In this document: piece by piece, positions 1 through 64,000 of the stretch | How positions within the stretch are numbered: position 1 is the first letter of the stretch | Layout: the number at the start of each line of letters is the position of its first letter | Assembly (NCBI GenBank): GCA_000002445.1 | Contig: CM000207.1 | Coordinates: 2,400,001-2,464,000, forward strand | Direction of reading: 5' to 3' | Source: Trypanosoma brucei | Taxonomy: Eukaryota | Length of the DNA stretch: 64,000 bases | Position numbers and translations under genes: made by a program | The notes under the pieces: generated by a model | Databases searched by the model: none | What the model saw: the letters and a program-made list of their open reading frames with translations, nothing else | Told to the model about the DNA's origin: nothing

Positions 1-138
1 TCTCTTCTTGATTTATTTTTACTTTTGTGTGCGTGTTTCGTCGTGTTTTGTTTTGCGTCTCAGTTGAACTGTGGTCACATGTCCTCTTTTTACATCTTAA
101 CGTTGCCTTCAGAGTGTCTTAATCCATTTATAAATGTT

Positions 139-160
139 TATATATATATATATATATATA
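139..160. repeat. (TA)n microsatellite, ~11 units
   Basis: Direct reading: tatatatata tatatatata run inside an AT-rich low-complexity leader. Confidence 0.9.
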
Positions 161-770
161 TGTGCGTGTTTATTTATTTACTTATTTTGTTATTCAAACT
201 GGTTCCGAGGAATGTATGTGGATGTCTATATGTATATTCCTTTGTTTTGTTGTTGTGGGGACGTATCCCACGGGGTTCCCTCATTTAACGACTGAAGGAT
301 GAAGGTGAAGTCCACGTAATATTTGGCGGTGGAATGCTTCCTTTCATTTATTTTCATGGCTTGATGGCTTTGGCTTGTTTTGGTTTCAGTTTTAATTTTA
401 TTTTTCAATTTTGGTAATTTATTTTTTTATTTAAAGTTTTCATCCATTTTATTTACCTTTGTTTTTTACCATGTACATTTTTACTTCCCCTCACCTCATA
501 ATATAACTGCATGTATGCGCGCGTGTGCATGTATGTATGTGTGTTCCACTCTCCTCTCTCTTTTCTTTCCACTCTTTTTCTTTTTCTTTACCTTCCTTTT
601 TTTTGGGGGTTGTTGTTGTTGTTTTTATTTCATTACATTTCGTAAAGATAACGGCTGCAGTGGTTCTTGTGCTTAATGTTTATAAGCGTGTCGTGTATGA
701 AACGTCGTTTGCCTTCACTTAACTCCTCATGCACACAAAAGGTGGATATTTCCTCAATACACACACGAAT

Positions 771-809
<39 letters not shown>
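771..809. repeat. compound (AC)n-(AT)n microsatellite
   Basis: Direct reading: acacacacacacacaca immediately followed by tatatatatatatatatatata. Confidence 0.9.
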
Positions 810-1248
810 ATTTATATGGATTTATATGTTCTTATGTTTGTTTATGTGTGTGTTTATATGTATGTTTGTTTGTGCTTGTTTAGATGTTCTGTTTTGTCTT
901 GTTTTGCCATATAAATTTATTACTATTGTGAACGGTTTGTCAAATAATAAAAACATTAAAAACCTCTCCCCTCCTTTCCCCTTCCTCAAAAAGGGAAAAA
1001 ACAGAAAGAAAAAGGAGTGGTGACGCACCGCTCTCCTTTGGTTTATTATTTGCTTAGATTTGTTTGTTTTCTTCGTTGTTGCTGGCATATAATAATCTAA
1101 GATTTTGTCTCTTCCATCTCTCCTCTTTTTCTCGGCTGTTTGTTTGTGTTTTTGTGTGTTTTTTTCCTTTTATCAAACGTACATGAATATATATATATAT
1201 GTATATTACTTTTGTTTTAGTCCTCTGATGATGTCGGCATTGCTTCCT

Positions 1249-1268
1249 TGTGTGTGTGTGTGTGTGTG
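1249..1268. repeat. (TG)n microsatellite, ~10 units
   Basis: Direct reading: tgtgtgtgtgtgtgtgtgtg. Confidence 0.9.
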
Positions 1269-1650
1269 TAACTGAAATATATATATGGAGGGTTGTGGCA
1301 TTATTATTATTATTACTGTTTACTATTGTTAATGCTATTGTTAACATCTCAATTATTTATTTCTGTTACTGTTTTTTTTTACTTTTCATTTTTTAGTTAG
1401 TAATGCAAAAAGATGGATTTCATAAAATGCTTTCACCTGCGGCAGCTATCGTTATTATCACAATGAATCGGATGCGTGCACACAGGCCTTCACGCTTATT
1501 ATTTTATTTTATTTTTTAGCGATTGATAACAACAAGTAAAAACACAGATGAAAGCTTCGTTTTGGCAATGGAGAAATTATCATATGTCATTCAATACAAA
1601 ATTATAATAACTATAATATAATATAAATGGTGCTTACGAATCAATCGGAT

Positions 1651-1696
1651 TGTGTTGGGGACGTGCCGGAAGGCACGTCAACGGGTTTCCAACACA
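1651..1696. other. nested inverted repeat / stem-loop. The outer stem is tgtgttgg..ccaacaca. The inner perfect 8-bp hairpin is gacgtgcc-ggaa-ggcacgtc.
   Basis: Direct reading. 1660-1667 gacgtgcc pairs with 1672-1679 ggcacgtc across loop ggaa. 1651-1658 tgtgttgg pairs with 1689-1696 ccaacaca. Confidence 0.6.
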
Positions 1697-4133
1697 CGAA
1701 CGATCAGGGAAGTGAACGGCAATTGCAACTTGTTTTTTATTTGTATTTTTATTTTTGCTCTTGAGTCTAATGGTGGTGATGAGCATATTTGTACAGAGTA
1801 ATTGGGGATGTTTTCATGCCGGATGTTATGGTTTATTACATGAAATGCCCTTTTGGTAAATGCGTTCCATCAATTTTCGTCAAACTGACCGCTGTTATTG
1901 TTGTTATTGTTGTTTTTATTCATACACGCGCTAAATGATTGTGGGATCAGTTTATGGTACCGTTCAAAAATGTATATAACACGGCGTTGCATTTATGCAT
2001 GAAGTTAAGTTAAATTAAGTTAGGTTAAGTGAATTGTTCATTCAGTTGTCAAATATGCGAGTTTGAAACAGTGATTAAAGGATGGAACGGTGTGAAGTGC
2101 TCGATATCTCTTCTTTTTTTTAAAAAAAAAGTATATAAAATAAAGCAAGAAAGGATTTGAACGGGGTTTCGGAGGAATTCCTTCGTTAGTAAATTCTTTT
2201 TTTGATGCCTCCAGTGGTTTCAGGAACCGAACATAGATTATAACATCTCAAGTGGAAACTTAAATTTCACACGAAAATATGCCTTTTGAAAGTCGTTTAC
2301 AGCAAATGGCCATTAGCAATGATGTGCGTTGATCCTCCCGCCTAAGAGGTGATAACTTAAACCTTTAAAATGCTGGAAAGAATCTTTGAATAAGTTGAGT
2401 GTATGACATTATGGTTCCTTAACTCTAAATAAAACGCCACATATTGTAATGTTGAGGTACGGGGACTTGTGTGTCCCTCTACGCCCATTGGGGAGGGGAG
2501 AGCCGCGTATTTTAACTGCATTTGCAGCGTTTTATCCCTCAGTGTGTGGGTGTGGCCCATTTAAGGAATGCACAGCTGAAAGATGCTCCTTGAAACTGCT
2601 TTTGCTTTCACCCGTTAAATCCATGAAGCGATGACTTGCAACAAAAACAGCGTTTGTACGTGTATATTAATATGTTTATGTACGTGTGTGAATATGGATA
2701 TAAATATTGATATTGATATTTCCTCCTTGAGGATAATAGTAATTTCTTTCTTCAAGCGTTTGTCCTGCCCCAGTTACAACAAAGTAACATCCACATGTGT
2801 CTTCCTCTGCTGTTGATTTTGACGTGACTGCGAGACGTCCACTCGACAATGCGAAGATGTGGGAGAGCATGGCTGCGTTATACAGGTGTTTGCACTATCA
2901 ATTTGCTCGGCCCCTTATCAAGGGCTTTCGTTTTTACGTGTTAATGAAACCACGAATTAATTCATCAGTACCGTTGACTGCTCTTTCCGCTATGGGCGGC
3001 ATCAGAGATGTAACCGCACCATAATAGTGATGCGCCGACGCTCATAAGGAATGTGGTTTTCCACCTAAGTAGACTGTGAGGTGATGCTCCATTTGTATAT
3101 GCGCCGGTAGGGGCCATTTAGAGGCAAATGATATTCGTGTGTGTACACGTTCGCGTGTGTGCATGAGGGCTCTGGAACTTAAACTGGAGGTGTAAAGCAT
3201 ATACACGCCGACACTTCTATTTTTTTGGGGGGGGGAAGTACCAAATCTGACGGAGGGTTTGTCGTTTTCGCCCGGAGGATGTACCATTTTAAAAACTTAG
3301 GTTAATCAAATCGAAGAACATGTCGGCCGTGTTGATTTCAAGTGGGGTGTTTGTTGTGGGGAACAGCACACAAGTTAAAAGGAGTGCACAGTGCATGAGT
3401 TGCCTTGTGGGGTGGACCGGTGCATACATACGAATATTCAGAGACTCTTTTGGGTCTTTTTTTATTTTTTTAAAAAAAAACTTTGAAGATGCCCCTGCTG
3501 ATTTATAGTTACTCCACATCCGAGCGATGATTGAGTGGGAATGATCGCAGAGAGTCATACGCGTGTCGGCACTCCTGGCTTTTTTTCTTTTTATCAGGTG
3601 AGGTTGGTGCGTGTGTAACGGAAGCAGAAGAAGGTAAAGCGGGACGAATAGGAGAGTCTCAGTGGCAAAAGGATTCGTTACTGGCATGAAACTAATTGCC
3701 AATTCAAAGAGCTTTTCCGCATCTTTCCCAACAAGACGGGAGACGATAAAAGAAACAGGGCTGTGTAAGGGGGGAGGAAAATGGGCGAGCAATAGCCGCT
3801 GCAGTTAAAGAGTATGTGCTGCCTTGTGGGAAAGTTTAATGATTTGCATTCCTCAGCGGTGAGGTTAGGAATGAAAAAAAAAAATTTCCTATGGAAGAAA
3901 TCTCGCGGTTGGGTGCTGGGGAAGCCGAAGCGGCAGTTTGGGTCGCGATCATGCAATCCGCATCACTCGTGAAAAAATGTCTGGTTGACCACGCGTTTTT
4001 GTCGGTAATTGTGGGTCAGTGGCGCGCTATGACCTCTTCTAAAACCAATAAACAAATTGTCAACGAGGCTAGAACTTAACACATGTGGGTAAAGTCCGTT
4101 GTGGTGTAGCCGCTGGTTCGAACAATCCTAAAT

Positions 4134-4203
4134 GCTTTTTTTTTGCAATTTTTTAAGACACTCAACGTTGCTCCTCCCTTTCCCTCACCTTACCTCAGGG
4201 AGT
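4134..4203 (+). promoter_or_regulatory. polypyrimidine tract plus AG dinucleotides: candidate SL trans-splice acceptor region for the downstream ORF
   Basis: ctttttttttgcaatttttt...ctcctccctttccctcaccttacctcAGggAGt immediately 5' of ATG at 4204. This is the kinetoplastid trans-splicing architecture (established knowledge). The exact acceptor is not determinable from sequence alone. Confidence 0.4.
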
Positions 4204-5439
4204 ATGAGAACGATCCTCACCACATTAGGGTTATTGTTAGGCGTCACGCAGTACTCTGTGGGTGTCCCTGGAGCTGCCCTCAGCGTTGCAGCCGCTAGAA
4301 TAGTGTGCGAAGCGGCTATGGAACTTGGGAGAGCCGAATCTTATATCTCGATGAAACTGCGCGAAACGCGCGACTTGATCGAGTCCTTGAAAGTTGCTCG
4401 CAGACTCCTTGATGGCAAACTGCAGCGGGACAGACCCATCGGGGAGGAGTGCCTGAACGCAGTTAAGCTTATCGCTCACGCAGATGGTCTGGGTCGCAAA
4501 CTAGAGTCGCAATATTATGAGTTGGAGAGGATAGGGTTCAAAACCGCCTCCAAGTCCCGGCTGGCCTCCGGGAGACTCCACGAATTTATTTTAGTGTTTT
4601 CCCAGTGGCACGACGGCGAGGGCAGATGCATTGCCAACGGGGACGAGGAGGGCGACACACAGGGTGAAGTCACGCTGCGCCGTTGTATGAGCAGTTTGGT
4701 TAACGGAAGCTACGAAGACGGTGGCGGTGGCGTCCATCACAACTTCCCGCGTTATCTGAGGGAATCATTTCAGAATCTTTTTACGCTAGATGAGGATGTA
4801 TCGCTGAACAAGGATAATGGATGTCCTCTGACAAGGTGGAAAGTCATCCACAACGCAACGGCAAATGCCACGGGACGGAGTGGGGCCGCGGAAGATGTTA
4901 GGTGGGCAGGTGGGCTCCTTATTGTCACAGGTAACGGCCCCAGATGGATTTCAGACATTGAAGGGGTCCCGATGCTATCCAAAACGAAAACTAGCCTTGG
5001 AAAATTTGTGTCGATGTCCAGTAAAATTACCAGTGCCTTCAGTAATTTTATGGGAATAGTTTGGGCAGACAACCCGTGGTTGGTGAACAGCAGTGAAGTG
5101 GACAGTCTGATCGTGGGTGTTGACCTCTACATCTTTATGCACCCTTCCAGGGACTTCCAGATCAATGAAAGGGACCTAGACCGCCTGACAAAAACTTATT
5201 GTGGCGAACCCCTCCCCGCTCACGTGCGGCTCAGCGACAAAGTTGCTGACGGAAGGGACGGAAATAGTGACGTCTCGCCTCGCGGCCCTGTAGTCCCCGC
5301 AAACATATCTGAAACCAATACGATTTTCGGTAGCGATGATGACGATGAAGATTACAATGGTTTAACGGAGGTTAAGGCTGGGACCGAGCTTCTGTCGTTG
5401 TTGTTTCCCCTCGTGGCAATAAACCTTTTTCTTGTCTGA
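4204..5439 (+). CDS. GPI-anchored surface protein, ESAG6/PAG (transferrin-receptor-like, VSG N-domain-like) family candidate
   Basis: In-frame ATG (MRTILTTLGLLLGVTQYSVG = signal peptide) within the tracked ORF 4132-5439. The hydrophobic C-terminus ELLSLLFPLVAINLFLV is GPI-signal-like. The internal block ASGRLHEFILVFSQ..GRCI and the spaced Cys pattern resemble, from memory, the ESAG6 motif GRLEEWIFVFAQ. Several N-x-S/T sites. The family call is by recall, not search. Confidence 0.55.
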   Translation: MRTILTTLGLLLGVTQYSVGVPGAALSVAAARIVCEAAMELGRAESYISMKLRETRDLIESLKVARRLLDGKLQRDRPIGEECLNAVKLIAHADGLGRKLESQYYELERIGFKTASKSRLASGRLHEFILVFSQWHDGEGRCIANGDEEGDTQGEVTLRRCMSSLVNGSYEDGGGGVHHNFPRYLRESFQNLFTLDEDVSLNKDNGCPLTRWKVIHNATANATGRSGAAEDVRWAGGLLIVTGNGPRWISDIEGVPMLSKTKTSLGKFVSMSSKITSAFSNFMGIVWADNPWLVNSSEVDSLIVGVDLYIFMHPSRDFQINERDLDRLTKTYCGEPLPAHVRLSDKVADGRDGNSDVSPRGPVVPANISETNTIFGSDDDDEDYNGLTEVKAGTELLSLLFPLVAINLFLV

Positions 5440-5535
5440 TGTGAATGTAAAAGAAGTAACTGGCTCGTATATACATTGATCTCTTGTATTGGGTAGAGCT
5501 CGCCATTTTGCAGCCTATGCGTGCCACAACATCTG

Positions 5536-5919
5536 TCACCGTGTGTAACAAGTGAAGTTCCAGTTTACCTTGGTCATTGCATTTAACTTTCCTAAACCTC
5601 CATCCACATCGTGCACTCCGCCAAACTGTAGCGCGGGAAGTTGTTGAAAAATGTGAATCTCATTGCATCCTTTTGCAATCCGACTTTCTTGGTCCACGCA
5701 AGCATGGGTCAGAAAGCATTTTAGCCAACCTCGGAAGTCACAACCAAGGAACTCATAAAAAGAGCTCCTTCCTCCCTGGTACAGTGCGCTGTCAAAATAA
5801 AAGTCCTGTCCCCCTTTCCCTGACTGTTTTCTCCGCCGGTTAGGGCGGCTGCAGCGTTGGTAGAACCAGGTGGTATTTCGCGCTAAATCCTTATTCCAAA
5901 TGACGGTAGAACGCATCAA
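5536..5919 (-). CDS. possible short ORF or gene fragment (127 aa), unassigned
   Basis: ORF track only. No signal peptide or recognisable motif. It sits between the ESAG6-like gene and the array boundary. It could be a relic or pseudogene fragment. Confidence 0.2.
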   Translation of the reverse strand: MMRSTVIWNKDLARNTTWFYQRCSRPNRRRKQSGKGGQDFYFDSALYQGGRSSFYEFLGCDFRGWLKCFLTHACVDQESRIAKGCNEIHIFQQLPALQFGGVHDVDGGLGKLNAMTKVNWNFTCYTR

Positions 5920-8325
5920 ATGAGAGCAAACACAGAAAATTCGGTTATGATACTATTGTGATGCAGTCATTTCGGAAAGACGTGCAAAGGCGGTAGTGTT
6001 CAGCAGCGCAGCATTGTCGTCAAGGGAAACGGCGGGTAATGGGATGAGACAGTGGAGAACCCAGCACGCTGAAAGCTGAAGCACATTACAGACTCGTAGT
6101 GTTCAAGGAACGAACTGCACCTGCGTTAAGGTGCATGTCAACTTCAAAAATGCGAGGAATCAGCGCTGCTACTGAGAGGATTGTTGATTGCCACAGGAAG
6201 TGGCCCACCAACATGGTGCAGTGCGGTGCAATGAGGAGATCACTTGCTCACGCGACTCACAGAGGGAACTGAAGAGTATGCTACGGCCAAGTTAGAGCCA
6301 AGTGTACTGGACAGGATTATGAGGTGGGAACAGATAGGAACTAACAAGAAATCAAAACTACGTTTGTAAGATACACAAAGAAGAGGCGCACTGAAGATTA
6401 CTTCATGCCGCACTATTTTTGTGGCGGCCAAACTTAAAAGTGGAGAAGGGTAAAGGAAGTCAACGAGTGCCCGAAGCTTTTGTAATTATTTGGTTGAAGG
6501 AAGTTGCTCCAAAATGACGTGCGGAATGGCCGCGCAGCTAAGGCGGGAGAGAAAATTGTAGTAATTTAAAGCAAGGGTGAAGGAGCTTACCTGCTTATTT
6601 GCTTAAACGGCTGCACAGCAACCGTAGGGCAAAGAAATGGAATTCAGAAATACGGTAGAGGAAGATATGTGTACACGTGCAGCCGGTGTGGTTCCTTTGG
6701 GGTTCCGTTAGGTATTAAATGGGGGTAAAGCCATTGTCAATGACAGTGAGCACGAGGCCGAAGATAACGGCTGGTTCATCCGCTTACACAAGCAAATTTT
6801 TCAACAAACAGATACTTTTTTAACTTTCACTAACTGTAATTATATGCCTCTCAGTTAAACATAAGGCTAATAAATTCCAAAAGCGTTTCGATCGTAACGA
6901 TAGCGACATATGTCGCTAAGACACACATGAAAACATGCACAGTGGTCGTACCAAAGTATCCTCACCAGCGTAGCAACACAAAAAGTTAATGGAAATTTCC
7001 TATGGAAGAGAAACCATGCGATATTCCGGTAAGGCACTTGAAACCCTTCAGTAGCAGGCGATATCCACGGATCGTTAACAACATGGAATGAGAATCACAA
7101 CACACAAGGGGGAAAGGAATCGCAATTACTCTTTGAATATCAATACTTTTAGAGGGTCGAACTATCATCTGTCATCTGTCCCACGTGGCACTCTCACACA
7201 CCACATCAAGGGTGATGGGAGAAATTTTTTGTGGGAGCATACGATGGCCGATGAGTTGGTGAGAGATCAATTATGTTTGCAACACTGCCGTTTTGGTTAT
7301 TTTCTACTTGAGCACCTTTGATACAGTGGGCCATATCAGGGTTGTGCAATAAATGCGTAAAGTTAGTGGAGAAAAGTCTAACACCCTCTGCACCGCATCC
7401 TTACCAACAGAAGGAATGGCAGCAGCTCACTTAGATAAATCACTTCCCCCTGACAAGAATAGTTTAACAGAGGGCAGGTGAAAGGCACAGTGTTCAGCCT
7501 TTTACTGTTAAAAGCTGCAGTTACCTCCCTTCATTTTCTTACCAAACATCCCAAGACACAGCTTAAAGCATGGATTCTTTGTGGAAGACTTGACAGTGAG
7601 GAGAGGGAACGTGGATGGCTTTTCAGAAGGAACTGAATGTTATAGCTGTGATAGGAATCCGTATTTACTTCAGATAACTCGTCACGAAGAAAACAGGGTG
7701 TGAGGTGTTGGGAGGACATTTGGGGTCACGGTAATGCGGAAACGCGGCGACACCCACTCCATGTTGAATTTATATCCACACCGTTAATGTACTGGCAAAT
7801 CGGATATCCGCAGCGCCTTCTTACCCATAGAGTGCAAAGTGAAGAATACAAACTGACATTGACACTCTTCATTACTTCCAACATGTATTACACACGCGTT
7901 ACTCGGATGTAAGATATCGTGTGATTACAGGAGTTATTTCAAATATCAAGAGAGCTATGGAGAGTAATGGTTTCCTGATCTTTTTTCACCCATTCTGCCA
8001 TTTCATATCATCTCTCCCATGAAATTTCGATGATATGGGGAAACAATGTGTGGTGGAGCGTATATGTAAAAAGAAGACCTGAGGGCACTTTCACCCTGGG
8101 CACCTTGTCACACGAAATAGGAGCTATGGAAGACTTTCTCACTGAGGGTTGAGCCCCTTCCACACTATTTCATGGGATTCGTGCGAAGGGAAAACAGAAA
8201 AATTATGTTTTAGCAGTAGTCATGAAGAGTTTAATTTTGTGTGAAGTAATAACCCTGAGAACACTGAAACACTTCCATGAGATGTGTGGAAGAATGTCAA
8301 AATGTCAAGAAAGCTCAAAATACTT

Positions 8326-8355
8326 CACTTTTTGGTTCTTTTTTGATTTTGCTAG
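8326..8355 (+). promoter_or_regulatory. polyY tract + AG (8354-8355): predicted SL trans-splice acceptor for array gene 1, 5'UTR ~16 nt
   Basis: cttcactttttggttcttttttgattttgctAGagg, 17 nt before ATG 8372. It is conserved in every unit. Confidence 0.5.
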
Positions 8356-8371
8356 AGGACAAGGGTGAAAC

Positions 8372-9799
8372 ATGCAAGGCACTATGTACTGGGTTGTATT
8401 TTTAGTGGCGGTACTACAGGGTATTCATTTAGTGTCGGGCCAGGAGGAGATATTGAATGAACAAGAGTTTGAAGCGTTGTGTCGAATGATAAATTGGGCA
8501 GAAAGGGGACTGAAGCACATAAAAGTAACAAAACGAGTTACCCAAGAAGCTCTGAAAATAGGCGTAAGATATCTTGAAGTGGCCGGTGAGGAAAATGCTG
8601 CTGAACTCGCTGAGGCACAGGACTATTCTTGTACGAAGAGAATGGAGGATCGGAAAAGGAATTGTGGGCTGTACAAAACATTTTGGGAAGAGGCGCAGAG
8701 AGTATTGAACAAAGGGGTTGACAGCGGAGAAAGACCTGAGCGAAAAAAAAACGGCTTGCGGGAGCACAGTGCAGAGATTAGAAAAAAGGCAATGGAAGTG
8801 GCAGATATATATCACGAAATCGAAGCGAAGAGTCCATCTGGACAAGTAGAAAAGATTGAAGAACAGCTCAATAAAGCTCTTTATGGAAGGACACACACTG
8901 CTGAAGAGATAAGGGAAAGAGAAGAGCGAAGCAGGGTGTGCGGGAAAACATTACCAAATCCACCTAATAGAGAAGACCAATCACTAGCCGTGGATTTGCT
9001 GTGCTTGTGTGCAATGCACGGCTCTTGGAACGGCAGGGAGATATGCTGCGCAGACTGCACCACAGGAAGAAATAGCGAGGAGTGGAATCCAGAATCAAAC
9101 AGCGCGCACCGCTGGGAATTTCTGAAACAGAAGTGTGCGGGAGTCATTCCAAGCTATGGTAGCACGGGGGAAAGACTGCGTGATGCAAAACAAAATTTTA
9201 TGGATGCAGTAACGAAAATAACTACAAGGAGGGGGGAGCAGTTGTCCAAACTAGGAGAAAAGCAAAACAACAACGTAAAAGACTGCGGCGCGGACACAAG
9301 CAAGAGCCAAGGAATATGCATGCTGTACGGAGCAGTTGACGGAGTGAACCTGCCCTGGATGAAAACTTTGGAAAGTGTCGAAGACAGGATAGGACTTCTG
9401 ATGCAAGAGAGCCAAGACAAGACATCAAAACTTGAGAGAATTAAAGAGCTAAGTCAAGAGATAGAAAGCTTAATCAAAGGTGATACGGGGCGAGGAAGAC
9501 AACAGGGAAGACAGAAACGGAGTGTGGATACCGAGAACAGTGTCCCAGAAACCCCAGCTGACCCGAGCGATCCAACACAGTCAACCACAGATACCAATAG
9601 AAAAAAGCAAGGTGAAAGGAAACCGATATCAACAGGTAACGGTGCATCCAAAAGCTACGGTGGAGATGAGGTTGATTCTTACGATTCCAAATGCGATGGA
9701 GAAAACTCGGCATGCTCAGATTCACCAGCAAAGCCAACAGTAAAAAGCAGCAAAAGTGCTATAAATTGTCCACTGGGATTAATTTTGCTTTTGGTATAA
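8372..9799 (+). CDS. array paralog 1: secreted, GPI-anchored variant surface glycoprotein-like protein (475 aa), family unassigned
   Basis: Signal peptide MQGTMYWVVFLVAVLQGIHLVSGQ. Ten-plus Cys, including the LLCLCAMH..CCADCTTG block. Conserved RQKR, then a T/P/S/D-rich tail, then KCDGENSACSDSP, then the hydrophobic end INCPLGLILLLV (GPI-signal-like). Stop taa at 9797-9799 verified. Confidence 0.8.
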   Translation: MQGTMYWVVFLVAVLQGIHLVSGQEEILNEQEFEALCRMINWAERGLKHIKVTKRVTQEALKIGVRYLEVAGEENAAELAEAQDYSCTKRMEDRKRNCGLYKTFWEEAQRVLNKGVDSGERPERKKNGLREHSAEIRKKAMEVADIYHEIEAKSPSGQVEKIEEQLNKALYGRTHTAEEIREREERSRVCGKTLPNPPNREDQSLAVDLLCLCAMHGSWNGREICCADCTTGRNSEEWNPESNSAHRWEFLKQKCAGVIPSYGSTGERLRDAKQNFMDAVTKITTRRGEQLSKLGEKQNNNVKDCGADTSKSQGICMLYGAVDGVNLPWMKTLESVEDRIGLLMQESQDKTSKLERIKELSQEIESLIKGDTGRGRQQGRQKRSVDTENSVPETPADPSDPTQSTTDTNRKKQGERKPISTGNGASKSYGGDEVDSYDSKCDGENSACSDSPAKPTVKSSKSAINCPLGLILLLV

Positions 9800-12700
9800 A
9801 CGAAAAGTTCCAACACAAGGTAAGGAAAAAGAGATGGAATTGGTTGTGTTTGCGGCATCTCAATATTCCACACGGAGTGGGATGGTGTGCATTTCAAAAC
9901 TTGTACAGGAGACACGTGATGCGTCAGAGCAATCGTGCTCAGCAGCACAGCCATCCAGGAAGCCTAAACGAAAGAGGGAAATGTTGGGAGGGTTTATGCT
10001 TCGTGATACTAGTAATGCGTGTTGTTGAGAACCTTTTCATATTAAAAGGAACACTACAAAAACTGAAAGCATTTACGAATGATGGGAAAGCTCATAGAGG
10101 CTATAAACGGCTAAAATGTACCGGCCGTACTGAGTGGGTGGTGTGAAAATAAAAAGGGATATGTTGTAGAGAGTGTCAATACAGGAAGGCTACACAAATG
10201 GAAAGGAATAATAAATACAGAAAAAGGGACGTCATAATATTTTACTGAGCTCCATGCAGGAAGTGCAAGGGATATTTCCAATGGGGAAGTTGGGAAGGTT
10301 AAAAAAAAAGGCGAAAACATATGAGTGATAATGTAAATATAGTCTGATGGAAGGAAGTGTTGCTTTGGAAAAAGACAGACAAATAACTAAAAGAGGATTG
10401 ACTGGAGAAAATGATGCCAGGCGAAACACATAAAAAAATGGGTTCGGGAAGCATGGATATTTCGAACTTGGAACATAAAGACAAAAGAGCAGGAAAAGTT
10501 GTGGGAAATGGCATGTTATATATTTGCATCGTTATAGCAAAAAAAACTGTTTGGTGTGTCGAATGAGTGAAGGAACTGAGGCACTCAAGACCGCTGAATA
10601 AGAAAATGGAGAAGGAAAGCCACGGAAAGTAATGAGGGGATATCTTGAAAGCCGCGCACACAGACACGTACACTTGATAGCGGGGTGTGAAAAAGCAAGG
10701 AGTGGAACAAAAGCCTTCATCGCTATGATGGTTAAGAAATACGACACCACCACAATGCGCTGTATAATTCAAAGCAGACGTATTATTAAAGGGATCGGTA
10801 TTAGTGGAAATACCTGTGGTATTAACCTTTGCGGTGCTTGAAGTGATGGCATGAAAAAGATTAGAGATACCCTCTTCTGTGTTGTGTCGGATACATGGAA
10901 AAAGAAAGTGTGTGCTTGGCCTAAGGATGTAATGTGCTAAACCATAAGGCAGTAATAAAATACCTCAAAGCAATTCTATCGCCAAAAGGAATCGATGATG
11001 CTGTGGTTCAGACGAGAAATATCACACTACAGAATCCGACATTGCATGGGACGCAACTATGTGTCAACGCGGCGGTGATATAAGCTATCAAAGCAAAAAA
11101 TGATGCAATTATGGGGATTTATCATGCAGCAGCGTTGTCTACTATGGAAAATGCAGTAACCACTGAAAAGGAGGAAACATGCTTCAAGGAGCAAAAAGTA
11201 GCAGTGATTGCTGTAACAACAAGATTGTGGTTGTAAATAAAAAAAAAGAAAAGGAAGCGAAACTACGACCCAAGGATATTTAGAGTAGTATCGAAACTGC
11301 CTAAACATCACTAATGAATGCATATTTACCAAATGCGAATATATATGTATATGTGAATATATACGTACATCAATATTCTACAAAAATAGTGCTTTGCAGC
11401 GTGTGAGACTTTCAAAACATTTTTTGTGGAACACTTAAGCATAATTGTTGTTAATGGAAAATTGATCTATGGATACCTTCTTTTTGCTACATGTATTTTG
11501 AATTTGTTTGAGAGGAAAATGGTAACATCTCTGAGGTAAACTCTGGGACAATATAAAAGTGCTGGAGAAAATTTCTTGGTTTGACAGTAGCAATATCATG
11601 AACTAAAGAAGTGATTAAAAGATCTGTAACACGGGAGTATGTGCTTTTGCCATTGTACGATTTTCTTGATATATGCATTGAAGTGATTGATTGAATAGGG
11701 GTGCAAGTCTCATGAAACATGCTCTTCATTCAACCAAGGCTTTTTAGGAATATGCAGCAAAAGTCGAAAAATGACTGACTTGACAACCAAAATGGCGTCC
11801 CTATTCTATTAGTGAAAATTCGAATGAAACAGCACATAATGGAACTACATGAAAATTCAAAGGAAATGTGATATCAAATTCCTAACCCGCTGTATCAAAT
11901 TTCTCACACACCTTTCATAAAAGTATTTTTACATACATGTTTGAATTGAAAACACTCGACAAAATAATTTATGTGATCTGCGTATGAAATGTGTGATGAA
12001 TTCTGCCCAATCGTGCTAATCTCTCTATTATTGTTAAACCTCACCTTACCATTTGTTTCAGTAAAGGCAAGAAAGCAATATTAAATGATGAAATACTGTT
12101 AAACGGTGAAGTTACAAAGGAATATCTTTTCCGCAACAGAGAGTAACTATCTGAGAGGAGTTTAATGAACCGTGTACAATGATAGTGTCAGCACACTAAG
12201 TCTTGGAACAGCATAAACAGACTAGGATAACCAAAGGGGAAGAAGTGACACCTGGTGCTATGCAGTAACTAGCTTCAGAGGCAAAAAAAAGGCTGCTCAA
12301 TCCTATGGAAGCAATGTAACCTCACAGCCGTAGCAGTAGCGTGAATAAGAAAGGAAATGTGAACTTAGAAAAAACATATTGAACTCAAAGTGAAAAAGCA
12401 GAAGCAGTCAACCGCATAGAGGTATCAAAGGCATAACGTAGTTTGTTGGAAGGGGCGCCGAGCAAAATCAAGTTTTAGGCAGGTGATCCGGTATGGATGT
12501 ATCACACTGCACATGGATGCCACAAACCAAGAGACTTTGAATAGATGAAAGGAAAGATGAGAGACTTCGCGTCTATCAGGCGTGCTTGAGTTAGGGGCTG
12601 TAGTGGAAAGCAAACACAAACTGCTTACCCGAAGAGGGACAGTAACATGAACAATCCGAAATGGGTTTCAAACTATCTGGCACAATATCATTTTGACTGG

Positions 12701-15700
12701 GTCTGAGAGAGAGAGCTCTTTGGCCAGAGACAAACACGCGCGTTACTATAACCTTACAAATGACTCGAATACAGATATCAAATGCAATATTCTAAACGAA
12801 TAAAAACAAGGCTCAAGAGGCAACAATGCGGAAGATTCCGTTGAGTTACTTTACGTTAGCGTGAGGGTAGGAAAGAAAATGAAGAGATTTTGTGAATCTG
12901 GAAAAGGAAATGTGAGAACGCAACCCTACAACAGCTTTTAAAATATCCCATGGACTAAAGCGTTGAATAGAATTGACGGGAAAATGAGCAACCTGACTGT
13001 TAGCAAAGACAAGGGAAACTATGGCAAAGCTAACCTAGTTAAGCTGTGGCATCGCCAATTTAATTAAAACAAGCCAGAGTGAAGAGAGGATGCCATTCAG
13101 AGTTATAAGAAAGTAAAGCCATGAAAGTATAATTGGCACGATTACTTTGTTAAATTACGATACAAATACGAGTAAAACACAAATAATAATTATGGGAGCA
13201 AGCCAGGAGTTACCTGTGAAGGTGAAATTACTGCTGATTATAATAGTGCGGGTGTCTCTCGAATGAAACGCGAAAACCGTCGGCACAGTACAGCGTCCAC
13301 GCACTCAAACTGTGAAAGAGGATGTCAGTGGGTCAACGGTGAGATTGTGAGGCCACATCGCAAGCCAGTTATCTAAAACAGTGTGGGATTTGTTCAAACA
13401 TTACCCAGATTATATTTGTTTCTGTTTGTAAACGTGTGATTAGGCACTAAACTTCAATTCTAGCAGTGTTTGAATCTGTAGTACAATTAATATTTACCCC
13501 TTTCGTTTGAAAGTTAGTATAACTCTACGGTTTTGTCGGTCATTCAACGTAGTCTTGAAAGGGCCCAAAAGCACAAATACGTGACTTCTTAACATTTCAT
13601 CAGAGATGCACTACACCACACGGGTGAGCACATTGCCGTAACTAGGGGGTAGGTTTACTTTTTTGACACAGCTTCAAAAAGGTAGAACCTCGAATATGAT
13701 GCAAGTGGACCTCAGGTGGGGACTATCTGGCGCAAGAAAACGCTAGCAGAACTCGGGTCTCTCCCTCGCTTGAGGTAAAAGTTGTGTTGCATTGCGGGCT
13801 TCGGTGACGATTGCTCACTCCTTATTCAGATTTTTGAGGTTACCAAGCATGTAAAGCTAAGGGAGTGCAGTTCTTTCTCTGTAGTTGTTGGGTGAGCGGT
13901 TATGTAAATGTGTATATCTTCACATTTTTATATTTAAATGTTGGCTTTTACGAATTTTTTTGTTTGCAATGGGTTGAAATTACACGGCAACGACGTGGTT
14001 CAAGGTGTGAATTTTACTGATTTAGTTTTTGACGCCATCTCAGTTAGTGAAAGGATACGATGGCGATCCGCAAAGGGGAGGAAAAGGGCTTCCAAATTGC
14101 AGAGACGTACCAAAAATTGACAGGAATTTAGGTTGCTCAAAGGAAAATAATTATAGATATTAAGCGGCAAGAAACTTTGTGCTGGAGAGGCTTCTGGGGT
14201 TGGATTCTGTTTGACAGAAACTGCACGCCATGGCTGATAAGTGAGCTGCTTCCCATGAGGCATAGACGGGTGAATAATGCTTCCCTCAGTTTTTTGAGTG
14301 GGAATTCGTCGCTGTAAAAGATTCACCTGGTGTGAAAAGAATTGATAGAGCGTATCCGAACATTTTAATTACTCCAATCTAAGGAACAAGAAGTGTGAAA
14401 CATCTGGTGAGGGTAGAACGTCTTGTTACCTTAGCTCCCTTGGGCGGAACACAGGTGTAGGGTCGTGTAAAAAAGGGACGAGAGGTGTGTCTTCCTATTG
14501 AAGTTGGAGGTCTCTAGCTGAAAAAAAAAAGCCACTGACTCTAGTGACACGAATAGTCCAGACAATATCCCTAGGCGCGCGCACCTCACAGGCCGGCAGA
14601 ATAGTAAAACTCAATTTTCACTACAATCCAGTTACCAAACTGTACATTTAATCTTACTCTTCCCACTGTAAAAACATATAAGTGTTATTCAACTCGGGTG
14701 CTGAATCCATACCAAAGCACATAGAGGTAACAAATAAAAGTCGCTATTTCTGAAAACTAATTCACACTTGCCTGCGAATGCACACCTTTCCTTTAACATT
14801 CGTAAGACAGTATAGGGTCCTACTGAAGTCCTGGTTTACACAAGATATTATATACGATTGGTCACGCAGTCACCTCTGCTGCTTTCCGGACAATAAAGTG
14901 ACTAACTGCGAAGCATGGCTCTCAATGGGAGAGATTTTCTAAGCGGGTTAAAGAGCCATACTATGGAGACTCATACATGTGTATATTATTGTTGGGGTGA
15001 TTCACCAGCCCTTTTTACAAAATGTATAATATCCTCTTGCATTTGGCAGTGAAGCATAAAAGCGTGCTGCTGTTGTACTGAATATATCCCCTTTCCTTTG
15101 CGGTACCCTCCTTTCTCTTTATAAATAATGAGCCTGGTGTGAATTAGAAGAGTGTGCGAATTTATCCAAAATAGAGTGGGTGTAATGGGAAGACACATCA
15201 TGTGGAGGACACTCCGTATGCTAGCAGCTGATGCTTACGGTGGAAGTGGAAGAAGCATTCAGTATCCGAGGCGTAGTGCCACCTTGCCATAAATTGGCTG
15301 TCGGAGTTGACAAGAGATCACTGAAGTGGCAACCCTCCAAGGGCCACTTAGTGAAGATGTGCGCCATTATGTCGCTAAGACACACATGAAAACATGCACA
15401 GTGGTCGTACCAAAGTATCCTCACCAGCGTAGCAACACAAAAAGTTAATGGAAATTTCCTATGGAAGAGAAACCATGCGATATTCCGGTAAGGCACTTGA
15501 AACCCTTCAGTAGCAGGCGATATCCAAGGATTGTTAACAACATGGAATGAGAATCACAACACACAAGGGGGAAAGGAATCGCAATTACTCTTTGAATATC
15601 AATACTTTTAGAGGGTCGAACTATCATCTGTCATCTGTCCCACGTGGCACTCTCACACACCACATCAAGGGTGATGGGAGAAATTTTTTGTGGGAGCATA

Positions 15701-16784
15701 CGATGGCCGATGAGTTGGTGAGAGATCAATTATGTTTGCAACACTGCCGTTTTGGTTATTTTCTACTTGAGCACTTTTGATACAGTGGGCCATATCAGGG
15801 TTGTGCAATAAATGCGTAAAGTTAGTGGAGAAAAGTCTAACACCCTCTGCACCGCATCCTTACCAACAGAAGGAATGGCAGCAGCTCACTTAGATAAATC
15901 ACTTCCCCCTGACAAGAATAGTTTAACAGAGGGCAGGTGAAAGGCACAGTGTTCAGCCTTTTACTGTTAAAAGCTGCAGTTACCTCCCTTCATTTTCTTA
16001 CCAAACATCCCAAGACACAGCTTAAAGCATGGATTCTTTGTGGAAGACTTGACAGTGAGGAGAGGGAACGTGGATGGCTTTTCAGAAGGAACTGAATGTT
16101 ATAGCTGTGATAGGAATCCGTATTTACTTCAGATAACTCGTCACGAAGAAAACAGGGTGTGAGGTGTTGGGAGGACATTTGGGGTCACGGTAATGCGGAA
16201 ACGCGGCGACACCCACTCCATGTTGAATTTATATCCACACCGTTAATGTACTGGCAAATCGGATATCCGCAGCGCCTTCTTACCCATAGAGTGCAAAGTG
16301 AAGAATACAAACTGACATTGACACTCTTCATTACTTCCAACATGTATTACACACGCGTTACTCGGATGTAAGATATCGTGTGATTACAGGAGTTATTTCA
16401 AATATCAAGAGAGCTATGGAGAGTAATGGTTTCCTGATCTTTTTTCACCCATTCTGCCATTTCATATCATCTCTCCCATGAAATTTCGATGATATGGGGA
16501 AACAATGTGTGGTGGAGCGTATATGTAAAAAGAAGACCTGAGGGCACTTTCACCCTGGACACCTTGTCACACGAAATAGGAGCTATGGAAGACTTTCTCA
16601 CTGAGGGTTGAGCCCCTTCCACACTATTTCATGGGATTCGTGCGAAGGGAAAACAGAAAAATTATGTTTTAGCAGTAGTCATGAAGAGTTTAATTTTGTG
16701 TGAAGTAATAACCCTGAGAACACTGAAACACTTCCATGAGATGTGTAGAAGAATGTCAAAATGTCAAGAAAGCTCAAAATACTT

Positions 16785-16814
16785 CACTTTTTGGTTCTTT
16801 TTTGATTTTTCTAG
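16785..16814 (+). promoter_or_regulatory. polyY tract + AG (16813-16814): predicted SL acceptor for array gene 2
   Basis: Same conserved element as at 8326-8355. Confidence 0.5.
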
Positions 16815-16830
16815 AGGACAAGGGTGAAAC

Positions 16831-18255
16831 ATGCAAGGCACTATGTACTGGGTTGTATTTTTAGTGGCGGCACTACAGGGTATTCATTTAGTGTTGGGCC
16901 AGGAGGAGATATTGAATGAACAAGAGTTTGAAGCGTTGTGTCGAATGATAAATTGGGCAGAAAGGGGACTGAAGCACATAAATTTGGCACGACAGGTTAC
17001 TGAAGAAGCTCTGAAAATAGGCGTAAGATATCTTGAAGTGGCCGGCGAGGAGGAGGTTACAGAGCTTACCGAACTGCAGGAGAAGGCGTGCATGAGCAAC
17101 AAGAAGACAAGTCACGAAAAGAATTGTGGACTGTACAAAACATTTTGGGAAGAGTCACAGGAAGCATTGAAGAGGACTGCCAGATCGCAAGCGCCTCATC
17201 GAGGAAGGAACAGTTTGCAATATCATACAGCGGAAGGAATTAAAATCAAAGTAATGGAAGTGGCGGATACGTATCACGAGGTCAAAAAAGAAATCTTGAA
17301 ACTTAGAACGGATAACATGGAGGAGCAACTCAATCAAGCTCTTTATGGAGTAGGACATTTTACTGGAGAGGTAAAAGGAGGGGATTCGGACCGAAGCAGA
17401 GTGTGTGGACAAAACCTGGGCAACCGCGACGCCACTGGAGGTTGGTCACTAGCCGTGGATTTGTTGTGCTTGTGTGCGAGGCACATATCCTGGAGCAGCG
17501 TGAAGAGTGTATGCTGTGAGGAGTGCGGTACGGGAGAGAACAGCAACACATGGAACCCAGCATTAGACGGAGCACTACACTGGGAATTTCTAAAAGAGAA
17601 TTGTCCAGGTGATAATACAAATCACCATACAGAGGGCGAACAGCTGAAAAGCGCCAAAAAGAATTTTATGGCAAAAGTGTCTAAAATAGCCACTATCCCA
17701 TATAGAACTATGTACAAGCTTGGAGACAGTAAAAATATACAAACAAAGCAATGCGGGGCTAACATAGGCACTGGCCAGGGAATATGCGTGTACTACGGAT
17801 CTGATAATGGAGCGAATCTGCACTGGATGCAAGCGTTGGAAAGGGTTGAAAATGATGTTGAAGTTCTTCTGCAAGACAGTAAATATAAGTCGACTAAGCT
17901 AAAGAGGATTAAAGAGCTAAGTCAAGAGATTCAGAACCTAATCGAAGGTGGCACGCCGCGGGGAAGACAGAAACGGAGTGTGGATACCGAGAACAGTGTC
18001 CCAGAAACCCCAGCTGACCCGAGCGATCCAACACAGTCAACCACACATACCAATGAAAAAAAGCGAATTGTAAGAAAACCGATATCAACAGGTAACAATG
18101 CATCCAAAAGCTACGGTGGAGATGAGGTTGATTCTTACGATTCCAAATGCGATGGAGAAAACTCGGCATGCTCAGATTCACCAGCAAAGCCAACAGTAAA
18201 AAGCAGCAAAAGTGCTATAAATTGTCCACTGGGATTAATTTTGCTTTTGGTATAA
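16831..18255 (+). CDS. array paralog 2 (474 aa), same family
   Basis: Signal peptide MQGTMYWVVFLVAALQGIHLVLGQ. The C-terminal ~110 aa are near-identical to paralog 3. The internal block RVCGQNL..ATGGWSLAVDLLCLCA is shared with paralog 4. Confidence 0.8.
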   Translation: MQGTMYWVVFLVAALQGIHLVLGQEEILNEQEFEALCRMINWAERGLKHINLARQVTEEALKIGVRYLEVAGEEEVTELTELQEKACMSNKKTSHEKNCGLYKTFWEESQEALKRTARSQAPHRGRNSLQYHTAEGIKIKVMEVADTYHEVKKEILKLRTDNMEEQLNQALYGVGHFTGEVKGGDSDRSRVCGQNLGNRDATGGWSLAVDLLCLCARHISWSSVKSVCCEECGTGENSNTWNPALDGALHWEFLKENCPGDNTNHHTEGEQLKSAKKNFMAKVSKIATIPYRTMYKLGDSKNIQTKQCGANIGTGQGICVYYGSDNGANLHWMQALERVENDVEVLLQDSKYKSTKLKRIKELSQEIQNLIEGGTPRGRQKRSVDTENSVPETPADPSDPTQSTTHTNEKKRIVRKPISTGNNASKSYGGDEVDSYDSKCDGENSACSDSPAKPTVKSSKSAINCPLGLILLLV

Positions 18256-21200
18256 ACGAAAAGTTCCAACACAAGGTAAGGAAAAAGAGATGGAATTGGT
18301 TGTGTTTGCGGCATCTCAATATTCCACACGGAGTGGGATGGTGTGCATTTCAAAACTTGTACAGGAGACATGTGATGCGTCAGAGCAATCGTGCTCAGCA
18401 GCACAGCCATCCAGGAAGCCTAAACGAAAGAGGGAAATGTTGGGAGGGTTTATGCTTCGTGATACTAGTAATGCGTGTTGTTGAGAACCTTTTCATATTA
18501 AAAGGAACACTACAAAAACTGAAAGCATTTACGAATGATGGGAAAGCTCATAGAGGCTATAAACGGCTAAAATGTACCGGCCGTACTGAGTGGGTGGTGT
18601 GAAAATAAAAAAGTATATGTTGTAGAGAATGTCGATACCGGAAGGCTACAAGAATGGAAGGAATAATAAATACAGAAAAAGAGACGCCATACTTTTCACT
18701 GAGCTATCTACAGGACATGGAAGGGATATTTCCAATGGGGAAGTTGGGAAGGTTAAAAAAAAAGGCGAAAACATATGAGTGATAATGTAAATATAGTCTG
18801 ATGGAAGGAAGTGTTGCTTTGGAAAAAGACAGACAAATAACTAAAAGAGGATTGACTGGAGAAAATGATGCCAGGCGAAACACATAAAAAAATGGGTTCG
18901 GGAAGCATGGATATTTCGAACTTGGAACATAAAGACAAAAGAGCAGGAAAAGTTGTGGGAAATGGCATGTTATATATTTGCATCGTTATAGCAAAAAAAA
19001 CTGTTTGGTGTGTCGAATGAGTGAAGGAACTGAGGCACTCAAGACCGCTGAATAAGAAAATGGAGAAGGAAAGCCACGGAAAGTAATGAGGGGATATCTT
19101 GAAAGCCGCGCACACAGACACGTACACTTGATAGCGGGGTGTGAAAAAGCAAGGAGTGGAACAAAAGCCTTCATCGCTATGATGGTTAAGAAATACGACA
19201 CCACCACAATGCGCTGTATAATTCAAAGCAGACGTATTATTAAAGGGATCGGTATTAGTGGAAATACCTGTGGTATTAACCTTTGCGGTGCTTGAAGTGA
19301 TGGCATGAAAAAGATTAGAGATACCCTCTTCTGTGTTGTGTCGGATACATGGAAAAAGAAAGTGTGTGCTTGGCCTAAGGATGTAATGTGCTAAACCATA
19401 AGGCAGTAATAAAATACCTCAAAGCAATTCTATCGCCAAAAGGAATCGATGATGCTGTGGTTCAGACGAGAAATATCACACTACAGAATCCGACATTGCA
19501 TGGGACGCAACTATGTGTCAACGCGGCGGTGATATAAGCTATCAAAGCAAAAAATGATGCAATTATGGGGATTTATCATGCAGCAGCGTTGTCTACCATG
19601 GAAAATGCAGTAACCACTGAAAAGGAGGAAACATGCTTCAAGGAGCAAAAAGTAGCAGTGATTGCTGTAACAACAAGATTGTGGTTGTAAATAAAAAAAA
19701 AGAAAAGGAAGCGAAACTACGACCCAAGGATATTTAGAGTAGTATCGAAACTGCCTAAACATCACTAATGAATGCATATTTACCAAATGCGAATATATAT
19801 GTATATGTGAATATATACGTACATCAATATTCTACAAAAATAGTGCTTTGCAGCGTGTGAGACTTTCAAAACATTTTTTGTGGAACACTTAAGCATAATT
19901 GTTGTTAATGGAAAACTGATCTATGGATACCTTCTTTTTGCTACATGTATTTTGAATTTGTTTGAGAGGAAAATGGTAACATCTCTGAGGTAAACTCTGG
20001 GACAATATAAAAGTGCTAAAGGAAATTTCTGGGTTTGACAGTAGCAATATCATGAACTAAAGAAGTGATTAAAAGATCTGTAACACGGGAGTATGTGCTT
20101 TTGCCATTGTACGATTTTCTTGATATATGCATTGAAGTGATTGATTGAATAGGGGTGCAAGTCTCATGAAACATGCTCTTCATTCAACCAAGGCTTTGTA
20201 AGAATATGCAGCAAAAGTCGAAAAATGACTGACTTGACAACCAAAATGGCGTCCCTATTCTATTAGTGAAAATTCGAATGAAACAGCACATAATGGAACT
20301 ACATGAAAATTCAAAGGAAATGTGATATCAAATTCCTAACCCGCTGTATCAAATTTCTCACACACCTTTCATAAAAGTATTTTTACATACATGTTTGAAT
20401 TGAAAACACTCGACAAAATAATTTATGTGATATGCATGTGAAATGTGTGATGAATTCTGCCCAATCGTGCTAATCTCTCTATTATTGTTAAACCTCACCT
20501 TACCATTTGTTTCAGTAAAGGCAAGAAAGCAATATTAAATGATGAAATACTGTTAAACGGTGAAGTTACAAAGGAATATCTTTTCCGCAACAGAGAGTAG
20601 CTATCTGAGAGGAGTTTAATGAACCGCGTACAATGATAGTGTCAGCACACTAAGTCTTGGAACAGCATAAACAGACTAGGATAACCAAAGGGGAAGAAGT
20701 GACACCTGGTGCTATGCAGTAACTAGCTTCAGAGGCAAAAAAAAGGCTGCTCAATCCTATGGAAGCAATGTAACCTCACAGCCGTAGCAGTAGCGTGAAT
20801 AAGAAAGGAAATGTGAACTTAGAAAAAACATATTGAACTCAAAGTGAACAAACAGAAGCAGTCAACCGCATAGAGGTATCAAAGGCATAACGTAGTTTGT
20901 TGGAAGGGGCGCCGAGCAAAATCAAGTTTTAGGCAGGTGATCCGGTATGGATGTATCACACTGCACATGGATGCCACAAACCAAGAGACTTTGAATAGAT
21001 GAAAGGAAAGATGAGAGACTTCGCGTCTATCAGGCGTGCTTGAGTTAGGGGCTGTAGTGGAAAGCAAACACAAACTGCTTACCCGAAGAGGGACAGTAGC
21101 ATGTACAATCCGAAATGGGTTTCAAACTATCTGGCACAATTCCATTTTGACTGGGTGTGAGAGAGAGTTCTTGGGACAGAGACAAACACGCGCGTTACTA

Positions 21201-24200
21201 TAACCTTACAAATGACTCGAATACAGATATCAAATGCAATATTCTAAATGAACAATAAAAACAAGGCTCAAGAGGCAACAATGCATAAGATTCCGTTGAG
21301 TTACTTTACGTTAGCGTGAGGGTAGGAAAGAAAATGAAGAGATTTTGTGAATCTGGAAAAGGAAATGTGAGAACGCAACCCTACAACAGCTTTTAAAATA
21401 TCCCATGGACTAAAGCGTTGAATAGAATTGACGGGAAAATGAGCAACCTGACAGTGAGCACAAACAAGGGAAACTATGGCAAAGCTTACATAGTTAAGCT
21501 GTGGCATGTCAATTTAATTAAAACGTGCCAGAGTGAAGAGAGGATGCCATTCAGAGTTATAAGAAAGCAAAGCCATGAAAGTGTAATTGACACGATTACT
21601 TTGTTACAATCCGATACAAATACGAGTAAAACACAAATAATAATTATGGGAGCAAGCCAGGAGTTACCTGTGAAGGTGAAATTACTGCTGATTATAATAG
21701 TGCGAGTGGCTCTTGACACAAATGCGAAAACCGTAAGCACAGTTCAGCGTCCACGAGCTCAAACTGTGAAACAGGATGAAAGCTGGTCAACGGTGAGATT
21801 GTGAGGCCACATCGCGAGTCAGTCATCTAAAACAGTGTGAATTTCGTTCAAACATTACCCAGGTTATATTTGTTTCTGTTTGTAAACGTGTGATTAGGCA
21901 CTAAACTTCAATTCTAGCAGTGTTTGAATCTGTAGTACAATTAATATTTACCCCTTTCGTTTGAAAGTTAGTATAACTCTACGGTTTTGTCGGTCATTCA
22001 ACGTAGTCTTGAAAGGGCCCAAAAGCACAAATACGTGACTTCTTAACATTTCATCAGAGATGCACTACACCACACGGGTGAGCACATTGCCGTAACTAGG
22101 GGGTAGGTTTACTTTTTTGACACAGCTTCAAAAAGGTAGAACCTCGAATATGATGCAAGTGGACCTCAGGTGGGGACTATCTGGCGCAAGAAAACGCTAG
22201 CAGAACTCGGGTCTCTCCCTCGCTTGAGGTAAAAGTTGTGTTGCATTGCGGGCTTCGGTGACGATTGCTCACTCCTTATTCAGATTTTTGAGGTTACCAA
22301 GCATGTAAAGCTAAGGGAGTGCAGTTCTTTCTCTGTAGTTGTTGGGTGAGCGGTTATGTAAATGTGTATATCTTCACATTTTTATATTTCAATGTTGGCT
22401 TTTACGAATTTTTTTGTTTGCAATGGGTTGAAATTACACGGCAACGACGTGGTTCAAGGTGTGAATTTTACTGATTTAGTTTTTGACGCCATCTCAGTTA
22501 GTGAAAGGATACGATGGCGATCCGCAAAGGGAAGGAAAGAGACTTCCGGATTGCAGAGACGTACCAAAAATTGACAGGAATTTAGGTTGCTCAAAGGAAA
22601 ATAATTATAGATACTAAGCGGTAAGAAACTTTGTGCTGGAGAGGCTTCTGGGGTTGGATTCTGTTTGACAGAAACTGCACGCCATGACTGATAAGTGAGC
22701 TGCTTCCCCTGAGGCATAGACGTGTGAAAAATGCTTCCCTCAGTTTTTTGAGTGGGAATTCGTCGCTGTAAAAGATTCACCTGGTGTGAAAAGAATTGAT
22801 AGAGCGTATCCGAACATTTTAACTATTCCAATCTAAGGAACAAGGAGTGTGAAACATCTGGTGAGGGTAGAACGTCTTGTTACCTTAGCTCCCTTGGGCG
22901 GAACACAGGTGTAGGGTCGTGTAAAAAAGGGACGAGAGGTGTGTCTTCCTATTGAAGTTGGAGGTCTCTAGCTGAAAAAAAAAAGCCACTGACTCTAGTG
23001 ACATGAATAGTCCAGACAATATCCCTAGGCACGTGCACCTCACAGGCCGGCAGAATAGTAAAACTTAATTTTCACTACAATCCAGTTACCAAACTGTACA
23101 TTTAATCTTACTCTTCCCACTGTAGAAACATATAAGTGTTATTCAACTCGGGTGCTGAATCCATACCAATTCACATAGAGGTAACAAATAAAAGCCGCTA
23201 TTTCTGAAAACTAATTCACACTTGCCTGCGAATGCACACCTCTCCTTTAACATTCGTAAGACAGTATAGGGTCCTACTGAAGTCCTGGTTTACACAAGAT
23301 ATTATATACGATTGGTCACGCAGTCACCTCTGCTGTTTTCCGGACAATAAAGTGACTAACTGCGAAGCATGGCTCTCAATGGGAGAGATTTTCTAAGCGG
23401 GTTAAAGAGCCACACTATGGAGACTCATACGTGTGTATATTATTGTTGGGGTGATTCACCAGCCTTTTTTACAAAATGTATAATATCCTCTTGCATTTGG
23501 CAGTGAAGCATAAAAGCGTGCTGCTGTTGTACTGAATATATCCCCTTTCCTTTGCGGTACCCTCCTTTCTCTTTATAAATAATGAGCCTGGTGTGAATTA
23601 GAAGAGTGTGCGAATTTATCCAAAATAGAGTGGGTGTAATGGGAAGACACATCACGTAGAGGACACTCCGTATGCTAGCAGCTGATGCTTACGGTGGAAG
23701 TGGAAGAAGCATTCAGTATCCGAGGCGTAGTGCCACCTTGCCATAAATTGGCTGTCGGAGTTGACAAGAGATCACTGAAGTGGCAACCCTCCAAGGGCCA
23801 CTTAGTGAAGATGTGCGCCATAATGTCGCTAAGACACACATGAAAACATGCACAGTGGTCGTGCCAAAGTATCCTCACCACAGTAGCAACACAAAAAGTA
23901 AGGGTGAGTTCCTATGGAAGAGAAACCATGCGATATTCCGGTAAGGCACTTGAAACCCTTCAGTAGCAGGCGATATCCAAGGATTGTTAACAACATGGAA
24001 TGAGAATCACAACACACAAGGGGGAAAGGAATCGCAATTACTCTTTGAATATCAATACTTTTAGAGGGTCGAACTATCATCTGTCATCTGTCCCACGTGG
24101 CACTCTCACACACCACATCAAGGGTGATGGGAGAAATTTTTTGTGGGAGCATACGATGGCCGATGAGTTGGTGAGAGATCAATTATGTTTGCAACACTGC

Positions 24201-25237
24201 CGTTTTGGTTATTTTCTACTTGAGCACTTTTGATACAGTGGGCCATATCAGGGTTGTGCAATAAATGCGTAAAGTTAGTGGAGAAAAGTCTAACACCCTC
24301 TGCACCGCATCCTTACCAACAGAAGGAATGGCAGCAGCTCACTTAGATAAATCACTTCCCCCTGACAAGAATAGTTTAACAGAGGGCAGGTGAAAGGCAC
24401 AGTGTTCAGCCTTTTACTGTTAAAAGCTGCAGTTACCTCCCTTCATTTTCTTACCAAACATCCCAAGACACAGCTTAAAGCATGGATTCTTTGTGGAAGA
24501 CTTGACAGTGAGGAGAGGGAACGTGGATGGCTTTTCAGAAGGAACTGAATGTTATAGCTGTGATAGGAATCCGTATTTACTTCAGATAACTCGTCACGAA
24601 GAAAACAGGGTGTGAGGTGTTGGGAGGACATTTGGGGTCACGGTAATGCGGAAACGCGGCGACACCCACTCCATGTTGAATTTATATCCACACCGTTAAT
24701 GTACTGGCAAATCGGATATCCGCAGCGCCTTCTTACCCATAGAGTGCAAAGTGAAGAATACAAACTGACATTGACACTCTTCATTACTTCCAACATGTAT
24801 TACACACGCGTTACTCGGATGTAAGATATCGTGTGATTACAGGAGTTATTTCAAATATCAAGAGAGCTATGGAGAGTAATGGTTTCCTGATCTTTTTTCA
24901 CCCATTCTGCCATTTCATATCATCTCTCCCATGAAATTTCGATGATATGGGGAAACAATGTGTGGTGGAGCGTATATGTAAAAAGAAGACCTGAGGGCAC
25001 TTTCACCCTGGACACCTTGTCACACGAAATAGGAGCTATGGAAGACTTTCTCACTGAGGGTTGAGCCCCTTCCACACTATTTCATGGGATTCGTGCGAAG
25101 GGAAAACAGAAAAATTATGTTTTAGCAGTAGTCATGAAGAGTTTAATTTTGTGTGAAGTAATAACCCTGAGAACACTGAAACACTTCCATGAGATGTGTA
25201 GAAGAATGTCAAAATGTCAAGAAAGCTCAAAATACTT

Positions 25238-25267
25238 CACTTTTTGGTTCTTTTTTGATTTTGCTAG
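25238..25267 (+). promoter_or_regulatory. polyY tract + AG (25266-25267): predicted SL acceptor for array gene 3
   Basis: Same conserved element. Confidence 0.5.
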
Positions 25268-25283
25268 AGGACAAGGGTGAAAC

Positions 25284-26708
25284 ATGCAAGGCACTATGTA
25301 CTGGGTTGTATTTTTAGTGGCGGTACTACAGGGTATTCATTTAGTGTCGGGGCAGGATATAGTGAATCAACAGGAGTTTGAAGCGTTGTGTCGAATGATA
25401 AATTGGGCAGAAAGGGGACTGAAGCACATAAAACTAGCTAAACAAGTGACGGAAGAAGCTCTGAGCATCGGCATAAGATATCTTGAAGTCGCTGATGCAG
25501 ATAGCGCTGCTCAACTTGGCGCGGCAGAACACGATGCTTGTATGGATAAAAGAGAGGTTCGTGAAAAAAACTGCGGATTGTACAAAACATTTTGGGAAGA
25601 GTCACAGAGGCTATTAAAGGAAAAGCATGAAAGATCGCAAGCACATCACCGAGGAAGGAACAGTTTGCAATATCATACAGCGGAAGAAATTAAAAGCAAA
25701 GTAATGGAAGTGGCGGATATATTTCACGAAGTCAAGTGGGAACTCTTAGAACTCAAAGTAAATAATATGGAGGAGCAACTCAATCAAGCTCTTTATGGAA
25801 GGACATACTCCGCAGAAGAAATAAGGGAAAGAGAAGAGCGAAGCAGGGTGTGCGGACAAAGCTCGCGTAGTGAAATGATTATTGGGGGCCAATCACTAGT
25901 AATGGATTTGTTGTGCTTGTGTGCAATGCACAGTTCTTGGAAAGAGATGAGGGTATGCTGCGCAGACTGCACTACGGGAGAGAACGGCAACACATGGAAC
26001 CCAGGATCAAACGGAGCACCACGCTGGAAATTTCTGAAACAAAAGTGTGCGGGAGCCACCACTAGTTACGTTAGCGTACGCAAAACCCTGCGTGGTGCAA
26101 AACAGGATTTTATGGATGCCGTAACGGAAATAAGTGCAAACAGAAGAACAAATTTGTACAAACTTGGGGAAAAGCAAAACAAAGAAATAAAAGACTGTGG
26201 AGCAGACAAAAACAGCAAAGAAGGAATATGTGTGTTTTACAGAGAGCGTGATGGAGTGGTGTTTTGGATGAAAGCGTTGGAAAACGTGGACAACAAGATG
26301 GAAGTTCTGCTTCAAGACAGAACAAAGAAGACATCAAAACTTGAGAGAATTAAAGAGCTAAGTCAAGAGATAGAAAGCTTAATCAAAGGTGATACGGGGC
26401 GAGGAAGACAACAGGGAAGACAGAAACGGAGTGTGGATACCGAGAACAGTGTCCCAGAAACCCCAGCTGACCCGAGCGATCCAACACAGTCAACCACACA
26501 TACCAATGAAAAAAAGCGAATTGTAAGAAAACCGATATCAACAGGTAACAATGCATCCAAAAGCTACGGTGGAGATGAGGTTGATTCTTACGATTCCAAA
26601 TGCGATGGAGAAAACTCGGCATGCTCAGATTCACCAGCAAAGCCAACAGTAAAAAGCAGCAAAAGTGCTATAAATTGTCCACTGGGATTAATTTTGCTTT
26701 TGGTATAA
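25284..26708 (+). CDS. array paralog 3 (474 aa), same family, clearly chimeric
   Basis: The N-terminus is like paralog 1. The RVCGQSSRSEMIIGG block is shared with paralog 5. The C-terminus follows paralog 1 (GDTGRGRQQGRQKRSVDTENS) up to PTQSTT, then follows paralog 2 (HTNEKKRIVRKPISTGNNASKS). Confidence 0.8.
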   Translation: MQGTMYWVVFLVAVLQGIHLVSGQDIVNQQEFEALCRMINWAERGLKHIKLAKQVTEEALSIGIRYLEVADADSAAQLGAAEHDACMDKREVREKNCGLYKTFWEESQRLLKEKHERSQAHHRGRNSLQYHTAEEIKSKVMEVADIFHEVKWELLELKVNNMEEQLNQALYGRTYSAEEIREREERSRVCGQSSRSEMIIGGQSLVMDLLCLCAMHSSWKEMRVCCADCTTGENGNTWNPGSNGAPRWKFLKQKCAGATTSYVSVRKTLRGAKQDFMDAVTEISANRRTNLYKLGEKQNKEIKDCGADKNSKEGICVFYRERDGVVFWMKALENVDNKMEVLLQDRTKKTSKLERIKELSQEIESLIKGDTGRGRQQGRQKRSVDTENSVPETPADPSDPTQSTTHTNEKKRIVRKPISTGNNASKSYGGDEVDSYDSKCDGENSACSDSPAKPTVKSSKSAINCPLGLILLLV

Positions 26709-29700
26709 ACGAAAAGTTCCAACACAAGGTAAGGAAAAAGAGATGGAATTGGTTGTGTTTGCGGCATCTCAATATTCCACACGGAGTGGGATGGTGTGCA
26801 TTTCAAAACTTGTACAGGAGACATGTGATGCGTCAGAGCAATCGTGCTCAGCAGCACAGCCATCCAGGAAGCCTAAACGAAAGAGGGAAATGTTGGGAGG
26901 GTTTATGCTTCGTGATACTAGTAATGCGTGTTGTTGAGAACCTTTTCATATTAAAAGGAACACTACAAAAACTGAAAGCATTTACGAATGATGGGAAAGC
27001 ACATAGAGGCTATAAACGGCTAAAATGTACCAACCGTACTGAGTGGGTGGTGTGAAAATAAAAAAGTATATGTTGTAGAGAATGTCGATACCGGAAGGCT
27101 ACAAGAATGGAAGGAATAATAAATACAGAAAAAGAGACGCCATACTTTTCACTGAGCTATCTACAGGACATGGAAGGGATATTTCCAATGAGGAAGTTGG
27201 GAAGGTTTCAAACAAAAAAGGAGAAAACATATGAGTGATAATGTTAATGTAAGTAACGGAAGGAAGTGTTGCTTTGGAAAAAGACAGACAAATAACTAAA
27301 AGAGGATTGACTGGAGAAAATGATGCCAGGCGAAACACATAAAAAAATGAGTTCGGGAAGCATGGATATTTCGAACTTGGAACATAAAGACAAAAGAGCA
27401 GGAAAAGTTGTGGGAAATGGCATGTTATATATTTGCATCGTAGTCGCAAAAAACTGTTTGTTGTGTTGAATGAGTGGAGAAACTGAGGCACTCACGGCCG
27501 CTGAATAAGAAAATGGAGAAGGAAAGCCATGGAAAGTAATGAGGGAATAGCTTGAAAGGCACGCACACACAGACACACACACGTGATAGCGGGGTGTGGA
27601 AAAGCAAGGAGTGGAACAAAAGCCTTCATCGCTATTATGGCTAAGAAATACGACACCACCAGAATGCACTGCAGTGTTTAAAGGCAGACGAATTATTAAA
27701 GGGATCAGTATTATTGGCTGAAATACCTGTGGTATTAACCTTTGCGGTGCTTGAAGTGATGGCATGAAAAAGATTAGAGACCTCTCTTTGTTGTTAGGTC
27801 GGATGCATGGAAAAAAGAGAGTGCGTGGCTGCTCTAAGAATGTAACGTGCAAACTACAAGGCAGTAATAAAAGACCCCAAAGCAATTCCATGGCCAAAAG
27901 GACTTGATGGCGCCGTGGTTCAGACGAGAAATATCACACTACAGAATCCGACATTGCATGGGACGCAACTGCGTATCAACGCGGCAGTGATATAAGCTAT
28001 CAAAACAAAAAATTATGCAATCACGGAGGTTTTTCATAAAGTAGCGTTGTCTACTATGGAAAATGCAGTAACCACTGAAAAGGAGGAAACATGCTTCAAG
28101 GAGCAAAAAGTAGCAGTGATTGCTGTAACAACAAGATTGTGAGTGGAAATAAAACAAACAGGAAGCGAAACTACGACCCAAGGATATTTAGAGTAGTATC
28201 GACACTGCCAAAGCATCACTAATGAATGCATATTTACCGAATGCGAATATATATGTATATGTGAATATATACGTACATCAATATTCTACAAAAATAGTGC
28301 TTTGCAGCGTGTGAGACTTTCAAAACATTTTTTGTGGAACACTTAAGCATAATTGTGATTAATGGAAAATTGATCTATGGATACCTTCTTTTTGCTACAT
28401 GTATTTTGAATATGTTTGAGAGGAAAATGGTAACATCTCTGAGGTAAAATCTGGAACAATATAAAAGTGCTAAAGGAAATTTCTGGGTTTGACAGTAGCA
28501 ATATCATGAACTACAACAGTGGTTATAAGATCTGTAAGACGGAAGTACATGTTTGTGCCATTGTACGATTTTCTTGATATATGCATTGAAGTGATTTGAA
28601 TGAATAGGGGTGCAAGTCTCATGGAACATGCTCTTCATTCAACCAAGGCTTTTTAGGAATATGCAGCAAAAGTCGAAAAATGACTGACTTGACAACCAAA
28701 ATGGCTTCCCTATTCTATTAGTGAAAATTCGAATGAAACAGCACATAATGGAACTACATGAAAATTCAAAGGAAATGTGATATCAAATTCCTAACCCGCT
28801 GTATCAAAATTCTCACACACCTTTCATAAAGGTATTTTAACATACATGTTTGAATTGAAAACACTCGATAAAATAATTTATGTGATATGCATGTGAAATG
28901 TGTGATGAATTCTGCCCAATCGTGCTAATATCGCTATTATTGTTAAACCTCACCTTACCATTTGTTTCAGCAAAGGCAAGAAGGAAATACTAAATGATGA
29001 AATACTGTTAAACGGTGAGGGTACAGAGGAATATCTTTTCCGGAACAGAGAGTAACTATCTGAGAGGAGTTTAATGAACCGTGTACAATGATAGTGTCAG
29101 CACACCAAGTCTTGGAACAGCATAAGCAGGCTAGGATAACAAAAGGGGAAGAAGTGACATCTGGTGCTATACAGTAACTAGCTTCAGAGGCAAAAGGAAA
29201 AGCTGCTCAACCCTATGGAAGCAATGTAACCTCACAGCCGTAGCAGTAGCGTGACTAAGAAAGGAAATGTGAACTTAGAAAAAAACATATTGAACTCAAA
29301 GTGAAAAAGCAGAAGCAGTCAACCGCACAGAGGTATCAAAGGCATAACGTAGTTTGTTGGAAGGGGCGCCGAGCAAAATCAAGTTTTAGGCAGGTGATCC
29401 GGTATGGATGTATCACACTGCGCACGGATGCCACAAACCAAGAGACTTCGAAGATATGAAAGGGAAGATTAGAGACTTCGCGTCTATCAGGCGTGCTTGA
29501 GTTAGGGACCGTAGTGGAAAGCAAACACAAACTGCTTACCCGAAGAGGGACAGTAACATGAACAATCCGAAATGGGTTTCAAACTATCTGGCACAATTCC
29601 ATTTTGACTGGGTGTGAGAGAGAGTTCTTGGGACAGAGACAAACACGCGCGTTACTATAACCTTACAAATGACTCGAATACAGATATCAAATGCAATATT

Positions 29701-32700
29701 CTAAATGAACAATAAAAACAAGGCTCAAGAGGCAACAATGCATAAGATTCCGTTGAGTTACTTTACGTTAGCGTGAGGGTAGGAAAGAAAATGAAGAGAT
29801 TTTGTGAATCTGGAAAAGGAAATGTGAGAACGCAACCCTACAACAGCTTTTAAAATATCCCATGGACTAAAGCGTTGAATAGAATTGACGGGAAAATGAG
29901 CAACCTGACAGTGAGCACAAACAAGGGAAACTATGGCAAAGCTTACATAGTTAAGCTGTGGCATGTCAATTTAATTAAAACGTGCCAGAGTGAAGAGAGG
30001 ATGCCATTCAGAGTTATAAGAAAGCAAAGCCATGAAAGTGTAATTGACACGATTACTTTGTTACAATCCGATACAAATACGAGTAAAACACAAATAATAA
30101 TTATGGGAGCAAGCCAGGAGTTACCTGTGAAGGTGAAATTACTGCTGATTATAATAGTGCGAGTGGCTCTTGACACAAATGCGAAAACCGTAAGCACAGT
30201 TCAGCGTCCACGAGCTCAAACTGTGAAACAGGATGAAAGCTGGTCAACGGTGAGATTGTGAGGCCACATCGCGAGTCAGTCATCTAAAACAGTGTGAATT
30301 TCGTTCAAACATTACCCAGGTTATATTTGTTTCTGTTTGTAAACGTGTGATTAGGCACTAAACTTCAATTCTAGCAGTGTTTGAATTTGTAGTACATTTG
30401 ATATTTACCTCTTTTGTTGGAAAGCCAGTACGATTTTACGGTTTTGCCGATTGTTCAACGTAGTCTTGAAAGGGCTCAAAAGCACAACTACGTGACTTCT
30501 TAACATTTCATCAGAGATGCACTACACTACACTACACGGGTGAGCACATCGCCGTAACTCGGGGGCAGGTTTACTTTTTTGACTCAGCATCAAAAAGGTA
30601 GAACCTTGAATATGATGCAAGTGGACCTCAGGTGGGGACTATCTGGCGCAAGAAAACGCTAGCAGAACTCGGGTCTCTCCCTCACTTGAAGTAAAAATTG
30701 TGTTGCATTGCGGGCTCCGGTGACGATTGCTCACTCTTTATTCAGATTTTTGGGGTTACCAAGCATGTAAAGCTAAGGAAGTGCAGTTCTTTCTCTGTAG
30801 TTGTTGGGTGAGCGGTTATGTAAATGTGTATATCTTCACATTTTTATATTTCAATGTTGGCTTTTACGAATTTTTTTGTTTGCAATGCGTTGAAATTACA
30901 CGACAACGACGTGGCTCAGGGTGTTACATGTACTGATTTAATTTTTGACGCCATCTCAGTTAGTGAAAGGATACGATGGCGATCCGCAAAGGGAAGGAAA
31001 GAGACTTCCGGATTGCAGAGACGTACCAAAAATTGACAGGAATTTAGGTTGCTCAAAGGAAAATAATTATGGATACTAAGCGGTAAGAGACTTTGTGCTG
31101 GAGAGGCTTCTGGGGTTGGATTCTGTTTGAACAGAAACTGCACGCCATGACTGATAAGTGAGCTGGTTCCCCTGAGGCATAGACGGGTGAATAATGCTTT
31201 CCTCAGTTTTTTTGAGTGGGAATTCGTCGCTGTAAAAGAGTCACCTGGTGTGAAAAGGATTGATAGAGCGTATCCGAACATTTTAACTATTCCAATCTAA
31301 GGAACAAGAAGTGTGAAACATCTGGTGAGAGTAGAACGTCTTGTTACCTTAGCTCCCTTGGGCGGAACACAGATTTAGGGTCGTGTAAAAGAGGGACGAG
31401 AGGTGTGTCTTCCTATTGAAGTTGGAGGTCTCTAGCTGAAAAAAAGCCACTGATTCTAGTGACATGAATAGTCCAGACAATATCCCTAGGCGCGCGCACC
31501 TCACAGGCCGGCAGAATAGTAAAACTCAATTTTCACTACAATCCAGTTACCAAACTGTACATTTAATCTTACTCTTCCCACTGTAAAAACATATAAGTGT
31601 TATTCAACTCGGGTGCTGAATCCATACCAAAGCACATAGAGGTAACAAATAAAAGCCTCTATTTCTGTAAACTAATTCACACTTGCTTGCGAATGCACAC
31701 CTCTCCTTTAACATTCGTAAGACAGTATAGGGTTTTACTGAAGTCCTGGTTTACGCAAGATATTATATACGGTTGTTTACGCAGTCACCTCTACTGGTTT
31801 CTGGACAAGAATGTGACCAGCTGCAAAGCATGGCTCTCAATGGGAGTGATTTGCGAGTCATGTTAAAGAGCCATACTATGGAGACTCATACATGTGTATA
31901 TTATTGTTGGGGTGATTCACCAGCCCTTTTTACAAAATGTGTAATATTCTCTTGCATTTGGCAGTGAAGCATAAAAGCGTGCTGCTGTTGTACTGAATAT
32001 ATTCCCTTTCCTCTGCGGTACCCTTCTTATCCTTTTTAAATGATGAACTTAGTGTGAATTAGAAGAGTGCACGAATTTATCCAAAATAGAGTGGGTGTAA
32101 TGGGAAGACACATCACGTAGAGGACACTCCGTATGCTAGCAGCTGATGCTTACGGTTGGAAGTAGAAGAAGCATTCAGTATACGAGGCGTAGTGCCACCT
32201 TGCCATAAATTGGCTGTCGGAGTTGACAAGAGATCGCTGAAGTAGCAACTCTCTAAGGGCCACATAATGAAGATGTCCGCCATAATGTCGCTAAGACACA
32301 CATGAAAACATGCACAGTGGTCGTGCCAAAGTATCCTCACCACAGTAGCAACACAAAAAGTAAGGGTGAGTTCCTATGGAAGAAAAATTATGCGATATTC
32401 CGGCAAGGCACTTGAAACCCTTTAGTAGCAGACGGTATCCAAGGATTGTTAACAACAAACATGGTATGAGAATCACAACACACAAGGGGAAAGAGGAACA
32501 ATTACTCTTTGAACCTCAATACTTTTAGAGGGTCGAACTCTCATCTGTCATCTGTCCCACGTGGCACTCTCACACACCACATCAAGGGTGATGAGAGAAT
32601 TTTTGTGTAAGCATATGATGGTCAGTGAGTTGGTGAAAAATGGAGCATATTTGCAGCACTGCCGTTTTTGTTATTTTCTACTCCAGCACTTTTGATACAG

Positions 32701-33705
32701 TGGGCCATATCAGGGTTGTGCAATAAATGCGTAAAGTTGGTGGAGAAAAGTCTAACACCCTCTGCACCGCATCCTTACCAACAGAATGAGTAGCAGCAGC
32801 TCCCTGAGATAAATCACTTCCCCCTTACAAGAATAGTTTAACAGAGGGCAGGCGAAAGGCACAGTGTTCGGCCTTTCAATGTTAAAAGCTGCAGTTAACT
32901 CCATTTATTTTCTTACTAAACATCCCAAGACACAGCTTAAAGCATGGATTCTTTGTGGAAGACTTGACAGTGAGGAGAGGAAACGTGGATGGCTTTTCAG
33001 AAGGAACTGAATGTTATAGCTGTGATAGGAATCCGTATTTACTTCGGGAAAGTCGTCACGAAGAAAACAGGGTGTGAGGTGTTGGGAGGACATTTGGGGT
33101 CACGGTAATGGGGATACGCGGCGATGCCCACTCCATGCTGAATTTATATCCACACCGTTAATGTACTGGCAAATCGGATATCCGCAGCGCCTTCTTACCC
33201 ATAGAGTGCAAAGTGAGGAGTACAAACTGACATTGGCACTTTTCATTACTTCCAACATGTATTACACACGCGTTACTCGGATGTAAGATATCGTGTGATT
33301 ACAGGAGTTATTTCAAATATTAATAAAGCTATGGAGAGTAATAGTCTCCTTATCCTTTTTCACCCAATCTGTCATTTCATATAGTTTCTTCCATGAGAGT
33401 TCGATGATATGGAACAATAATGTGTGGTGGAGCATATGTGTGAAAAGAGGAACTGACGGCACTTTTACTCCTGTCACCGGGTAAAATGAATTAGGAGCTA
33501 TGGAAGACTTTCTCATTGAGGGTTATGACGCTGCCTCACTATTTCATGGGATTCGTGCGAAGGGAAAACAGAAAAATTATGTTTCAGCAGTAGTCATGAA
33601 AATCTTACTTTTTTGTACCTGAAGTAATAACCCTGAGAACACTGAAACACTTCCATGAGACGTGTAGAAGAATGTCGAAATGCCAAGAAAGATCATAATA
33701 CTTCA

Positions 33706-33735
33706 CTTTTTGGTTCTTTTTTAATTTTGCTAAAG
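33706..33735 (+). promoter_or_regulatory. polyY tract + AG (33734-33735): predicted SL acceptor for array gene 4
   Basis: Conserved element, slightly diverged (ttaattttgctaaAGacaagg). Confidence 0.45.
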
Positions 33736-33760
33736 ACAAGGGTGAAACATCCAAGGCACT

Positions 33761-35185
33761 ATGTACTGGGTTGTAGTTTTACTGACGGTACTCCACAGTT
33801 GTCATCGGGCGCTTGGTAAGGAGGATATAGTGAATCAAAAGGAGTTTGAAGCGTTGTGTCGAATGATAAATTGGGCAGAAGAAAGACTTGAGCACATAAA
33901 AGTAACGAAACGAGTTACCCAAGAAGCTCTGAAAATAGGCGTAAGATATCTTGAAGTGGCCGGTGAGGAAGAGTGTAGACACATCGCCAAAGCGCAGGAA
34001 GATTCTTGTACCAAGAAAATGGAGGATCGGAAAAGGAATTGCGGGCTGTACAAAAATTTTTGGGAAGAGGCGCAGAAAGCAGTGAAGGAAAGGGCTTTTA
34101 GCGGAGAGAAGCTGGAGCGTAAAATAGACGCTTTGGGGGAGCATACAGTGGACGAAATAAAAAAAAAGGGAATGTACGGGGCAGATATATATCATGATGT
34201 TGAAGCGAAGAGGCCGTCAGGAAATATGAGAAAAATGGAGGAGCACCTCATTAAAGCTCTTTATGGAATGGAATATTTTAGTGAAGATATAAAAGGAGGG
34301 GATTCAGATCGAAGCAGAGTCTGCGGGCAAAATCTGCGTAACAATAAGGCAACGGGGGGTTGGTCACTAGCGGTGGATTTGTTGTGCTTGTGTGCAACCC
34401 ACAACTCCTGGAAAGGTAGGAAGAAGGTTTGCTGCGCAGACTGCAGTACAGGAGAGAATAGAGACGAATGGAATCCAGAGTCAAACGAGGCACCACGCTG
34501 GGATTTTCTGAAACAGAAGTGTGCAGGCCGTCACCGAAATCGTCACGACATGATCGAAAAACTGAGTGAAGCGGAAGAGAATCTTATGAAAACAGTAACT
34601 AAAATAGGCACAATACCATATACACATACGTACGTGCTTGGAACCGCTGTAAATAGCAGAATAAAACCATGCGGGGCTGATATAAACAAGCAGCAGGAAA
34701 TATGTGTGCACTACGGATCAGATAACGGAACGAAACTTCCCTGGTTAAAAGCGTTGCAAAAGGTAGAAAAGGAAATGAAACTTACGCTGAAAGATAAACA
34801 AGATAAGTCAGCTAAGCTCAAGCGGATGGAAGAACTAAATCAAGAGATCGAAAGCTTAATCAGAGGTGATACAGGGCGAGGAGGCCAACGGGGAAGACAG
34901 AAACGCAGTGTCAATCCCGAGAACAGTGTCCCAGAAACCCCAGCTGACCCGAGCGATCCGACACAGTCAGTCCCACATACCAATGAAAAAAAGCGAAGTG
35001 TAAGGAAACCGATATCAACAGGTAACGGTGCAACCAAAAGCTACAATAGCGAAGAGGATGATTCTTACGAATATGAGTGCGAGGGAGAAAACTCAGCATG
35101 CTCAGATTCGCCAGCAAAACCAACAGTAAAAAACAGCAAAAGTGCTATAAATTGTCCACTGGGATTAATTTTGCTTTTGGTATAA
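33761..35185 (+). CDS. array paralog 4 (474 aa), same family
   Basis: The canonical first ATG is mutated to ATC (aacatCcaaggcactATGtactgg). Translation would begin at the next in-frame ATG (MYWVVVLLTVLHSCHRALG). The C-terminal 105 aa match paralog 5 except one residue (SVNPENS...SVPHTNEKKRSVRKP...EEDDSYEYECEGENSACSDSP). Confidence 0.75.
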   Translation: MYWVVVLLTVLHSCHRALGKEDIVNQKEFEALCRMINWAEERLEHIKVTKRVTQEALKIGVRYLEVAGEEECRHIAKAQEDSCTKKMEDRKRNCGLYKNFWEEAQKAVKERAFSGEKLERKIDALGEHTVDEIKKKGMYGADIYHDVEAKRPSGNMRKMEEHLIKALYGMEYFSEDIKGGDSDRSRVCGQNLRNNKATGGWSLAVDLLCLCATHNSWKGRKKVCCADCSTGENRDEWNPESNEAPRWDFLKQKCAGRHRNRHDMIEKLSEAEENLMKTVTKIGTIPYTHTYVLGTAVNSRIKPCGADINKQQEICVHYGSDNGTKLPWLKALQKVEKEMKLTLKDKQDKSAKLKRMEELNQEIESLIRGDTGRGGQRGRQKRSVNPENSVPETPADPSDPTQSVPHTNEKKRSVRKPISTGNGATKSYNSEEDDSYEYECEGENSACSDSPAKPTVKNSKSAINCPLGLILLLV

Positions 35186-38100
35186 ACGAAAAGCTCCAAC
35201 ACAAGGTAGAGAAAAAAAGAGGATATGGAATTTGTTGTGTTTGCGGCACCTCAATATTCCACACGGAGGGAGATGGTGTGACTTTCAAAACCTGTACAGG
35301 AGACATGTGATGCGTCAGAGCAATCGTCAACTCCAGTAGAGTCATCCAGGAAACCGCAACGAGAGAGGGAGATGTTGGGAGGGTTTATGCTTCGTGATAC
35401 TGGTAATGCGTATTGTTGAGAACCTTTTCATACCAAAAGGAACACTACGAAAATTGAAAGCATTTTCTAATGATGGGAAAGCACATAGAGGCTATAAACA
35501 ACTAAAATGTACCAACCGTACTGAGTGGGTGGTGTGAAAATAAAAAAGTATATGTTGTAGAGAATGTCGATACCGGAAGGCTACAAGAATGGAAGGAATA
35601 ATAAATACAGAAAAAGAGACGCCATACTTTTCACTGAGCTATCTACAGGACATGGAAGGGATATTTCCAATGAGGAAGTTGGGAAGGTTTCAAACAAAAA
35701 AGGAGAAAACATATGAGTGATAATGTTAATGTAAGTAACGGAAGGAAGTGTTGCTTTGGAAAAAGACAGACAAATAACTGAAAGAGGGTTGACTGGAGAA
35801 AATGATGCCAGGTGAAACACATAAAAAAATGAGTTCGGGAAGCATGGATATTTCGAACTTGGAACATAAAGACAAAAGAGCAGGAAAAGTTGTGGGAAAT
35901 GGCATGTTATATATTTGCATCGTAGTCGCAAAAAACTGTTTGTTGTGTTGAATGAGTGGAGAAACTGAGGCACTCACGGCCGCTGAATAAGAAAATGGAG
36001 AAGGAAAGCCATGGAAAGTAATGAGGGAATAGCTTGAAAGGCACGCACACACAGACACACACACGTGATAGCGGGGTGTGGAAAAGCAAGGAGTGGAACG
36101 AAAGCCTTCATCGCTATTATGGCTAAGAAATACGACACCACCAGAATGCACTGCAGTGTTTAAAGGCAGACGAATTATTAAAGGGATCAGTATTATTGGC
36201 TGAAATACCTGTGGTATTAACTTTTGCGGTGCTTGAAGTGATGGCATGAAAAAGATTAGAAACCTCTCTTTGTTGTTAGGTCGGATGCATGGAAAAAAGA
36301 GAGTGCGTGGCTGCTCTAAGAATGTAACGTGCAAACTACAAGGCAGTAATAAAAGACCCCAAAGCAATTCCATGGCCAAAAGGACTTGATGGCGCCGTGG
36401 TTCAGACGAGAAATATCACACTACAGAATCCGACATTGCATGGGACGCAACTGCGTATCAACGCGGCAGTGATATAAGCTATCAAAACAAAAAATTATGC
36501 AATCACGGAGGTTTTTCATGCAGCAGCGTTGTCTACTATGGAAAATGCAGTAACCACTGAAAAGGAGGAAACATGCTTCAAGGAGCAAAAAGTAGCAGTG
36601 ATTGCTGTAACAACAAGATTGTGAGTGGAAATAAAACAAACAGGAAGCTAAACTACGACCCAAGGATATTTAGAGTAGTATCGACACTGCCAAAGCATCA
36701 CTAATGAATGCATATTTACCGAATGCGAATATATATGTATATGTGAATATATACGTACATCAATATTCTACAAAAATAGTGCTTTGCAGCGTGTGAGACT
36801 TTCAAAACATTTTTTGTGGAACACTTAAGCATAATTGTGATTAATGGAAAATTGATCTATGGATACCTTCTTTTTGCTACATGTATTTTGAATATGTTTC
36901 GGAAGAAAATGGTAATATCTCTGAGGTAAAATCTGGAACAATATAAAAATGCTAAAGGAAATTTCTGGGTTTTACAGCAGCAATATCATGAACTACAACA
37001 GTGGTTATAAGATCTGTAAGACGGAAGTACATGTTTGTGCCATTGTACGATTTTCTTGATATATGCATTGAAGTGATTTGAATGAATAGGGGTGCAAGTC
37101 TCATGAAACATGCTCTTCATTCAACCAAGGCTTTTTAGGAATATGCAGCAAAAGTCGAAAAATGACTGACTTGACAACCAAAATGGCGTCCCTATTCTAT
37201 TAGTGAAAATTCGAATGAAACAGCACATAATGGAACTACATGAAAATTCAAAGGAAATGTGATATCAAATTCCTAACCCGCTGTATCAAAATTCTCACAC
37301 ACCTTTCATAAAGGTATTTTAACATACATGTTTGAATTGAAAACACTCGATAAAATAATTTATGTGATCTGCGTATGAAATGTGTGATGAATTCTGCCCA
37401 ATCGTGCTAATATCGCTATTATTGTTAAACCTCACCTTACCATTTGTTTCAGCAAAGGCAAGAAGGAAATACTAAATGATGAAATACTGTTAAACGGTGA
37501 GGGTACAGAGGAATATCTTTTCCGGAACAGAGAGTAACTATCTGAGAGGAGTTTAATGAACCGTGTACAATGATAGTGTCAGCACACCAAGTCTTGGAAC
37601 AGCATAAGCAGGCTAGGATAACAAAAGGGGAAGAAGTGACATCTGGTGCTATACAGTAACTAGCTTCAGAAGCAAAAAGAAAAGCTGCTCAACCCTATGG
37701 AAGCAATGTAACCTCACAGCCGTAGCAGTAGCGTGACTAAGAAAGGAAATGTGAACTTAGAAAAAAACATATTGAACTCAAAGTGAAAAAGCAGAAGCAG
37801 TCAACCGCACAGAGGTATCAAAGGCATAACGTAGTTTGTTGGAAGGGGCGCCGAGAAAAATCAAGTTTTAGGCAGGTGATCCGGTATGGATGTATCACAC
37901 TGCGCACGGATGCCACAAACCAAGAGACTTCGAAGATATGAAAGGGAAGATTAGAGACTTCGCGTCTATCAGGCGTGCTTGAGTTAGGGACCGTAGTGGA
38001 AAGCAAACACAAACTGCTTACCCGAAGAGGGACAGTAACATGAACAATCCGAAATGGGTTTCAAACTATCTGGCACAATTCCATTTTGACTGGGTGTGAG

Positions 38101-41100
38101 AGAGAGTTCTTGGGACAGAGACAAACACGCGCGTTACTATAACCTTACAAATGACTCGAATACAGATATCAAATGCAATATTCTAAATGAACAATAAAAA
38201 CAAGGCTCAAGAGGCAACAATGCATAAGATTCCATAGAGTTACTTGACATTAGCGTGAGGGTAGAAAAGAAAATGAAGAGATTTTGTGAATCTGGAAAAG
38301 GAAATGTGAGAACGCAACCCTACAACAGCTTTTAAAATATCCCATGGACTAAAGCGTTGAATAGAATTGACGGGAAAATGAGCAACCTGACAGTGAGCAC
38401 AAACAAGGGAAACTATGGCAAAGCTTACATAGTTAAGCTGTGGCATGTCAATTTAATTAAAACGTGCCAGAGTGAAGAGAGGATGCCATTCAGAGTTATA
38501 AGAAAGCAAAGCCATGAAAGTGTAATTGACACGATTACTTTGTTACAATCCGATACAAATACGAGTAAAACACAAATAATAATTATGGGAGCAAGCCAGG
38601 AGTTACCTGTGAAGGTGAAATTACTGCTGATTATAATAGTGCGAGTGGCTCTTGACACAAATGCGAAAACCGTAAGCACAGTTCAGCGTCCACGAGCTCA
38701 AACTGTGAAACAGGATGAAAGCTGGTCAACGGTGAGATTGTGAGGCCACATCGCGAGTCAGTCATCTAAAACAGTGTGAATTTCGTTCAAACATTACCCA
38801 GGTTATATTTGTTTCTGTTTGTAAACGTGTGATTAGGCACTAAACTTCAATTCTAGCAGTGTTTGAATTTGTAGTACATTTGATATTTACCTCTTTTGTT
38901 GGAAAGCCAGTACGATTTTACGGTTTTGCCGATTGTTCAACGTAGTCTTGAAAGGGCTCAAAAGCACAACTACGTGACTTCTTAACATTTCATCAGAGAT
39001 GCACTACACTACACTACACGGGTGAGCACATCGCCGTAACTCGGGGGCAGGTTTACTTTTTTGACTCAGCATCAAAAAGGTAGAACCTTGAATATGATGC
39101 AAGTGGACCTCAGGTGGGGACTATCTGGCGCAAGAAAACGCTAGCAGAACTCGGGTCTCTCCCTCACTTGAAGTAAAAATTGTGTTGCATTGCGGGCTCC
39201 GGTGACGATTGCTCACTCTTTATTCAGATTTTTGAGGTTACCAAGCATGTAAAGCTAAGGAAGTGCAGTTCTTTCTCTGTAGTTGTTGGGTGAGCGGTTA
39301 TGTAAATGGGTATATCTTCACATTTTTATATTTCAATGTTGGCTTTTACGAATTTTTTTGTTTGCAATGCGTTGAAATTACACGACAACGACGTGGCTCA
39401 GGGTGTTACATGTACTGATTTAATTTTTAACGCCATCTCAGTTAGTGAAAGGATACGATGGCGATCCGCAAAGGGAAGGAAAGAGACTTCCGGATTGCAG
39501 AGACGTACCAAAAATTGACAGGAATTTAGGTTGCTCAAAGGAAAATAATTATGGATACTAAGCGGTAAGAGACTTTGTGCTGGAGAGGCTTCTGGGGTTG
39601 GATTCTGTTTGAACAGAAACTGCACGCCATGACTGATAAGTGAGCTGGTTCCCCTGAGGCATAGACGGGTGAATAATGCTTTCCTCAGTTTTTTTGAGGG
39701 GGAATTCGTCGCTGTAAAAGAGTCACCTGGTGTGAAAAGGATTGATAGAGCGTATCCGAACATTTTAACTATTCCAATCTAAGGAACAAGAAGTGTGAAA
39801 CATCTGGTGAGAGTAGAACGTCTTGTTACCTTAGCTCCCTTGGGCGGAACACAGATTTAGGGTCGTGTAAAAGAGGGACGAGAGGTGTGTCTTCCTATTG
39901 AAGTTGGAGGTCTCTAGCTGAAAAAAAGCCACTGATTCTAGTGACATGAATAGTCCAGACAATATCCCTAGGCGCGCGCACCTCACAGGCCGGCAGAATA
40001 GTAAAACTCAATTTTCACTACAATCCAGTTACCAAACTGTACATTTAATCTTACTCTTCCCACTGTAAAAACATATAAGTGTTATTCAACTCGGGTGCTG
40101 AATCCATACCAAAGCACATAGAGGTAACAAATAAAAGCCTCTATTTCTGTAAACTAATTCACACTTGCTTGCGAATGCACACCTCTCCTTTAACATTCGT
40201 AAGACAGTATAGGGTTTTACTGAAGTCCTGGTTTACGCAAGATATTATATACGGTTGTTTACGCAGTCACCTCTACTGGTTTCTGGACAAGAATGTGACC
40301 AGCTGCAAAGCATGGCTCTCAATGGGAGTGATTTGCGAGTCATGTTAAAGAGCCATGCTATGGAGACTCATACATGTGTATATTATTGTTGGGGTGATTC
40401 ACCAGCCCTTTTTACAAAATGTGTAATATTCTCTTGCATTTGGCAGTGAAGCATAAAAGCGTGCTGCTGTTGTACTGAATATATTCCCTTTCCTCTGCGG
40501 TACCCTTCTTATCCTTTTTAAATGATGAACTTAGTGTGAATTAGAAGAGTGCACGAATTTATCCAAAATAGAGTGGGTGTAATGGGAAGACACATCACGT
40601 AGAGGACACTCCGTATGCTAGCAGCTGATGCTTACGGTTGGAAGTAGAAGAAGCATTCAGTATACGAGGCGTAGTGCCACCTTGCCATAAATTGGCTGTC
40701 GGGGTTGACAAGAGATCGCTGAAGTAGCAACTCTCTAAGGGCCACATAATGAAGATGTCCGCCATAATGTCGCTAAGACACACATGAAAACATGCACAGT
40801 GGTCGTGCCAAAGTATCCTCACCACAGTAGCAACACAAAAAGTAAGGGTGAGTTCCTATGGAAGAAAAATTATGCGATATTCCGGTAAGGCACTTGAAAC
40901 CCTTTAGTAGCAGGCGGTATCCAAGGATTGTTAACAACAAACATGGTATGAGAATCACAACACACAAGGGGAAAGAGGAACAATTACTCTTTGAATCTCA
41001 ATACTTTTAGAGGGTCGAACTCTCATCTGTCATCTGTCCCACGGTGGCACTCTCACACACCACATCAAGGGTGATGAGAGAATTTTTGTGTAAGCATATG

Positions 41101-42189
41101 ATGGTCAGTGAGTTGGTGAAAAATGGAGCATATTTGCAGCACTGCCGTTTTTGTTATTTTCTACTCCAGCACTTTTGATACAGTGGGCCATATCAGGGTT
41201 GTGCAATAAATGCGTAAAGTTGGTGGAGAAAAGTCTAACACCCTCTGCACCGCATCCTTACCAACAGAATGAGTAGCAGCAGCTCCCTGAGATAAATCAC
41301 TTCCCCCTTACAAGAATAGTTTAACAGAGGGCAGGCGAAAGGCACAGTGTTCGGCCTTTCAATGTTAAAAGCTGCAGTTAACTCCCTTCATTTTCTTACC
41401 AAACATCCCAAGACACAGCTTAAAGCACGGATTCTTTGTGAAATACTCGTCGGTGAGGAGAGGAAACGTGGATGGCTCTTCAGAAGGGACTGAATGTTAT
41501 AGCTGTGATAGGAATCCGTATTTACTTCGGGAAAGTCGTCACGAAGAAAACAGGGTGTGAGGTGTTGAGAGGACATTTTGAGGTCACAGTAATGGGGAAA
41601 CGCGGCGACACCCACTCCATGTTGAATTTATATCCACACCGTTAGTGTACTGGCAAATCGGATATCCGCAGCGCCTTCTTACCCATAGAGTGCAAAGTGA
41701 AGAATACAAACTGACATTGGCACTTTTCATTACTTCCAACATGTATTACACACGCGTTACTCGGATGTAAGATATCGTGTGATTACAGGAGTTATTTCAA
41801 ATATTAATAAAGCTATGGAGAGTAATAGTCTCCTTATCCTTTTTCACCCAATCTGTCATTTCATATAGTTTCTTCCATGAGAGTTCGATGATATGGAACA
41901 ATAATGTGTGGTGGAGCATATGTGTGAAAAGAGGAACTGACGGCACTTTTACTCTTGTCACCGGGTAAAATGAATTAGGAGCTATGGAAGACTTTCTCAT
42001 TGAGGGTTATGACGCTGCCTCACTATTTCATGGGATTCGTGCGAAGGGAAAACAGAAAAATTATGTTTCAGCAGTAGTCATGAAAATCTTACTTTTTTGT
42101 ACCTGAAGTAATAACCCTGAGAACACTGAAACACTTCCATGAGACGTGTAGAAGAATGTCGAAATGCCAAGAAAGATCATAATACTTCA

Positions 42190-42219
42190 CTTTTCTGTTT
42201 TTCTTTAATTTTGCTAAAG
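42190..42219 (+). promoter_or_regulatory. polyY tract + AG (42218-42219): predicted SL acceptor for array gene 5
   Basis: Conserved element (cttttctgtttttctttaattttgctaaAGacaagg). Confidence 0.45.
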
Positions 42220-42232
42220 ACAAGGGTGAAGC

Positions 42233-43654
42233 ATGCGGAGAAGTATGTACTGGGTTGTATTTTTAGTGGCGGCACTACAGGGTATTCATTTAGTGTCGGG
42301 GCAGGATATAGTGAATCAAAAGGAATTTGAAGCGTTGTGTCGAATTGTAAATTGGGCAGAAAAGGGACTGAAGCAGATAACTTTGGCACGACAGGTTACC
42401 CAAGAAGCTCAGAAAATAGGCGTGAGATATCTTGAAGTAGTCGGTGAGGAAAATGCTGCTGAGCTCGCCAAAACACAAGAAGATTCTTGTGCATATAAAA
42501 GGGAGGTTGGCGGAAGGAATTGTGTGCTGTACAAAACATTTTGGCAACATGCGCAGGAAGCATTGAAGGGGACTGCCAGATCGTCAGTCCATCACAGAGC
42601 AATGAATACATTGGAATATCATACAATTGAAAAAATAAAAGAAAAAGCAATGCACGGGGCAGATATATATCACGATGTTGGAGCGGAGAGTCTGTCAGTA
42701 AAGGTGGAAAAGATTGAGCGGAAAATCAATCAAGCCCTTTATGGAATGGAATATTTCACCGAAGAAATAAAGCCAGGAGGAGACAGGAGCAGAGTGTGCG
42801 GTCAAAGCTCGCGTAGTGAAATGATTATTGGAGGAAACTCACTGGCCGTGGACTTTTTGTGCTTGTGTGCAATGCACAGTTCTTGGAATGGAATAAAGGT
42901 ATGCTGCACAGACTGCACTACGGGAGAGAATAGCAATGAATGGGACCCAGAATCAAACGGAGTACAACGTTGGAAATTTTTGAAACAGAAATGTGCTGAT
43001 CATAATCCAAATTATTATGACACGGAGAAAAGACTGCGTAATGCAAAACAGAATTTTATGGATACAGTAACAACGATACATGGAAGAGGAGGAAGAACTT
43101 TGTACAAACTTGGGAAAAAGCAAAGCAGTGAAGTAAACAACTGCGGGGCGGGTACTGGCCGCGGGCAAGGAATATGCGTGCTATATAAGGGACATGGAGA
43201 GGAGCTGCCCTGGATGAAAGCGTTGGTAGAGGTCGAAAATGAGATGGAAGTTCTGCTTCAAGACAAACACAATAAGTCAGCAAAACTAGAGAGAATTAAA
43301 GAGCTAAGTCAAGAGATAGAAAAGTTAATCAAAGGTGATCCGGGGCGAGGAGGCCAACGGGGAAGACAGAAACGCAGTGTCAATCCCGAGAACAGTGTCC
43401 CAGAAACCCCAGCTGACCCGAGCGATCCGACACAGTCAGTCCCACATACCAATGAAAAAAAGCGAAGTGTAAGGAAACCGATATCAACAGGTAACGGTGC
43501 AACCAAAAGCTACAATAGCGAAGAGGATGATTCTTACGAATATGAGTGCGAGGGAGAAAACTCAGCATGCTCAGATTCGCCAGCAAAACCAACAGTAAAA
43601 AACAGCAAAAGTGCTATAAATTGTCCACTGGGATTAATTTTGCTTTTGGTATAA
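42233..43654 (+). CDS. array paralog 5 (473 aa), same family
   Basis: Signal peptide MRRSMYWVVFLVAALQGIHLVSGQ. C-terminus as paralog 4. Internal blocks are shared with paralogs 2, 3 and 4. Confidence 0.8.
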   Translation: MRRSMYWVVFLVAALQGIHLVSGQDIVNQKEFEALCRIVNWAEKGLKQITLARQVTQEAQKIGVRYLEVVGEENAAELAKTQEDSCAYKREVGGRNCVLYKTFWQHAQEALKGTARSSVHHRAMNTLEYHTIEKIKEKAMHGADIYHDVGAESLSVKVEKIERKINQALYGMEYFTEEIKPGGDRSRVCGQSSRSEMIIGGNSLAVDFLCLCAMHSSWNGIKVCCTDCTTGENSNEWDPESNGVQRWKFLKQKCADHNPNYYDTEKRLRNAKQNFMDTVTTIHGRGGRTLYKLGKKQSSEVNNCGAGTGRGQGICVLYKGHGEELPWMKALVEVENEMEVLLQDKHNKSAKLERIKELSQEIEKLIKGDPGRGGQRGRQKRSVNPENSVPETPADPSDPTQSVPHTNEKKRSVRKPISTGNGATKSYNSEEDDSYEYECEGENSACSDSPAKPTVKNSKSAINCPLGLILLLV

Positions 43655-46600
43655 ACGAAAAGCTCCAACACAAGGTAGAGAAAAAAAGAGGATATGGAAT
43701 TTGTTGTGTTTGCGGCACCTCAATATTCCACACGGAGGGAGATGGTGTGACTTTCAAAACTTGTACAGGAGACATGTGATGCGTCAGAGCAATCGTCAAC
43801 TCCAGTAGAGTCATCCTGGAAACCGCAACGAGAGAGGGAGATGTTGGGAGGGTTTATGCTTCGTGATACTGGTAATGCGTATTGTTGAGAACCTTTTCAT
43901 ACCAAAAGGAACACTACGAAAATTGAAAGCATTTTCTAATGATGGGAAAGCACATAGAGGCTATAAACAACTAAAATGTACCAACCGTACTGAGTGGGTG
44001 GTGTGAAAATAAAAAAGTATATGTTGTAGAGAATGTCGATACCGGAAGGCTACAAGAATGGAAGGAATAATAAATACAGAAAAAGAGACGCCATACTTTT
44101 CACTGAGCTATCTACAGGACATGGAAGGGATATTTCCAATGAGGAAGTTGGGAAGGTTTCAAACAAAAAAGGAGAAAACATATGAGTGATAATGTTAATG
44201 TAAGTAACGGAAGGAAGTGTTGCTTTGGAAAAAGACAGACAAATAACTGAAAGAGGGTTGACTGGAGAAAATGATGCCAGGTGAAACACATAAAAAAATG
44301 AGTTCGGGAAGCATGGATATTTCGAACTTGGAACATAAAGACAAAAGAGCAGGAAAAGTTGTGGGAAATGGCATGTTATATATTTGCATCGTAGTCGCAA
44401 AAAACTGTTTGTTGTGTTGAATGAGTGGAGAAACTGAGGCACTCACGGCCGCTGAATAAGAAAATGGAGAAGGAAAGCCATGGAAAGTAATGAGGGGATA
44501 TCTTGAAAGCCGCGCACACAGACACACACACGTGATAGCGGGGTGTGGAAAAGCAAGGAGTGGAACGAAAGCCTTCATCGCTATTATGGCTAAGAAATAC
44601 GACACCACCAGAATGCACTGCAGTGTTTAAAGGCAAACGAATTATTAAAGGGATCAGTATTATTGGCTGAAATACCTGTGGTATTAACTTTTGCGGTGCT
44701 TGAAGTGATGGCATGAAAAAGATTAGAAACCTCTCTTTGTTGTTAGGTCGGATGCATGGAAAAAAGAGAGTGCGTGGCTGCTCTAAGAATGTAACGTGCA
44801 AACTACAAGGCAGTAATAAAAGACCCCAAAGCAATTCCATGGCCAAAAGGACTTGATGGCGCCGTGGTTCAGACGAGAAATATCACACTACAGAATCCGA
44901 CATTGCATGGGACGCAACTGCGTATCAACGCGGCAGTGATATAAGCTATCAAAACAAAAAATTATGCAATCACGGAGGTTTTTCATGCAGCAGCGTTGTC
45001 TACTATGGAAAATGCAGTAACCACTGAAAAGGAGGAAACATGCTTCAAGGAGCAAAAAGTAGCAGTGATTGCTGTAACAACAAGATTGTGAGTGGAAATA
45101 AAACAAACAGGAAGCTAAACTACGACCCAAGGATATTTAGAGTAGTATCGACACTGCCAAAGCATCACTAATGAATGCATATTTACCGAATGCGAATATA
45201 TATGTATATGTGAATATATACGTACATCAATATTCTACAAAAATAGTGCTTTGCAGCGTGTGAGACTTTCAAAACATTTTTTGTGGAACACTTAAGCATA
45301 ATTGTGATTAATGGAAAATTGATCTATGGATACCTTCTTTTTGCTACATGTATTTTGAATATGTTTCGGAAGAAAATGGTAATATCTCTGAGGTAAAATC
45401 TGGAACAATATAAAAGTGCTGGAGAAAATTTCTGGGTTTTACAGCAGCAATATCATGAACTACAACAGTGGTTATAAGATCTGTAAGACGGAAGTACATG
45501 TTTGTGCCATTGTACGATTTTCTTGATATATGCATTGAAGTGATTTGAATGAATAGAGGTGCAAGTCTCATGGAACATGCTCTTCATTCAACCAAGGCTT
45601 TTTAGGAATATGCAGCAAAAGTCGAAAAATGACTGACTTGACAACCAAAATGGCTTCCCTATTCTATTAGTGAAAATTCGAATGAAACAGCACATAATGG
45701 AACTACATGAAAATTCAAAGGAAATGTGATATCAAATTCCTAACCCGCTGTATCAAAATTCTCACACACCTTTCATAAAGGTATTTTAACATACATGTTT
45801 GAATTGAAAACACTCGACAAAATAATTTATGTGATATGCATATGAAATGTGTGATGAATTCTGCCCAATCGTGCTAATATCGCTATTATTGTTAAACCTC
45901 ACCTTACCATTTGTTTCAGCAAAGGCAAGAAGGAAATACTAAATGATGAAATACTGTTAAACGGTGAGGGTACAGAGGAATATCTTTTCCGGAACAGAGA
46001 GTAACTATCTGAGAGGAGTTTAATGAACCGTGTACAATGATAGTGTCAGCACACCAAGTCTTGGAACAGCATAAGCAGGCTAGGATAACAAAAGGGGAAG
46101 AAGTGACATCTGGTGCTATACAGTAACTAGCTTCAGAGGCAAAAGGAAAAGCTGCTCAATCCTATTGAAGCAATGTGACCTGCTTTCCCCTAGTCCTATT
46201 CCTGTTGCTGCGGTGCATAATATTTTGACAGCAATGTGATGCAGCACTCAGCCATTAACACTCTAGCCATAAATGTAGTATCTAATATGTGAATGGTAAC
46301 CCATGGCGATACATTCCATATGGAACAATATCACATTGTTAAATATGCGCATGGAATTAAAACTATAGCACTAAATTGAAAATGAAAAATTAGAAAAGAA
46401 AAAGATATGAATTATCAAGAGAAGCATATTCTTCACTGACATTCATTTATTTTAATATAATCATAGTTTGATGTTATATTAAATAATAAAGAGCCCAATA
46501 TACTGTATAGCAGAATGGCAACAATTTCACTATAGCACCTGTAAATAAGAATATGTAATAAAATAAATGATAAAAAAATAAATCAAAATACAGCAAGCAC

Positions 46601-47586
46601 TGCACACTATATTCTTCTTTCATAACCATGTGGCAGCATATGAATAGCTTTGCTCATTGGGAAAAAAAACTAATAAAGTGGAACTTCACTCTGTTTCTGC
46701 CAAAACTGGTTAGTCAGCTGCATGTGGGAGTCAAAAAATTGAAAGTTTATTTTAAACAAATATAAAGGAAAGAGAAACTTAGGAAGAAGCCATGAGGGTA
46801 TCTGTGAGTTATGTGCTATTATGAAATAGAGTTAACTTCACAACCTTCAAGAAAGAGAGAATTTAATAATAAAAGTAAAATTCCAACGAAAATAAACTAA
46901 ATGAATATAACATACTTGTGCTGAAGCCTAACGTTCCAAATGTGAATGTAACAAACTGTCACTTAAAATGTAATGTTATCAATGCCTTCCTCTCCAAATG
47001 AAAGCTGCCACATCTCAATGTGTTCTTTCAAATTAATGTAACGGAACCAGATATGTTTGTATAATATTCTACAATGTCATTTGGCATTGTCCGATGCTCA
47101 CTAAAAAAAAAACTTATTCGTTTTGTTGCGATGTAGCTGTTGTCAGTGTTGTGCTCTTTTTCTTTTTCTTTTATTATTTTTTAACATACCGCTCCGCACT
47201 TCCGTAATCCCTTCAATATTCCTGTAGTTCCCATCATAAAAGATACAAAAGAAATCCATCAAAATAAAGTAACTGGAGTCCAAGATGTTGTAGAGCGCAA
47301 TGTATTTATTTTGAGTAATGGAATCCTGTGACATCAGAGACAATCATCTGCAATGAGTAAACTGAAACGTTCATTGACTTATGCCACTAAAGTAATAATT
47401 AAATTGTCAAATACACATTCCCATCGTGTAGTAAGTAATTCAAACAATTCTGTGACCACATGAAATACTTGAAGAAAAAGGAAACGCATACAATGCATAA
47501 GCCATTAGTAAAGTATAAATACAGTTTTTGGTATCGAGTCCATCATATGTTACAAAGCCGCATGTCACTAACACGCAAAAGCACAA
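43655..47586. terminator. convergent strand-switch region between the + strand array and the - strand gene run. The AT-rich unique part is 46180-47586.
   Basis: The last + gene ends at 43654 and the first - gene (RHS) ends at 47587. 46180-47590 is AT-rich unique DNA. In kinetoplastids convergent SSRs are Pol II termination zones (established knowledge, inferred here). Confidence 0.4.
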
Positions 47587-49359
47587 TTAATTCATCATCA
47601 TATTTCTAATCATCACCGATAGAGCTTGGCAACTGTACGATTCGATAACTCCAGCATTTCCATTCACTCTTATAACCTTTACCAACTTGTCCGTAACTTC
47701 ATTGTTTTGCCAGACACCAATATCTCCAATAATATCACTATAGGAATATTCACCCGACTTCTTCATAGTTTCCAACGCATCATGCACACTTTTCAGGCGC
47801 CATTCATAACAGCCTAAACCAAATATATAACGAGGCAGAGGCCCAATTGAATTAATACGTCCCTCCACTATTCTCCACTCATCTTCCATTTCCTTCCTCA
47901 ATTCGTATCTTCTTTTGTTGAATACCTTTTCCCTTGCATGTATTGACAGTTTTTTCCATGCCATAAATGCCTTGATGTCACACACATCATCGCAGTTCAT
48001 AATAATTTGGCGGCCTCCAGTATTTGTAGTCCACTCATCAAAATGGCCACTATTCGGGGAGGTGAGGAGAGTAACACCCCAAATATCAGAGGGCAGTTGA
48101 GTGTATAATAATTTTTGCATCATCCCACTTATGTCTATAATGATGTGCCCTCTTTTTTCATATTTCATATTATTTATTATCCGGACAGCAACTCCCGAGT
48201 CTTCGTACCGCACAACCCTCCCTCTTTCATCATCCTTTCTGTTGTATATCAGGAAGGAAACTTCTCCCAAGAAATATGCAACAACATCAAGCATTCCTTC
48301 ATTGAAGTGAAACAGTGAATAAAATAAAAATGATCCAAGGCCACACGATTTTCCAATACCGTGAGTACCAATAACAACATGTATCGGTGGCCTCACAACT
48401 GACCTGTCCACCCACCATGCTTTCAGCACTTGTTGGATTATATACCACACACGCATGATTTCGCGACGGATATATACATGCTGGGAAACTGCCTTGCACT
48501 TCTCACTGTAACCCAATACAAACCTGTTGTGTGGCCAACCTCTCTCCGATGTAAGAACAATAATTTCCAAACCATTGGGTCTTTCCTCCATTTCCGAATC
48601 AACATTCGCAGGTTCAGGAGTTACATCCACCTCTTCTTCGGTCCATATGCGCCGCGGTCTTCCACCGAATACCTTCATGCCAAGTGGCTCTTCATCATAA
48701 CCCGACACCACATAACTCCACGTCGCATTGCAAATGGAATCATACACTCCTTCAAGGTTTACAGCACCACCAGCTGTTTGAGCAGCTCGCTTTTCCGCTC
48801 TCTTGGCGGCCGTCACCGCAGCATCCAACCTTCCCCTCGCCATGGGACCAACAAATTCTCTTATTTCCCCTCTTCCCTTCTCCTCCCACTGCCTGAGGTA
48901 GTAAATTTCTTTTTCATCAAGATACCTTGCTTTCCCATTCATTTCAGAGAATTGGTTATATAATTCTTTATATTCCTCAAACTCATCAGTGCCTTGTATA
49001 TCCTCAAGAATCTCAGCATCAGCAATATATCTTCTGGGATTCTTAACAAAAATGGGCATCCTAACATTTTCTGCTTCAGCCACCGCAAAAGTCCCGCCAA
49101 CGAACTCCTGAATAAAGTCGTTCACCGTCATTTTACGCAGAACCGCATAATCTTCCAGCAACACATCTTCAACTTCACTGTTCATCGTCCAGTTGGGCCC
49201 CTCTTCAGTTCTCTGCCGTATTTGTGGAGGCTGAGCAGCAGGAGGAGGCGGCGGTACATTTTCATCCCGTGGTCTCCTCATGGCCACTTCAACGTTACCC
49301 GCCATTTGTTGGTTTGCATTATTTCTTTGTGGAGGTGCAGGTCTGTTTGCCCTTGGCAT
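47587..49359 (-). CDS. RHS: retrotransposon hot spot (RHS) family protein, 590 aa (short for the family; possibly truncated or variant)
   Basis: Contains VVIGTHGIGKS, matching the RHS central Walker-A-like motif GTPGIGKS with Pro to His. It has a Pro-rich basic N-terminus (PPPPPAAQPPQIRQR). It lies next to a surface-gene array, a typical RHS context. Recognised by motif recall only. Confidence 0.6.
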   Translation of the reverse strand: MPRANRPAPPQRNNANQQMAGNVEVAMRRPRDENVPPPPPAAQPPQIRQRTEEGPNWTMNSEVEDVLLEDYAVLRKMTVNDFIQEFVGGTFAVAEAENVRMPIFVKNPRRYIADAEILEDIQGTDEFEEYKELYNQFSEMNGKARYLDEKEIYYLRQWEEKGRGEIREFVGPMARGRLDAAVTAAKRAEKRAAQTAGGAVNLEGVYDSICNATWSYVVSGYDEEPLGMKVFGGRPRRIWTEEEVDVTPEPANVDSEMEERPNGLEIIVLTSERGWPHNRFVLGYSEKCKAVSQHVYIRREIMRVWYIIQQVLKAWWVDRSVVRPPIHVVIGTHGIGKSCGLGSFLFYSLFHFNEGMLDVVAYFLGEVSFLIYNRKDDERGRVVRYEDSGVAVRIINNMKYEKRGHIIIDISGMMQKLLYTQLPSDIWGVTLLTSPNSGHFDEWTTNTGGRQIIMNCDDVCDIKAFMAWKKLSIHAREKVFNKRRYELRKEMEDEWRIVEGRINSIGPLPRYIFGLGCYEWRLKSVHDALETMKKSGEYSYSDIIGDIGVWQNNEVTDKLVKVIRVNGNAGVIESYSCQALSVMIRNMMMN

Positions 49360-51239
49360 AACTCTTTTATTAACGCAACTTAGCTTCCCTTTCTTTTCTC
49401 AGAATATATATAACTGAAGTAAAATAAACAATGGGGGAAGCGATAGTGTGTGAATAGAGTAATATAATATTTTAAAAAAAAATCAGGCAACCCAATTTTT
49501 ATTCATTCTTGGTTCTATAGTACGACATTATACCGTATCTGGTATTGAGGGGAACAATTCCCAAATACAGTTACTGTATAAATACCTCCCTTGCCTCATT
49601 ATCATGTATTAAATATAAAAATAATGAATTTCATACATCACCAGTTCCAACTGCAGCTAGAGTGCAAAAAACAAAAACATCCTCGAACATCTGCCAATCC
49701 AAAACAGATAAAAGAATAAAAGCAAAAATCAATGGGCAATGATAATAAAGAGGAAAGCTGACAAAAGCTCATCGCAACACAAACAAACATACAAAAACCG
49801 TTCCACTAATTTCCACTCTTGTTGATCCGCGACCACAGGTTCTATTGACTAAAGGTTATCCATTCAAACACAAATATAGTTCCCAAAGTGCTTCACTCCT
49901 GAGTCCCACTTGCAATTAAGAACTTCTTTCCCGAATTGAGGAATTATAAAACCATCCCCACCATCCTTGCATGGAAGCATCCGTTACCATCATGGCCACA
50001 GTTGCTGCAACTCGCTACTTGCTCACTGGTGTTTTCTTTACCAAACTGCACATCCATTTTTGTGTCAGCTGTAACGCATATGTGTCTGTGTGTGTGTGGT
50101 GGCATGGTTAAATTATTGGGTCGCATCAGGACCATATTGTGTCATTACAAATATCATGCTACCATTTGAAAAAATAAGTAGCAGTAGAATTAAGGAGAAA
50201 GCTATTGTTTTCTCCTCACTGCTGCCACGTACATCATGCGTGATACAACAACTTCCATTTATTCTATGGTAGTTTTTCATATAGCAAGGGATACTCGGAA
50301 TTGTTGTATCACTTTCGTTGTCCCAGCAATGATTGTGCCCCACATTTCTTCATGTTCGTAACTATTTTGTTTCCACGACATTTAACCACGTCATGTGCCT
50401 CACACTGATACATATGTTGCATATCCATGTTTGAGTCCTCAATATTTCAGGGGTCGCCTGCTGCATCCTCACGACATCGGCGTCTTCTGAAAAGATCCTC
50501 GTGATGGTGTGTAAAATTATGGGATTCTCTTTTATTAACTGATGGGGAGTCGATTCAAATTCAATAGTTCCCCATTTTAGTTAAGGCATCGGAACCCTGC
50601 CCGAATATTCTCAGGTAACTTCACTTGGGAGAGGAACGACTTTAGATCAAACAATTCCACCGACTGGTCATGGAGAGTATTTAAATACTGGGAAAAGTGA
50701 CACAATGGGAGATATGCCTCATAATCATCCCTGCTCTTTTTAGCCTTTGGTCATGCAATAAATCAACGCCTTCTTCCAAATCTGTTTTTCCTCCATCACA
50801 AAGAATGGCGCACAACCCATCCTGTCATATCTCTCTCTGAAACTGGGCCAATGATACGCGATTGCTTCATTATTTGGGCATCCTTTTTTCTACAATGCGC
50901 AATTTCAGATTCCCTGTTTGATACTTTCTTTCTTTCTCTCTTTCCACATCATCTGTGCTATTCATAATGCTCCAAACCTCATCAAATCGTTCACTCGCTG
51001 CTTGCATCATCCTCTGTCGTATCCACGGAAGGGAAATCATTCCCACATTCATTCCCTATTGGAGAGGCGAAGTCTTTTCTTTTCCTCCTCATCCCGTGAT
51101 GTCACCTTCGTTTTCCCTTGTGAGTGTCAAGGAATGCTGTGCCATCGATAATTTGGAAAGGTATTCCCTGTTATAAATCTCGTCTTCCCTCACATCGAAG
51201 CCGCCCATTCCTTCCAATTGTATCTTACATCAAAAACAT

Positions 51240-51782
51240 TTAAAAAACCGACTTTCTGACGGCAGCTGTCACACATTTGAAATACCGCACTGTGCTTTGT
51301 GGAAGTTCCATTGTGTAGATGTGCTTTCCCAATTGTATTAATAATATGTTGTCAATGTCGTGTTCAATTGCAACTGCTGCCGCTGCGTGTGTCAGCAGTG
51401 CTTTCCTCTTTATGGAATGTTCTATCGTTACGTATGGTAGTTTCAGTATGGTGTCATTTTCCCCTTTGTGGTAATGGCTATGAACTTCTTCCCCTTTCCT
51501 CCCGAGGTTCCTCCCTATGACTTTTTTCACACTGGCAATGTCCTTTTCCCAGTTGATATTTACGCATCGTGTGACTCTGTGGGTATCGCTTTTGAATTTC
51601 TTTGGAAGGTTCCCTCCCTCCAATCCACTGTTGAAGCTTTCTTGCCGTGTGAATGTGGCATAACATTTTTCCTCTTTTTTTATTTGGGAGCTGTGTGATT
51701 TCTTTTTGCCACCAGATGGCTGGATGCAATTCATTCCATTGATATTGCAACTGGATACCACTCTGGACGGAACTTCCTGCAA
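51240..51782 (-). CDS. hypothetical protein, 180 aa
   Basis: ORF track. Same strand as the neighbouring - strand genes. No recognisable motif. Confidence 0.3.
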   Translation of the reverse strand: MQEVPSRVVSSCNINGMNCIQPSGGKKKSHSSQIKKEEKCYATFTRQESFNSGLEGGNLPKKFKSDTHRVTRCVNINWEKDIASVKKVIGRNLGRKGEEVHSHYHKGENDTILKLPYVTIEHSIKRKALLTHAAAAVAIEHDIDNILLIQLGKHIYTMELPQSTVRYFKCVTAAVRKSVF

Positions 51783-52099
51783 GATATTATCGAATCCCCA
51801 TTACAACATGTGTTGTGTTTGTTTGATGGGTTCACCTGTTACCGTATTGTAAAGACGGACCCCAAAACAATTTTCGCGTATACGTGTGTGCACGTGTGTC
51901 CAATAGAAATGATGGAAGAGCTCTCCTGTACTAAAATGGCGTTGCTCTTTACGAGTTGCAAACTTACAACAACAAATAAAAGTGCAATTGCATCCTATGC
52001 TGACATTCGGTAATGATTTTCCGCCAATGCATAAAAAACACCACATGATGAATTCCCTATTGCTCACATGTTTTAGTCCTCAGTCACATTCACTTTGCT

Positions 52100-52500
52100 A
52101 TTCCGTTGGCTCCTGAAACTAATGTCATGATGTACGTGTGGTTTTGAGTTGGAACTCGAATAACAGTAATAATAATAATAATAATAACTCCTTTCACCAA
52201 TGAGTTTACTATCGGTTGTAAAAGTGCTCTTGGTGTCACTCCATTATTCTTTTTTGAGTCCCCAGCTGTTGAATGACTGTAGAATTCATTATTATTACTT
52301 TTTTTTTTTTAAAGGTTAATGCACCGTTTTATTCTCCACCCTTTTCAGGTGAACTTCCTCCTGTACGGTTTATACTTTCCCCTTGTAAAATGTTTCTCAA
52401 GGCGTTTCCTCTGCGAAGCTTTGGCTATTGCTATTTTTAAAGGCATCTAAACTCACTGCTTCCGTGGTATGTTGTCGTATTATATATTATATATTATATA

Positions 52501-52537
<37 letters not shown>

Positions 52538-54410
52538 AAATATATATTTTTTTGTTATTGTTATTGTTAGTGTTGTTCTCTTCTCTTTCTGTTGGTGCAA
52601 ATTCATTTATTCGACAAGTTGTACTGCAATGCCTTACTCACTCCACCACACGTGTAAGACATCGTGTCTGTTCACTTTTATAAAAACTCAACAACGGCAG
52701 AAAAAAAAAGAAAAGAAAAGAAAAAAAAATTCACTTGATGTGTTTTTCTTTTTTCTTTTTTTTTCTTTACTTCGTGCACCCACGCCCTTTTTACACATAA
52801 GTTTCGGAAACTCAATTATTTCTCTGCCAAATGTTCATTTTTTTTTTATTTTATTTTATTTTTTTTAAATTCCTTTAGTGATGTGGGTATACTGAAAAGT
52901 GGGAATATTTGGCACTTAAAAACTTATACACCTTCCTTATTGTATATAATAACTTCATGGTAAAAGTAAAACAATATAGTTAAATAATAACCTCATGAGA
53001 AAACATAAGCGCAAAACATTCTAGACGCAAGCTTTTAATAAAAGTAAATATATTAAAATGAAGAAAAGGAGAGAGAGAAAGCGAGATAATAAATGGAAAT
53101 AGAGCGAGATAATAAATGGAAACTAAGCGGATGCACGGAAAAAAATTTTTTTTTAAAAAAGAAGAGAAGAGGAAAGTTATCCTCTCCATGCATAAACTTA
53201 CAAATTTGCGACTGCACAATATATATATATATATATAATAAATATAAATAAATAATAATAATAAAACACACATAAGCACGCACATATAAATATAAACATA
53301 CATGCACATGCAACGTCTATACGCCTGCTTCGCTTTTCATCAAGCTCTGATGAATTAAAACGAAGAGGAAATTTTGCAACAAAACAAAAAACAAAAAAAA
53401 CAAAAAAAAACGTGTTTCGCCCAAAGTAACACCCGCTTCGGTTGGTTGAAACGATACATTTCGTGTAGGTGTCTGTCGATCATACATTTAACGTTAATCA
53501 TTTAACGTTAATTATTTTTTTTCCTCTTTTATTTATTTTCCCCTCCTTTCCTTTTATTTCTTAAATGTTGGCCTCATGATCTTGAGAAGTGTGACAGTTA
53601 ATTCTTTGTTTGTTATTTAGGTGTTGTTTTTATTTGTGTTGTTTTGTTTTGCATAACAACACCATAAAACAGCTGCAGAATTTTCCCTTTGACCACCATG
53701 TGTTAAATAAATAAATAAACAGGAAGAGAGGGGAGGAAAAAACAACAACAACAACAAAAATTAGAAAGAACACCAGAGTGTGTGTGGAAGAAAGTTTACT
53801 CAACTTTATTATGATATAATACTAATATTAATATTAATATTTTTAAATATATAAGTAAATATAAGTGTATATATATATATATATATATATTTTTTTAATT
53901 ATATATTTATTTATATATTTGTTACTTGGCGTTTTAACAGTAATGTTTCCTCTTGAGTGAAGGTGTTGAGAAGTTCTACCCGCTGTTGATATTCCTCCGC
54001 TTCAATTTGGTTTCTGAATTGCATTTCTTTGCAAAATATATCACGACGTAAATACGCGTACCGTAAAGTTTCATATCCCTCCGCTAACCGATGTAAAAGT
54101 GCGCTGTCAAAACCGAAAGAATTGTTGGAGGACCTTCGCATAACTGAATTTACACAAGAGGAATTCATTTAATACATGCGATGATTTGCCTTTGTTTATC
54201 TTTTTTCCTTTTCTTTGTGTGTACTTATCCTTCTTTGTTAATATATATATATATATATATATAAATATAAAAAAAACAAATAAAGAAAGAAGAAGTGAAT
54301 GTAAATATATAAACGTCAATATACGAAACTCACAAACAATTATAAGATGCGTGAAGTTTAAATTGAAAATCGCTAATAATGACCACCATACATATAACAC
54401 ACACACACAC

Positions 54411-54443
<33 letters not shown>

Positions 54444-55472
54444 CAAATATAAATGAACATACAAAATAAAAATAAAGCAAGTACTAATAAATAAATACAT
54501 ATAAATATGTACAAATACAGGTATACGCGCATGCATATGAAATGGTTCATTTTGTTTTACTTCACATGAGTTTTATGTTGACGCTAAAATTCACACAAAC
54601 TTGTACATATATATATATGTATATATTTATTTTTATTTTGTATGTTCATATATATGTATATATTTATTCTCCCAACGCTAATAACAGGAAACCAACCACA
54701 TGTCATTGCAACCTTCACACAATCCACTTACAAAAATAAAAAAAAAGAAAAGATCCGAATAATTTGGAATCGCAGTGACTGCATTTCCCTACAAAATTCC
54801 CCGTGTACTTCAATTATATATTAATTATATATAAAAAAGGGGAGGAAATGTTCACCTGCTGCACAAATTTTACTCCCTTATTTTCATATATTTTATTTTT
54901 TTTTGCTCAATTCCACGCCGCTTCTGTGAGTGTTCAAATAATAATAATAAAAATAATAATAATAACAATAATAATAATAATAATAATGCAAAAGGCAGCA
55001 GTACTTACTCATATATATATATACATATATAGAAATATATTGGATAAAAGAAATGAGATGGTTATGAAAACACAAAAAACAAAAAAAAAAGAGCGCTTGA
55101 ATAAAATGTTGAAAGTGGCGGATAATGTGAAGAGGAAAAGTTAAGAGATTTGACATGAAAACTTTTTTTTTAAAAAAAAAGAAAAAGAAAAGAAAAAACA
55201 AAGCGGCCGTCACAGACACGCACTTTTTTTTTCTTTCTTTTCTTCCTTCCTTTCCTTATTCATCCCTTTTTGGTTGCCGCTGTTGTTGTGTTGTGTTTTT
55301 TTTTTTCAATTTAATTCAATTTAATTTAATTTAACTTAATTCGAAAGCGATAACTTAACACCCAACGTGTTAATGTCCCGTTTGTTTGGCAGCCGTCACT
55401 GCCACAAAAAAAAAACACAAAAAAGAAAAAGAAAAACATGACTCGCACACAGGCGCTATAATATAATAATTA

Positions 55473-55508
<36 letters not shown>

Positions 55509-58500
55509 TATTATTTATTAATTTATTTATGCAAATCTGGAAGCAGTTATTACGAAGTTCATGTTAAATACATAACAGCAACAACAACAATAATAATAAT
55601 AGAGTAATAGAGTAATAGAGCTAAGAAACATATAAACTTTTTTTCTTTCCTTCTTTATTTTTTTCTTTTAAATTTTTTTTTTTTAAAATGCACCTAAAAG
55701 CAACTTTCCTCCACGTTCCTTCCATTTATATATATATATATATATTTATTTATTTATTTATTTTTATTTATTTTAACAGGAATGTTTCCGAAAAGAAAAT
55801 GAGGCCACTTTCTTTCAAATTCATTCAACTCTCTATCAAATATGACAAGACAAAATAAAAGAAAGAAAGAAGAGTATATGTAAGGACGCATTTGAATGCC
55901 GGAAATCCTTTTTTTTTCTATAAAAGAAAAAAAAATTTTTAAAAAAGCAAAAAAAAAAAAAAAAGAGTCGCCGCATGAGTGGCAAAATAATTAAAAAAAA
56001 AAAAGCAAAACTCCCTTCAGTTATTTCATCATTTTCGATTCATCGTTAAACATATTGAACGCGCATCGAAATGATTAATATCACTATTATTAATATTGTT
56101 ATTATTTTCTCTCATCTATGTCTTTTTGTTGTTTTTGCTGTTGTTTTTACTGTTTTAAAAGAGAAAAAAAAAGAAAAAAAATTATTCTCCTTTTTTCACC
56201 TTTCCCTTTCCCTTTCCCTTTCCCTTATTATTATTCTTATTCTTTTCAAATTATAAACATTTCCCCTCCTCCTCCCCCCTCCCCTTTCGCTCCTGAGAAG
56301 AGCGAACATCACCCCAGAGAATATTCATATATGCATTTTTGTTCAAATTTATAACCTTAAAAATATACTTTAAGTAAAAGACAATTCCGCAACACGCCAT
56401 GGTTATAACAACGAGGCATCAAAAAGAAGAAAAAGAAGGAAAAAAAAACACATTTACAAATAAATAAATAAATGAATAAATGAATATATATATATATATT
56501 AAACTCTCTTTTCTTTGGTTTGTGTATAGGTATATATATATATATATGTGAATGAGAAAGTGACTACCTTATGCATGACATTTCCTTAGCGGGGATGTTC
56601 ACGATTTTGTGGAACCGAGAATTATACCACCAGGCTTCAAAATCCGCGTTGAATTATCAATAAGATTCTCAGGTGTATCATTCAATGCTTTAGACACTCT
56701 GCACAAAAGCGAAAGCGATCCATATATATCTTCTCCCTTCTGATATTTGTTATCATCAACATGAACGAAACCTTCTGCATTATCATTGTGGAACCCCACT
56801 TCAGTAAGCCACACATCGAAGCAATAAATAACAGCGGGGAAAAGTATGGAGGCATTCAGTTTTTGTCTACCATCACCACTCACACCCATTGCCAATAATA
56901 AATCTCCAATAATCGTTTGACGGATTTGACTTGCATCATCTCCATATTCAAGTCCCATGGGTTTGCAGTAATCTCTCAATGTTCCTACGAAACTTTGATA
57001 ATTCTTAAGCATTTTTGTGCGCCTTTGCTGCTCACTTGAAATGCATTGAAATGTACAAATGTCGGTGGTTTGTTCCACTTCCGTATGTGTGACAGCGCCG
57101 CCACCACCGCTTGAATCCGATGGCGTTTCATTATAAATAAATGTTGTGGGAGGAATAATTTGATCTTCTTTTGATTCCCCAACAAATATGGGACGGTCGT
57201 GAGTGCCAATAAAAAAATGATGTGAAGCTTTATATGATTCAGCCACACAACTCCGCCGGCTCGCATCCTCCGAGTTTCCGTCCATTTGATTTTTGTTTTT
57301 TTTTATTTTTAAATTATTCCACAAAATTAATTAATCAAAGATATCTCGTTTTATTTTATTTTATTTTATTTTATTTTGTTTTTTTTTATCTTCTCTTTCT
57401 TTTTTGTCTGATTCGATTAACACTCAGTTGTTGCCAAACCTTTTCGTATGCACGTATAATTGCCTTCCTACGCATACGTGCGTGTGTGTGTGTGTGTGTG
57501 TGTGTTTTAAAAATAAAAAATAAAAAGGTAACCGGAGAAGAATTCTCATTTTGGATTCAGTACAAATATATAAATATATATATATATATATAGATAGATA
57601 GATAGACATAAAACTTATTTAAAAAAAAAAGCACAAAGATCAGAGAGCACAAAATTAAAATAAAATAAAATAAAAGCTGTGAAACAAGCACCATGGCTGG
57701 GCACAACTTAAGCACTAAAACACACCAACTGTTGTCGGTAGTGTTGTCTCCCACATAAACACGCACACCGCATAAGCATAAACATAAACACGCATGTGAA
57801 TATATGAGTGTATTTATACATTTATTTATGTTCATATATTTATGTATATTTATTTATTCGTACATTTGCATATTTGTTTGCCTCACTGTACTAAACGAAG
57901 GGGGGCGGGATTTACACCTCCCTTTATTTTATTTCATTAGTTTATACGTCTATTAATCTTCTCCCAAAGCATTTTATTTTCCTCTTTTTTTTTCTTTTCT
58001 CTTATTTTTATTTTTTTTTTTAAAAAAAAACAAACTCTCCTTTTCCCCACTCCTCTCACGTTTATTTGCATTCTTCTGTTTTTAACTAACTATTTCTTAC
58101 TTATTCTTCATATGGTAAATCTTGTCCTTTTTTTTTATGTTTTGTTTGTTTGTTTAATTTCCCCATTTTCCTCCTCTTTCTTTTTTTTTTTTGATATGTC
58201 CAAAAGCAACAAAAACAAACAAACAAAACATAAAAAAAAAGAGCAAACAAGAAGTACAAACAGAAGTGAGGAAAAAAAGAAGAAAAAAAAGCCTTGAGTA
58301 GCACCGTAGGAAAACAAAATAAAGATTAAAAAAAAGAAAAAGAAAAAGAAAACCGATAACAAAAATATGACATTGAGGTTGAGGGAGAATGAAAGGATAA
58401 TTTATTTTATTTATATTTTTTTTAAAAATTCAAAAAGAGAAACTCACAACGAAGTGGAAAACGAAAGGGGGGGGGAAACAGAAGCATCTAATTTTCGGTT
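52100..58500. repeat. extended A/T-rich low-complexity region dense in microsatellites: (AAT)n 52167-52188 and 54938-54987, (TA)n 52506-52533, 53221-53237, 54241-54262, 54421-54443 and 55477-55504, (CCCTTT)n 56199-56226, (GT)n 57482-57505, (TAGA)n 57591-57606, and many A(n)/T(n) runs
   Basis: Direct reading. Confidence 0.85.
56599..57324 (-). CDS. hypothetical protein, 241 aa
   Basis: Clean 726-nt ORF. Protein-like composition with a SSGGGGAVTHTEVEQTTD linker. A purine-rich stretch (polyY on the - strand) lies at 57600-57670, 5' of its ATG. No family recognised. Confidence 0.45.
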   Translation of the reverse strand: MWNNLKIKKNKNQMDGNSEDASRRSCVAESYKASHHFFIGTHDRPIFVGESKEDQIIPPTTFIYNETPSDSSGGGGAVTHTEVEQTTDICTFQCISSEQQRRTKMLKNYQSFVGTLRDYCKPMGLEYGDDASQIRQTIIGDLLLAMGVSGDGRQKLNASILFPAVIYCFDVWLTEVGFHNDNAEGFVHVDDNKYQKGEDIYGSLSLLCRVSKALNDTPENLIDNSTRILKPGGIILGSTKS

Positions 58501-58717
58501 TGTTTTTTGGTTTTTAGTTCTTGGTTTTCGGTTGGATTTAATTAAATCAGAAAGGACATCATCAACATCACAAAAAGCATGTGGGAAACAGTATTCTCCA
58601 AGAAGTGTAAAGGAGAAAGTGGAGAAAAAGGGAGCAAAGAAGGAGGAAAAAAGAAAAAAAGAAAAAAAAGAAAAAAAAAGCGCAATAAGAATACAATTCA
58701 AAAAAAAAAAAATCGAG

Positions 58718-59416
58718 CTACTCTGCATTGTAACCCGATTCCACTGCTTTTGCTTCTTCAATGGAAGGAGACGCAACTAATGGTTTCCTTCCCCTTTTCT
58801 TTTTAACACTCATCCCTCCCCCTTCTCCTTCATTAGGCGTCACCCTATTCCCAAGCTGATGTCTGGATAACTGAACAGGCTCCAATACGGGGTCGATAAA
58901 TTCTAACTTTAGGTTCACTGGAGTAACTTTGGGGTGAAGCACCGTTACTTTTAGGAAATTATCCAGCGGAACTCGTTTTGTTCCCAACATCGTTACATTC
59001 GTATCTATTATGTTAGGTGACATTGGCAGGAGTGTTGGCGCTGTGTTTAATGTTGCAGCTTTTGTGATTGCAAATTCGCTCATTTCCGCTTTACGAGAAT
59101 GTCCCCGCCTGCTGATGGGTTCGCTCTCAACAACTTTAACACTTTCTTGAAGGGCCAATTGTTCCATTCGCCATCGCTTTCGTGCGTGTTTGGCAGCCAT
59201 TTCATTCGGTGACGGTGTCGTTGGAACTGAAGTTGGGGTTGCTGGAGGTGTGCCCACTGGCGTTTGTAAAAATGCACCCGCCTCTTGTGCTGATGTAAAT
59301 TCTTCTGGTGTTGCTACCGTTGGTTCCTCTGCTCCTACTGCTATTACTTCTGCAGCCGCTGTAAACTGTGGTGGCTCGTCAATTAATATTTCATGCTCTT
59401 CGGTGAGGCTTGTCAT
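58718..59416 (-). CDS. hypothetical Pro/Thr/Ala-rich basic protein, 232 aa, with a KKKRGRKP motif (AT-hook-like, not canonical RGRP)
   Basis: ORF track. TPPATPTSVPTTPSP low-complexity segment. Basic C-terminus ..SVKKKRGRKPLVASP. The antisense + ORF 59190-59711 is judged spurious. Confidence 0.45.
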   Translation of the reverse strand: MTSLTEEHEILIDEPPQFTAAAEVIAVGAEEPTVATPEEFTSAQEAGAFLQTPVGTPPATPTSVPTTPSPNEMAAKHARKRWRMEQLALQESVKVVESEPISRRGHSRKAEMSEFAITKAATLNTAPTLLPMSPNIIDTNVTMLGTKRVPLDNFLKVTVLHPKVTPVNLKLEFIDPVLEPVQLSRHQLGNRVTPNEGEGGGMSVKKKRGRKPLVASPSIEEAKAVESGYNAE

Positions 59417-59799
59417 TACTGTTACTGTTACTATTTGTTGCTATTTGTTGATATTATATTGGTTGCCAGCGGGTCCCCAATTTACACCTGCAACTTCCCC
59501 TTCTTTCCCGCAAATGCCTATTAGTTTTGTGTGTTGGGATAATGGCGTCTCCACAACTGCTATAACAACACTTTGCAAAACTAGGTTCCTCTACACCAAT
59601 CTATCTATGCACCACTTAAATAATGAAAAGGGGGGAGGGAGTCACCCGTTCGTCCGCCTACCGTCACTTCCTACGATAAACACCAAACTGAAGACTGAGG
59701 GAAGGAAATAATCATAAGATAAGCAAAGCACTGCTTCAAAAAAAAAAGAAGAGAAGGAAAAACAGAAGCTGAGAGGCGTCACGCCACACATGCAATGTA

Positions 59800-59852
59800 A
59801 AAAGAAAGAAAGAAAGAAAGAAAGAAATCACACAAACACACACACACACACA
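59800..59852. repeat. (GAAA)n followed by (CA)n microsatellite
   Basis: Direct reading: aaagaaagaaagaaagaaagaaagaaa...cacaaacacacacacacacacaaac. Confidence 0.9.
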
Positions 59853-61692
59853 AACGAGTTGTTACATAAACATATCACCGAGTACTCACCAAGGCACATG
59901 TGGAAGTGTGTGAAATACAACTTAACCCTCTCAGCATTCACGTCATTCTGCAAACCGTTTCGGCATTTGCAGCCGTGTGAGACAGTACCGCTAACAACAC
60001 AAAAAGTGCCGATACCGACACCCCGTAACCGGTTAAAGGAGGTGCGAAAAGCGAACATCACAGGTGCTAAAATAAAAAAAAAGAAACAAAAAGAAAAACT
60101 ATTGCCTTTCTTCCACTCTGTGTGTGCTACCTCTCCTCTATTAACCTGACTGAAGGCAGTGGATGATACAGCCCATGTGTACTTGTGTGTTTTGCCTGCG
60201 TACAAATATACATGTATGTATTTATTTATCAAAACAACATGCTGGGTAACAAGACGCGGGCTGGAGAATATGTTACAGCACTAATATTCCCTCCCTCTAC
60301 GATACGGCTCCTCCACACGATGTTTCGCGGCGTCCTCGAGCCCACAATCACCACATCAAACACACATGGTTGCCATTCGTTTGCACTCCAAATGCCTAAG
60401 CTGCTGTTATCGGGGTTTCACACAGGAAACTGCGTTTGCTGTTGCCACGTCACTTCTTCAAAGGAGGAGCTACCGGAATTATCATGACTCAATGCTTGCG
60501 TTGCATAATATCGAAAGAACGGCTGAGCTCAAAACTATTTTTGACAACTCTCGCGTCACCCACGGAAGCAGGGGTGGGGGAGGGTTTCCAGTGATTTTGA
60601 GCCTTGTTGTAAAAGTAAAAAAAAAAAACAACACAACAACCAACTTGCGCAAACACTACCTCTCCACCAAACAAAACGCATAAACTAAACGGAACCGGCC
60701 ATCGTGCACGGACCGCAGCCTCTGGAGGAGATCGTGTTGGATCATTCCTGTCCCTATGAAAAAGGGACATGTTAGCCGTTTAACAACCGTGTCGCCCAAA
60801 CTGGATTATCGCCGGATGTAAAGGTGGCATTGACACTTAGTAAGGGGTTGCCAGCAGGTAGTGAGAAGGTAGAATACAGGTGCGCATGTATATCACTCCA
60901 ACAACACTCATAGGCAAAGCGAAGTTAAGTGCTGTCAAAACCACAAACCGACTTCAACACGGAAGGAAGAGGGGCAGAAACCCGTTTTCATTTTCACGCC
61001 TAATGGCCACTTCAAGAGGCAATTTTATCATCATTTCTGTTTGGAAACCCATCCCCAGCCATCTGCACCGCCAGCAACCCCGAAAGCACCGCTGCAGCGT
61101 TGCTTGAACATTACAAGGAGTCTTTTACCAACCGTTTTGCTCCTCTACAACCTCCATTACACACGCTCTGTTTGCAATCGCATTAAAGTCCTTTTTCAGC
61201 TCCCGCAGACACCGGACGGGGGCCGCCAGTAATGCCGCTCTGCCTCGAATATGTTCAGCATTCTCCGCCGACACGATTGTTCGCATTCAGGTGCGTTGCC
61301 TTGTTGTTGGTGATGTTGGTATTTTTGCCTCTTTTCATCCTTCACGCGTCCTCCGCTTCTGTCTCATGGAAGGCCTTATATTGTGTCCTTTTTGGTTCCT
61401 TTGTTTTCGATCTCCTCTATCCAGAGTCTTCCACTTACACTCTCCACCTTAGTCCTCTTGTAAGCTTTTCTGCCTCCTATTTCATTTACCTTTCTCAGTC
61501 TCTGTGTCACTCCCGTCTTGATTCCCACTGATATCCTCCGTACCTACAAAATGTGTCATTTATTTCACCCGTTCGCAGTTTGGCCCTCGGCCCCACTTTG
61601 CCGATGGCTTATTTCAGCTCCTTCGACTATGACCGCTTACATGCCCTATTCCCCGTTAGTTGAATCATCTTGTACATTATTTCCTGCAATCC

Positions 61693-61914
61693 CTATACCA
61701 CCTTTTCGATTTTAACTAGGGACATAGAGGCATCTACCAAGTATCGGTTAGCGGTACGTAGCCCAGTCACCTCTGCGCGACATATGGGACACACAGTTGC
61801 AGTTGAAACACAACCTCGGCAAAATATATGCGTACACGGCAATAGTTCTACAGGATCTGACCACTGCTCCAAGCAGATGACGCAAGCCACAACATCAGAG
61901 GCGGGTGCTACCAT
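61693..61914 (-). CDS. small C3HC4 RING-finger protein, 73 aa
   Basis: CVICLEQWSDPVELLPCTHIFCRGCVSTATVCPICRAEV matches C-x2-C-x12-C-x-H-x2-C-x2-C-x6-C-x2-C exactly. The - strand start codon (+ strand cat at 61912-61914) was verified by hand. The overlapping + ORF 61670-61954 is judged spurious. Confidence 0.55.
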   Translation of the reverse strand: MVAPASDVVACVICLEQWSDPVELLPCTHIFCRGCVSTATVCPICRAEVTGLRTANRYLVDASMSLVKIEKVV

Positions 61915-63278
61915 TGGTAATGGTGAGAAGGGGACAAGCCCCGGCCGCCAATAAATAGGTGCTAAAAACGCCTTAGGAACCGCTATGGAAGAGAGGGATC
62001 CTCCAACACAAATCTGTGACCGAGTCTCAGCAATTCGTAGATCCAGAGAAGGTGTTTAATTTGAACATAGAAATCCTCCAGCGGTGTCATGAACTTACCC
62101 CCATTTCCACTACATCCATGCGCGGCAGAAGGCACTGATGAAAATTTTTAAAAAGGTAGTGGAGGATGCCATTACACAAGCTCCGGCAGGCGCAACCAAA
62201 TCTGTTGAGTGCAGCATTTCATTGTTTTGCACTTGCCTGTCGACAGCGAGCGTGGACTTGATAGTCATCTCCGATCGTTAGTACACCCAATGCGATCCCC
62301 TTCCTGATTTCCTCCAGTCAACAGTTAGGCCAAGGTGGTGGAAAGTCACCATTCATCGTTACATACAGAGCATGATAGAAAAAAAAAAATGTCCCCTGCA
62401 CACGAAAAAACAATGGCACGGTTGTTTGTTATGTAACCTGACCGTGTGTATATCCCTGTTTACACTCCATTGATGTATTAGCCTTTGTGTGAACCATTAA
62501 CTAGAAGGCGGTGACGGCATATTAAGCAACAAGAAGCATGATAAGATTTTTAATGAGGGAAAGAAAAGGTAAAAGGGAACAACATTATGGTATTGAGGAT
62601 ATAGCGAACATGATGCTCAGTAAATTCAAATATTAAGATAGCTCCACATCAGTTCACCGCACTGCGCAACGCGGTGGTGGGATTCCCACTTTTGTATACA
62701 TCAAGAAATGCAACATTCATAGTGTCGTTATCTGCAGTTGCTCAACAATGAGTGCGCCTTGGCGGACTCATTACCCCCATACAAAGCAAAACGGTAAATA
62801 AACGTAATGTTTTTGTGCCATTGTTCTTTTTTTCTTTTTTTCTTTTTTTCTTTTTCCCCCTCCCCTCGTTTCTCACGCAGTAGGAAGAGTAGCATACACA
62901 TACATACGTGTCAAGGGAAAGTATTTACCACACATAAATGTAGTTCGAATACCTAATATGAACCCATTAGTGATGTTAGTAGGCACGTACATTCGTTTTA
63001 TTGTTTGGCTTCATACGTCCTCATTCTGTATCACCCCACTCGGTCGTGCCTTCAGTTGTAGAGTGACAACATAACCCGGGTATGTTTTTCAAAGTTTAGA
63101 TTGAGCAAAAAAAAAAAGCAAATGGAGACGAGAGTGCAATAAGTGCGCACCCGTAGAAAATATGCAACCACAGAAAGAGCAAGAGTATGTTGAACCATTA
63201 CAAATGTACTGGACGGCAAGGCTCACATGACATGTAATCTGGGATATGGACAACAGTAGTTTCATATAATATACTACA

Positions 63279-63986
63279 TCACATCAAACGATCGACAAAT
63301 TTGTTTAACAGCGGAAAGATCGGCTTCGGGTCCAGTCCGACAGTGATGGTGGCATTCGATACGGACAACAGTAGTCCCGATATATTGAAGGGGAGCCTAA
63401 ATCCATGCGGATCTGCATTAAACAAAGGAAGACCTACCTCATCGAGAAACCGACGGATATCTGTATTTAGAGTCGTTGAGTTCAAACCATCGATAAGCGA
63501 AGTGCCCAGTTCTGTCACTACATCCATAGACGATAACTTCAGGTCTAATGTATTGTTGTCGATGGACATGTGCCTTACATTAGCGGTCAAGTTCACAACC
63601 ATATTCAACACAGTGAATGACACGTTGTCCTCCGATACCATTTCCAGTGTAAAATTACCATTACGTGAGTTGAAAATGAATGCTCCGCCACTAACGGTCT
63701 CCAGCCATGGAGGCGATGGCAACACAGCCGAGACGCCAAAGTTGCATCCACGGCACAACCTGAATAACTCTGGGTACATGGGCTCAATTAGTGAAGAGTT
63801 GTACCTTTCTGGGAGGAGTAGGGAAACATTTAGCATGCTCCAGTTATTGAGCAAGCGGAGTACGTTGTTTGCAGCTCTGTATGAAGAGGTGATACTAACG
63901 CTCCGATATGGAAGTGACTGATCCACTGCAAGAACCTCATCTTGCGACACTACTCGAGACGAGGACTCATCGGAAAAAATACCCAT
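63279..63986 (-). CDS. hypothetical protein with many N-x-S/T sequons, at least 235 aa. The true start may lie beyond the window end.
   Basis: ORF track. At least 10 N-glycosylation sequons (NVS, NSS, NFT, NVS, NLT, NNT, NST, NIS, NAT). Repetitive Leu-rich segments. It competes with the overlapping + ORF 63301-63921. Strand choice is uncertain. Confidence 0.35.
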   Translation of the reverse strand: MGIFSDESSSRVVSQDEVLAVDQSLPYRSVSITSSYRAANNVLRLLNNWSMLNVSLLLPERYNSSLIEPMYPELFRLCRGCNFGVSAVLPSPPWLETVSGGAFIFNSRNGNFTLEMVSEDNVSFTVLNMVVNLTANVRHMSIDNNTLDLKLSSMDVVTELGTSLIDGLNSTTLNTDIRRFLDEVGLPLFNADPHGFRLPFNISGLLLSVSNATITVGLDPKPIFPLLNKFVDRLM

Positions 63987-64000
63987 TAAAAGCTCTGCTC

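Follow-up and report, generated by a model that had tools for sequence, protein, structure and literature searches.

Between a receptor-type adenylate cyclase gene (ESAG4-like) and the VR20–VR24 array, towards the 3' end of a (+)-strand transcription unit in the core of Trypanosoma brucei TREU927 chromosome 9, lies a single-copy gene whose product has been named in three mutually incompatible ways: 'VSG (A-type)', 'T. brucei spp.-specific protein' and 'transferrin receptor subunit / non-telomeric ESAG6'. What kind of protein does it encode? An earlier note on the window (the whole stretch of 64,000 nucleotides analyzed here, ~2.400–2.464 Mb of the chromosome) had read it as a solitary ESAG6/PAG-like gene of the transferrin-receptor (TfR) family. 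Our analysis supports this reading, although the relationship is remote, and suggests that none of the three names fits well; the protein is instead a divergent, solitary TfR-like paralogue with an orthologue in T. congolense. At a probability of roughly 0.7, we propose that it is an invariant, receptor-like, GPI-anchored surface protein of the TfR-like clade, and neither a working transferrin receptor nor a variant antigen.

The open reading frame at 4204..5439 (+) is the annotated gene Tb927.9.15680 (old ID Tb09.244.2340). This assignment follows from published RT-qPCR primers that match the window exactly, and once each, at 5109–5128 (+) and 5292–5311 (−) (PMC6497272, Table 1), from the published starts of VR20 and VR21 (2,408,372 and 2,416,831; Jensen 2009), which equal window positions 8372 and 16831, and from the published gene order ESAG4 – Tb09.244.2340 – VR20..24 – RHS, which agrees with the window. 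The protein is 100% identical to ARB50711.1 and 98.5–99% identical to its counterparts in T. b. gambiense and T. equiperdum. As the gene is publicly annotated and its ESAG6-likeness is recorded in the literature, it is already known, and the value of the present finding is corrective, in that it concerns conflicting names for one protein.

Two start codons are available in a listed 435-aa open reading frame (4132..5439, +), of which the 411-aa form with its stop codon begins at 4204. A 16-nt polypyrimidine tract and two AG dinucleotides (the first at 4156–4157; Table 1) lie between ATG 4132 and ATG 4204, and trans-splicing at such a site would remove the upstream ATG. In the alignment, the first residue of the 411-aa form coincides exactly with those of the T. 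congolense orthologue and ESAG6, and 411 aa is also the length annotated for the T. equiperdum counterpart. We rejected ATG 4132, from which the 434-aa DAL972 annotation begins, since the 24 residues it adds correspond to the polypyrimidine/splice-acceptor region ahead of the conserved signal peptide; 4204 is the better start codon.

Table 1. Features of the Tb927.9.15680 locus, in window positions.
Feature	Position	Strand	Basis
Probable spliced-leader acceptor site (polypyrimidine tract 4171–4186, AG 4198–4199)	4171..4199	+	Read from the sequence; use in splicing presumed
Coding sequence of Tb927.9.15680	4204..5439	+	411 aa plus stop; intact ORF, Pfam PF00913, primer matches
Signal peptide, ~residues 1–21, cleavage site approximate	4204..4266	+	Hydropathy of the h-region; aligned to ESAG6/7 and T. 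congolense leaders
A-type VSG / transferrin-receptor-like N-terminal domain, ~residues 25–335	4276..5208	+	Predicted three-helix-bundle core; C35, C83, C142, C161, C207
Family signature GRLHEFILVFSQWHDGEGRC, residues 123–142	4570..4629	+	Aligns with ESAG6/7 GRLEEWIFVFAQ...C
RT-qPCR amplicon, 203 bp, published label 'Tb927.9.15680 transferrin receptor subunit'	5109..5311	+	Primers of PMC6497272
Predicted disordered acidic linker, ~residues 336–386, including DDDDEDYNG	5209..5361	+	pLDDT <50 from residue 338; cysteine-free
GPI-attachment-signal-like C-terminus: spacer LTEVKAGT, then hydrophobic tail ELLSLLFPLVAINLFLV	5362..5436	+	Hydropathy; layout kept in the orthologue
RHS gene	47587..49359	-	Within the window

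The signal peptide, GPI-type C-terminus and internal motif that had been noticed in the open reading frame were all borne out by hydropathy and by alignment to ESAG6/7. The hydrophobic h-region covers residues 3–14 (Kyte–Doolittle >1.8) and aligns with the leaders of ESAG6/7 and of the T. congolense orthologue. The signature (a GRLHEFILVF..C motif) was aligned to ESAG6 GRLEEWIFVFAQAAGRSSQFC, and G123, R124, L125, E127, F128 and F132 are invariant across the 7-sequence family alignment; by itself, a GRL.EF motif would probably not distinguish members of the TfR clade from other A-type VSG-superfamily proteins. Four of the core cysteines are likewise invariant in the family alignment, and the fifth, C142, is aligned to ESAG6 C143. 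The last cysteine of the protein, C333, lies just upstream of the linker, and residues 247–411 have no Pfam match and hence no match to a C-terminal domain; the acidic linker is not a VSG C-terminal domain. The protein also carries five N-glycosylation sequons. AF2 models, built on just 5–7 sequences, gave pLDDT <50 in the membrane-distal regions 138–149, 168–177 and 201–229, to which a ligand would be expected to attach.

The hydrophobic tail comprises 17 residues (395–411) and forms the protein terminus with no cytoplasmic residues after it, while a polar spacer and the small residues N385 and G386 stand upstream; these two are candidate omega sites, predicted from hydropathy and sequence only. 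The C-terminus of the T. congolense orthologue has the same layout of DYN, spacer and hydrophobic tail. With a signal peptide, a hydrophobic C-terminus, a spacer, a small omega residue and no cytoplasmic tail, the product is probably GPI-anchored.

Significant similarity to ESAG6, ESAG7 or PAG sequences, on which the earlier note had made its reading depend, was found by several routes. The protein matches the Pfam A-type VSG domain PF00913 (E 7.3e-7; 29.2 bits against a cut-off of 22.1), and a phmmer search of 1.84 billion proteins returned the T. congolense orthologue (E 1e-70, 38% identity over residues 6–399) and a T. congolense 'Transferrin receptor-like, PAG-like' protein (E 1.8e-5). A profile built from the orthologues only matched ESAG7 (E 1.6e-4) and ESAG6 (E 5.4e-4) in the PDB and no VSG at E<10; a family profile matched ESAG6/7 at 1.8e-22, again with VSGs absent at E<10. 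Comparison with T. congolense PAG-like proteins plus ESAG6 by hhalign gave a probability of 98.5% (E 4e-15, 293 columns). ESAG6/7 were the best PDB matches by fold too, with A-type VSG structures close behind ESAG6. Homology to ESAG6/7 and PAG-like proteins is therefore stronger than to a-VSGs, and is accompanied by a predicted three-helix-bundle fold with the cysteine framework. Within the clade, these comparisons took in ESAG6/7 and T. congolense Fam14. Word-indexed homology searches, both with the single protein and with alignments containing T. congolense PAG-like proteins and ESAG6, returned only the protein itself and T. congolense Fam14, with no ESAG6/7, PAG or VSG. The exhaustive phmmer search retrieved no T. 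vivax match at E≤1e-3, an absence that holds only if the library includes T. vivax proteins. A phmmer match to amphioxus (E 3e-16, 13 stretches) was rejected as spurious, as it consists of one 27-residue match repeated in a tandem-repeat protein. Judged from sequence, residues ~25–335 are truly but remotely homologous to the TfR-like clade, which lies within the A-type VSG superfamily and to which ESAG6/7 and the PAG-like Fam14 proteins of T. congolense belong.

The resemblance to ESAG6/ESAG7 (PDB 6SOY/6SOZ, Fam15) extends over the signal peptide, the elongated three-helix-bundle N-domain (predicted here), a W-G-G-G strand region, the GRL.E[FW]I..F.Q signature and the cysteines, C35, C83, C142, C161 and C207 being aligned to ESAG6 C34, C84, C143, C162 and C215; the GPI-type tail is shared with ESAG6. 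The closest named relatives by single-sequence search are the T. congolense Fam14 PAG-like proteins (CCD13731 and relatives; 24–26% identity, with 24% over ~320 residues for the match at the E-value given above), which have the same domain and cysteines and, like Tb927.9.15680, no ESAG6 head insertion. Fam14 is closer to ESAG6 (~70 bits) than the Tb927.9.15680 protein is to Fam14 (55 bits) or to ESAG6 (24–30 bits), and its members lack the extra ~50-residue acidic linker that precedes the GPI signal in Tb927.9.15680 and its orthologue. This orthologue, the unnamed 406-aa protein CCD14569.1 of T. congolense IL3000, is one-to-one and full-length and has the same signal peptide, cysteines, motif, DYN linker and GPI-type tail, and the label 'T. 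brucei-specific' was rejected on its account. It is encoded on an unplaced 25-kb contig beside genes of the ISG65/75 family, and that contig carries neither a VR array nor an RHS gene. Synteny was not counted, since the sole shared neighbour is an adenylate cyclase gene on the opposite side and the other strand, and adenylate cyclases form a family of 50-plus members.

The gene stands alone, as the earlier note had it. Searches by tblastn with the Tb927.9.15680 protein, ESAG6 residues 1–298 and four T. congolense relatives as queries revealed no further TfR-like gene, either across the 64-kb window or within ±10 kb of the related loci in T. b. gambiense, T. equiperdum and T. congolense; the ESAG7-like partner that the note had recommended looking for was not found near the locus. 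The VR array, 4.65 units of 8.46 kb, begins 1,464 bp past the stop codon, at 6903, in agreement with the 1.4 kb given previously, and the RHS gene that had been placed in the same neighbourhood is indeed present (Table 1). Scans of the window for tRNA genes and Rfam families detected nothing.

The open reading frame is intact and 98.5–100% identical in four T. brucei-group genomes. Among T. brucei subspecies dN/dS is ~0.46, a value that derives from just 6 non-synonymous and 4 synonymous changes, too few to interpret. For the T. brucei/T. congolense orthologue pair, pN is 0.43 and pS is 0.74 (saturated), and the comparison indicates that the pair evolved under protein-level constraint.

The database name and the use of the gene in qPCR imply a functional chromosome-internal ESAG6 copy, whose product would be a genuine subunit of the transferrin receptor, partnered by an ESAG7 from another locus. 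ESAG6/7 are the top PDB matches in both sequence and fold and the tail is of the ESAG6 type, yet we consider such a copy improbable. Identity to ESAG6 reaches only ~26% in pairwise comparison and is confined to the N-terminal ~120 residues (~112–126), whereas expression-site ESAG6 copies are highly conserved (PMC3320590). The membrane-distal head insertion of ESAG6/7, ~24 residues long (~247–270), is a gap in the Tb927.9.15680 protein and its relatives, and the region aligned to ESAG6 205–238 is unrelated in sequence. The insertion includes the segment FGSYQNGSMYVEGGEYGDATEYGA, which reportedly has a role in transferrin contact. Unlike ESAG6/7, the gene has no tandem GPI-minus partner with which to make up a GPI-plus/GPI-minus pair, no adjacent ESAG7-like gene having been found, and it lies in the chromosome core and not in a telomeric expression site. 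Its 3'UTR is 38.9–42.2% identical to ESAG6 3'UTRs and unrelated to the iron-responsive ESAG6 3'UTR (PMC6312234), and deferoxamine raised its mRNA just 1.4-fold (PMC6497272). The ESAG6/7 homologues outside expression sites according to Jackson 2013 are Tb927.7.3250/3260 and the PAGs only, and the true T. congolense orthologue is a distinct gene, not a Fam15 TfR gene. Because there is no partner gene, no ESAG6 insertion, a divergent 3'UTR and a weak response to iron chelation, the product is probably not a transferrin receptor. The T. equiperdum annotation and VSG repertoire collections ('VSG 1125.1322') would make the gene a silent or atypical A-type VSG. That reading is far harder still to credit, although the Pfam A-type VSG match exceeds the curated cut-off, the source names of matching proteins say VSG, and A-type VSG structures rank close behind ESAG6 in fold searches. 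In contrast to A-type VSGs (ILTat1.24 2VSG, MITat1.1 5LY9, MITat1.2 1VSG; PF00913), the protein has no VSG C-terminal domain, as the lack of a Pfam match, the lack of cysteines past C333 and the predicted disorder all indicate. The sequence TGATATATTTTAACAC, which we take to be the conserved VSG 3'UTR 16-mer, has no match in the window with up to 2 mismatches allowed, and upstream of the gene only short simple repeats and no 70-bp-type repeats were found. The gene is moreover invariant between subspecies (98.5–100%) at a chromosome-core location, neither the orthologue-only nor the family profile reaches a VSG, and the full-length orthologue is found in T. congolense, a species reported to be without a-type VSG (PMC3605285).

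The suggestion of a PAG/Fam15-like chromosome-internal copy is supported as regards the TfR-like clade and the chromosome core; the identity is remote and procyclin neighbours are missing, so that the gene is neither an ESAG6 copy nor a PAG in the strict sense. It could nevertheless be a PAG in function, with its main role in insect stages or at the DNA/RNA level, where it would serve to end a transcription unit close to a convergent strand-switch region. The closest named relatives are 'PAG-like'. All annotated PAG-like genes are found where transcription units converge at a strand switch, and termination by Pol I is promoted by PAG1 (PMC2731899); Tb927.9.15680 is one of the last genes of a (+) unit, which meets the (−)-strand RHS gene head-on at ~46–47.6 kb, and in T. 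b. gambiense one gene only separates its counterpart from the (−)-strand RHS gene. We nonetheless judge this role unlikely: EP or GPEET procyclin repeat coding sequence is absent from every frame of the window, the neighbours are adenylate cyclase and VR genes, whereas PAG1/2/4/5 lie downstream of procyclin genes in a Pol I unit, and at E≤1e-3 the exhaustive phmmer search retrieved no T. brucei PAG and, from T. brucei, nothing but the gene's own product. The mRNA is also higher in bloodstream than in procyclic forms, and the conservation of cysteines and motif between T. brucei and T. congolense, together with a pN clearly lower than pS, indicates that selection acts on the protein and not on a DNA element. 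With a similarly small chance, the gene may be a relic, decaying or untranslated, whose intact open reading frame is transcribed only as part of its polycistron and has no present function. A microarray signal of 1394, near the bottom of a range whose 5th percentile in procyclic forms is ~1300 (PMC2771046), would agree with this, as would the position within a dynamic 'VSG/ESAG island' (PMC2854126) and our failure to find a functional study of the gene in the literature. Against this, the open reading frame is intact in T. congolense as well as in each of the four T. brucei-group genomes compared, the signal peptide, all core cysteines, the signature motif and the GPI-type tail are retained at only 38% identity, and pN is well below even a saturated pS.

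We therefore return to an invariant, receptor-like surface protein. By family resemblance, its signal peptide would be cleaved and its sequons N-glycosylated, after which a GPI anchor would replace the C-terminal ~25 residues; the flexible acidic linker would then hold the elongated three-helix-bundle domain at the parasite surface. Since A-type VSGs and TfR dimerise along their long helices and no ESAG7-like partner is present here, the protein would most likely form a homodimer with two GPI anchors. Its membrane-distal loops would bind a ligand, probably not transferrin. A low-abundance receptor-like role, mainly in bloodstream forms, may be envisaged. The mRNA is 3.5-fold higher in cultured bloodstream than in procyclic forms by microarray (PMC2771046 supplements) and has been detected in bloodstream forms by RT-qPCR (PMC6497272); no protein-level evidence turned up for the gene.

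More tentatively, and with the odds against it, Tb927.9.15680 and its T. congolense orthologue could represent a third single-copy, invariant TfR-like lineage besides Fam15 and Fam14, one that predates the T. brucei/T. congolense split and acts as a homodimeric, doubly GPI-anchored receptor for a non-transferrin host or vector macromolecule. If so, inconsistent annotation ('VSG', 'T. brucei spp.-specific', 'ESAG6') would have concealed a candidate nutrient receptor or invariant surface antigen. The known GPI-anchored trypanosome receptors TfR, HpHbR and FHR have a common helical-bundle architecture, and a conserved, invariant member with this architecture is for that reason worth considering, without urgency, for receptor de-orphanisation. 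At least one study has taken qPCR of Tb927.9.15680 as a proxy for that of the transferrin receptor (PMC6497272), which may account for the atypical response to iron chelation.

The gene at 4204-5439 (+) is identified as Tb927.9.15680 (formerly Tb09.244.2340) by published coordinates, gene order and exact primer matches. The first two ORFs of the downstream array start at 8372 and 16831, in agreement with the published chromosome 9 starts of VR20 (Tb09.244.2330; 2,408,372) and VR21 (Tb09.244.2310; 2,416,831; Jensen et al. 2009, supplement, PMC2771046), which places the window on chromosome 9 of TREU927 at roughly 2,400,001-2,464,000. Gene order in the window also agrees with the published order, which runs ESAG4 (Tb09.244.2380), Tb09.244.2340 ('hypothetical, T. 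brucei specific'), VR20-VR24 and RHS (Tb09.244.2180) (PMC2771046), and with that of T. b. gambiense DAL972 (adenylate cyclase, the counterpart gene, one VSG_B gene, RHS). RT-qPCR primers for 'Tb927.9.15680, transferrin receptor subunit' (PMC6497272) have exact, unique matches at 5109-5128 (+) and 5292-5311 (-). The protein is 100% identical to T. brucei ARB50711.1 and 98.5-99% identical to its T. b. gambiense DAL972, T. equiperdum and T. b. equiperdum counterparts. Names for it clash across sources: 'variant surface glycoprotein', 'VSG (A-type), putative', 'VSG 1125.1322', 'T. brucei spp.-specific protein', 'hypothetical T. brucei specific' and 'transferrin receptor subunit'. We place the probability of this identity, and of membership in the transferrin receptor (TfR)-like family, at about 0.95; each of the labels 'ESAG6 copy', 'VSG' and 'T. 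brucei-specific' either errs or claims too much. The gene is already catalogued and in that sense ordinary, and the added value is modest: a corrected label, a T. congolense orthologue and the recognition of its mistaken use as a TfR proxy.

Six-frame listing gives a 435-aa ORF at 4132..5439 (+), and the second ATG, at 4204, yields the 411-aa protein. Judged from the sequence, 4204 is the better start, because a polypyrimidine tract and AG dinucleotides lie between the two ATGs, where a spliced-leader acceptor would be, and because the 411-aa form opens with a hydrophobic leader (residues 3-14) and aligns from residue 1 with the orthologue and ESAG6/7. This bears out the ORF with a signal peptide claimed in the earlier note. 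The GPI-type C-terminus was likewise recovered as a 17-residue hydrophobic tail at the extreme C-terminus, with no residues beyond it, preceded by a polar spacer and small residues N385/G386, and the internal motif as GRLHEFILVFSQWHDGEGRC at residues 123-142, aligned with ESAG6/7. The protein has five N-glycosylation sequons and six cysteines.

The sole Pfam match is PF00913 (A-type VSG; E 7.3e-7, 29.2 bits against a cut-off of 22.1, residues 29-246). Run exhaustively against 1.84 billion representative proteins, phmmer returned only three credible relatives: the protein's own cluster, CCD14569 of T. congolense IL3000 (406 aa; E 1.1e-70, 38% identity over residues 6-399), which is the orthologue, and CCD13731, a T. 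congolense 'Transferrin receptor-like, PAG-like' protein (E 1.8e-5). A fourth match, to an amphioxus tandem-repeat protein, is spurious, being one 27-residue match that recurs along the repeats. In the PDB, a single-sequence search reached only ESAG7 and ESAG6 (E 0.07 and 0.16), and a profile of the orthologues alone matched ESAG7 (1.6e-4), ESAG6 (5.4e-4) and, at E<10, no other entry; the many A-type VSG structures there all went unmatched. When four T. congolense Fam14 (TfR-like, PAG-like) proteins were added, the family profile matched ESAG6/7 at 1.8e-22 and again no VSG in the PDB. Profile-profile comparison of the orthologue pair with Fam14 plus ESAG6 gave a probability of 98.5% (E 4e-15, 293 columns). 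C35, C83, C161 and C207 are invariant throughout the family alignment, as are motif residues G123, R124, L125, E127, F128 and F132, and C142 aligns with ESAG6 C143. The proposed ESAG6/PAG-like reading, which agrees with existing annotation, is thus supported by significant similarity to ESAG6, ESAG7 and a PAG-like protein. Pairwise scores (Fam14 vs ESAG6 about 70 bits; Tb927.9.15680 vs Fam14 55 bits and vs ESAG6 24-30 bits) suggest that this lineage has diverged further than the other two.

Tb927.9.15680 is not a VSG. It lacks the C-terminal VSG domain, the VSG 3'UTR 16-mer was absent when searched for, and there are no 70-bp repeats upstream. It lies in the chromosome core, is near-identical among subspecies and has an orthologue in T. 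congolense, from which a-type VSGs are reported missing (PMC3605285). Nor is it a TfR in the strict sense. It lacks the head insertion of about 24 residues found in ESAG6/7, and no ESAG7-like partner was found in the 64-kb window or within 10 kb either side in three other genomes, which upholds the description of the gene as solitary. The 3'UTR that mediates the ESAG6 iron response is not conserved (PMC6312234). One study (PMC6497272) used it by mistake as the qPCR read-out for TfR, despite identity to ESAG6 of at most 26%. In that study, which measured it unknowingly, deferoxamine raised its mRNA 1.4-fold and gallic acid lowered it; the figure cited there for genuine TfR is about 3-fold.

It is not a strict PAG either, since no procyclin coding sequence lies nearby and bloodstream forms have more of its mRNA than procyclic forms; the microarray signal is low (maximum 1394) and 3.5-fold higher in cultured bloodstream forms (PMC2771046). 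The suggestion of a PAG/Fam15-like chromosome-internal copy holds for the core location and TfR-clade homology, but not for a PAG or TfR proper.

The analysis establishes that the gene is solitary, is conserved in two species and encodes a secretory protein whose domain is TfR-like/VSG-A. When T. brucei is compared with T. congolense, the proportion of differences is 0.43 at non-synonymous and 0.74 at synonymous sites (the latter being saturated), and the signal peptide, cysteine framework, signature motif, linker DYN motif and GPI-type tail survive at 38% identity, which indicates selection on the protein. The six non-synonymous and four synonymous differences among T. brucei subspecies are too few to inform on this. 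Two AlphaFold2 models built on shallow alignments (full length, pLDDT 58, pTM 0.57; residues 22-340, pLDDT 73, pTM 0.71) share long helices (28-75, 81-134, 256-289) and one small beta element (232-248), with low-confidence loops at 138-149, 168-177 and 201-229 and a tail predicted to be disordered from residue 338. By analogy with the family, the protein would be GPI-anchored and N-glycosylated and would dimerize through its long helices, a homodimer with two anchors being the simplest case because no partner gene is present. On bloodstream forms it would then be a scarce, invariant surface molecule of receptor-like type, with variable membrane-distal loops that bind a putative ligand; we rate such a receptor-like surface function at roughly even odds. 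No protein-level evidence was found in the literature searched, where two papers in all name the gene. TfR, HpHbR and FHR are reported to spread across the entire cell surface whatever their anchor number (PMC13186567), so no particular sub-location is predicted.

Features of the Tb927.9.15680 locus (window positions)
Feature	Position	Strand	Remark
AG dinucleotides	4156-4157, 4198-4199		between ATGs 4132 and 4204
Polypyrimidine tract, 16 nt	4171-4186		between ATGs 4132 and 4204
RT-qPCR amplicon	5109-5311		within Tb927.9.15680 coding sequence
Repeat array	6903-46181		4.65 units of about 8.46 kb
VSG_B-domain ORFs VR20-VR24 (Tb09.244.2330 to Tb09.244.2200)	8372-9799, 16831-18255, 25284-26708, 33761-35185, 42233-43654	+
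Short low-complexity ORFs in units	9691-10146 (+), 10299-10772 (-), 27244-27897 (-)		equivalents in other units
Convergent strand-switch region	~46200-47600
RHS ORF, 590 aa	47587..49359	-
ORFs beyond RHS	56599-57324, 58718-59416, 63279-63986	-	no Pfam match

The array begins 1,464 bp downstream of the stop codon, close to the 1.4 kb noted earlier, and the co-located RHS gene was confirmed. The VR20-VR24 proteins are only 58-70% identical to one another, and non-coding parts of the units are 90-100% identical; this faster divergence of coding regions suggests diversifying selection or mosaic conversion in a core-chromosome array. More than 6 kb of each unit outside the VR gene holds only short, low-complexity ORFs, and the single one examined had no Pfam match. 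TREU927 carries five array genes, DAL972 one (14244-15671 of its locus; 60-71% identical to each TREU927 copy) and the T. equiperdum contig one truncated copy (14177-15253 of its locus; about 357 aa, cut off where the RHS gene abuts); assembly collapse may contribute to these copy-number differences. The locus fits the core-chromosome 'VSG/ESAG islands', one of which lies on chromosome 9 with an atypical-VSG segmental duplication in T. b. brucei (Jackson et al. 2010, PMC2854126).

The plus-strand unit that carries adenylate cyclase, Tb927.9.15680 and the VR array, with Tb927.9.15680 close to its 3' end, meets the minus-strand RHS gene and further minus-strand ORFs; convergent strand-switch regions also house annotated PAG-like genes (PMC2731899). 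The RHS ORF may be a C-terminally truncated copy, because its alignment to the profile of the RHSP P-loop domain ends at position 250/312. tRNA and Rfam scans found no RNA genes in the whole window. AT-rich simple sequence of TA/CA type (translations 'IYIYIY', 'CVCVCV') lies between minus-strand ORFs at ~54100-55150 and 57200-60250. On T. congolense contig CAEQ01001566, the orthologue lies between a pair of ISG65/75-family genes and a gene for adenylate cyclase (contig locus 1-2657 and 15712-17724), a neighbourhood of surface-protein genes like that in T. brucei, though made up of different members.

Follow-up and report, generated by a model that had tools for sequence, protein, structure and literature searches.

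A tandem array of five class-B VSG-like genes at the end of a plus strand gene block on chromosome 9 of Trypanosoma brucei

Gene order and architecture of the array

The analyzed window (64,000 nucleotides of T. brucei, GCA_000002445.1 CM000207.1:2400001-2464000) carries a head-to-tail tandem array at 6903-46181 that was resolved by self-BLAST into 4.64 units of approximately 8.46 kb, starting at 6903, 15361, 23815, 32278, and 40760. On the plus strand, an adenylate cyclase gene is followed by an ESAG6-like gene and by the five VSG-related (VR) genes of the array, which form the end of the plus strand gene block and face an RHS gene on the minus strand. The features were as follows:

4132..5439, plus strand: ESAG6/7-like A-type VSG-fold gene, 435 aa (Pfam Trypan_glycop, E 8.7e-07)
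6903..46181, plus strand: whole array, (a b)x4 + a, from self-BLAST, repeat families, and junction sequences
6903..8371, plus strand: upstream portion of the unit, with a polypyrimidine tract and AG kept across units
8372..9799, plus strand: VR gene 1, 475 aa (Pfam VSG_B, E 5e-84; 100% match to XP_827706/EAN77376)
9800..12322, plus strand: downstream non-coding portion of segment 'a', present in 5/5 units
12323..15360, plus strand: segment 'b', 3.0 kb, between units only
16831..18255, plus strand: VR gene 2, 474 aa (assigned to XP_827707 via length and identity to gene 1)
20777-23814, 29233-32277, and 37715-40759, plus strand: further copies of segment 'b'
25284..26708, plus strand: VR gene 3, 474 aa (assigned to XP_827709 via length and identity to gene 1)
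33761..35185, plus strand: VR gene 4, 474 aa (assigned to XP_827712)
42233..43654, plus strand: VR gene 5, 473 aa (assigned to XP_827715)
46182..47586, no strand: gap from the array end to the RHS 3' end, a convergent strand-switch point
47587..49359, minus strand: RHS gene, 590 aa (Pfam RHSP, RHS_N, and DUF7578)

Each unit combines one 1.4-kb gene with approximately 7 kb of non-coding spacer, the repeat families recur every 8453-8484 bp, and successive ORF starts lie 8459, 8453, 8477, and 8472 bp apart. Junction sequences at both array ends were sharp to within a few bases, and the array holds 4.64 rather than five full units because the last one ends early at 46181. The sequence-only reading had proposed five units of 8.46 kb at 6910-46180, with sharp boundaries and five paralogous proteins of secreted type; the array, its period, its boundaries, and its proteins were borne out by self-BLAST, junctions, and ORFs, while the unit count was revised. 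The 7-kb spacers contain about one stop per 17-21 codons, and chance therefore does not account for five frames open over such a length; no conserved ORF was present in 9800..12322 and its equivalents in the five units. The gene 4 ORF begins at the methionine equivalent to M5 because the first ATG of the other copies is missing. Approximately 20-30 nt upstream of the ATG, a polypyrimidine tract and then an AG are conserved, and their sequence suggests a likely trans-splice acceptor.

The best PDB sequence matches of the ESAG6/7-like protein were weak (ESAG7, E 0.07; ESAG6, E 0.17). Its gene is syntenic in T. b. gambiense and T. equiperdum and is probably Tb927.9.15680, called a putative non-telomeric ESAG6 in the literature. 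In the RHS protein, the match covered only positions 1-250 of the 312 of the RHSP profile. The composition profile displayed a change in the sign of the GC skew at approximately 46 kb. The array is found close to the right-hand end of the core of chromosome 9; in DAL972 the locus spans 2.10-2.12 Mb on a record 2.16 Mb long, a position near the record end that places it at the core/subtelomere border and not deep in the core. The accessory context earlier proposed from ESAG6-like and RHS neighbors was upheld by the upstream A-type VSG fold, with its weak ESAG7/ESAG6 matches, and the RHS gene on the opposite strand downstream.

The encoded proteins and their assignment to the VR class

Each protein starts with a hydrophobic leader, WVVFLVAVLQGIHLV, including a hydrophobic 12-mer within residues 3-18 (mean Kyte-Doolittle 2.1-2.4) and then SG and Q. 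Twelve cysteines between residues ~37 and 316 are kept in all five proteins, and the five-protein alignment revealed a tail that is almost invariant from residue ~370. The tail contains two cysteines, plus one in the hydrophobic end, terminates in PLGLILLLV, and is predicted to be disordered, with pLDDT <50 for most of 399-475 and block means that drop from ~372. The C-terminus, ...VKSSKSAINCPLGLILLLV, consists of small residues and a spacer before a hydrophobic end of just 8-9 residues; on sequence grounds this short terminus looks like a GPI signal, and similar ends occur in other VR proteins. N-glycosylation sequons number 0-1 per protein (none in gene 1), and the labels 'GPI-anchored' and 'glycoprotein' of the sequence-only reading are kept only as putative. 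The gene segments encoding these parts, all on the plus strand, were:

8490..9450, plus strand: variable mosaic segment of the N-terminal domain, gene 1 (identity 0.57-0.82)
16949-17918, 25399-26359, 33867-34836, and 42348-43305, plus strand: equivalents of the variable segment in the other four genes
9451..9796, plus strand: conserved C-terminal tail of gene 1, residues ~360-475, the same part being kept in the other four
9509..9526, plus strand: invariant dibasic motif R-Q-K-R-S-V at the domain/tail border, gene 1
17965-17982, 26418-26435, 34895-34912, and 43364-43381, plus strand: equivalents of the R-Q-K-R-S-V motif

All five proteins matched Pfam VSG_B (PF13206) at E 1e-84 to 1e-87 (gene 1, 5.2e-84; gene 4, 1.4e-85; gene 5, 7.3e-87) over residues 9-358 and profile positions 2-351 of 352, and a PDB profile search returned mVSG1954 at E 3e-7. 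An AlphaFold (AF2) model built from an alignment of 71 sequences had pLDDT 75 and pTM 0.71, with the domain mainly at 80-97. Its top 17 Foldseek matches in the PDB were class-B VSGs without exception (17/17; E 2.7e-7 to 3.9e-3, probability 1.00) at a moderate TMt of 0.39-0.48, and the sole A-type VSG among the listed matches scored E 2.4. The sequence-only reading had ventured a 'b-type VSG/ESAG2-like' family and proposed HMM and AlphaFold comparisons, both of which agreed with it through the VSG_B profile and the class-B structures on top. ESAG2 is itself b-type and similar in length to the array proteins. It differs in that it resides in telomeric expression sites and is transcribed along with the VSG that is active, and none of the 20 nearest cluster representatives with names looked up was ESAG2.

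The gene 1 protein is identical (100%) to XP_827706, named 'VSG, atypical, putative' in T. brucei brucei TREU927, and the same name is carried by each of five TREU927 entries on one 3,057,547-bp record. The next relatives outside the clade were T. brucei 'VSG-related' proteins from other chromosomes (E 1e-52 to 1e-26), followed by ordinary B-type VSGs. Among ten best-hit cluster representatives with names looked up (E 2e-52 to 8.5e-26), six were 'VSG-related, putative', cluster names that come from TREU927, DAL972, or T. equiperdum, and the other four were VSG, 'VSG, atypical', or hypothetical. Jensen 2009 gives a set of five genes classed as VSG-related (Tb09.244.2200, 2240, 2280, 2310, and 2330), adjoining the RHS gene Tb09.244.2180, whose level in cultured bloodstream forms exceeded that in procyclic forms 3.1-7.6-fold, with a modest signal. 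Judged by count, order, and neighbors, the five ORFs are almost certainly Tb09.244.2200-2330. The feature is thus assigned with high confidence to the annotated array of five VR ('atypical VSG') genes on TREU927 chromosome 9.

This membership is in keeping with a B-type VSG-like N-terminal domain and non-canonical C-terminus, the absence of 70-bp repeats, a strand-switch position outside expression sites, and low expression with a higher level in bloodstream forms, all of which the array shares with VR genes along with restriction to T. brucei (PMC3605285). VR genes are described as chromosome-internal, in strand-switch regions, and without 70-bp repeats in passages of PMC2771046, PMC2854126, and PMC3605285 that draw on Marcello & Barry 2007. 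The array departs from other VR genes in its GenBank label ('VSG, atypical' instead of 'VSG-related'), in forming a well-separated sub-branch with 21-30% identity to other VRs and its own conserved tail, and in its 8.46-kb period with strongly homogenized spacers. Fam1 (Tb927.6.1310 and paralogues), another of the closest known systems, is distinct, with proteins of 347 aa compared to 473-475 aa in the array and copies 0.1-3.2% apart in nucleotides (Jackson et al. 2013, PMC3605285) compared to 18-43% in the array domain-coding parts.

An undescribed lineage-specific surface-protein family, as suggested from the sequence, might appear plausible from a word-indexed search that gave only nine close relatives, all Trypanozoon, in one cluster at 50% identity (900 bits vs. 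195 bits for the next match). This view has practically no probability, since Pfam VSG_B is matched at E 1e-84, the proteins are annotated database entries, Jensen 2009 lists the five as VR genes, and the relatives that come next carry VR annotations. The array is already annotated and published, and a new family is excluded.

That the five genes are an ordinary silent VSG archive, duplicatively transposed into an expression site for antigenic variation, is likewise extremely unlikely. It has in its favor a true class-B VSG N-terminal domain, GenBank names reading VSG, variable parts with a mosaic pattern like that of segmental conversion in VSGs, and related sequences in the 'VSGnome' lists for Lister 427 and EATRO1125. 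Shared with class-B VSGs such as VSG3, VSG11, VSG615, and mVSG1954 are the Pfam family, predicted fold, putative leader peptide and C-terminal hydrophobic signal, and mosaic N-terminal-domain reshuffling, but the array proteins are only 13-17% identical to solved structures, have few sequons, and lack a structured C-terminal domain, and their genes are neither telomeric nor in an expression site. A 16-mer in the 3'UTR is a defining feature of canonical switchable VSG genes, and this sequence, TGATATATTTTAACAC, had no match at ≤2 mismatches in the whole window. No tandem repeat of ~70-bp period occurred anywhere in the window, no (TAA)n tract within 6903-46181, and no Pfam match to a VSG C-terminal domain at E≤1, the disordered tail having two cysteines plus one against a criterion of four or eight. 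The genes are also placed within a plus strand gene block rather than a separate subtelomeric array. The 'antigenically varying' role formerly put forward consequently found no support, as the 70-bp repeats, the 16-mer, and the C-terminal domain were all missing.

Mosaic diversity, copy number, and other strains

Flanks and the tail-coding part were 0.90-1.00 identical from unit to unit, some spacers reached 99-100% across >1 kb, and the leader is homogenized in the same manner. The variable part had dS of 0.6-1.3, near saturation, inside almost identical flanks, and synonymous sites (dS 0.64-1.28) had diverged as much as replacement sites, with dN/dS of 0.30-0.55. In the N-terminal domain, 155 informative sites cluster by split type (0/5000 permutations matched the observed value), and, along the array, the flanks fell into two types, {1,2,3}|{4,5} and then {1,2}|{3,4,5}. 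Split maps and a cross-strain mosaic map indicated that the domain segments are old lineages, block-reshuffled among paralogues and strains. The conserved ends with a variable, mosaic interior noted earlier were confirmed by the identity profile (0.90-1.00 vs. 0.57-0.82) and the permutations, and of the 'diversifying' family proposed with them, old, maintained, and reshuffled diversity stood while positive selection at the amino-acid level did not, as judged from the sequence-derived dN/dS. A dN/dS <1 alone is no proof of selected diversity; a barrier to conversion from mismatches could by itself maintain the diversity. No published statement was found among the VR literature examined of near-saturated dS within near-identical flanks, nor of the whole locus as the divergent island that it is.

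In the T. b. gambiense assembly, the syntenic locus has the same gene layout with a single copy of the gene, lacks segment 'b', and includes a syntenic RHS of 593 aa; four more intact ORFs of the clade were found in other strains. The copy number in the window could be off by one or two units, or haplotypes mixed, because this is a Sanger-era assembly with near-identical 7-kb spacers. It is quite improbable that the array is partly an assembly product, with units of the two TREU927 homologues stitched together or the copy number mis-estimated. Spacer identity of 99-100% across >1 kb is difficult for Sanger assembly, the TREU927 members CAJ16171 and CAJ16160 are known from UniRef and nr only, T. 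b. gambiense has one copy, and the T. equiperdum contig stops 1.9 kb past the gene; against this, five distinct N-terminal-domain sequences with 57-82% nucleotide identity exclude a one-gene source, the two-type flank pattern is consistent along the array, and signals differed among five separate microarray probe sets (Jensen 2009).

Decay into functionless VSG-like pseudogenes, with interiors variable through relaxed constraint, was considered in view of low expression, the lack of a known function, the fairly high dN/dS, and a T. b. gambiense assembly that manages with one copy. It is highly improbable given that all five ORFs and the four from other strains are intact, the 12 cysteines and numerous core residues are invariant together with the leader, tail, and dibasic motif, dN/dS is far under 1 at dS ~1, and the adjacent non-coding DNA is rich in stops.

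Proposed expression and role of the VR array

From their position and the literature, the VR genes would be transcribed by RNA polymerase II within a polycistron, with all copies co-expressed at a low level that is higher in bloodstream than procyclic forms, and would stay out of expression-site switching. Their products are most probably minor surface proteins anchored in the membrane; a bloodstream-form surface proteome included VR proteins as a class, and the chromosome 9 clade was not found in the parts of its supplement that were searched. Gene conversion and unequal crossing-over may run freely in the flanks, and exchange may halt at, or be selected against in, the diverged domain segments, by which the array would retain a panel of domains on a common regulatory and targeting chassis.

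A possible but doubtful extension is that the array acts as a small cassette-exchange system outside expression sites, in which conversion keeps uniform a chassis of 5' flank, leader, tail, GPI-like end, 3' flank, and spacer, while ancient N-terminal-domain segments are swapped and kept diverse by balancing selection. If so, blocks would be exchanged among paralogues, alleles, and strains under host-driven diversification, and each strain would present a distinct panel of VSG-like minor surface proteins that are expressed together.

The best guess for the role of the VR proteins is ligand binding or immune interaction via the VSG-like domain, by analogy with other proteins derived from VSGs. 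A precedent for VSG-fold proteins with altered C-termini as ligand receptors is the ESAG6/ESAG7 transferrin receptor, and an ESAG6-like gene lies immediately upstream of the array. The receptor differs in having A-type folds, the array model matching 6soy only at E 1.6, and VR proteins have no known ligand. An additional possibility under the cassette-exchange view is release of the domain from its anchor at the invariant RQKR site.

Family assignment and identity of the array proteins

In each of the five intact VSG-related (VR) genes, a class-B VSG domain is joined to a leader and a disordered tail that all copies share, the tail ending in a hydrophobic stretch. Pfam VSG_B (PF13206) was matched across essentially the entire profile (E 5e-84 to 7e-87), and no match to the Pfam VSG C-terminal families was obtained even at E<=1. 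The sole match in a profile search of PDB sequences was the metacyclic class-B VSG1954 (E 3e-7). An initial AlphaFold model built from nine close sequences was poor (pLDDT 51), and a 71-sequence alignment was used instead, giving a model with an overall pLDDT of 75 and a pTM of 0.71 that was good for residues 30-370 and in which the tail (about 372-475) was predicted to be disordered. When compared with the PDB by Foldseek, the best 17 matches were all N-terminal domains of class-B VSGs (mVSG1954, VSG11, VSG3, and VSG615; E down to 2.7e-7, probability 1.00, TMt 0.39-0.48), with E above 0.3 for other trypanosome helical-bundle receptors and one A-type VSG. A b-type VSG had been guessed at in the sequence-only reading, and the Pfam match and the modelled fold bear this out.

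All five proteins carry a hydrophobic N-terminal leader (WVVFLVAVLQGIHLV...SG|Q), 12 conserved cysteines between residues of about 37 and 316, and the C-terminal end ...SKSAINCPLGLILLLV. The tail from about residue 370 is nearly invariant, rich in Pro/Ser/Thr/Asp/Glu, and contains two further cysteines. As only zero to one N-glycosylation sequon occurs per protein (none in gene 1; window 8372-43654), the designation "glycoprotein" is not evident from the sequence.

A word-indexed homologue search, including its profile form, returned the same nine proteins only, and exhaustive HMMER was needed to reach other VR proteins. The latter gave 167 cluster representatives at E<=1e-3, in which the chromosome 9 clade formed a single cluster at 50% identity (900 bits) and the next matches (195-107 bits) were, among the names looked up, mostly "VSG-related" proteins from other T. 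brucei chromosomes, with ordinary B-type VSGs ranking next.

The gene 1 protein was 100% identical to XP_827706/EAN77376 and genes 2-5 were assigned to XP_827707, 709, 712, and 715 on the basis of their length and their identity to gene 1; the five entries share one 3,057,547-bp T. brucei brucei TREU927 record and the name "variant surface glycoprotein (VSG, atypical), putative." Five "VSG-related" genes (Tb09.244.2200, 2240, 2280, 2310, and 2330) beside the RHS gene Tb09.244.2180 were reported to be 3.1-7.6-fold up in cultured bloodstream compared to procyclic forms, with modest signal (Jensen et al., 2009; PMC2771046), and from number, order, and neighbors we infer that these are the five ORFs described here. 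VR genes are T. brucei-specific and structurally similar to T. congolense VSG (Jackson et al., 2013; PMC3605285), and VR proteins as a class were found in the bloodstream-form surface proteome (Gadelha et al., 2015; PMC4587319), although the chromosome 9 clade was not found in the searched parts of the supplement to that proteome. Another study describes a "segmental duplication" of an atypical VSG in T. b. brucei among VSG/ESAG islands (Jackson et al., 2010; PMC2854126), which may be the chromosome 9 VR locus. A literature search under the presumed new gene identifiers Tb927.9.1569x-158xx gave nothing concerning the five genes. The array is thus already known: its genes carry annotation dating from the 2005 genome, and several papers treat them as VR or "atypical VSG" genes.

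Array structure and chromosomal position

Self-BLAST of positions 6001-16000 against the window placed repeat starts at 6903, 15361, 23815, 32278, and 40760 and the end of the final copy at 46181, i.e., 4.64 units of approximately 8.46 kb, agreeing closely with the tandem array of the same period read at 6910-46180 from the sequence alone. Self-BLAST was used instead of TRF as the longest TRF period is 500 bp, rendering the 8.46-kb period invisible to it (none at score 200), and a repeat finder gave five-copy repeat families at 8453-8484 bp spacing. The edges are as sharp as had been proposed, with homology among units beginning no more than a few bases from 6903 and ending at 46181/46182. The formula (a b)x4 + a describes the layout best:

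Parts of the repeat unit
Segment a, 5.4 kb: upstream flank, gene, and 2.5 kb downstream
Segment b, 3.0 kb: present between units only

The five head-to-tail units that had been predicted to encode 473-475 aa correspond to five plus-strand ORFs of 475, 474, 474, 474, and 473 aa with start-to-start distances of 8459, 8453, 8477, and 8472 bp. Stop codons occur once per 17-21 codons in the spacers, such that the five long open frames are not attributable to chance.

The spacers (9800-16830 and equivalents; approximately 7 kb per unit) are 90-100% identical between units and lack any ORF conserved among units. When one entire 7-kb spacer was scanned against Pfam in six frames (stops replaced by X), no domain and hence no recognizable retroelement or pseudogene remnant emerged, and neither BLASTN nor TBLASTX gave any similarity between spacer and the rest of the window. 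Across the entire window, no RNA family was identified by Rfam at gathering score and no additional fragments of VR, ESAG6-like, or RHS genes were found. Minus-strand ORFs of 217 aa in units 3 and 4 (27244-27897 and 35726-36379) were rejected as genes, having no Pfam match, a shorter form in unit 1, and no equivalents in the 200-aa ORF list in units 2 and 5. An empty spacer of 7 kb seems unusually long for T. brucei and could be a long UTR or sequence homogenized by conversion.

Features surrounding the array
4132-5439: A-type VSG-fold protein, 435 aa, upstream of the array; best PDB sequence matches ESAG7 and ESAG6, weak
47587-49359, minus strand: RHS gene, 590 aa, downstream of the array
56599-57324, 58718-59416, and 63279-63986, minus strand: ORFs of 232-241 aa, no Pfam match

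The RHS ORF matches the RHSP profile (312 positions) over positions 1-250 and its product is therefore C-terminally truncated; the T. b. gambiense copy has 593 aa. The syntenic genes of T. b. gambiense DAL972 run in the order adenylate cyclase, ESAG6-like gene, a single VR gene, and RHS (minus strand), and lie 40-58 kb from the end of a 2.16-Mb record. Together with a change of sign of the GC skew at about 46 kb and the gene orientations, this synteny places the array at the end of a block of plus-strand genes, where the strands switch convergently at the border of the chromosome core. The accessory context read earlier was a fair description, with a putative ESAG6/7-like gene upstream, RHS downstream, and a core-border position. 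Further downstream, the region 52000-56000 has a GC content of 26-30% and many short AT-rich tandem repeats, including (TAA)n tracts at 52161-52187 and 54936-54989. Nearby on the same chromosome is Tb927.9.15850, lately named ESB3, an expression-site-body protein (PMC13056571).

Divergence within the array and between subspecies

The sequence-only reading of invariant gene ends and divergent interiors was upheld: flanks and tail-coding region are 0.90-1.00 identical between units (as high as 1.00 over more than 1 kb in units 1-3 and about 0.99 in units 4 versus 5) compared to 0.57-0.82 in the segment between codons of about 40-70 and about 360. The dS of 0.64-1.28 in this variable segment (dN/dS 0.30-0.55) versus 0.01-0.27 in the tail indicates that the interiors are much older than their surroundings, and such high dS further indicates that the divergence is more than positive selection at the amino-acid level. 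Informative flank sites showed clean two-type splits, {4,5}|{1,2,3} to about 10.1 kb and {1,2}|{3,4,5} beyond, and the favored pairings inside the domain shifted by block (1+4 at 8725-8764, 1+3 at 8889-8935, and 2+4 at 9205-9332), with an adjacent-site compatibility that exceeded all of 5000 permutations. Two more TREU927 members of the clade outside the window (CAJ16171.1 and CAJ16160.1) have N-terminal domains that differ again. These two members may originate on the second homologue of chromosome 9 or on unplaced contigs, in which case seven or more distinct domains would be present in the diploid genome.

The contrast between uniform surroundings and divergent interiors is best explained in three steps, in which the flanks would undergo frequent gene conversion and unequal crossing-over, conversion tracts would stop where divergence rises high, and the keeping of different domains is putatively favored. 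With unusual clarity, the array shows VSG-like domains whose differences are maintained, synonymous sites being close to saturation, in surroundings that are kept alike. It lends itself as a natural test case to two questions, namely how gene conversion is confined in VSG-like genes and whether host-driven balancing selection acts on invariant-looking minor surface proteins, and answers to both would leave current views standing.

T. brucei subspecies also differ strongly at this locus, both in sequence and in copy number. In T. b. gambiense, the locus (FN554972.1 2102341-2123771) consists of left flank, segment a, and right flank with one VR copy and without the 3-kb segment b, and is 78-94% identical to about 5.9-52.4 kb of the window compared to 96-100% on either side. 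It thus appears to be an island divergent in structure and sequence with variable copy number, and the difference resembles what deeply diverged haplotypes or a collapsed assembly would give. The protein encoded by the T. b. gambiense copy matches Lister 427 and EATRO1125 entries at 90% identity or more and is mosaic, being T. equiperdum-like at columns 11-210, gene 5-like at 211-250, second TREU927 copy-like at 261-280, and gene 4-like near 351-371. In the literature consulted, neither the cassette-like evolutionary pattern nor the strain-divergent island was found stated.

Alternative explanations and proposed role of the products

Silent archive VSGs would account for divergent domains of class B but are contradicted by several absences: the VSG 3'UTR 16-mer (up to two mismatches) and tandem repeats of period near 70 bp were lacking throughout the window and a (TAA)n tract was lacking within the array, which along with the non-VSG tail rules out that the five genes are ordinary switchable VSG cassettes. 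Decay as pseudogenes is similarly contradicted by nine intact ORFs, invariant cysteines, and dN/dS far below 1 at saturated dS. An undescribed family, as the sequence-only reading had entertained, does not stand either, given the VSG_B match, the class-B fold, the existing TREU927 annotation "VSG, atypical," and the listing of VR genes in published papers, leaving the structural part of that reading and its b-type guess. The assembly could also have misled, and an array that is the artefact of a single-copy gene had been named beforehand as a contrary outcome; five different domain sequences exclude one gene, but the copy number may be wrong or haplotypes may be mixed, with low probability.

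From position and literature, the VR genes would be transcribed by Pol II together with the upstream genes and individually trans-spliced, with all copies co-expressed at low level and preferentially in bloodstream forms. The products would enter the secretory pathway and, on the same grounds, probably form minor GPI-anchored proteins of the surface or flagellar pocket. We would guess that a host or parasite ligand may be bound by the VSG-like domain, as happens in other VSG-derived proteins, or that the domain may otherwise encounter the immune system.

A conserved polypyrimidine tract followed by AG lies immediately 5' of each ATG. At 33749-33763, the first ATG of the remaining copies is missing from gene 4, whose ORF begins instead at the Met that corresponds to M5, suggesting that M5 may be the real start in all five copies. 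A dibasic motif of furin/kexin type marks the border between domain and tail:

R-Q-K-R|S-V motifs, plus strand
9509-9526: gene 1
17965-17982: gene 2
26418-26435: gene 3
34895-34912: gene 4
43364-43381: gene 5

The motif is unchanged across the five array proteins and the four homologues found in other records, and could mark proteolytic release of the domain. R-E-K-R is present in the C-terminal tail of another VR protein (P0020).

Follow-up and report, generated by a model that had tools for sequence, protein, structure and literature searches.

Mosaic N-terminal domains within near-identical repeat units of an atypical VSG gene array on chromosome 9 of Trypanosoma brucei

A tandem array of five intact genes

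The window examined in this work, a continuous 64-kb stretch of chromosome 9 of T. b. brucei TREU927, contains five coding sequences annotated as "VSG, atypical", all of which are intact open reading frames and whose proteins match TREU927 entries at 100% (Table 1). The genes are carried by a tandem array with self-BLAST offsets of 8459, 16912, 25375 and 33857 and identities of 87-93% across 5-31 kb. Its layout can be written as (S X)4 S, in which S (~5.4 kb) holds the gene and X, of 3.05 kb, occurs only as a spacer between units; the order of the units and their assignment to a single haplotype depend on an assembly of the 2005 era, in which near-identical repeats of 7 kb from a heterozygous strain had to be put together. 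The array is located at the end of a run of plus-strand genes, where it abuts an RHS gene of the minus strand at a convergent strand switch, and the GC skew flips at ~46 kb of the window. Upstream lies a PAG/ESAG6-like gene, accompanied in T. b. gambiense by an adenylate cyclase on the plus strand. With regard to the content of spacer X, open reading frames of at least 70 aa look like noise, with no Pfam match among them, and searches returned no Rfam family, no tRNA, no remnant of the adjacent genes (PAG-like, RHS or VSG-related) by tBLASTn, and no further match within the 64-kb window outside the array copies.

The gene product begins with a signal peptide, followed by a VSG N-terminal domain (NTD) of the b type, a short atypical C-terminal domain (CTD) and a predicted GPI signal. 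Matches to the Pfam family VSG_B (PF13206; E=5.2e-84 and 1.4e-85) cover profile positions 2-351 of 352, and 14 cysteines are conserved among the copies. In a nine-protein alignment the CTD holds only two conserved cysteines, with one more in the tail, and the protein ends in a hydrophobic stretch (...CPLGLILLLV) that would fit the predicted GPI signal. Canonical VSG CTDs are of 4- or 8-cysteine types. An AlphaFold model built from a 9-sequence alignment, of low confidence (mean pLDDT 51), predicts long helices at residues 30-71, 98-117 and 130-171.

The VSG-related (VR) or 'atypical VSG' genes of T. brucei are reportedly a class set out by Marcello and Barry in 2007 (cited in PMC2771046, PMC2854126 and PMC3605285), and the array appears to be a member of it. 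In common with VR genes, its copies encode a b-type NTD and lie outside both the telomeric expression sites and the subtelomeric VSG arrays, at a strand switch and without 70-bp repeats, and we find no substantive difference from the class in these respects. Jensen et al. (2009) described five VSG-related genes, Tb09.244.2200, 2240, 2280, 2310 and 2330, which adjoin the RHS gene Tb09.244.2180 and whose low-level mRNA is 3-8 times higher in bloodstream forms; to judge from the number and order of the genes and the adjacent RHS, these would be the genes of the present array. VR proteins have in addition been detected on the surface of bloodstream forms (PMC4587319).

Table 1. Features of the array, with positions given in the window
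Feature	Position	Strand	Description	Evidence
Tandem array	6903..46181	+	unit ~8.46 kb, 4.64 periods, 39 kb	self-BLAST
Paralog 1 CDS	8372..9799	+	475 aa, EAN77376, VSG-related / "VSG, atypical"	ORF; Pfam VSG_B, E=5.2e-84
Paralog 2 CDS	16831..18255	+	474 aa, EAN77377	
Paralog 3 CDS	25284..26708	+	474 aa, EAN77379	
Paralog 4 CDS	33761..35185	+	474 aa, EAN77382	
Paralog 5 CDS	42233..43654	+	473 aa, EAN77385	
Spacer segment X	12322..15365	.	copy after each of units 1-4; missing from the gambiense single-copy locus	
Hypervariable NTD cassette, paralog 1	8522..9439	+	equivalents at 16981-17907, 25431-26348, 33899-34825 and 42380-43294	
C-terminal domain and predicted GPI signal, paralog 1	9440..9799	+	two main types, {1,2,3} and {4,5}	
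a-to-b flank junction, unit 3	26987..27185	.	'a': upstream and CTD of units 1-3, spacer of units 1-2; 'b': upstream of units 4-5, spacer of units 3-5	
Shared tract, paralogs 1 and 4	8531..8593 = 33908-33970	+	100% identity, 25 consecutive polymorphic sites, unrelated sequence on both sides	concordant-run p<1/2000
Shared tract, paralogs 3 and 5	25857..25885 = 42803-42831	+	24 consecutive polymorphic sites, 'QSSRSEMIIGG' block	

Mosaic N-terminal domains between two-haplotype flanks

The mosaic lies in a sharply bounded, hypervariable NTD cassette of ~0.93-1 kb. Within the flank class formed by units 1, 2 and 3, pi is ~0 up to ~8496, 0.17-0.47 to ~9434, and ~0 again from 9534. Nucleotide differences between the NTDs amount to 28-37%, with dS of 0.66-1.3 and dN/dS of 0.3-0.5, whereas the divergence of the adjacent non-coding flanks is 0-0.15. 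The 5' flank, CTD, 3' flank and spacers occur as two haplotypes only, in kilobase-long blocks that are ~100% identical within a type. Single-nucleotide differences in the flanks fall into the partitions 123|45 and 12|345 in kb blocks, with a small patch of partition 1|2345 at 10156-10266, in contrast to the NTD, which displays every partition as well as 130 multistate sites.

Blocks shared between NTDs measure ~30-150 nt and occur in non-nested combinations, tract lengths and event counts being rough for a comparison of five to seven sequences. The motif combinations listed in an earlier note on this DNA were each found in exactly the paralogs named: MQGTMYWVVFLV is common to paralogs 1, 2 and 3, HIKVTKRVTQEALKIGVRYLEVAGEE to 1 and 4, LARQVT to 2 and 5, EEIREREERSRVCG to 1 and 3, RVCGQSSRSEMIIGG to 3 and 5, RVCGQNL.N..ATGGWSLAVDLLCLCA to 2 and 4, and ALYGMEYF to 4 and 5, while at the C-terminus STTHTNEKKRIVRKP and GNNASKS are common to 2 and 3, and NPENS, SVPHTNEKKRSVRKP and EEDDSYEYECEGE to 4 and 5. 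DTENS by itself is present in paralogs 1, 2 and 3, the complete C-terminal type being limited, as had been stated, to 2 and 3. The proposed switch of paralog 3 from a paralog-1 to a paralog-2 pattern within its C-terminus is likewise evident in overlapping tracts, with 100% identity to paralog 1 at alignment nt 1069-1234 (26331-26496) and 100% identity to paralog 2 at alignment nt 1167-1414 (26429-26676).

The patches are directly visible in the DNA alignment, and several pairwise tracts have unrelated sequence at both ends, a pattern characteristic of conversion over short tracts or of double exchange. Most of the tracts are old and eroded, with identities of 75-92%; near-identical tracts of at least 30 nt common to another array copy account for only 15-24% of each NTD, the remainder representing old divergence. 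Some of the 'identical tracts' are motifs conserved family-wide. A chimeric consensus, assembled from near-identical repeats or from two haplotypes, would be an artefactual source of such patches, given 7-kb flanks of 99-100% identity that are hard for a Sanger-era assembly and a heterozygous strain with extra copies on unplaced contigs. We consider this highly improbable: the 30-150 nt blocks lie inside a unique, highly diverged region of ~1 kb that is spanned by single reads, all five reading frames are intact, and similar block sharing is seen in T. b. gambiense and T. equiperdum, whose genomes were assembled independently. Mis-assembly could alter the order or number of units, but not the intragenic patchwork.

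According to the earlier note, no single tree can explain this sharing, which would imply repeated short-tract recombination; a finding of no significant recombination, with one phylogeny fitting all segments, was to count against it. The data point the other way. The PHI test that it had proposed gave z=-13.0 over the whole CDS (0 of 5000 permutations), NSS gave z=+6.4, and the PHI signal is retained both in the NTD only (z=-7.6 to -8.5) and at third codon positions only (z=-4.5). Under a single-tree null, comprising 80 simulations on the best tree with spatially autocorrelated rates, z was -0.05±0.91, with a minimum of -3.5. The best single tree is itself close to a star, its internal branches measuring 0.02-0.05 and its terminal branches 0.17-0.21, and the best topology changes at least 8 times along the CDS. 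With breakpoints introduced, the parsimony score drops by 60 steps for K=2 and by 89 steps for K=8, compared with 16.6±3.4 and 37.8±3.7 in site-permuted alignments, and concordant-run tests reached p<1/2000 for paralogs 1 and 4, paralogs 3 and 5, paralog 5 and the gambiense copy, the gambiense and equiperdum copies, and CTD pairs. That the five copies are patchworks of one another, built up through repeated short recombination, is thus a reading strongly supported by the sequence comparisons. A Li-Stephens-type painting was also tried as a statistic and proved not to be discriminating (75 switches versus 89±8.5 in permuted codon alignments).

The same blocks extend beyond the array. The T. b. 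gambiense locus is single-copy and matches positions 1-12322 and 40807-50012 of the window, which indicates that it has S only; its identity to TREU927 is 96.5-100% to the left of the array and 82-96% within the unit. The gambiense copy has tracts of 96-100% identity in common with paralogs 5 and 4, and compared with the T. equiperdum copy it is 97-99% identical over the first ~660 nt and 66-82% thereafter. Blocks are common not only to these two but also to two further TREU927 copies, CAJ16160 and CAJ16171, which lie outside this contig and were compared as protein only, in the nine-protein alignment. The presence of such blocks in T. b. gambiense and T. equiperdum indicates that exchange is not limited to the five genes.

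These observations bear on a reading in which a recent duplication of the units was followed by divergence of the NTDs under accelerated mutation or positive selection, their common motifs reflecting convergence or constraint. Flanks of ~100% identity do suggest recent duplication, the gambiense assembly has one copy, and Jackson et al. (2010) read similar arrays as the product of recent duplication and rapid divergence (PMC2854126). However, pN/pS took values of 0.4-0.8 across NTD windows, never above 1, so that no positive selection was found by window; an NTD dS of 0.66-1.3 with pN/pS of 0.3-0.8 argues that the divergence was not driven by amino-acid selection. Moreover, the PHI signal remains at third codon positions, single-tree simulations with clustered rates fail to reproduce it, the same blocks are found in other subspecies, and the non-coding unit sequence of gambiense is 4-18% diverged, which implies that the lineages are old. 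Recent duplication followed by rapid divergence is therefore largely refuted, and we give it very little credence.

Probable recombination at two scales

We consider it probable that the array has been shaped by homologous recombination operating at two scales. Long conversion or unequal exchange would keep the well-matched flanks homogeneous and would move or duplicate whole units, while within the diverged NTD only short tracts, anchored on conserved motifs, would be exchanged. Conserved motifs of the family are EFEALCR, NCGLYKTFW, ALYG, RSRVCGQ, SLAVDLLCLCA, FLKQKC and LPWMKAL. The partners in such exchanges may include members of the array, alleles, and haplotypes that circulate in the wider population. 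Purifying selection would maintain the fold, as the intact reading frames, the 14 conserved cysteines and pN/pS below 1 suggest, and processes that would lose or homogenise NTD variants appear to be disfavoured, such that ancient NTD lineages would persist within young flanks. The sequences directly show the mosaic with its statistical support, the contrast between flanks and NTD, and the blocks shared across subspecies; in which direction, when and by what enzymes the exchanges took place, and for what selective reason diversity has been kept, is what we infer from this account.

A different emphasis would trace the mosaic not to ectopic gene conversion among the five paralogs but to crossing-over, whether meiotic, allelic or unequal, between diverged haplotypes of the array in the population. 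Blocks would be shuffled by repeated crossovers of misaligned or allelic units, and the array itself would be an 'a'/'b' recombinant. The two-haplotype flanks, with one main a-to-b junction in unit 3, are in keeping with such an origin, as are the blocks common to gambiense, equiperdum and the extra TREU927 copies, and the one clear breakpoint by which the gambiense and equiperdum copies differ. Against this, every tract of 30-70 nt with unrelated sequence at either end requires a pair of exchanges, in effect a conversion, and small flank patches such as that at 10156-10266 are also conversion-like. We regard crossing-over in place of conversion as possible, though on the unlikely side. The two processes are not mutually exclusive, and the data are compatible with ectopic conversion among the five paralogs and with exchange with alleles or other haplotypes alike.

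Relation to known systems and implications for the trypanosome surface

The earlier note had attributed the patchwork to the mechanism by which trypanosomes build mosaic VSGs. In infection, mosaic VSG formation is somatic and takes place in the active telomeric expression site, mostly with pseudogene donors, in the context of 70-bp repeats and a conserved 3' end; the conserved VSG 3'UTR 16-mer is TGATATATTTTAACAC. The array resembles this process in that short, homology-limited tracts generate new combinations of NTD sequence within the VSG superfamily, but its mosaics are germline and reside in intact, chromosome-internal genes. No tandem repeat was found upstream of any copy, the core motif of the 70-bp repeat has matches only inside the CDS and at 3 mismatches, and a scan of the 64 kb for TGATATATTTTAACAC that tolerated up to 2 mismatches gave 0 matches. 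With neither 70-bp repeats nor the 16-mer, nothing ties the array to the switching of antigenic variation, and the missing expression-site-type flanking elements argue against somatic mosaic assembly. The short-tract mosaic itself stands, and the mosaic-VSG mechanism applies by analogy only. A comparable likeness exists to Anaplasma msp2, Borrelia vlsE and Neisseria pilE/pilS, in which one expression site is served by silent, promoterless cassettes through somatic switching. These bacterial loci share with the array a variable central cassette and conserved flanks that supply homology for recombination; they differ from it in that the array consists of five complete genes with no expression-site logic evident.

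Recombinant mosaics are well established, both for tandem arrays of T. brucei and for the VSG family. Jackson et al. (2010) reported that sequence mosaics were detected in 31 out of 35 tandem arrays of T. brucei (PMC2854126), and the ISG65-type recombinant arrays of that study resemble the present one in consisting of tandem surface-protein genes, in their PHI/GARD-type evidence for mosaicism, and in having different copy numbers in T. b. brucei and in T. b. gambiense. The present array is absent from its recombination tables and is mentioned there only as a T. b. brucei segmental duplication of atypical VSG. The Fam1 VSG-like array on chromosome 6 (Jackson et al. 2013, PMC3605285) likewise comprises five tandem VSG-derived genes at a strand switch, with a single T. 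b. gambiense copy, but its copies differ by 0.1-3.2%, compared with 28-37% for the NTDs here, and the genes described in this study retain the C-terminal domain. Literature searches on the gene IDs of the array and on VR recombination yielded no earlier mosaic analysis of it, and neither the intragenic mosaic nor the contrast between flanks and NTD was found described in the VR papers that were read. The array is thus a new and well-marked example of known T. brucei surface-gene behaviour, and no new mechanism.

More speculatively, the array might constitute a self-contained germline cassette system that maintains diversity in a surface protein other than the VSG coat. The near-identical 7-kb flanks would serve as recombination handles, divergence would shield the NTD cassette of ~1 kb against homogenisation, leaving only short, motif-anchored tracts to be exchanged, and a population-wide pool of ancient NTD modules would be held under balancing selection. 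We put this forward tentatively, as a rather doubtful proposal; if true, balancing selection might act, for example, on the binding of a polymorphic host ligand, or on antibody evasion by an invariant-looking receptor. Since pN/pS never exceeds 1, diversifying or balancing selection is suggested only by the persistence of the variants.

VSG-related proteins are a little-studied part of the surface of bloodstream-form trypanosomes. Here one VR array keeps five intact, deeply diverged NTDs within near-identical repeat units and exchanges short blocks among them, and the same NTD blocks are in circulation across the subspecies of T. brucei. The array fits poorly with the published generalisation by which gene conversion spares chromosome-internal VSG islands, a statement that needs qualifying. 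It is probable that selection maintains the NTD variants, which makes them worth testing as ligand-binding or immune-exposed molecules.

Organization of the array and identity of its genes

Self-comparison of the window places the tandem array at 6903-46181, with offsets of 8459, 16912, 25375 and 33857 and 87-93% identity across 5-31 kb. Its five genes encode proteins of 473-475 aa and are spaced at ~8.46 kb (see table). Each product gives a full-length match to the Pfam b-type VSG domain (E=5e-84 and 1e-85), a T. brucei brucei TREU927 protein equals paralog 1 at 100% identity, and all five genes are annotated as 'variant surface glycoprotein (VSG, atypical), putative'. No 70-bp repeats were found at the array genes and no match to the VSG 3'UTR 16-mer in the 64-kb window; canonical VSG cassette elements are missing from the array, and its genes fit the VSG-related (VR) or atypical VSG class. 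Jensen et al. 2009 reported five 'VSG-related' genes (Tb09.244.2200, 2240, 2280, 2310 and 2330) beside the RHS gene Tb09.244.2180, with mRNA 3-8-fold up in cultured bloodstream forms; from gene number and neighbour we infer that these are the present array. VR proteins have also been found in the bloodstream-form surface proteome (Gadelha et al. 2015, PMC4587319).

Features of the array and its neighbours (window positions)
Feature	Position	Strand	Remark
Paralog 1 ORF	8372-9799	+	EAN77376
Paralog 2 ORF	16831-18255	+	EAN77377
Paralog 3 ORF	25284-26708	+	EAN77379
Paralog 4 ORF	33761-35185	+	EAN77382
Paralog 5 ORF	42233-43654	+	EAN77385
PAG/ESAG6-like gene	4132-5439		5' of array; weak A-type VSG domain
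RHS gene	47587-49359	-	3' of array
Spacer segment X	12322-15365; copies ~20777-23818, 29233-32295, 37715-40767		3.05 kb; between units only
Recurrent spacer ORFs	9691-10146, 18147-18602, 26600-27055	+	
Recurrent spacer ORFs	10299-10772, 18753-19226, 27244-27897, 35726-36379	-	

The sign of the GC skew flips at ~46 kb, which together with the opposite-strand RHS gene suggests that the array is the last part of a run of + strand genes ending in a convergent strand switch. Further right in the window, past the RHS gene, lies a very AT-rich stretch (52000-56000, GC 0.26-0.30) with an (AAT)17 microsatellite at 54937-54987, and the - strand ORFs at 51240-51782, 56599-57324, 58718-59416 and 63279-63986 gave no Pfam match. 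The recurrent spacer ORFs (151-217 aa), some of which run into VR gene 3' ends, have low-complexity translations; they are unlikely to be genuine genes and are probably the extra 'hypothetical' models of the public annotation between VR genes. Neither these nor any other spacer ORF matched Pfam, the spacers yielded no Rfam family, tRNA or relic of a neighbouring gene, and segment X had no further match within the 64-kb window.

Mosaic structure of the coding sequences

The earlier note had described motif blocks shared in non-nested combinations among the five CDSs, and each listed motif was found in exactly the paralogs named. For the C-terminal type assigned to paralogs 2 and 3 this is true of the whole type, while 'DTENS' by itself also occurs in paralog 1. 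The proposed switch within the C-terminus of paralog 3 is real, since this gene equals paralog 1 at 100% identity over alignment nt 1069-1234, and over nt 1167-1414 it is 100% identical to paralog 2.

The codon alignment holds 259 parsimony-informative sites, which support all ten possible 2:3 splits, with sites of the same split clustered in runs. For the whole CDS, PHI was 0.376 against a permuted null of 0.465±0.007 (z=-13.0, 0/5000), and NSS gave z=+6.4. The PHI signal was also seen at alignment nt ≤1080 (z=-7.6), at nt 150-1080 (z=-7.7), at third codon positions (z=-4.5) and at first and second positions (z=-8.7). In 80 simulations on the best single tree, which is almost star-like, with rates varying along the sequence and by codon position as observed, PHI for the N-terminal domain (NTD) had a null of -0.05±0.91 (minimum -3.5) as compared with the observed z=-8.5, and ~109 informative sites arose where 220 were observed. 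A GENECONV-style test, comparing the longest pairwise run of agreement over consecutive polymorphic sites with 2000 site permutations, identified runs (each p<1/2000) between paralogs 1 and 4 (nt 160-222, 25 sites), paralogs 3 and 5 (nt 583-611, 24 sites), paralog 5 and the T. b. gambiense gene (nt 695-752, 30 sites), and the gambiense and T. equiperdum genes (nt 312-604, 181 sites), and likewise for the C-terminal pairs 1-3, 2-3 and 4-5.

In a dynamic-programming scan across all 15 five-taxon topologies, allowing two breakpoints saved 60 steps and allowing eight saved 89, compared with 16.6±3.4 and 37.8±3.7 in permuted alignments. From 5' to 3' the best topology was in turn (12)(45)3, (14)(25)3, (13)(24)5, (14)(23)5, (13)(24)5, (24)(35)1, (14)(23)5, (13)(24)5 and (23)(45)1; in the raw DNA, patches in which paralog 1 equals 4, then 2 equals 5, then 1 equals 5 all fall inside 150 nt. 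An assembly artefact could alter the order of units, but it cannot explain blocks of 30-150 nt inside a unique region, and is contradicted by independent assemblies. Recombination was thus detected and no single tree fits, so that the block-sharing observation is confirmed and its reading as repeated short-tract recombination supported.

Diverged NTD cassettes within two flank haplotypes

What is most interesting about the array is how sharply its ancient NTD cassettes contrast with flanks that are near-identical. In the whole-unit alignment, sequence outside the NTD comprises two haplotypes only, with ~100% identity inside each and 85-95% between the two. The upstream 1.4 kb (105 supporting sites) and the C-terminal domain with 3' flank (56 sites) separate units {1,2,3} from {4,5}, while the next 2.2 kb of spacer separates {1,2} from {3,4,5} (123 sites); other partitions are confined to a few small patches, such as a converted patch setting unit 1 apart at 10156-10266. 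Across the flanks (6903-8400, 9534-12300 and equivalents) the two haplotypes are ordered a,a,a/b,b,b, with a junction at ~26987-27185, which suggests that two arrays, each homogenised internally, recombined to form the present one.

Within class {1,2,3}, nucleotide diversity is ~0 up to ~8496, 0.17-0.47 until ~9434 and ~0 again from 9534. Pairwise dS in the ~0.93-kb NTD core reaches 0.66-1.30 (dN/dS 0.29-0.53), and across the NTD proper (alignment nt ~180-1110) pooled pS is 0.4-0.6 with pN/pS always ≤1, whereas differences in the adjoining non-coding sequence amount to 0-15%. It follows that the NTD lineages long predate their flanks, which fits either homogenisation of flanks with NTDs escaping or movement of diverged NTDs into young units. 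Point mutation after duplication, or positive selection at the amino-acid level, cannot alone yield this age contrast; rapid divergence after duplication is contradicted by the dS values, the third-position PHI and the blocks common across subspecies. Near-identical tracts (≥30 nt, ~≥95% to another array copy) make up only 15-24% of each NTD, part of them motifs conserved family-wide, and the remaining similarity lies in older, eroded blocks at 75-92% identity. At the 5' edge of the variable cassette, in the INWAERGLKHINLARQVTE region, paralog 2 carries an imperfect 31-nt repeat (16948-17005, 1.9 copies, consensus ATAAATTGGGCACGAAAGGGGACTGAAGCAC, Tandem Repeats Finder), which might offer slipped microhomology.

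A large protein database search returned only nine close homologues: the five array genes, two TREU927 proteins from outside the array contig (CAJ16160 and CAJ16171), one T. b. gambiense DAL972 protein and one T. equiperdum protein. In their alignment every copy recombines one common set of discrete block types, with 14 cysteines conserved and all ORFs intact. An invariant dibasic motif, RQKR(SV), lies in the Gly/Arg-rich linker between NTD and C-terminal domain in 9/9 proteins (window 9509-9520 and equivalents) and may be a proprotein-convertase-type cleavage site. Paralog 4 begins MYWVV, as does CAJ16160; upstream of it (33749-33761) the codons equivalent to MQGT align from 33749 by tBLASTn with the ATG missing, leaving a signal peptide four residues shorter.

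The gambiense locus is syntenic (adenylate cyclase, PAG-like gene, a single VR gene, RHS gene) and matches window 1-12322 and 40807-50012; it thus has one ~5.4-kb gene-bearing segment (S) and lacks the 3.05-kb segment X. In TREU927 the arrangement is (S X)4 S, not an integer number of simple duplicates. Two histories fit: an ancestral array that shrank to one unit or was collapsed during assembly, or an original duplication that brought in filler DNA. To the left of the array, the unique sequences of gambiense and TREU927 agree at 96.5-100% (window 1-6000; 99-100% in the PAG-like gene), and divergence climbs to 4-18% from ~6000 through the array unit and RHS region (to 50700). Non-coding parts of the unit are only 82-96% identical while the left flank is near-identical, so that the locus carries old, shuffled lineages as well as recent paralogues. 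The gambiense gene holds 96-100% tracts in common with paralogs 5 and 4, and between the gambiense (L001 10001-11431) and equiperdum (L002 8361-9794) genes identity drops from 97-99% over the first ~660 nt to 66-82% in the latter half of the NTD, a clean between-strain recombination breakpoint.

Probable recombination at two scales

Homologous recombination in T. brucei depends on homology length and is limited by mismatch repair. These patterns, together with that knowledge and the precedent of mosaic arrays, make recombination at two scales appear the likely process at the array. Long events in the well-matched flanks would keep these uniform and could also copy, remove or exchange entire units, as at the a-to-b junction of unit 3 (~26987-27185), while in the diverged NTD exchange would be limited to short tracts anchored on conserved motifs, with array members and other haplotypes as partners. 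Meiotic exchange probably contributes and, less probably, is the main source of the mosaics. The fold would be kept by purifying selection, and since deeply diverged NTDs persist within young flanks, selection may oppose the loss of NTD variants.

The mechanism resembles mosaic VSG formation in antigenic variation, but that process is somatic, acts at the expression site and uses specific flanking elements that are missing at the array; by analogy, the array may be said to 'work like' mosaic VSG formation, not to belong to it. Jackson et al. 2010 noted on chromosome 9 a 'segmental duplication in T. b. brucei of an atypical VSG', and found mosaics in 31/35 tandem arrays by PHI/GARD (PMC2854126). 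Within a gene class already known, the array offers a clear and hitherto unanalysed case of a well-known phenomenon, and the published generalisation that chromosome-internal VSG islands escape gene conversion needs qualifying for this island.

Follow-up and report, generated by a model that had tools for sequence, protein, structure and literature searches.

INTRODUCTION

In the canonical variant surface glycoproteins (VSGs) of trypanosomes, the linker joining the N-terminal to the C-terminal domain is classically protease-sensitive. It is a flexible, protease-accessible segment placed directly after the C-terminal helices of the N-terminal domain; next come a small C-terminal domain with disulfide bonds and a GPI signal. 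The proteins analyzed here have the same order of parts, but of the C-terminal domain they seem to retain only one Cys pair, in a stalk of about 75 residues that is predicted to be disordered, and their linker carries a strict R-x-K-R, whereas the linkers of 148 of the 149 wider relatives examined have no such motif. Chromosome-internal, b-type VSG-like genes reportedly form a class of their own, the VSG-related (VR) or "atypical VSG" genes of Marcello and Barry, and the present genes resemble this class in their VSG_B domain, in their chromosome-internal tandem array adjoining an RHS gene, and in the lack of the conserved 16-mer of VSG 3' untranslated regions.

Several surface proteins of other kinds offer partial parallels. 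The procyclins (EP and GPEET) are GPI-anchored and have a protease-sensitive part ahead of an acidic, Pro-rich, extended stalk; they differ in being insect-stage proteins with long EP or GPEET repeats, whereas the stalk described here is nonrepetitive and has internal Lys and Arg residues. The MSG antigens of Pneumocystis reportedly carry a conserved Kex1 site at their recombination junction and thus resemble the present case in having a dibasic site exactly where a conserved block prone to recombination meets a variable cassette of the surface antigen; there, however, the junction is N-terminal and a dedicated Kex1 is known, while here it is C-terminal and no kexin is known. Plasmodium MSP1 is cut by SUB1 and SUB2. 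In MSP1 and in a GPI-anchored FGF of Drosophila, a consensus basic site lies between the ectodomain and the GPI-anchored remnant, as it does here, but for those two proteins cleavage has been demonstrated and the protease is known, whereas the site of the array proteins is at most a putative one. The Drosophila protein is cut by furin (PMC9203819).

Here, we describe such a site in the products of five tandem gene copies, all on the plus strand and about 8.46 kb apart, in a window of 64,000 nucleotides of the Trypanosoma brucei TREU927 genome (contig CM000207.1, positions 2,400,001 to 2,464,000), and we ask what its sameness among the copies can tell. All coordinates below are those of the window.

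RESULTS

Five VSG-related genes in a regular tandem array

The spacing of the five open reading frames (ORFs) gives the array a period of 8453-8477 bp (Table 1), a regular layout that differs from the usual one of the VSG archive. The five proteins are 100% identical to TREU927 entries named "variant surface glycoprotein (VSG, atypical), putative," so the genes themselves belong to an already annotated, known family, from which they do not differ at the gene level. Residues 9-358 matched the Pfam family VSG_B (PF13206, the b-type VSG N-terminal domain) over profile positions 2-351 of 352, with an E value of 5.2e-84. Four close relatives were found outside the window (two more from TREU927 and one each from T. 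b. gambiense and T. equiperdum), making a family of nine members. A search of the PDB with a single protein sequence gave no match; only the profile of all nine sequences reached a VSG structure, namely, the solved VSG1954 (8b3w; E = 3.3e-7; residues 32-356). A profile search returned 167 relatives at E values of up to 1e-3.

The conserved 16-mer of the VSG 3' untranslated region (TGATATATTTTAACAC) did not occur anywhere in the window, even with two mismatches allowed, and the C-terminal region ahead of the GPI signal contained only two Cys residues (C441 and C448), not four or eight as in canonical VSGs. For these two reasons, we regard the genes as VSG-related, or atypical, and not as canonical archive VSGs. 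The MISP family, which also has five tandem paralogs (on chromosome 7), was considered and rejected, since the domain found here is VSG_B and the proteins are "atypical VSG" entries on a contig of 3.06 Mb (3,057,547 bp). Jensen et al. reported the VR genes Tb09.244.2200, 2240, 2280, 2310, and 2330 as low-abundance, bloodstream-enriched transcripts, and in their bloodstream-enriched list these five adjoin Tb09.244.2180, an RHS gene (PMC2771046). Since an RHS gene lies just after copy 5 in the window, the array genes probably correspond to those five.

Table 1. Positions of the array, its genes, and the parts of the first repeat unit
Feature	Positions	Strand	Description or basis
Tandem array, about 4.6 repeat units	6903..46181	+	One VSG-like gene per unit; self-BLASTN of the window, ORF spacing
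Copy 1, 475 aa, XP_827706	8372..9799	+	Signal peptide, VSG_B N-terminal domain (residues 9-358), hinge, predicted disordered stalk, GPI-type signal
Variable, mosaic N-terminal-domain cassette, unit 1	8488..9500	+	Mean pairwise identity 57-80%; nearest paralog shifts along the gene
3' homogenized block, unit 1	9436..12250	+	Hinge, tail, and about 2.4-2.7 kb of non-coding DNA beyond the gene; units share 90-100% identity here
Hinge, copy 1, K369-R383 (KGDTGRGRQQGRQKR)	9476..9520	+	Gly-rich, 40% Arg/Lys; last predicted helix ends at residue 369
RQKR (R380-R383), copy 1	9509..9520	+	
Predicted disordered stalk, S384-K458	9521..9745	+	Acidic Pro-x-x segment (PETPADPSDPTQ), basic patch NRKKQGERKP, acidic Tyr-containing segment; composition, pLDDT 26-32
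Cys pair, C441-x6-C448	9692..9715	+	Aligns with the last Cys pair of relatives
Putative C-terminal signal of the GPI attachment type (SSKSAINCPLGLILLLV)	9746..9796	+	Resembles 17-residue b-type VSG signals such as SNSFVIKTSPLLLAFLLF
Copy 2, 474 aa, XP_827707	16831..18255	+	Hinge 12 nt shorter (GGTPRGRQKR)
Copy 3, 474 aa, XP_827709	25284..26708	+	
Copy 4, 474 aa, XP_827712	33761..35185	+	Hinge starts with RGD, not KGD
Copy 5, 473 aa, XP_827715	42233..43654	+	
RQKR codons, copies 2-5	17965-17976, 26418-26429, 34895-34906, 43364-43375	+	
RHS gene	47587-49359	-	Just past copy 5

The hinge and its RQKR motif

The original prediction held that all paralogs carry R-Q-K-R followed by SV(D/N)(T/P)ENSVPETPADPSDPTQS, and the translations of the five ORFs bear this out. 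The string GRQKR-SV was found in 5/5 copies and in 4/4 of the relatives outside the window. The codons of RQKR show a single difference, which is synonymous (CGG in copies 1-3 and CGC in copies 4-5) and preserves R383. Depending on the copy, the residues right after RQKR read SVDTENSVPETPADPSDPTQSTT or SVNPENSVPE. The pattern G(R/Q)(Q/R)G, proposed to precede the motif, is inexact and fails in copy 2: up to and including the motif, the sequence is GRGRQQGRQKR in copies 1 and 3, GRGGQRGRQKR in copies 4 and 5, and GGTPRGRQKR in copy 2. The hinge of copy 1 contains two imperfect 12-nt units, GGAAGACAACAG and GGAAGACAGAAA, and the 12 nt (4 aa) missing from copy 2 amount to one of them. The 12-nt indel and the repeated GGAAGACA units are signs of how the hinge originated.

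An AlphaFold2 model was built from the alignment of the nine sequences (mean pLDDT, 51). The long helices were clear in it, the last one of the N-terminal domain comprising residues 347-369 (pLDDT 76-88), while residues 372-475 had no secondary structure and a pLDDT of 26-41, that is, below 50. Since the confidence of the model was low overall and the alignment held nine sequences, the assignment of disorder is a soft one. In the model, some 11 residues separate RQKR from the end of the last predicted helix, and the segment around it is a hinge rich in Gly, Arg, and Gln. With a pLDDT below 50 for the segment, this position fits the surface-exposed hinge that had been offered as one of two options.

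The stalk, the Cys pair, and the C-terminal signal

The architecture as first described (ectodomain, basic site, acidic Pro/Ser/Thr stalk, Cys pair, and GPI-type signal) is correct, and a hydrophobic N-terminal signal peptide is present in copy 1. To call the stalk mucin-like, however, seems an overstatement. Ser, Thr, and Pro make up 36% of residues 384-458 and reach 52% only in the first 21 of these (residues 384-404), and there are no runs of Ser or Thr. These 21 residues have no Lys or Arg, consist of Asp and Glu to 24%, and follow a Pro-x-x rhythm (PET-PAD-PSD-PTQ). Mucin-type O-GalNAc glycosylation is not known from T. brucei.

The C-x6-C pair aligns with the last pair of the four-Cys mini C-terminal domains of the closer VR-like relatives (CEWNGDAC, CDWEEGTC, and CEWNGSEC) and also with the last pair of canonical VSGs (CNWDGKEC and CKWEGETC). 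Judging by these alignments, C441-x6-C448 is probably what remains of the final pair of Cys residues in a VSG C-terminal domain, and the tail as a whole looks like a degenerate form of that domain. The C terminus would function as a GPI signal, an assignment made by similarity only. A Cys within this signal is replaced by Gly in the relatives from T. b. gambiense and T. equiperdum.

Occurrence of the motif by chance and in the wider family

The presence of RQKR is not beyond chance. An R-x-[KR]-R arose in 27% of shuffles that kept the composition of the whole copy 1 protein and in 18% of shuffles of the 16-residue hinge. The alignment of the nine members has 107 tail columns, 63 of them (59%) invariant, and a tail of this kind should by chance contain about two invariant runs of at least six residues; RQKRSV and PLGLILLLV are examples of such runs.

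For the wider family, we used 149 VSG_B representatives from the full profile search. Any R-x-[KR]-R at all was present in 11/149, and in the linker it was present in 1/149, a protein (P0017) that has REKR at another linker position. Close VR-like relatives have a Gly/Arg-rich hinge without the motif, as in P0014 (RPGRGGGSPHSGSRGAEGRNKW). Relatives built in the same way (an N-terminal domain, a linker of low complexity, a small module with Cys residues, and a "PLxLFLLL" signal) have linkers that are Gly/Arg-rich or otherwise polar. It had been suggested that orthologues lacking the dibasic motif with no functional consequence would speak against a role for it; this applies in part, in that wider relatives that share the arrangement of hinge, stalk, and GPI signal lack it. 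A phmmer search with the tail against 158 proteins (the family and its relatives) matched only the nine family members. Because the wider linkers, that of P0017 apart, have no such motif and the tail is undetectable beyond the nine members, the dibasic site is a feature of one small Trypanozoon-specific subfamily.

Homogenization of the repeat units

DNA identity between the units was 90-98% at about positions 6885-8475 and 9463-12250 and fell to 62-70% only within the N-terminal domain. Outside this domain, the copies formed two haplotype groups at 60-nt resolution, copies 1-3 and copies 4-5, each about 100% identical internally and the two 78-98% identical to one another. The five paralogs had been presented as five invariant cases. 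Only two independent tail haplotypes underlie them, for within copies 1-3, and likewise within copies 4-5, the identity is about 100% from about position 9500 onward.

Within the N-terminal domain, the closest pair was 1-4 near 8518-8640, 2-3 near 8725-8755, 2-4 near 8872-8902, and 3-5 near 8929-9046, and from 9436 it was 1-3. Since the closest pair keeps switching along the domain, we read this pattern as the mark of segmental gene conversion. On its 3' side, the variable cassette is bounded by the hinge.

The rates dN and dS were determined by the Nei-Gojobori method among the copies in the window, separately for the N-terminal domain and the tail. For the N-terminal domain, dS was 0.59-1.07 and dN/dS was 0.31-0.51. 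For the tail, dS was 5- to 50-fold lower (0.01-0.20) and dN/dS was higher (0.55-2.7). The tail is thus young and homogenized, with a constraint that is, if anything, weaker than that on the ectodomain, and the conservation of the site did not rise above the neutral or background level. That the site is invariant while the ectodomain varies had been put forward in favor of a function, but the argument fails: the identity is shared with the non-coding flanks, which are equally alike, and the tail combines a low dS with a higher dN/dS. The invariance of RQKR is for these reasons ascribed to recent homogenization and not to purifying selection.

DISCUSSION

Probable nature of the site: an ordinary hinge made uniform by gene conversion

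On balance, we think it probable, though well short of certain, that the site is an ordinary VSG-type inter-domain hinge, the basic low-complexity sequence of which happens to spell R-x-K-R and has become uniform through gene conversion. The genes encode chromosome-internal, VSG-related ("atypical VSG") surface proteins. A signal peptide leads into a b-type N-terminal domain some 345 residues long; a Gly/Arg/Gln-rich hinge of roughly 15 residues, with RQKR at its end, links this domain to a net-acidic, predicted disordered Pro/Ser/Thr stalk of about 75 residues, which ends in a presumably vestigial C-x6-C of the VSG C-terminal domain; a GPI-type signal comes last. We infer that the hinge acts as a flexible, solvent-exposed spacer from the folded domain to the stalk and that it undergoes no dedicated processing. 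RQKR itself would most likely be a lineage-specific by-product of a basic low-complexity hinge derived from a duplicated 12-nt unit. The site falls within the homogenized 3' block of the repeat unit, close to its edge, and would owe its invariance to this position; gene conversion or unequal crossing-over would be the mechanism. The N-terminal-domain cassette is mosaic and would be older and exempt from this process.

Possible proteolytic cleavage and other readings of the basic site

Two observations count against regarding the site as a mere by-product. RQKRSV is kept in 9/9 family members, two other Trypanozoon taxa included, while the residues just upstream vary. The furin consensus is R-x-[KR]-R with favorable P1' and P2' residues, and the site fits a consensus of this type (Arg at P4, Lys at P2, Arg at P1, Ser at P1', and Val at P2') in a stretch that is predicted to be disordered. 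RQKR-SV could on these grounds be a candidate convertase site, cut by a T. brucei S8 subtilisin in the secretory pathway or by a host enzyme of the furin family at the surface, after which the ectodomain would come off or stay attached non-covalently, leaving a short acidic stalk on its GPI anchor. We consider this unlikely, even though the signal peptide leads one to expect passage through the Golgi. Concerted evolution fully accounts for the conservation of the site, the dN/dS of the tail is high, the tail, at 107 columns and 59% invariance, is expected to show runs like RQKRSV by chance, and the linkers of the wider family do without the motif.

As to the enzyme, oligopeptidase B is not known to accept anything but short peptides and was set aside as the hinge protease on account of this limit. 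It has dibasic specificity and is released into the plasma (PMC2998157, PMC4376731). The serine peptidase inventory of T. brucei comprises 20 genes with no S1 family; it does include two S8 subtilisin-like genes, Tb927.3.4230 and Tb927.11.3780, which would suit a convertase site, but both are without an RNAi phenotype and their specificity is undescribed (PMC4376731). The motif had been called a canonical kexin/furin-type site. The match to the R-x-K-R consensus stands, while an enzyme of the kexin/furin type is undocumented in T. brucei. The literature searched yielded neither a case of a trypanosome surface protein processed in the kexin/furin manner nor a mention of the RQKR hinge motif.

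The basic hinge may otherwise be a candidate point of opportunistic trypsin sensitivity, and not a convertase site, at which trypsins of the tsetse midgut or trypsin-like proteases of the host plasma would strip off the ectodomain at the change of host and leave an acidic, Pro-rich, protease-resistant stub. The distribution of charges would suit such an event, with five or six Arg/Lys in 15 residues predicted to be disordered, followed by the 21 residues without Lys or Arg that are rich in Asp and Glu (24%) and Pro-x-x. Tsetse proteases trim the N terminus of procyclin, and proteases cut canonical VSGs at the hinge; by analogy, both may serve as precedents. A second basic patch in the stalk (NRKKQGERKP) should be cleavable as well, however, so that no clean stub is predicted, and the genes to which the array probably corresponds, a mapping that is itself only probable, yield low-abundance, bloodstream-enriched transcripts (PMC2771046). 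We hold this reading to be quite improbable.

Least credible, and in our judgment very improbable, is a role of RQKR as charge and not as a scissile bond, in which the Arg-rich hinge would interact electrostatically with the acidic stalk, anionic membrane or GPI glycans, or host glycosaminoglycans, or a K/RGD would act as a putative adhesion motif: the net charge does change from +5 over residues 369-383 to -5 over residues 384-404, and 8/9 family members have KGD or RGD immediately after the last helix, but the argument is purely compositional, such blocks of charge are common in disordered linkers, and copy 2 has neither KGD nor part of the basic cluster.

Implications

Were the site cut by a convertase after all, African trypanosomes would have their first described surface protein that is matured or shed in a kexin/furin-type step. 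The two orphan S8 peptidases would gain a substrate if it is they that do the cutting, and cleavage would suggest that these VSG-related proteins act as shed or two-chain molecules. For the present, the useful result is a negative one. The flanks of the repeats, including the coding 3' ends, are homogenized, while the N-terminal cassettes are divergent and mosaic, and for this reason invariance among the tandem paralogs of this genome is not to be taken for a sign of functional constraint. Any other claim of a "conserved motif in all paralogs" that is drawn from this array calls for the same caution.

Hinge and GPI signal

Eight of the nine family members (the five tandem atypical VSG copies and their four relatives outside the window) carry KGD, or RGD in copy 4, immediately after the helix that closes the N-terminal domain, and copy 2 has EGG at this position. 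The tripeptide may act as an integrin-type adhesion motif or may have arisen by chance. The hinge, the Gly/Arg/Gln-rich segment ending in RQKR, is 4 aa shorter in copy 2 than in the other copies: of the two imperfect units that contain GGAAGACA, copy 2 has lost one. Hinge length therefore varies by slippage. The relatives from T. b. gambiense and T. equiperdum have Gly where copy 1 has the Cys of the predicted GPI signal, which places C466 outside any conserved disulfide.

Features of the VSG array and its surroundings
Feature	Window position	Strand	Remark
435-aa ORF	4132-5439	+	Single copy; weak match to A-type VSG domain PF00913, E=8.7e-7
N-terminal-domain cassette, copy 1	8488-9500
KGD, copy 1	9476-9484
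C466, copy 1	9767-9769		Predicted GPI signal
Second divergent stretch, unit 1	12250-13900
Hinge, copy 2	17935-17976		12-nt deletion
RGD, copy 4	34862-34870
Retrotransposon hot spot (RHS) protein gene	47587-49359	-	RHSP E=8.5e-56, RHS_N, DUF7578
232-aa ORF	58718-59416	-
235-aa ORF	63279-63986	-

Genes bordering the array

The 435-aa ORF with the weak A-type VSG match lies a short way upstream of the array; its N-terminus is hydrophobic and its C-terminus resembles a GPI signal. No paralog of it was found elsewhere in the window, and its exact sequence had no match in the protein collection. On the other side, the RHS gene lies about 4 kb past the last array copy and on the opposite strand, so the array ends in a convergent strand switch. 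Neither of the two ORFs farther downstream matched Pfam; one is rich in Pro, Thr, and Ala and contains a KKKRGRK basic cluster, and the other has numerous N-x-S/T sequons.

Divergence within the repeat unit

Each repeat unit contains a second divergent stretch, in which identity between units is only about 70 to 75%. No ORF of at least 70 aa was present in this stretch of unit 1 or in its equivalents in the later units, which may be what is left of a gene that has decayed, or a spacer that evolves fast.

The N-terminal-domain cassettes of all five copies are mosaic. Along the cassette, the nearest paralog switches every 100 to 300 nt (pairs 1-4, 2-3, 2-4, 3-5, and then 1-3), whereas the flanking repeat-unit DNA falls into two haplotype groups only (copies 1 to 3 and copies 4 and 5). 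Within the cassettes, dS is near saturation (0.6 to 1.07). This pattern of switching suggests that VSG-like genes in the chromosome interior have undergone segmental gene conversion with one another.

Follow-up and report, generated by a model that had tools for sequence, protein, structure and literature searches.

The conserved non-coding spacer of the Trypanosoma brucei VR20-VR24 array resolves into gene flanks and a 3-kb linker, alike between units through recent copying and recombination

Tandem gene arrays with long intergenic spacers pose a simple question: what, if anything, is being conserved in the DNA between the genes? We addressed it in a 64,000-nucleotide stretch of T. brucei TREU927 chromosome 9 (2,400,001-2,464,000; hereafter the window), in which a sequence-only reading had singled out an array where most of each unit appeared to be conserved and non-coding. 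Positions 6903-46181 of the window correspond to the annotated VR20-VR24 tandem array of VSG-related, b-type genes. Adding 2,400,000 to a window position yields the v4 coordinate, with VR20 (Tb09.244.2330) starting at 2408372 and VR21 (Tb09.244.2310) at 2416831 in supplementary file 8 of Jensen 2009; the remaining genes, VR22-VR24, are Tb09.244.2280, Tb09.244.2240 and Tb09.244.2200. The locus is therefore a tandem duplication that has already been catalogued, and VR20-VR24 are known genes, the set being attributed to Marcello & Barry 2007 in PMC2771046 and PMC2854126. It is itself one of the T. brucei VR gene clusters as defined in PMC2771046 (b-type VSG domain, chromosome-internal position, strand switch and no 70-bp repeats), with low, bloodstream-form-enriched expression.

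As can be seen in Table 1, the array displays a clear bipartite organization. Self-BLASTN and a repeat finder both detect it, with a start-to-start spacing of 8453-8484 bp, and it comprises four full units followed by a fifth that ends after 5.42 kb. Each full unit, with a period of ~8.46 kb, consists of X (5.42 kb, the gene and its own flanks) and Y (a 3.04-kb linker). X is single copy at the T. b. gambiense locus. Y sits exclusively between X copies: it is missing after the last unit and from the gambiense locus, whose layout is L-X-R, and a search of the rest of the window and of the orthologous loci L001 and L002 found no further copy. It is present in T. equiperdum, where a piece of scaffold L003 (1673-4953) is 92.6-95% identical to it, and the X-Y-X topology is thus shared with T. 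equiperdum and not with the gambiense assembly. The ~7 kb of non-coding DNA previously proposed for each 8.46-kb unit is borne out by self-BLASTN, the ORFs and an empty six-frame Pfam search, since each gene is flanked by 1,469 bp upstream and 5,561 bp downstream. The spacer (9800-15368 and its copies, plus the next 5' flank) consists of 2.5 kb of X3', 3.04 kb of Y and the 1.47-kb X5' of the next gene, and no internal repeats were found within it. GC skew changes sign at ~46-47 kb, and because the minus-strand RHS3 gene converges on the array, the end of the array is a convergent strand switch.

Table 1. Features of the VR20-VR24 array (window positions)
Feature	Positions	Strand	Evidence or accession
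Whole tandem array, X(YX)4	6903-46181 (v4 2,406,903-2,446,181)	+	Self-BLASTN, repeat families, Jensen 2009 supplementary file 8
X5', 1.47-kb upstream flank	6903-8371; copies 15361-16830, 23815-25283, 32278-33760, 40760-42232	+	Pyrimidine-tract scan
VR20 CDS, 475 aa	8372-9799	+	EAN77376; Pfam VSG_B; 100% match to TREU927 protein
VR21-VR24 CDS, paralogues of VR20	16831-18255, 25284-26708, 33761-35185, 42233-43654	+	EAN77377/79/82/85
X3', 2.5-kb proximal downstream flank	9800-12322; copies 18256-20776, 26709-29232, 35186-37714, 43655-46181	+	Composition, tract scan
Y, 3,038-bp inter-unit linker	12323-15360; copies 20777-23814, 29233-32277, 37715-40759	+	Junction sequences
121-aa ORF in Y, "hypothetical protein, conserved"	21439-21804; copies 29896-30261, 38378-38743	+	EAN77378
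215-217-aa ORF in X3', units 3-4	27244-27891 (EAN77380), 35726-36373 (EAN77383)	-	HMMER: locus copies only
Shorter minus-strand variants in X3'	Unit 5: 154-156 aa, 44376-44840 (EAN77386); units 1-2: 76/157 aa	-	ORF list
R, unique sequence beyond the last unit, with RHS3 gene	46182-49359; RHS3 47587-49359	-	EAN77387; Pfam RHSP, RHS_N, DUF7578

The coding part of the unit is straightforward. Every unit (n=5) has one plus-strand ORF of 473-475 aa, whose product matches Pfam VSG_B over residues 9-358 (E = 5e-84), that is, a b-type VSG N-terminal domain, and all five proteins are annotated as "VSG, atypical" in TREU927. A canonical silent VSG cassette carries 70-bp repeats upstream and a conserved 16-mer, TGATATATTTTAACAC, in its 3'UTR. 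In contrast, the VR20-VR24 array has neither: no 70-bp repeat or (TAA)n was found inside the units, TAA-run matches lying only outside the array, and the 16-mer is absent from the whole window at up to two mismatches. Moreover, while neighbours in silent VSG arrays are unrelated, here they are copies of one unit.

As for the spacer, we found no protein encoded in it. No Pfam domain was detected in six frames over 9800-16830 at E <= 1, with the same stop-to-X translations recovering the VSG_B and RHS domains at full score as a positive control. In a catalogue of ATG-started ORFs on the five-unit alignment, the VSG_B gene is the only ORF of at least 100 aa common to all units, in line with the earlier remark that no spacer ORF is preserved throughout, and two 52-62-aa minus-strand ORFs just 5' of the gene are the sole others present in five of five. 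No intact conserved protein emerged, the annotated spacer ORFs being confined to the locus and broken in some units. The minus-strand ORFs in X3' differ in length between units 1-2, units 3-4 and unit 5, a subgroup pattern that had been noticed before. An exhaustive HMMER search of 1.84 billion representatives with the 215-aa version matched copies from the VR20-VR24 locus alone, and in several units the gambiense counterpart is disrupted, whether by a stop or by a frameshift. This ORF is spurious and lies on the pyrimidine-rich antisense strand.

The best candidate for a real small protein gene is the plus-strand ORF in Y. It was initially reported as a 128-aa ORF (21418, 29875 and 38357) interrupted in unit 1, which we confirm; it begins at a TTG, has 121 aa from the first ATG and is identical in its three copies (units 2-4), while in unit 1 a 1-nt indel causes a frameshift and stops. 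The T. equiperdum counterpart is intact at 121 aa and differs from unit 2 by six synonymous and six non-synonymous changes (pN/pS 0.28, P ~0.03-0.12, on just 12 differences), a pattern that gives a weak hint of coding constraint, and its probe set is bloodstream-enriched on microarrays. However, with so few differences, 121 codons would likely stay open by chance, and substitutions between units 1 and 2 are distributed 13/6/13 over the three codon positions (P = 0.22). The ORF has no Pfam domain and is no more conserved than the rest of Y, all of which is absent from gambiense. We conclude that it is probably not a gene, and a functional small protein encoded here seems very unlikely.

A second possibility, put forward from the sequence in a DIRE/ingi-like form, is that the spacer is a decayed retroelement captured in the unit; we considered ingi, RIME, DIRE, SLACS and VIPER relics. 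The adjoining RHS gene does belong to a family associated with retroelement insertion, and the sense strand of the spacer is A- and purine-rich like that of retroposons, but the likeness to ingi/RIME/DIRE relics is limited to these two features. In the sequence examined, the spacer shows no domain remnants (no reverse transcriptase, endonuclease or other Pfam domain in any of the six frames, with a valid control), and the junctions of Y exhibit neither an A-rich tail nor a target-site duplication. It has no similarity to proteins encoded in the window, and further copies are absent from both the window and the orthologous loci. A retroelement origin is thus extremely improbable. Known RNAs fared no better: no Rfam family reached gathering score in the whole window, or E <= 1 over 6903-16830, and a tRNA search found none. 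The spacer therefore encodes no protein, recognizable retroelement or known RNA family.

If the spacer encodes nothing recognizable, why are its copies so alike? The five-unit alignment gives a flank identity of 85-100%, which fits the description of the spacer as conserved in the narrow sense of similarity between units, yet the word claims too much and is no indication of constraint. The flanks consist of two haplotypes ~5-15% apart, with near-identity among the units that carry the same version. Variable sites are nearly all biallelic and fall into block-wise partitions, {1,2,3|4,5}, {1,2|3,4,5} and {1|2,3,4}, which change along the unit, and over tracts of 0.3-1.35 kb adjacent units do not differ at a single position. 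No ultra-conserved island is present, and invariant runs do not exceed 56 nt. In comparisons beyond TREU927, X5' is 89-90.6% identical to its T. b. gambiense and T. equiperdum counterparts, X3' is 90.7-92.5% identical to the single-copy gambiense locus, and ~260 bp of X3', corresponding to 10342-10610, are missing in T. equiperdum. Conservation of the spacer is not evidence of constraint because the X flanks, at 90-92.5% identity to gambiense, fall below the published genome-wide mean for non-coding sequence (95.4%; 99.2% for coding, PMC2854126). Since the non-coding flank was duplicated together with the gene, its similarity reflects recent copying and recombination, not a hidden function. 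Our data thus show that purifying selection does not account for the similarity between units, which goes back to two older flank versions reshuffled by recent events of unequal crossing-over and gene conversion.

The genes tell a different story. Between units, the coding cores of the N-terminal domain have a dS of 0.6-1.07, as opposed to a flank divergence of 0-0.15, and cores and flanks therefore have separate histories. The earlier suggestion that the spacer supplies long homology for recombination agrees well with the identical tracts and the block-wise haplotypes. Kilobase-scale identical flanks may act as passive homology through which the array could expand, contract and homogenize its flanks, with the N-terminal-domain cores remaining highly different.

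Whether the spacer also contributes to gene expression was approached through processing signals and published microarrays. In X5', a cluster of sense-strand pyrimidine-rich tracts at 7518-8350 is followed by an AG at 8354, 18 nt 5' of the ATG, and is a predicted trans-splice acceptor region. X3' is 59% purine on its sense strand, and no sense pyrimidine-rich tract occurs in 9800-12038, the first appearing at 12039; functional tracts as short as 7 nt have been reported, so that the threshold (at least 16 pyrimidines in 20) is the stricter one and weaker processing sites in X3' are possible. X3' is most likely a long 3'UTR because polypyrimidine tracts, which direct trans-splicing and the polyadenylation coupled to it, are missing from its sense strand. 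From what is known of long trypanosome 3'UTRs, 2.2 kb devoid of such tracts would be expected to remain on the upstream mRNA, and the next processing signals would be carried by Y, in which each of five pyrimidine-rich tracts has an AG after it, and by X5'. The candidate 3'UTR, predicted from sequence to be at least ~2.2 kb, would lie in the upper tail of a distribution with a median of 388 nt and a range to ~6 kb (Kolev et al. 2010; PMC2936537 for the ~6 kb).

Microarray data are consistent with this picture. In the oligo-dT-primed arrays of Jensen 2009, a paper that does not state strand specificity, the bloodstream-to-procyclic ratio is 3.8-6.6 for Tb09.244.2290, Tb09.244.2230 and Tb09.244.2190, whose signals reach 3164-5942; for the VR genes the ratio is 3.1-7.6 and the signal 881-3974. 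From chromosome order and GenBank accession order, we infer that these three identifiers are spacer ORFs. If this placement holds, spacer RNA would be present and co-regulated with the VR genes, and the spacer may be transcribed together with them by RNA polymerase II. Signals and arrays together make a long 3'UTR or a co-transcribed non-coding RNA plausible. The spacer (9800-15368 and its copies) is the portion of the repeat unit that does not code, and we consider it likely to be a co-transcribed flank that in part forms a long 3'UTR and doubles as recombination homology.

A stronger claim would be that the spacer, X3' or Y especially, is under selection as functional non-coding DNA, either as a long 3'UTR regulating VR mRNAs in the bloodstream form or by giving rise to a long non-coding RNA. 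This would fit the poly(A)-primed, VR-like bloodstream enrichment of the X3' and Y probes, the tract-free 2.2 kb past the stop codon, the AG-associated tracts of Y and the fact that TREU927 and T. equiperdum have both kept Y between units. Nevertheless, we regard it as unlikely: the divergence of X flanks from gambiense exceeds that of average non-coding sequence, no conserved island is present and T. equiperdum has the 260-bp deletion, Y is missing at the gambiense locus and in the last unit, and Rfam is empty even at E <= 1. Moreover, transcription is the default inside a trypanosome polycistron and is no proof of function. Were it true, a regulatory UTR or long non-coding RNA would offer a way into how VR genes come to be expressed specifically in the bloodstream form. 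More speculative, and quite doubtful in our opinion, is a combined scheme in which X3' and Y form a stage-regulating long 3'UTR and/or a polyadenylated lncRNA in each unit, and the homogenized arms allow diverged N-terminal-domain "cassettes" to be kept or exchanged. Such cassettes, set between identical arms, would parallel VSG cassette switching, here at a chromosome-internal site and under Pol II transcription.

Spacer length, too, takes on a different meaning when set against the relevant gene family. The sequence-only reading called the spacer unusually large, which holds by the standard of housekeeping arrays but not by that of VSG genes: the Lister 427 assembly has 2,846 of them and 19.54 Mb of subtelomere, i.e., ~7 kb per VSG. 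The VR20-VR24 array shares this low density of ~7 kb per gene with subtelomeric silent VSG arrays, in which flanking homology serves gene conversion. The striking "conserved non-coding" signal arises as a side effect of a segmental duplication, young and recombining, in an annotated island of VR genes, and the spacer result, as found, is of limited importance. The useful outcome is that the unit separates cleanly into a gene with flanks of its own and a 3-kb linker, and the X-Y-X topology that T. equiperdum shares and the gambiense assembly does not. The published VR descriptions consulted here do not take the unit apart, and we add its X + Y composition, the mosaic of two flank haplotypes and the occurrence of Y in T. 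equiperdum. Near-identical non-coding flanks beside a coding core saturated at synonymous sites bear on how trypanosome surface-protein families diversify.

There is precedent for such a locus. In their account of segmental duplications, Jackson et al. 2010 mention one of an atypical VSG on chromosome 9 in T. b. brucei relative to gambiense, which we take to be the VR20-VR24 locus. The duplications in their Fig. 2 (chromosome 9, and also 3 and 6) combine, as here, identical parts of the unit with a strongly differing surface-protein gene, and in the example detailed there this gene is 51-59% identical at the nucleotide level and has one copy in gambiense, again as here. That example has three genes per unit, whereas the VR array has one gene and ~7 kb of geneless DNA.

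The five repeated ORFs (473-475 aa) each contain a full-length VSG_B domain (Pfam) and are identical to TREU927 proteins annotated as 'variant surface glycoprotein (VSG, atypical), putative' (EAN77376/77/79/82/85, from a source record of 3,057,547 bp). Since window positions 8372 and 16831, each increased by 2,400,000, are the chromosome 9 positions published for VR20 (Tb09.244.2330, at 2,408,372) and VR21 (Tb09.244.2310, at 2,416,831) by Jensen et al. 2009 (PMC2771046, supplementary tables), the array corresponds to VR20-VR24, VSG-related genes of an annotated locus that the literature already catalogues. The sign of the GC skew flips at 46-47 kb, and the array therefore ends at a convergent strand switch, a position that agrees with a published account in which VR genes are chromosome-internal, located in strand-switch regions and devoid of 70-bp repeats (PMC2771046). 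The tables of Jensen et al. (PMC2771046) also place ESAG5 (Tb09.244.2120) near this locus. Jackson et al. 2010 (PMC2854126) mention an atypical VSG that is segmentally duplicated in T. b. brucei and belongs to a VSG island of chromosome 9, which we take to be the VR20-VR24 locus.

Self-BLASTN and a repeat finder delimit a tandem array (v4 chromosome 9 coordinates 2,406,903-2,446,181) with a spacing of 8453-8484 bp, in which each unit comprises an upstream flank of 1,469 bp, a coding sequence of ~1,425 bp and a downstream flank of 5,561 bp, with flanks 85-100% identical between units. Besides the VR gene, no ORF of at least 100 aa is common to all units when ATG-started ORFs of at least 50 aa are mapped on the unit alignment. 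The large non-coding repeat unit noticed from the sequence alone is thus real, its array, flank lengths and lack of a common ORF all being reproduced. Its size, which had been called unusual, is large by comparison with housekeeping arrays but not within the VSG family, since the annotation of Lister 427 counts 2,846 VSGs against 19.54 Mb of subtelomere, which amounts to ~7 kb per gene.

In T. b. gambiense DAL972 the corresponding locus holds adenylate cyclase, the 435-aa gene that also precedes the array here, a single VR gene and an RHS gene; its alignment to the window consists of left flank (L), one copy of 6903-12322 and right flank (R). This single copy divides the unit into X, the gene with its own upstream (X5') and downstream (X3') flanks, and Y, a linker between X copies, so that the array reads X(YX)4. 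Either gambiense carries a single copy or its assembly is collapsed. No similarity to Y was found in the rest of the window, in the gambiense locus or in L002, a T. equiperdum locus. Y does occur in T. equiperdum, and is not specific to TREU927: a piece of scaffold L003 (CZPT02001593.1) matches X-end, Y and X-start at 92.6-95% identity, and the counterpart of the 121-aa ORF of Y in T. equiperdum OVI lies on this scaffold. L003 consists of pieces joined by 10-N gaps, which limits trust to the pieces and not their order, and a different T. equiperdum architecture (X-end, R, X-end, Y, X-start, L, X) was rejected because its joins are these scaffold gaps. The junctions that lie inside pieces are X-end to R, X-end to Y to X-start, and L to X-start, and the pieces carry a second VR gene with only 77% nucleotide identity to that of L002; the array topology is thus shared by T. 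equiperdum, whose VR copies number at least two and are diverged. This species lacks ~260 bp of X3' that gambiense and all five TREU927 units keep. This deletion overlaps the minus-strand ORF annotated as 'hypothetical conserved'. We rejected the possibility that the window is misassembled, given zero Ns, many structured substitutions between units and the same junctions in independent T. equiperdum pieces.

Features of the VR20-VR24 locus, with expression values from Jensen et al. (signal; bloodstream/procyclic ratio). Positions are in the window unless stated.
Feature	Position	Strand	Identifier	Remark
435-aa ORF, 5' of array	4132-5439	+	probably Tb09.244.2340	
Tandem array	6903-46181			
X	6903-12322			5.42 kb; gene with own flanks
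Y	12323-15360			3,038 bp; only between X copies
VR20-VR24 coding sequences			Tb09.244.2330,.2310,.2280,.2240,.2200 respectively	881-3974; 3.1-7.6
N-terminal-domain core	~8400-9500 and equivalents			
121-aa ORF in Y, units 2-4		+	EAN77378, 81, 84; probably Tb09.244.2290 (probe shared with Tb09.v1.0820,.0830)	'hypothetical protein, conserved'; 3164; 6.6
215-aa ORF in X3', units 3-4		-	EAN77380, 83	'hypothetical protein, conserved'
154-aa ORF, unit 5		-	EAN77386	'hypothetical protein, conserved'
X3' of unit 4, probable place of probe			Tb09.244.2230	4206; 3.8
X3' of unit 5, probable place of probe			Tb09.244.2190	5942; 4.0
Haplotype block, units 1, 2, 3 versus 4, 5	6903 to ~10150			
Haplotype block, units 1, 2 versus 3, 4, 5	~10400 to 12400			
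Y haplotype blocks	middle block 12650-13400			1, 2 versus 3, 4; then 1 versus 2, 3, 4 (middle); then 1, 2 versus 3, 4 again
Deletion in T. equiperdum	10342-10610; L002 10341-10478			~260 bp
L003 10-N gaps	L003 1663-1672, 4954-4963, 5658-5667, 5775-5784			
Array to RHS3	46182-47586			
RHS3	47587-49359	-	Tb09.244.2180	convergent gene after array
Low-G+C region	52000-57500			between RHS gene and next minus-strand ORFs
232-aa ORF	58718-59416	-		
RING-finger frame	61696-62055	-		120 codons
235-aa ORF	63279-63986	-		

Outside the coding core, nearly all variable columns of the flanks are biallelic and arranged in blocks, which reveals two flank haplotypes ~5-15% apart that have been shuffled by crossing-over or conversion. 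Carriers of one haplotype hardly differ within it, and neighbouring units are linked by perfectly identical tracts of 0.3-1.35 kb. When compared with gambiense, X5' is 89.9-90.6% and X3' 90.7-92.5% identical, against 99.2% for the upstream gene and 95.3% for the intergenic DNA upstream; genome-wide, PMC2854126 gives mean identities of 99.2% (coding) and 95.4% (non-coding). In a seven-sequence alignment, invariant columns (75-95%) are evenly spread and no invariant run exceeds 56 nt. The low flank identity across subspecies and the lack of an invariant island therefore indicate that the units resemble each other through recent copying and concerted evolution, not constraint. The spacer had been described as conserved, which holds between units but not across subspecies (89.9-92.5% versus gambiense). 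At the right edge of the array, RHS3 (88.1% identical to gambiense) and the stretch linking it to the array (85.4%) both show many indels and are unusually diverged, so that fast evolution extends beyond the VR genes to the entire strand-switch region.

The coding cores differ sharply from these flanks. The N-terminal-domain cores of the five copies share 55-80% nucleotide and 49-58% amino-acid identity; those of gambiense and T. equiperdum are 84% identical to each other and at most 67% identical to any TREU927 copy. Synonymous divergence (dS) in the core is 0.6-1.07, whereas the adjoining flanks differ by 0-0.15, and this mismatch implies that cores and flanks have distinct genealogies. Either old cores were protected during flank homogenization, or cores were imported by conversion between shared arms. 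The suggestion that the spacer supplies homology arms for gene conversion is thus supported by diverged cores lying between homogenized flanks. According to Jackson et al. (PMC2854126), other T. b. brucei segmental duplications show the same pattern of cores versus flanks. Given a dN/dS of 0.33-0.53, the VR genes look functional. Core motifs are shared in mosaic fashion between non-adjacent copies.

No intact conserved protein was found in the spacer: there is no all-unit ORF of at least 100 aa, and when 9800-16830 is translated in six frames with X in place of each stop, no Pfam family matches at E <= 1. The same translation of the VR and RHS regions recovered VSG_B (1.7e-83) and RHSP (3.2e-56), so the method works. 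TBLASTN of the window's sizeable proteins against two spacers gave nothing below E = 0.1, and the period-3 spectral signal was uninformative, as it did not tell known coding sequence and spacer apart. Composite protein queries, one joining open stretches of Y by X and another those of X3' and X5', had zero matches in a collection of 5.8 billion proteins, which does not count as a negative result because they missed the annotated 215-aa and 121-aa products present in that collection.

Several spacer ORFs, whose GenBank identifiers were assigned by exact look-up, are nevertheless annotated as proteins. Our ORF listing confirms that those on the minus strand vary between unit subgroups, as the sequence-only reading had stated. 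Their gambiense counterparts meet stops or frame changes in several TREU927 units, and have 61-80% amino-acid identity where the DNA is ~90% identical. An exhaustive HMMER search of 1.84 billion representatives with the 215-aa ORF returned three meaningful matches (itself, the unit 5 version and a 126-aa gambiense ORF) and a fourth, weak one (E = 2e-07), in which several short segments align to a 603-aa protein. The minus-strand X3' ORFs, which lie on the pyrimidine-rich antisense strand, are spurious. The plus-strand ORF first listed at 128 aa has a TTG start and 121 aa from its first ATG; it is identical in units 2-4 and, as had been noticed, interrupted in unit 1, where a 1-nt indel shifts the frame. 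Versus T. equiperdum it has 12 differences, 6 of them synonymous (P ~0.03-0.12), and substitutions between units 1 and 2 number 13, 6 and 13 at the three codon positions (P = 0.22). Conservation of this region is no better than that of the remaining Y, and a hint of constraint is seen in this spacer ORF only.

A retroelement relic, one origin proposed for the spacer, is not supported, with no Pfam family in six frames and neither an A-rich tail nor a target-site duplication at the ends of Y. The same is true of a known RNA family in the spacer: Rfam yielded none at gathering score in the window and none at E <= 1 in 6903-16830, and no tRNA was found. Neither direct nor inverted repeats of note occur inside the unit, and the VSG 3'UTR 16-mer and 70-bp-type repeats are absent.

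Published expression data bear on the remaining roles. Jensen et al. (PMC2771046) used oligo-dT-primed cDNA and probes on v4 annotated coding sequences, with strand specificity unstated, and report signals for the VR genes and for three genes (Tb09.244.2290,.2230 and.2190) that we infer to be spacer ORFs from chromosomal and accession order. Nilsson 2010 gives Tb09.244.2330,.2190 and.2180 only as 'up', the Kolev 2010 supplements (spliced-leader and poly(A)-site data) have no entry for genes of the VR20-VR24 locus, and the main text of the base J and H3.V termination papers does not name it. Sense-strand pyrimidine-rich tracts form a cluster at 7518-8350, whose last member is followed by an AG at 8354, 18 nt 5' of the ATG; there are none in 9800-12038 and five in 12039-15126, each with an AG after it (12060, 13773, 14453, 14681 and 15131), and X3' is 59% purine. 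T. brucei transcripts are polyadenylated at a median distance of 142 nt upstream of the following trans-splice site, and 3'UTR lengths reach ~6 kb (PMC2936537). In the simplest model, the VR mRNA would have a 3'UTR of at least ~2.2 kb spanning X3', and Y plus X5' would carry the next processing signals. A functional UTR or long non-coding RNA combined with cassette-like swapping of N-terminal domains seems improbable. The spacer is probably best read as a long 3'UTR or co-transcribed spacer that also provides passive recombination homology.

Several neighbouring features deserve mention. The low-G+C region beyond RHS3 (26-30% G+C) is dense in short simple repeats, namely (AAT)n, (TA)n and A and T runs, without a long-period satellite. 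Two minus-strand ORFs have no Pfam match, one of 232 aa rich in proline, threonine and alanine, and one of 235 aa with many N-x-S/T sites. Between them, an open frame absent from the list of ORFs of at least 110 aa encodes a C3HC4 RING finger (zf-C3HC4_3, E = 1.7e-09) and is a short gene or a fragment of one. Upstream of the array, the 435-aa ORF, which from gene order is probably the gene annotated as 'hypothetical, T. brucei specific', shows a weak A-type VSG match (Trypan_glycop, E = 9e-07), a signal-peptide-like N terminus and a hydrophobic C terminus. Unlike its VR neighbours, it is conserved, with 99.2% identity in gambiense and 99.5% in T. equiperdum.
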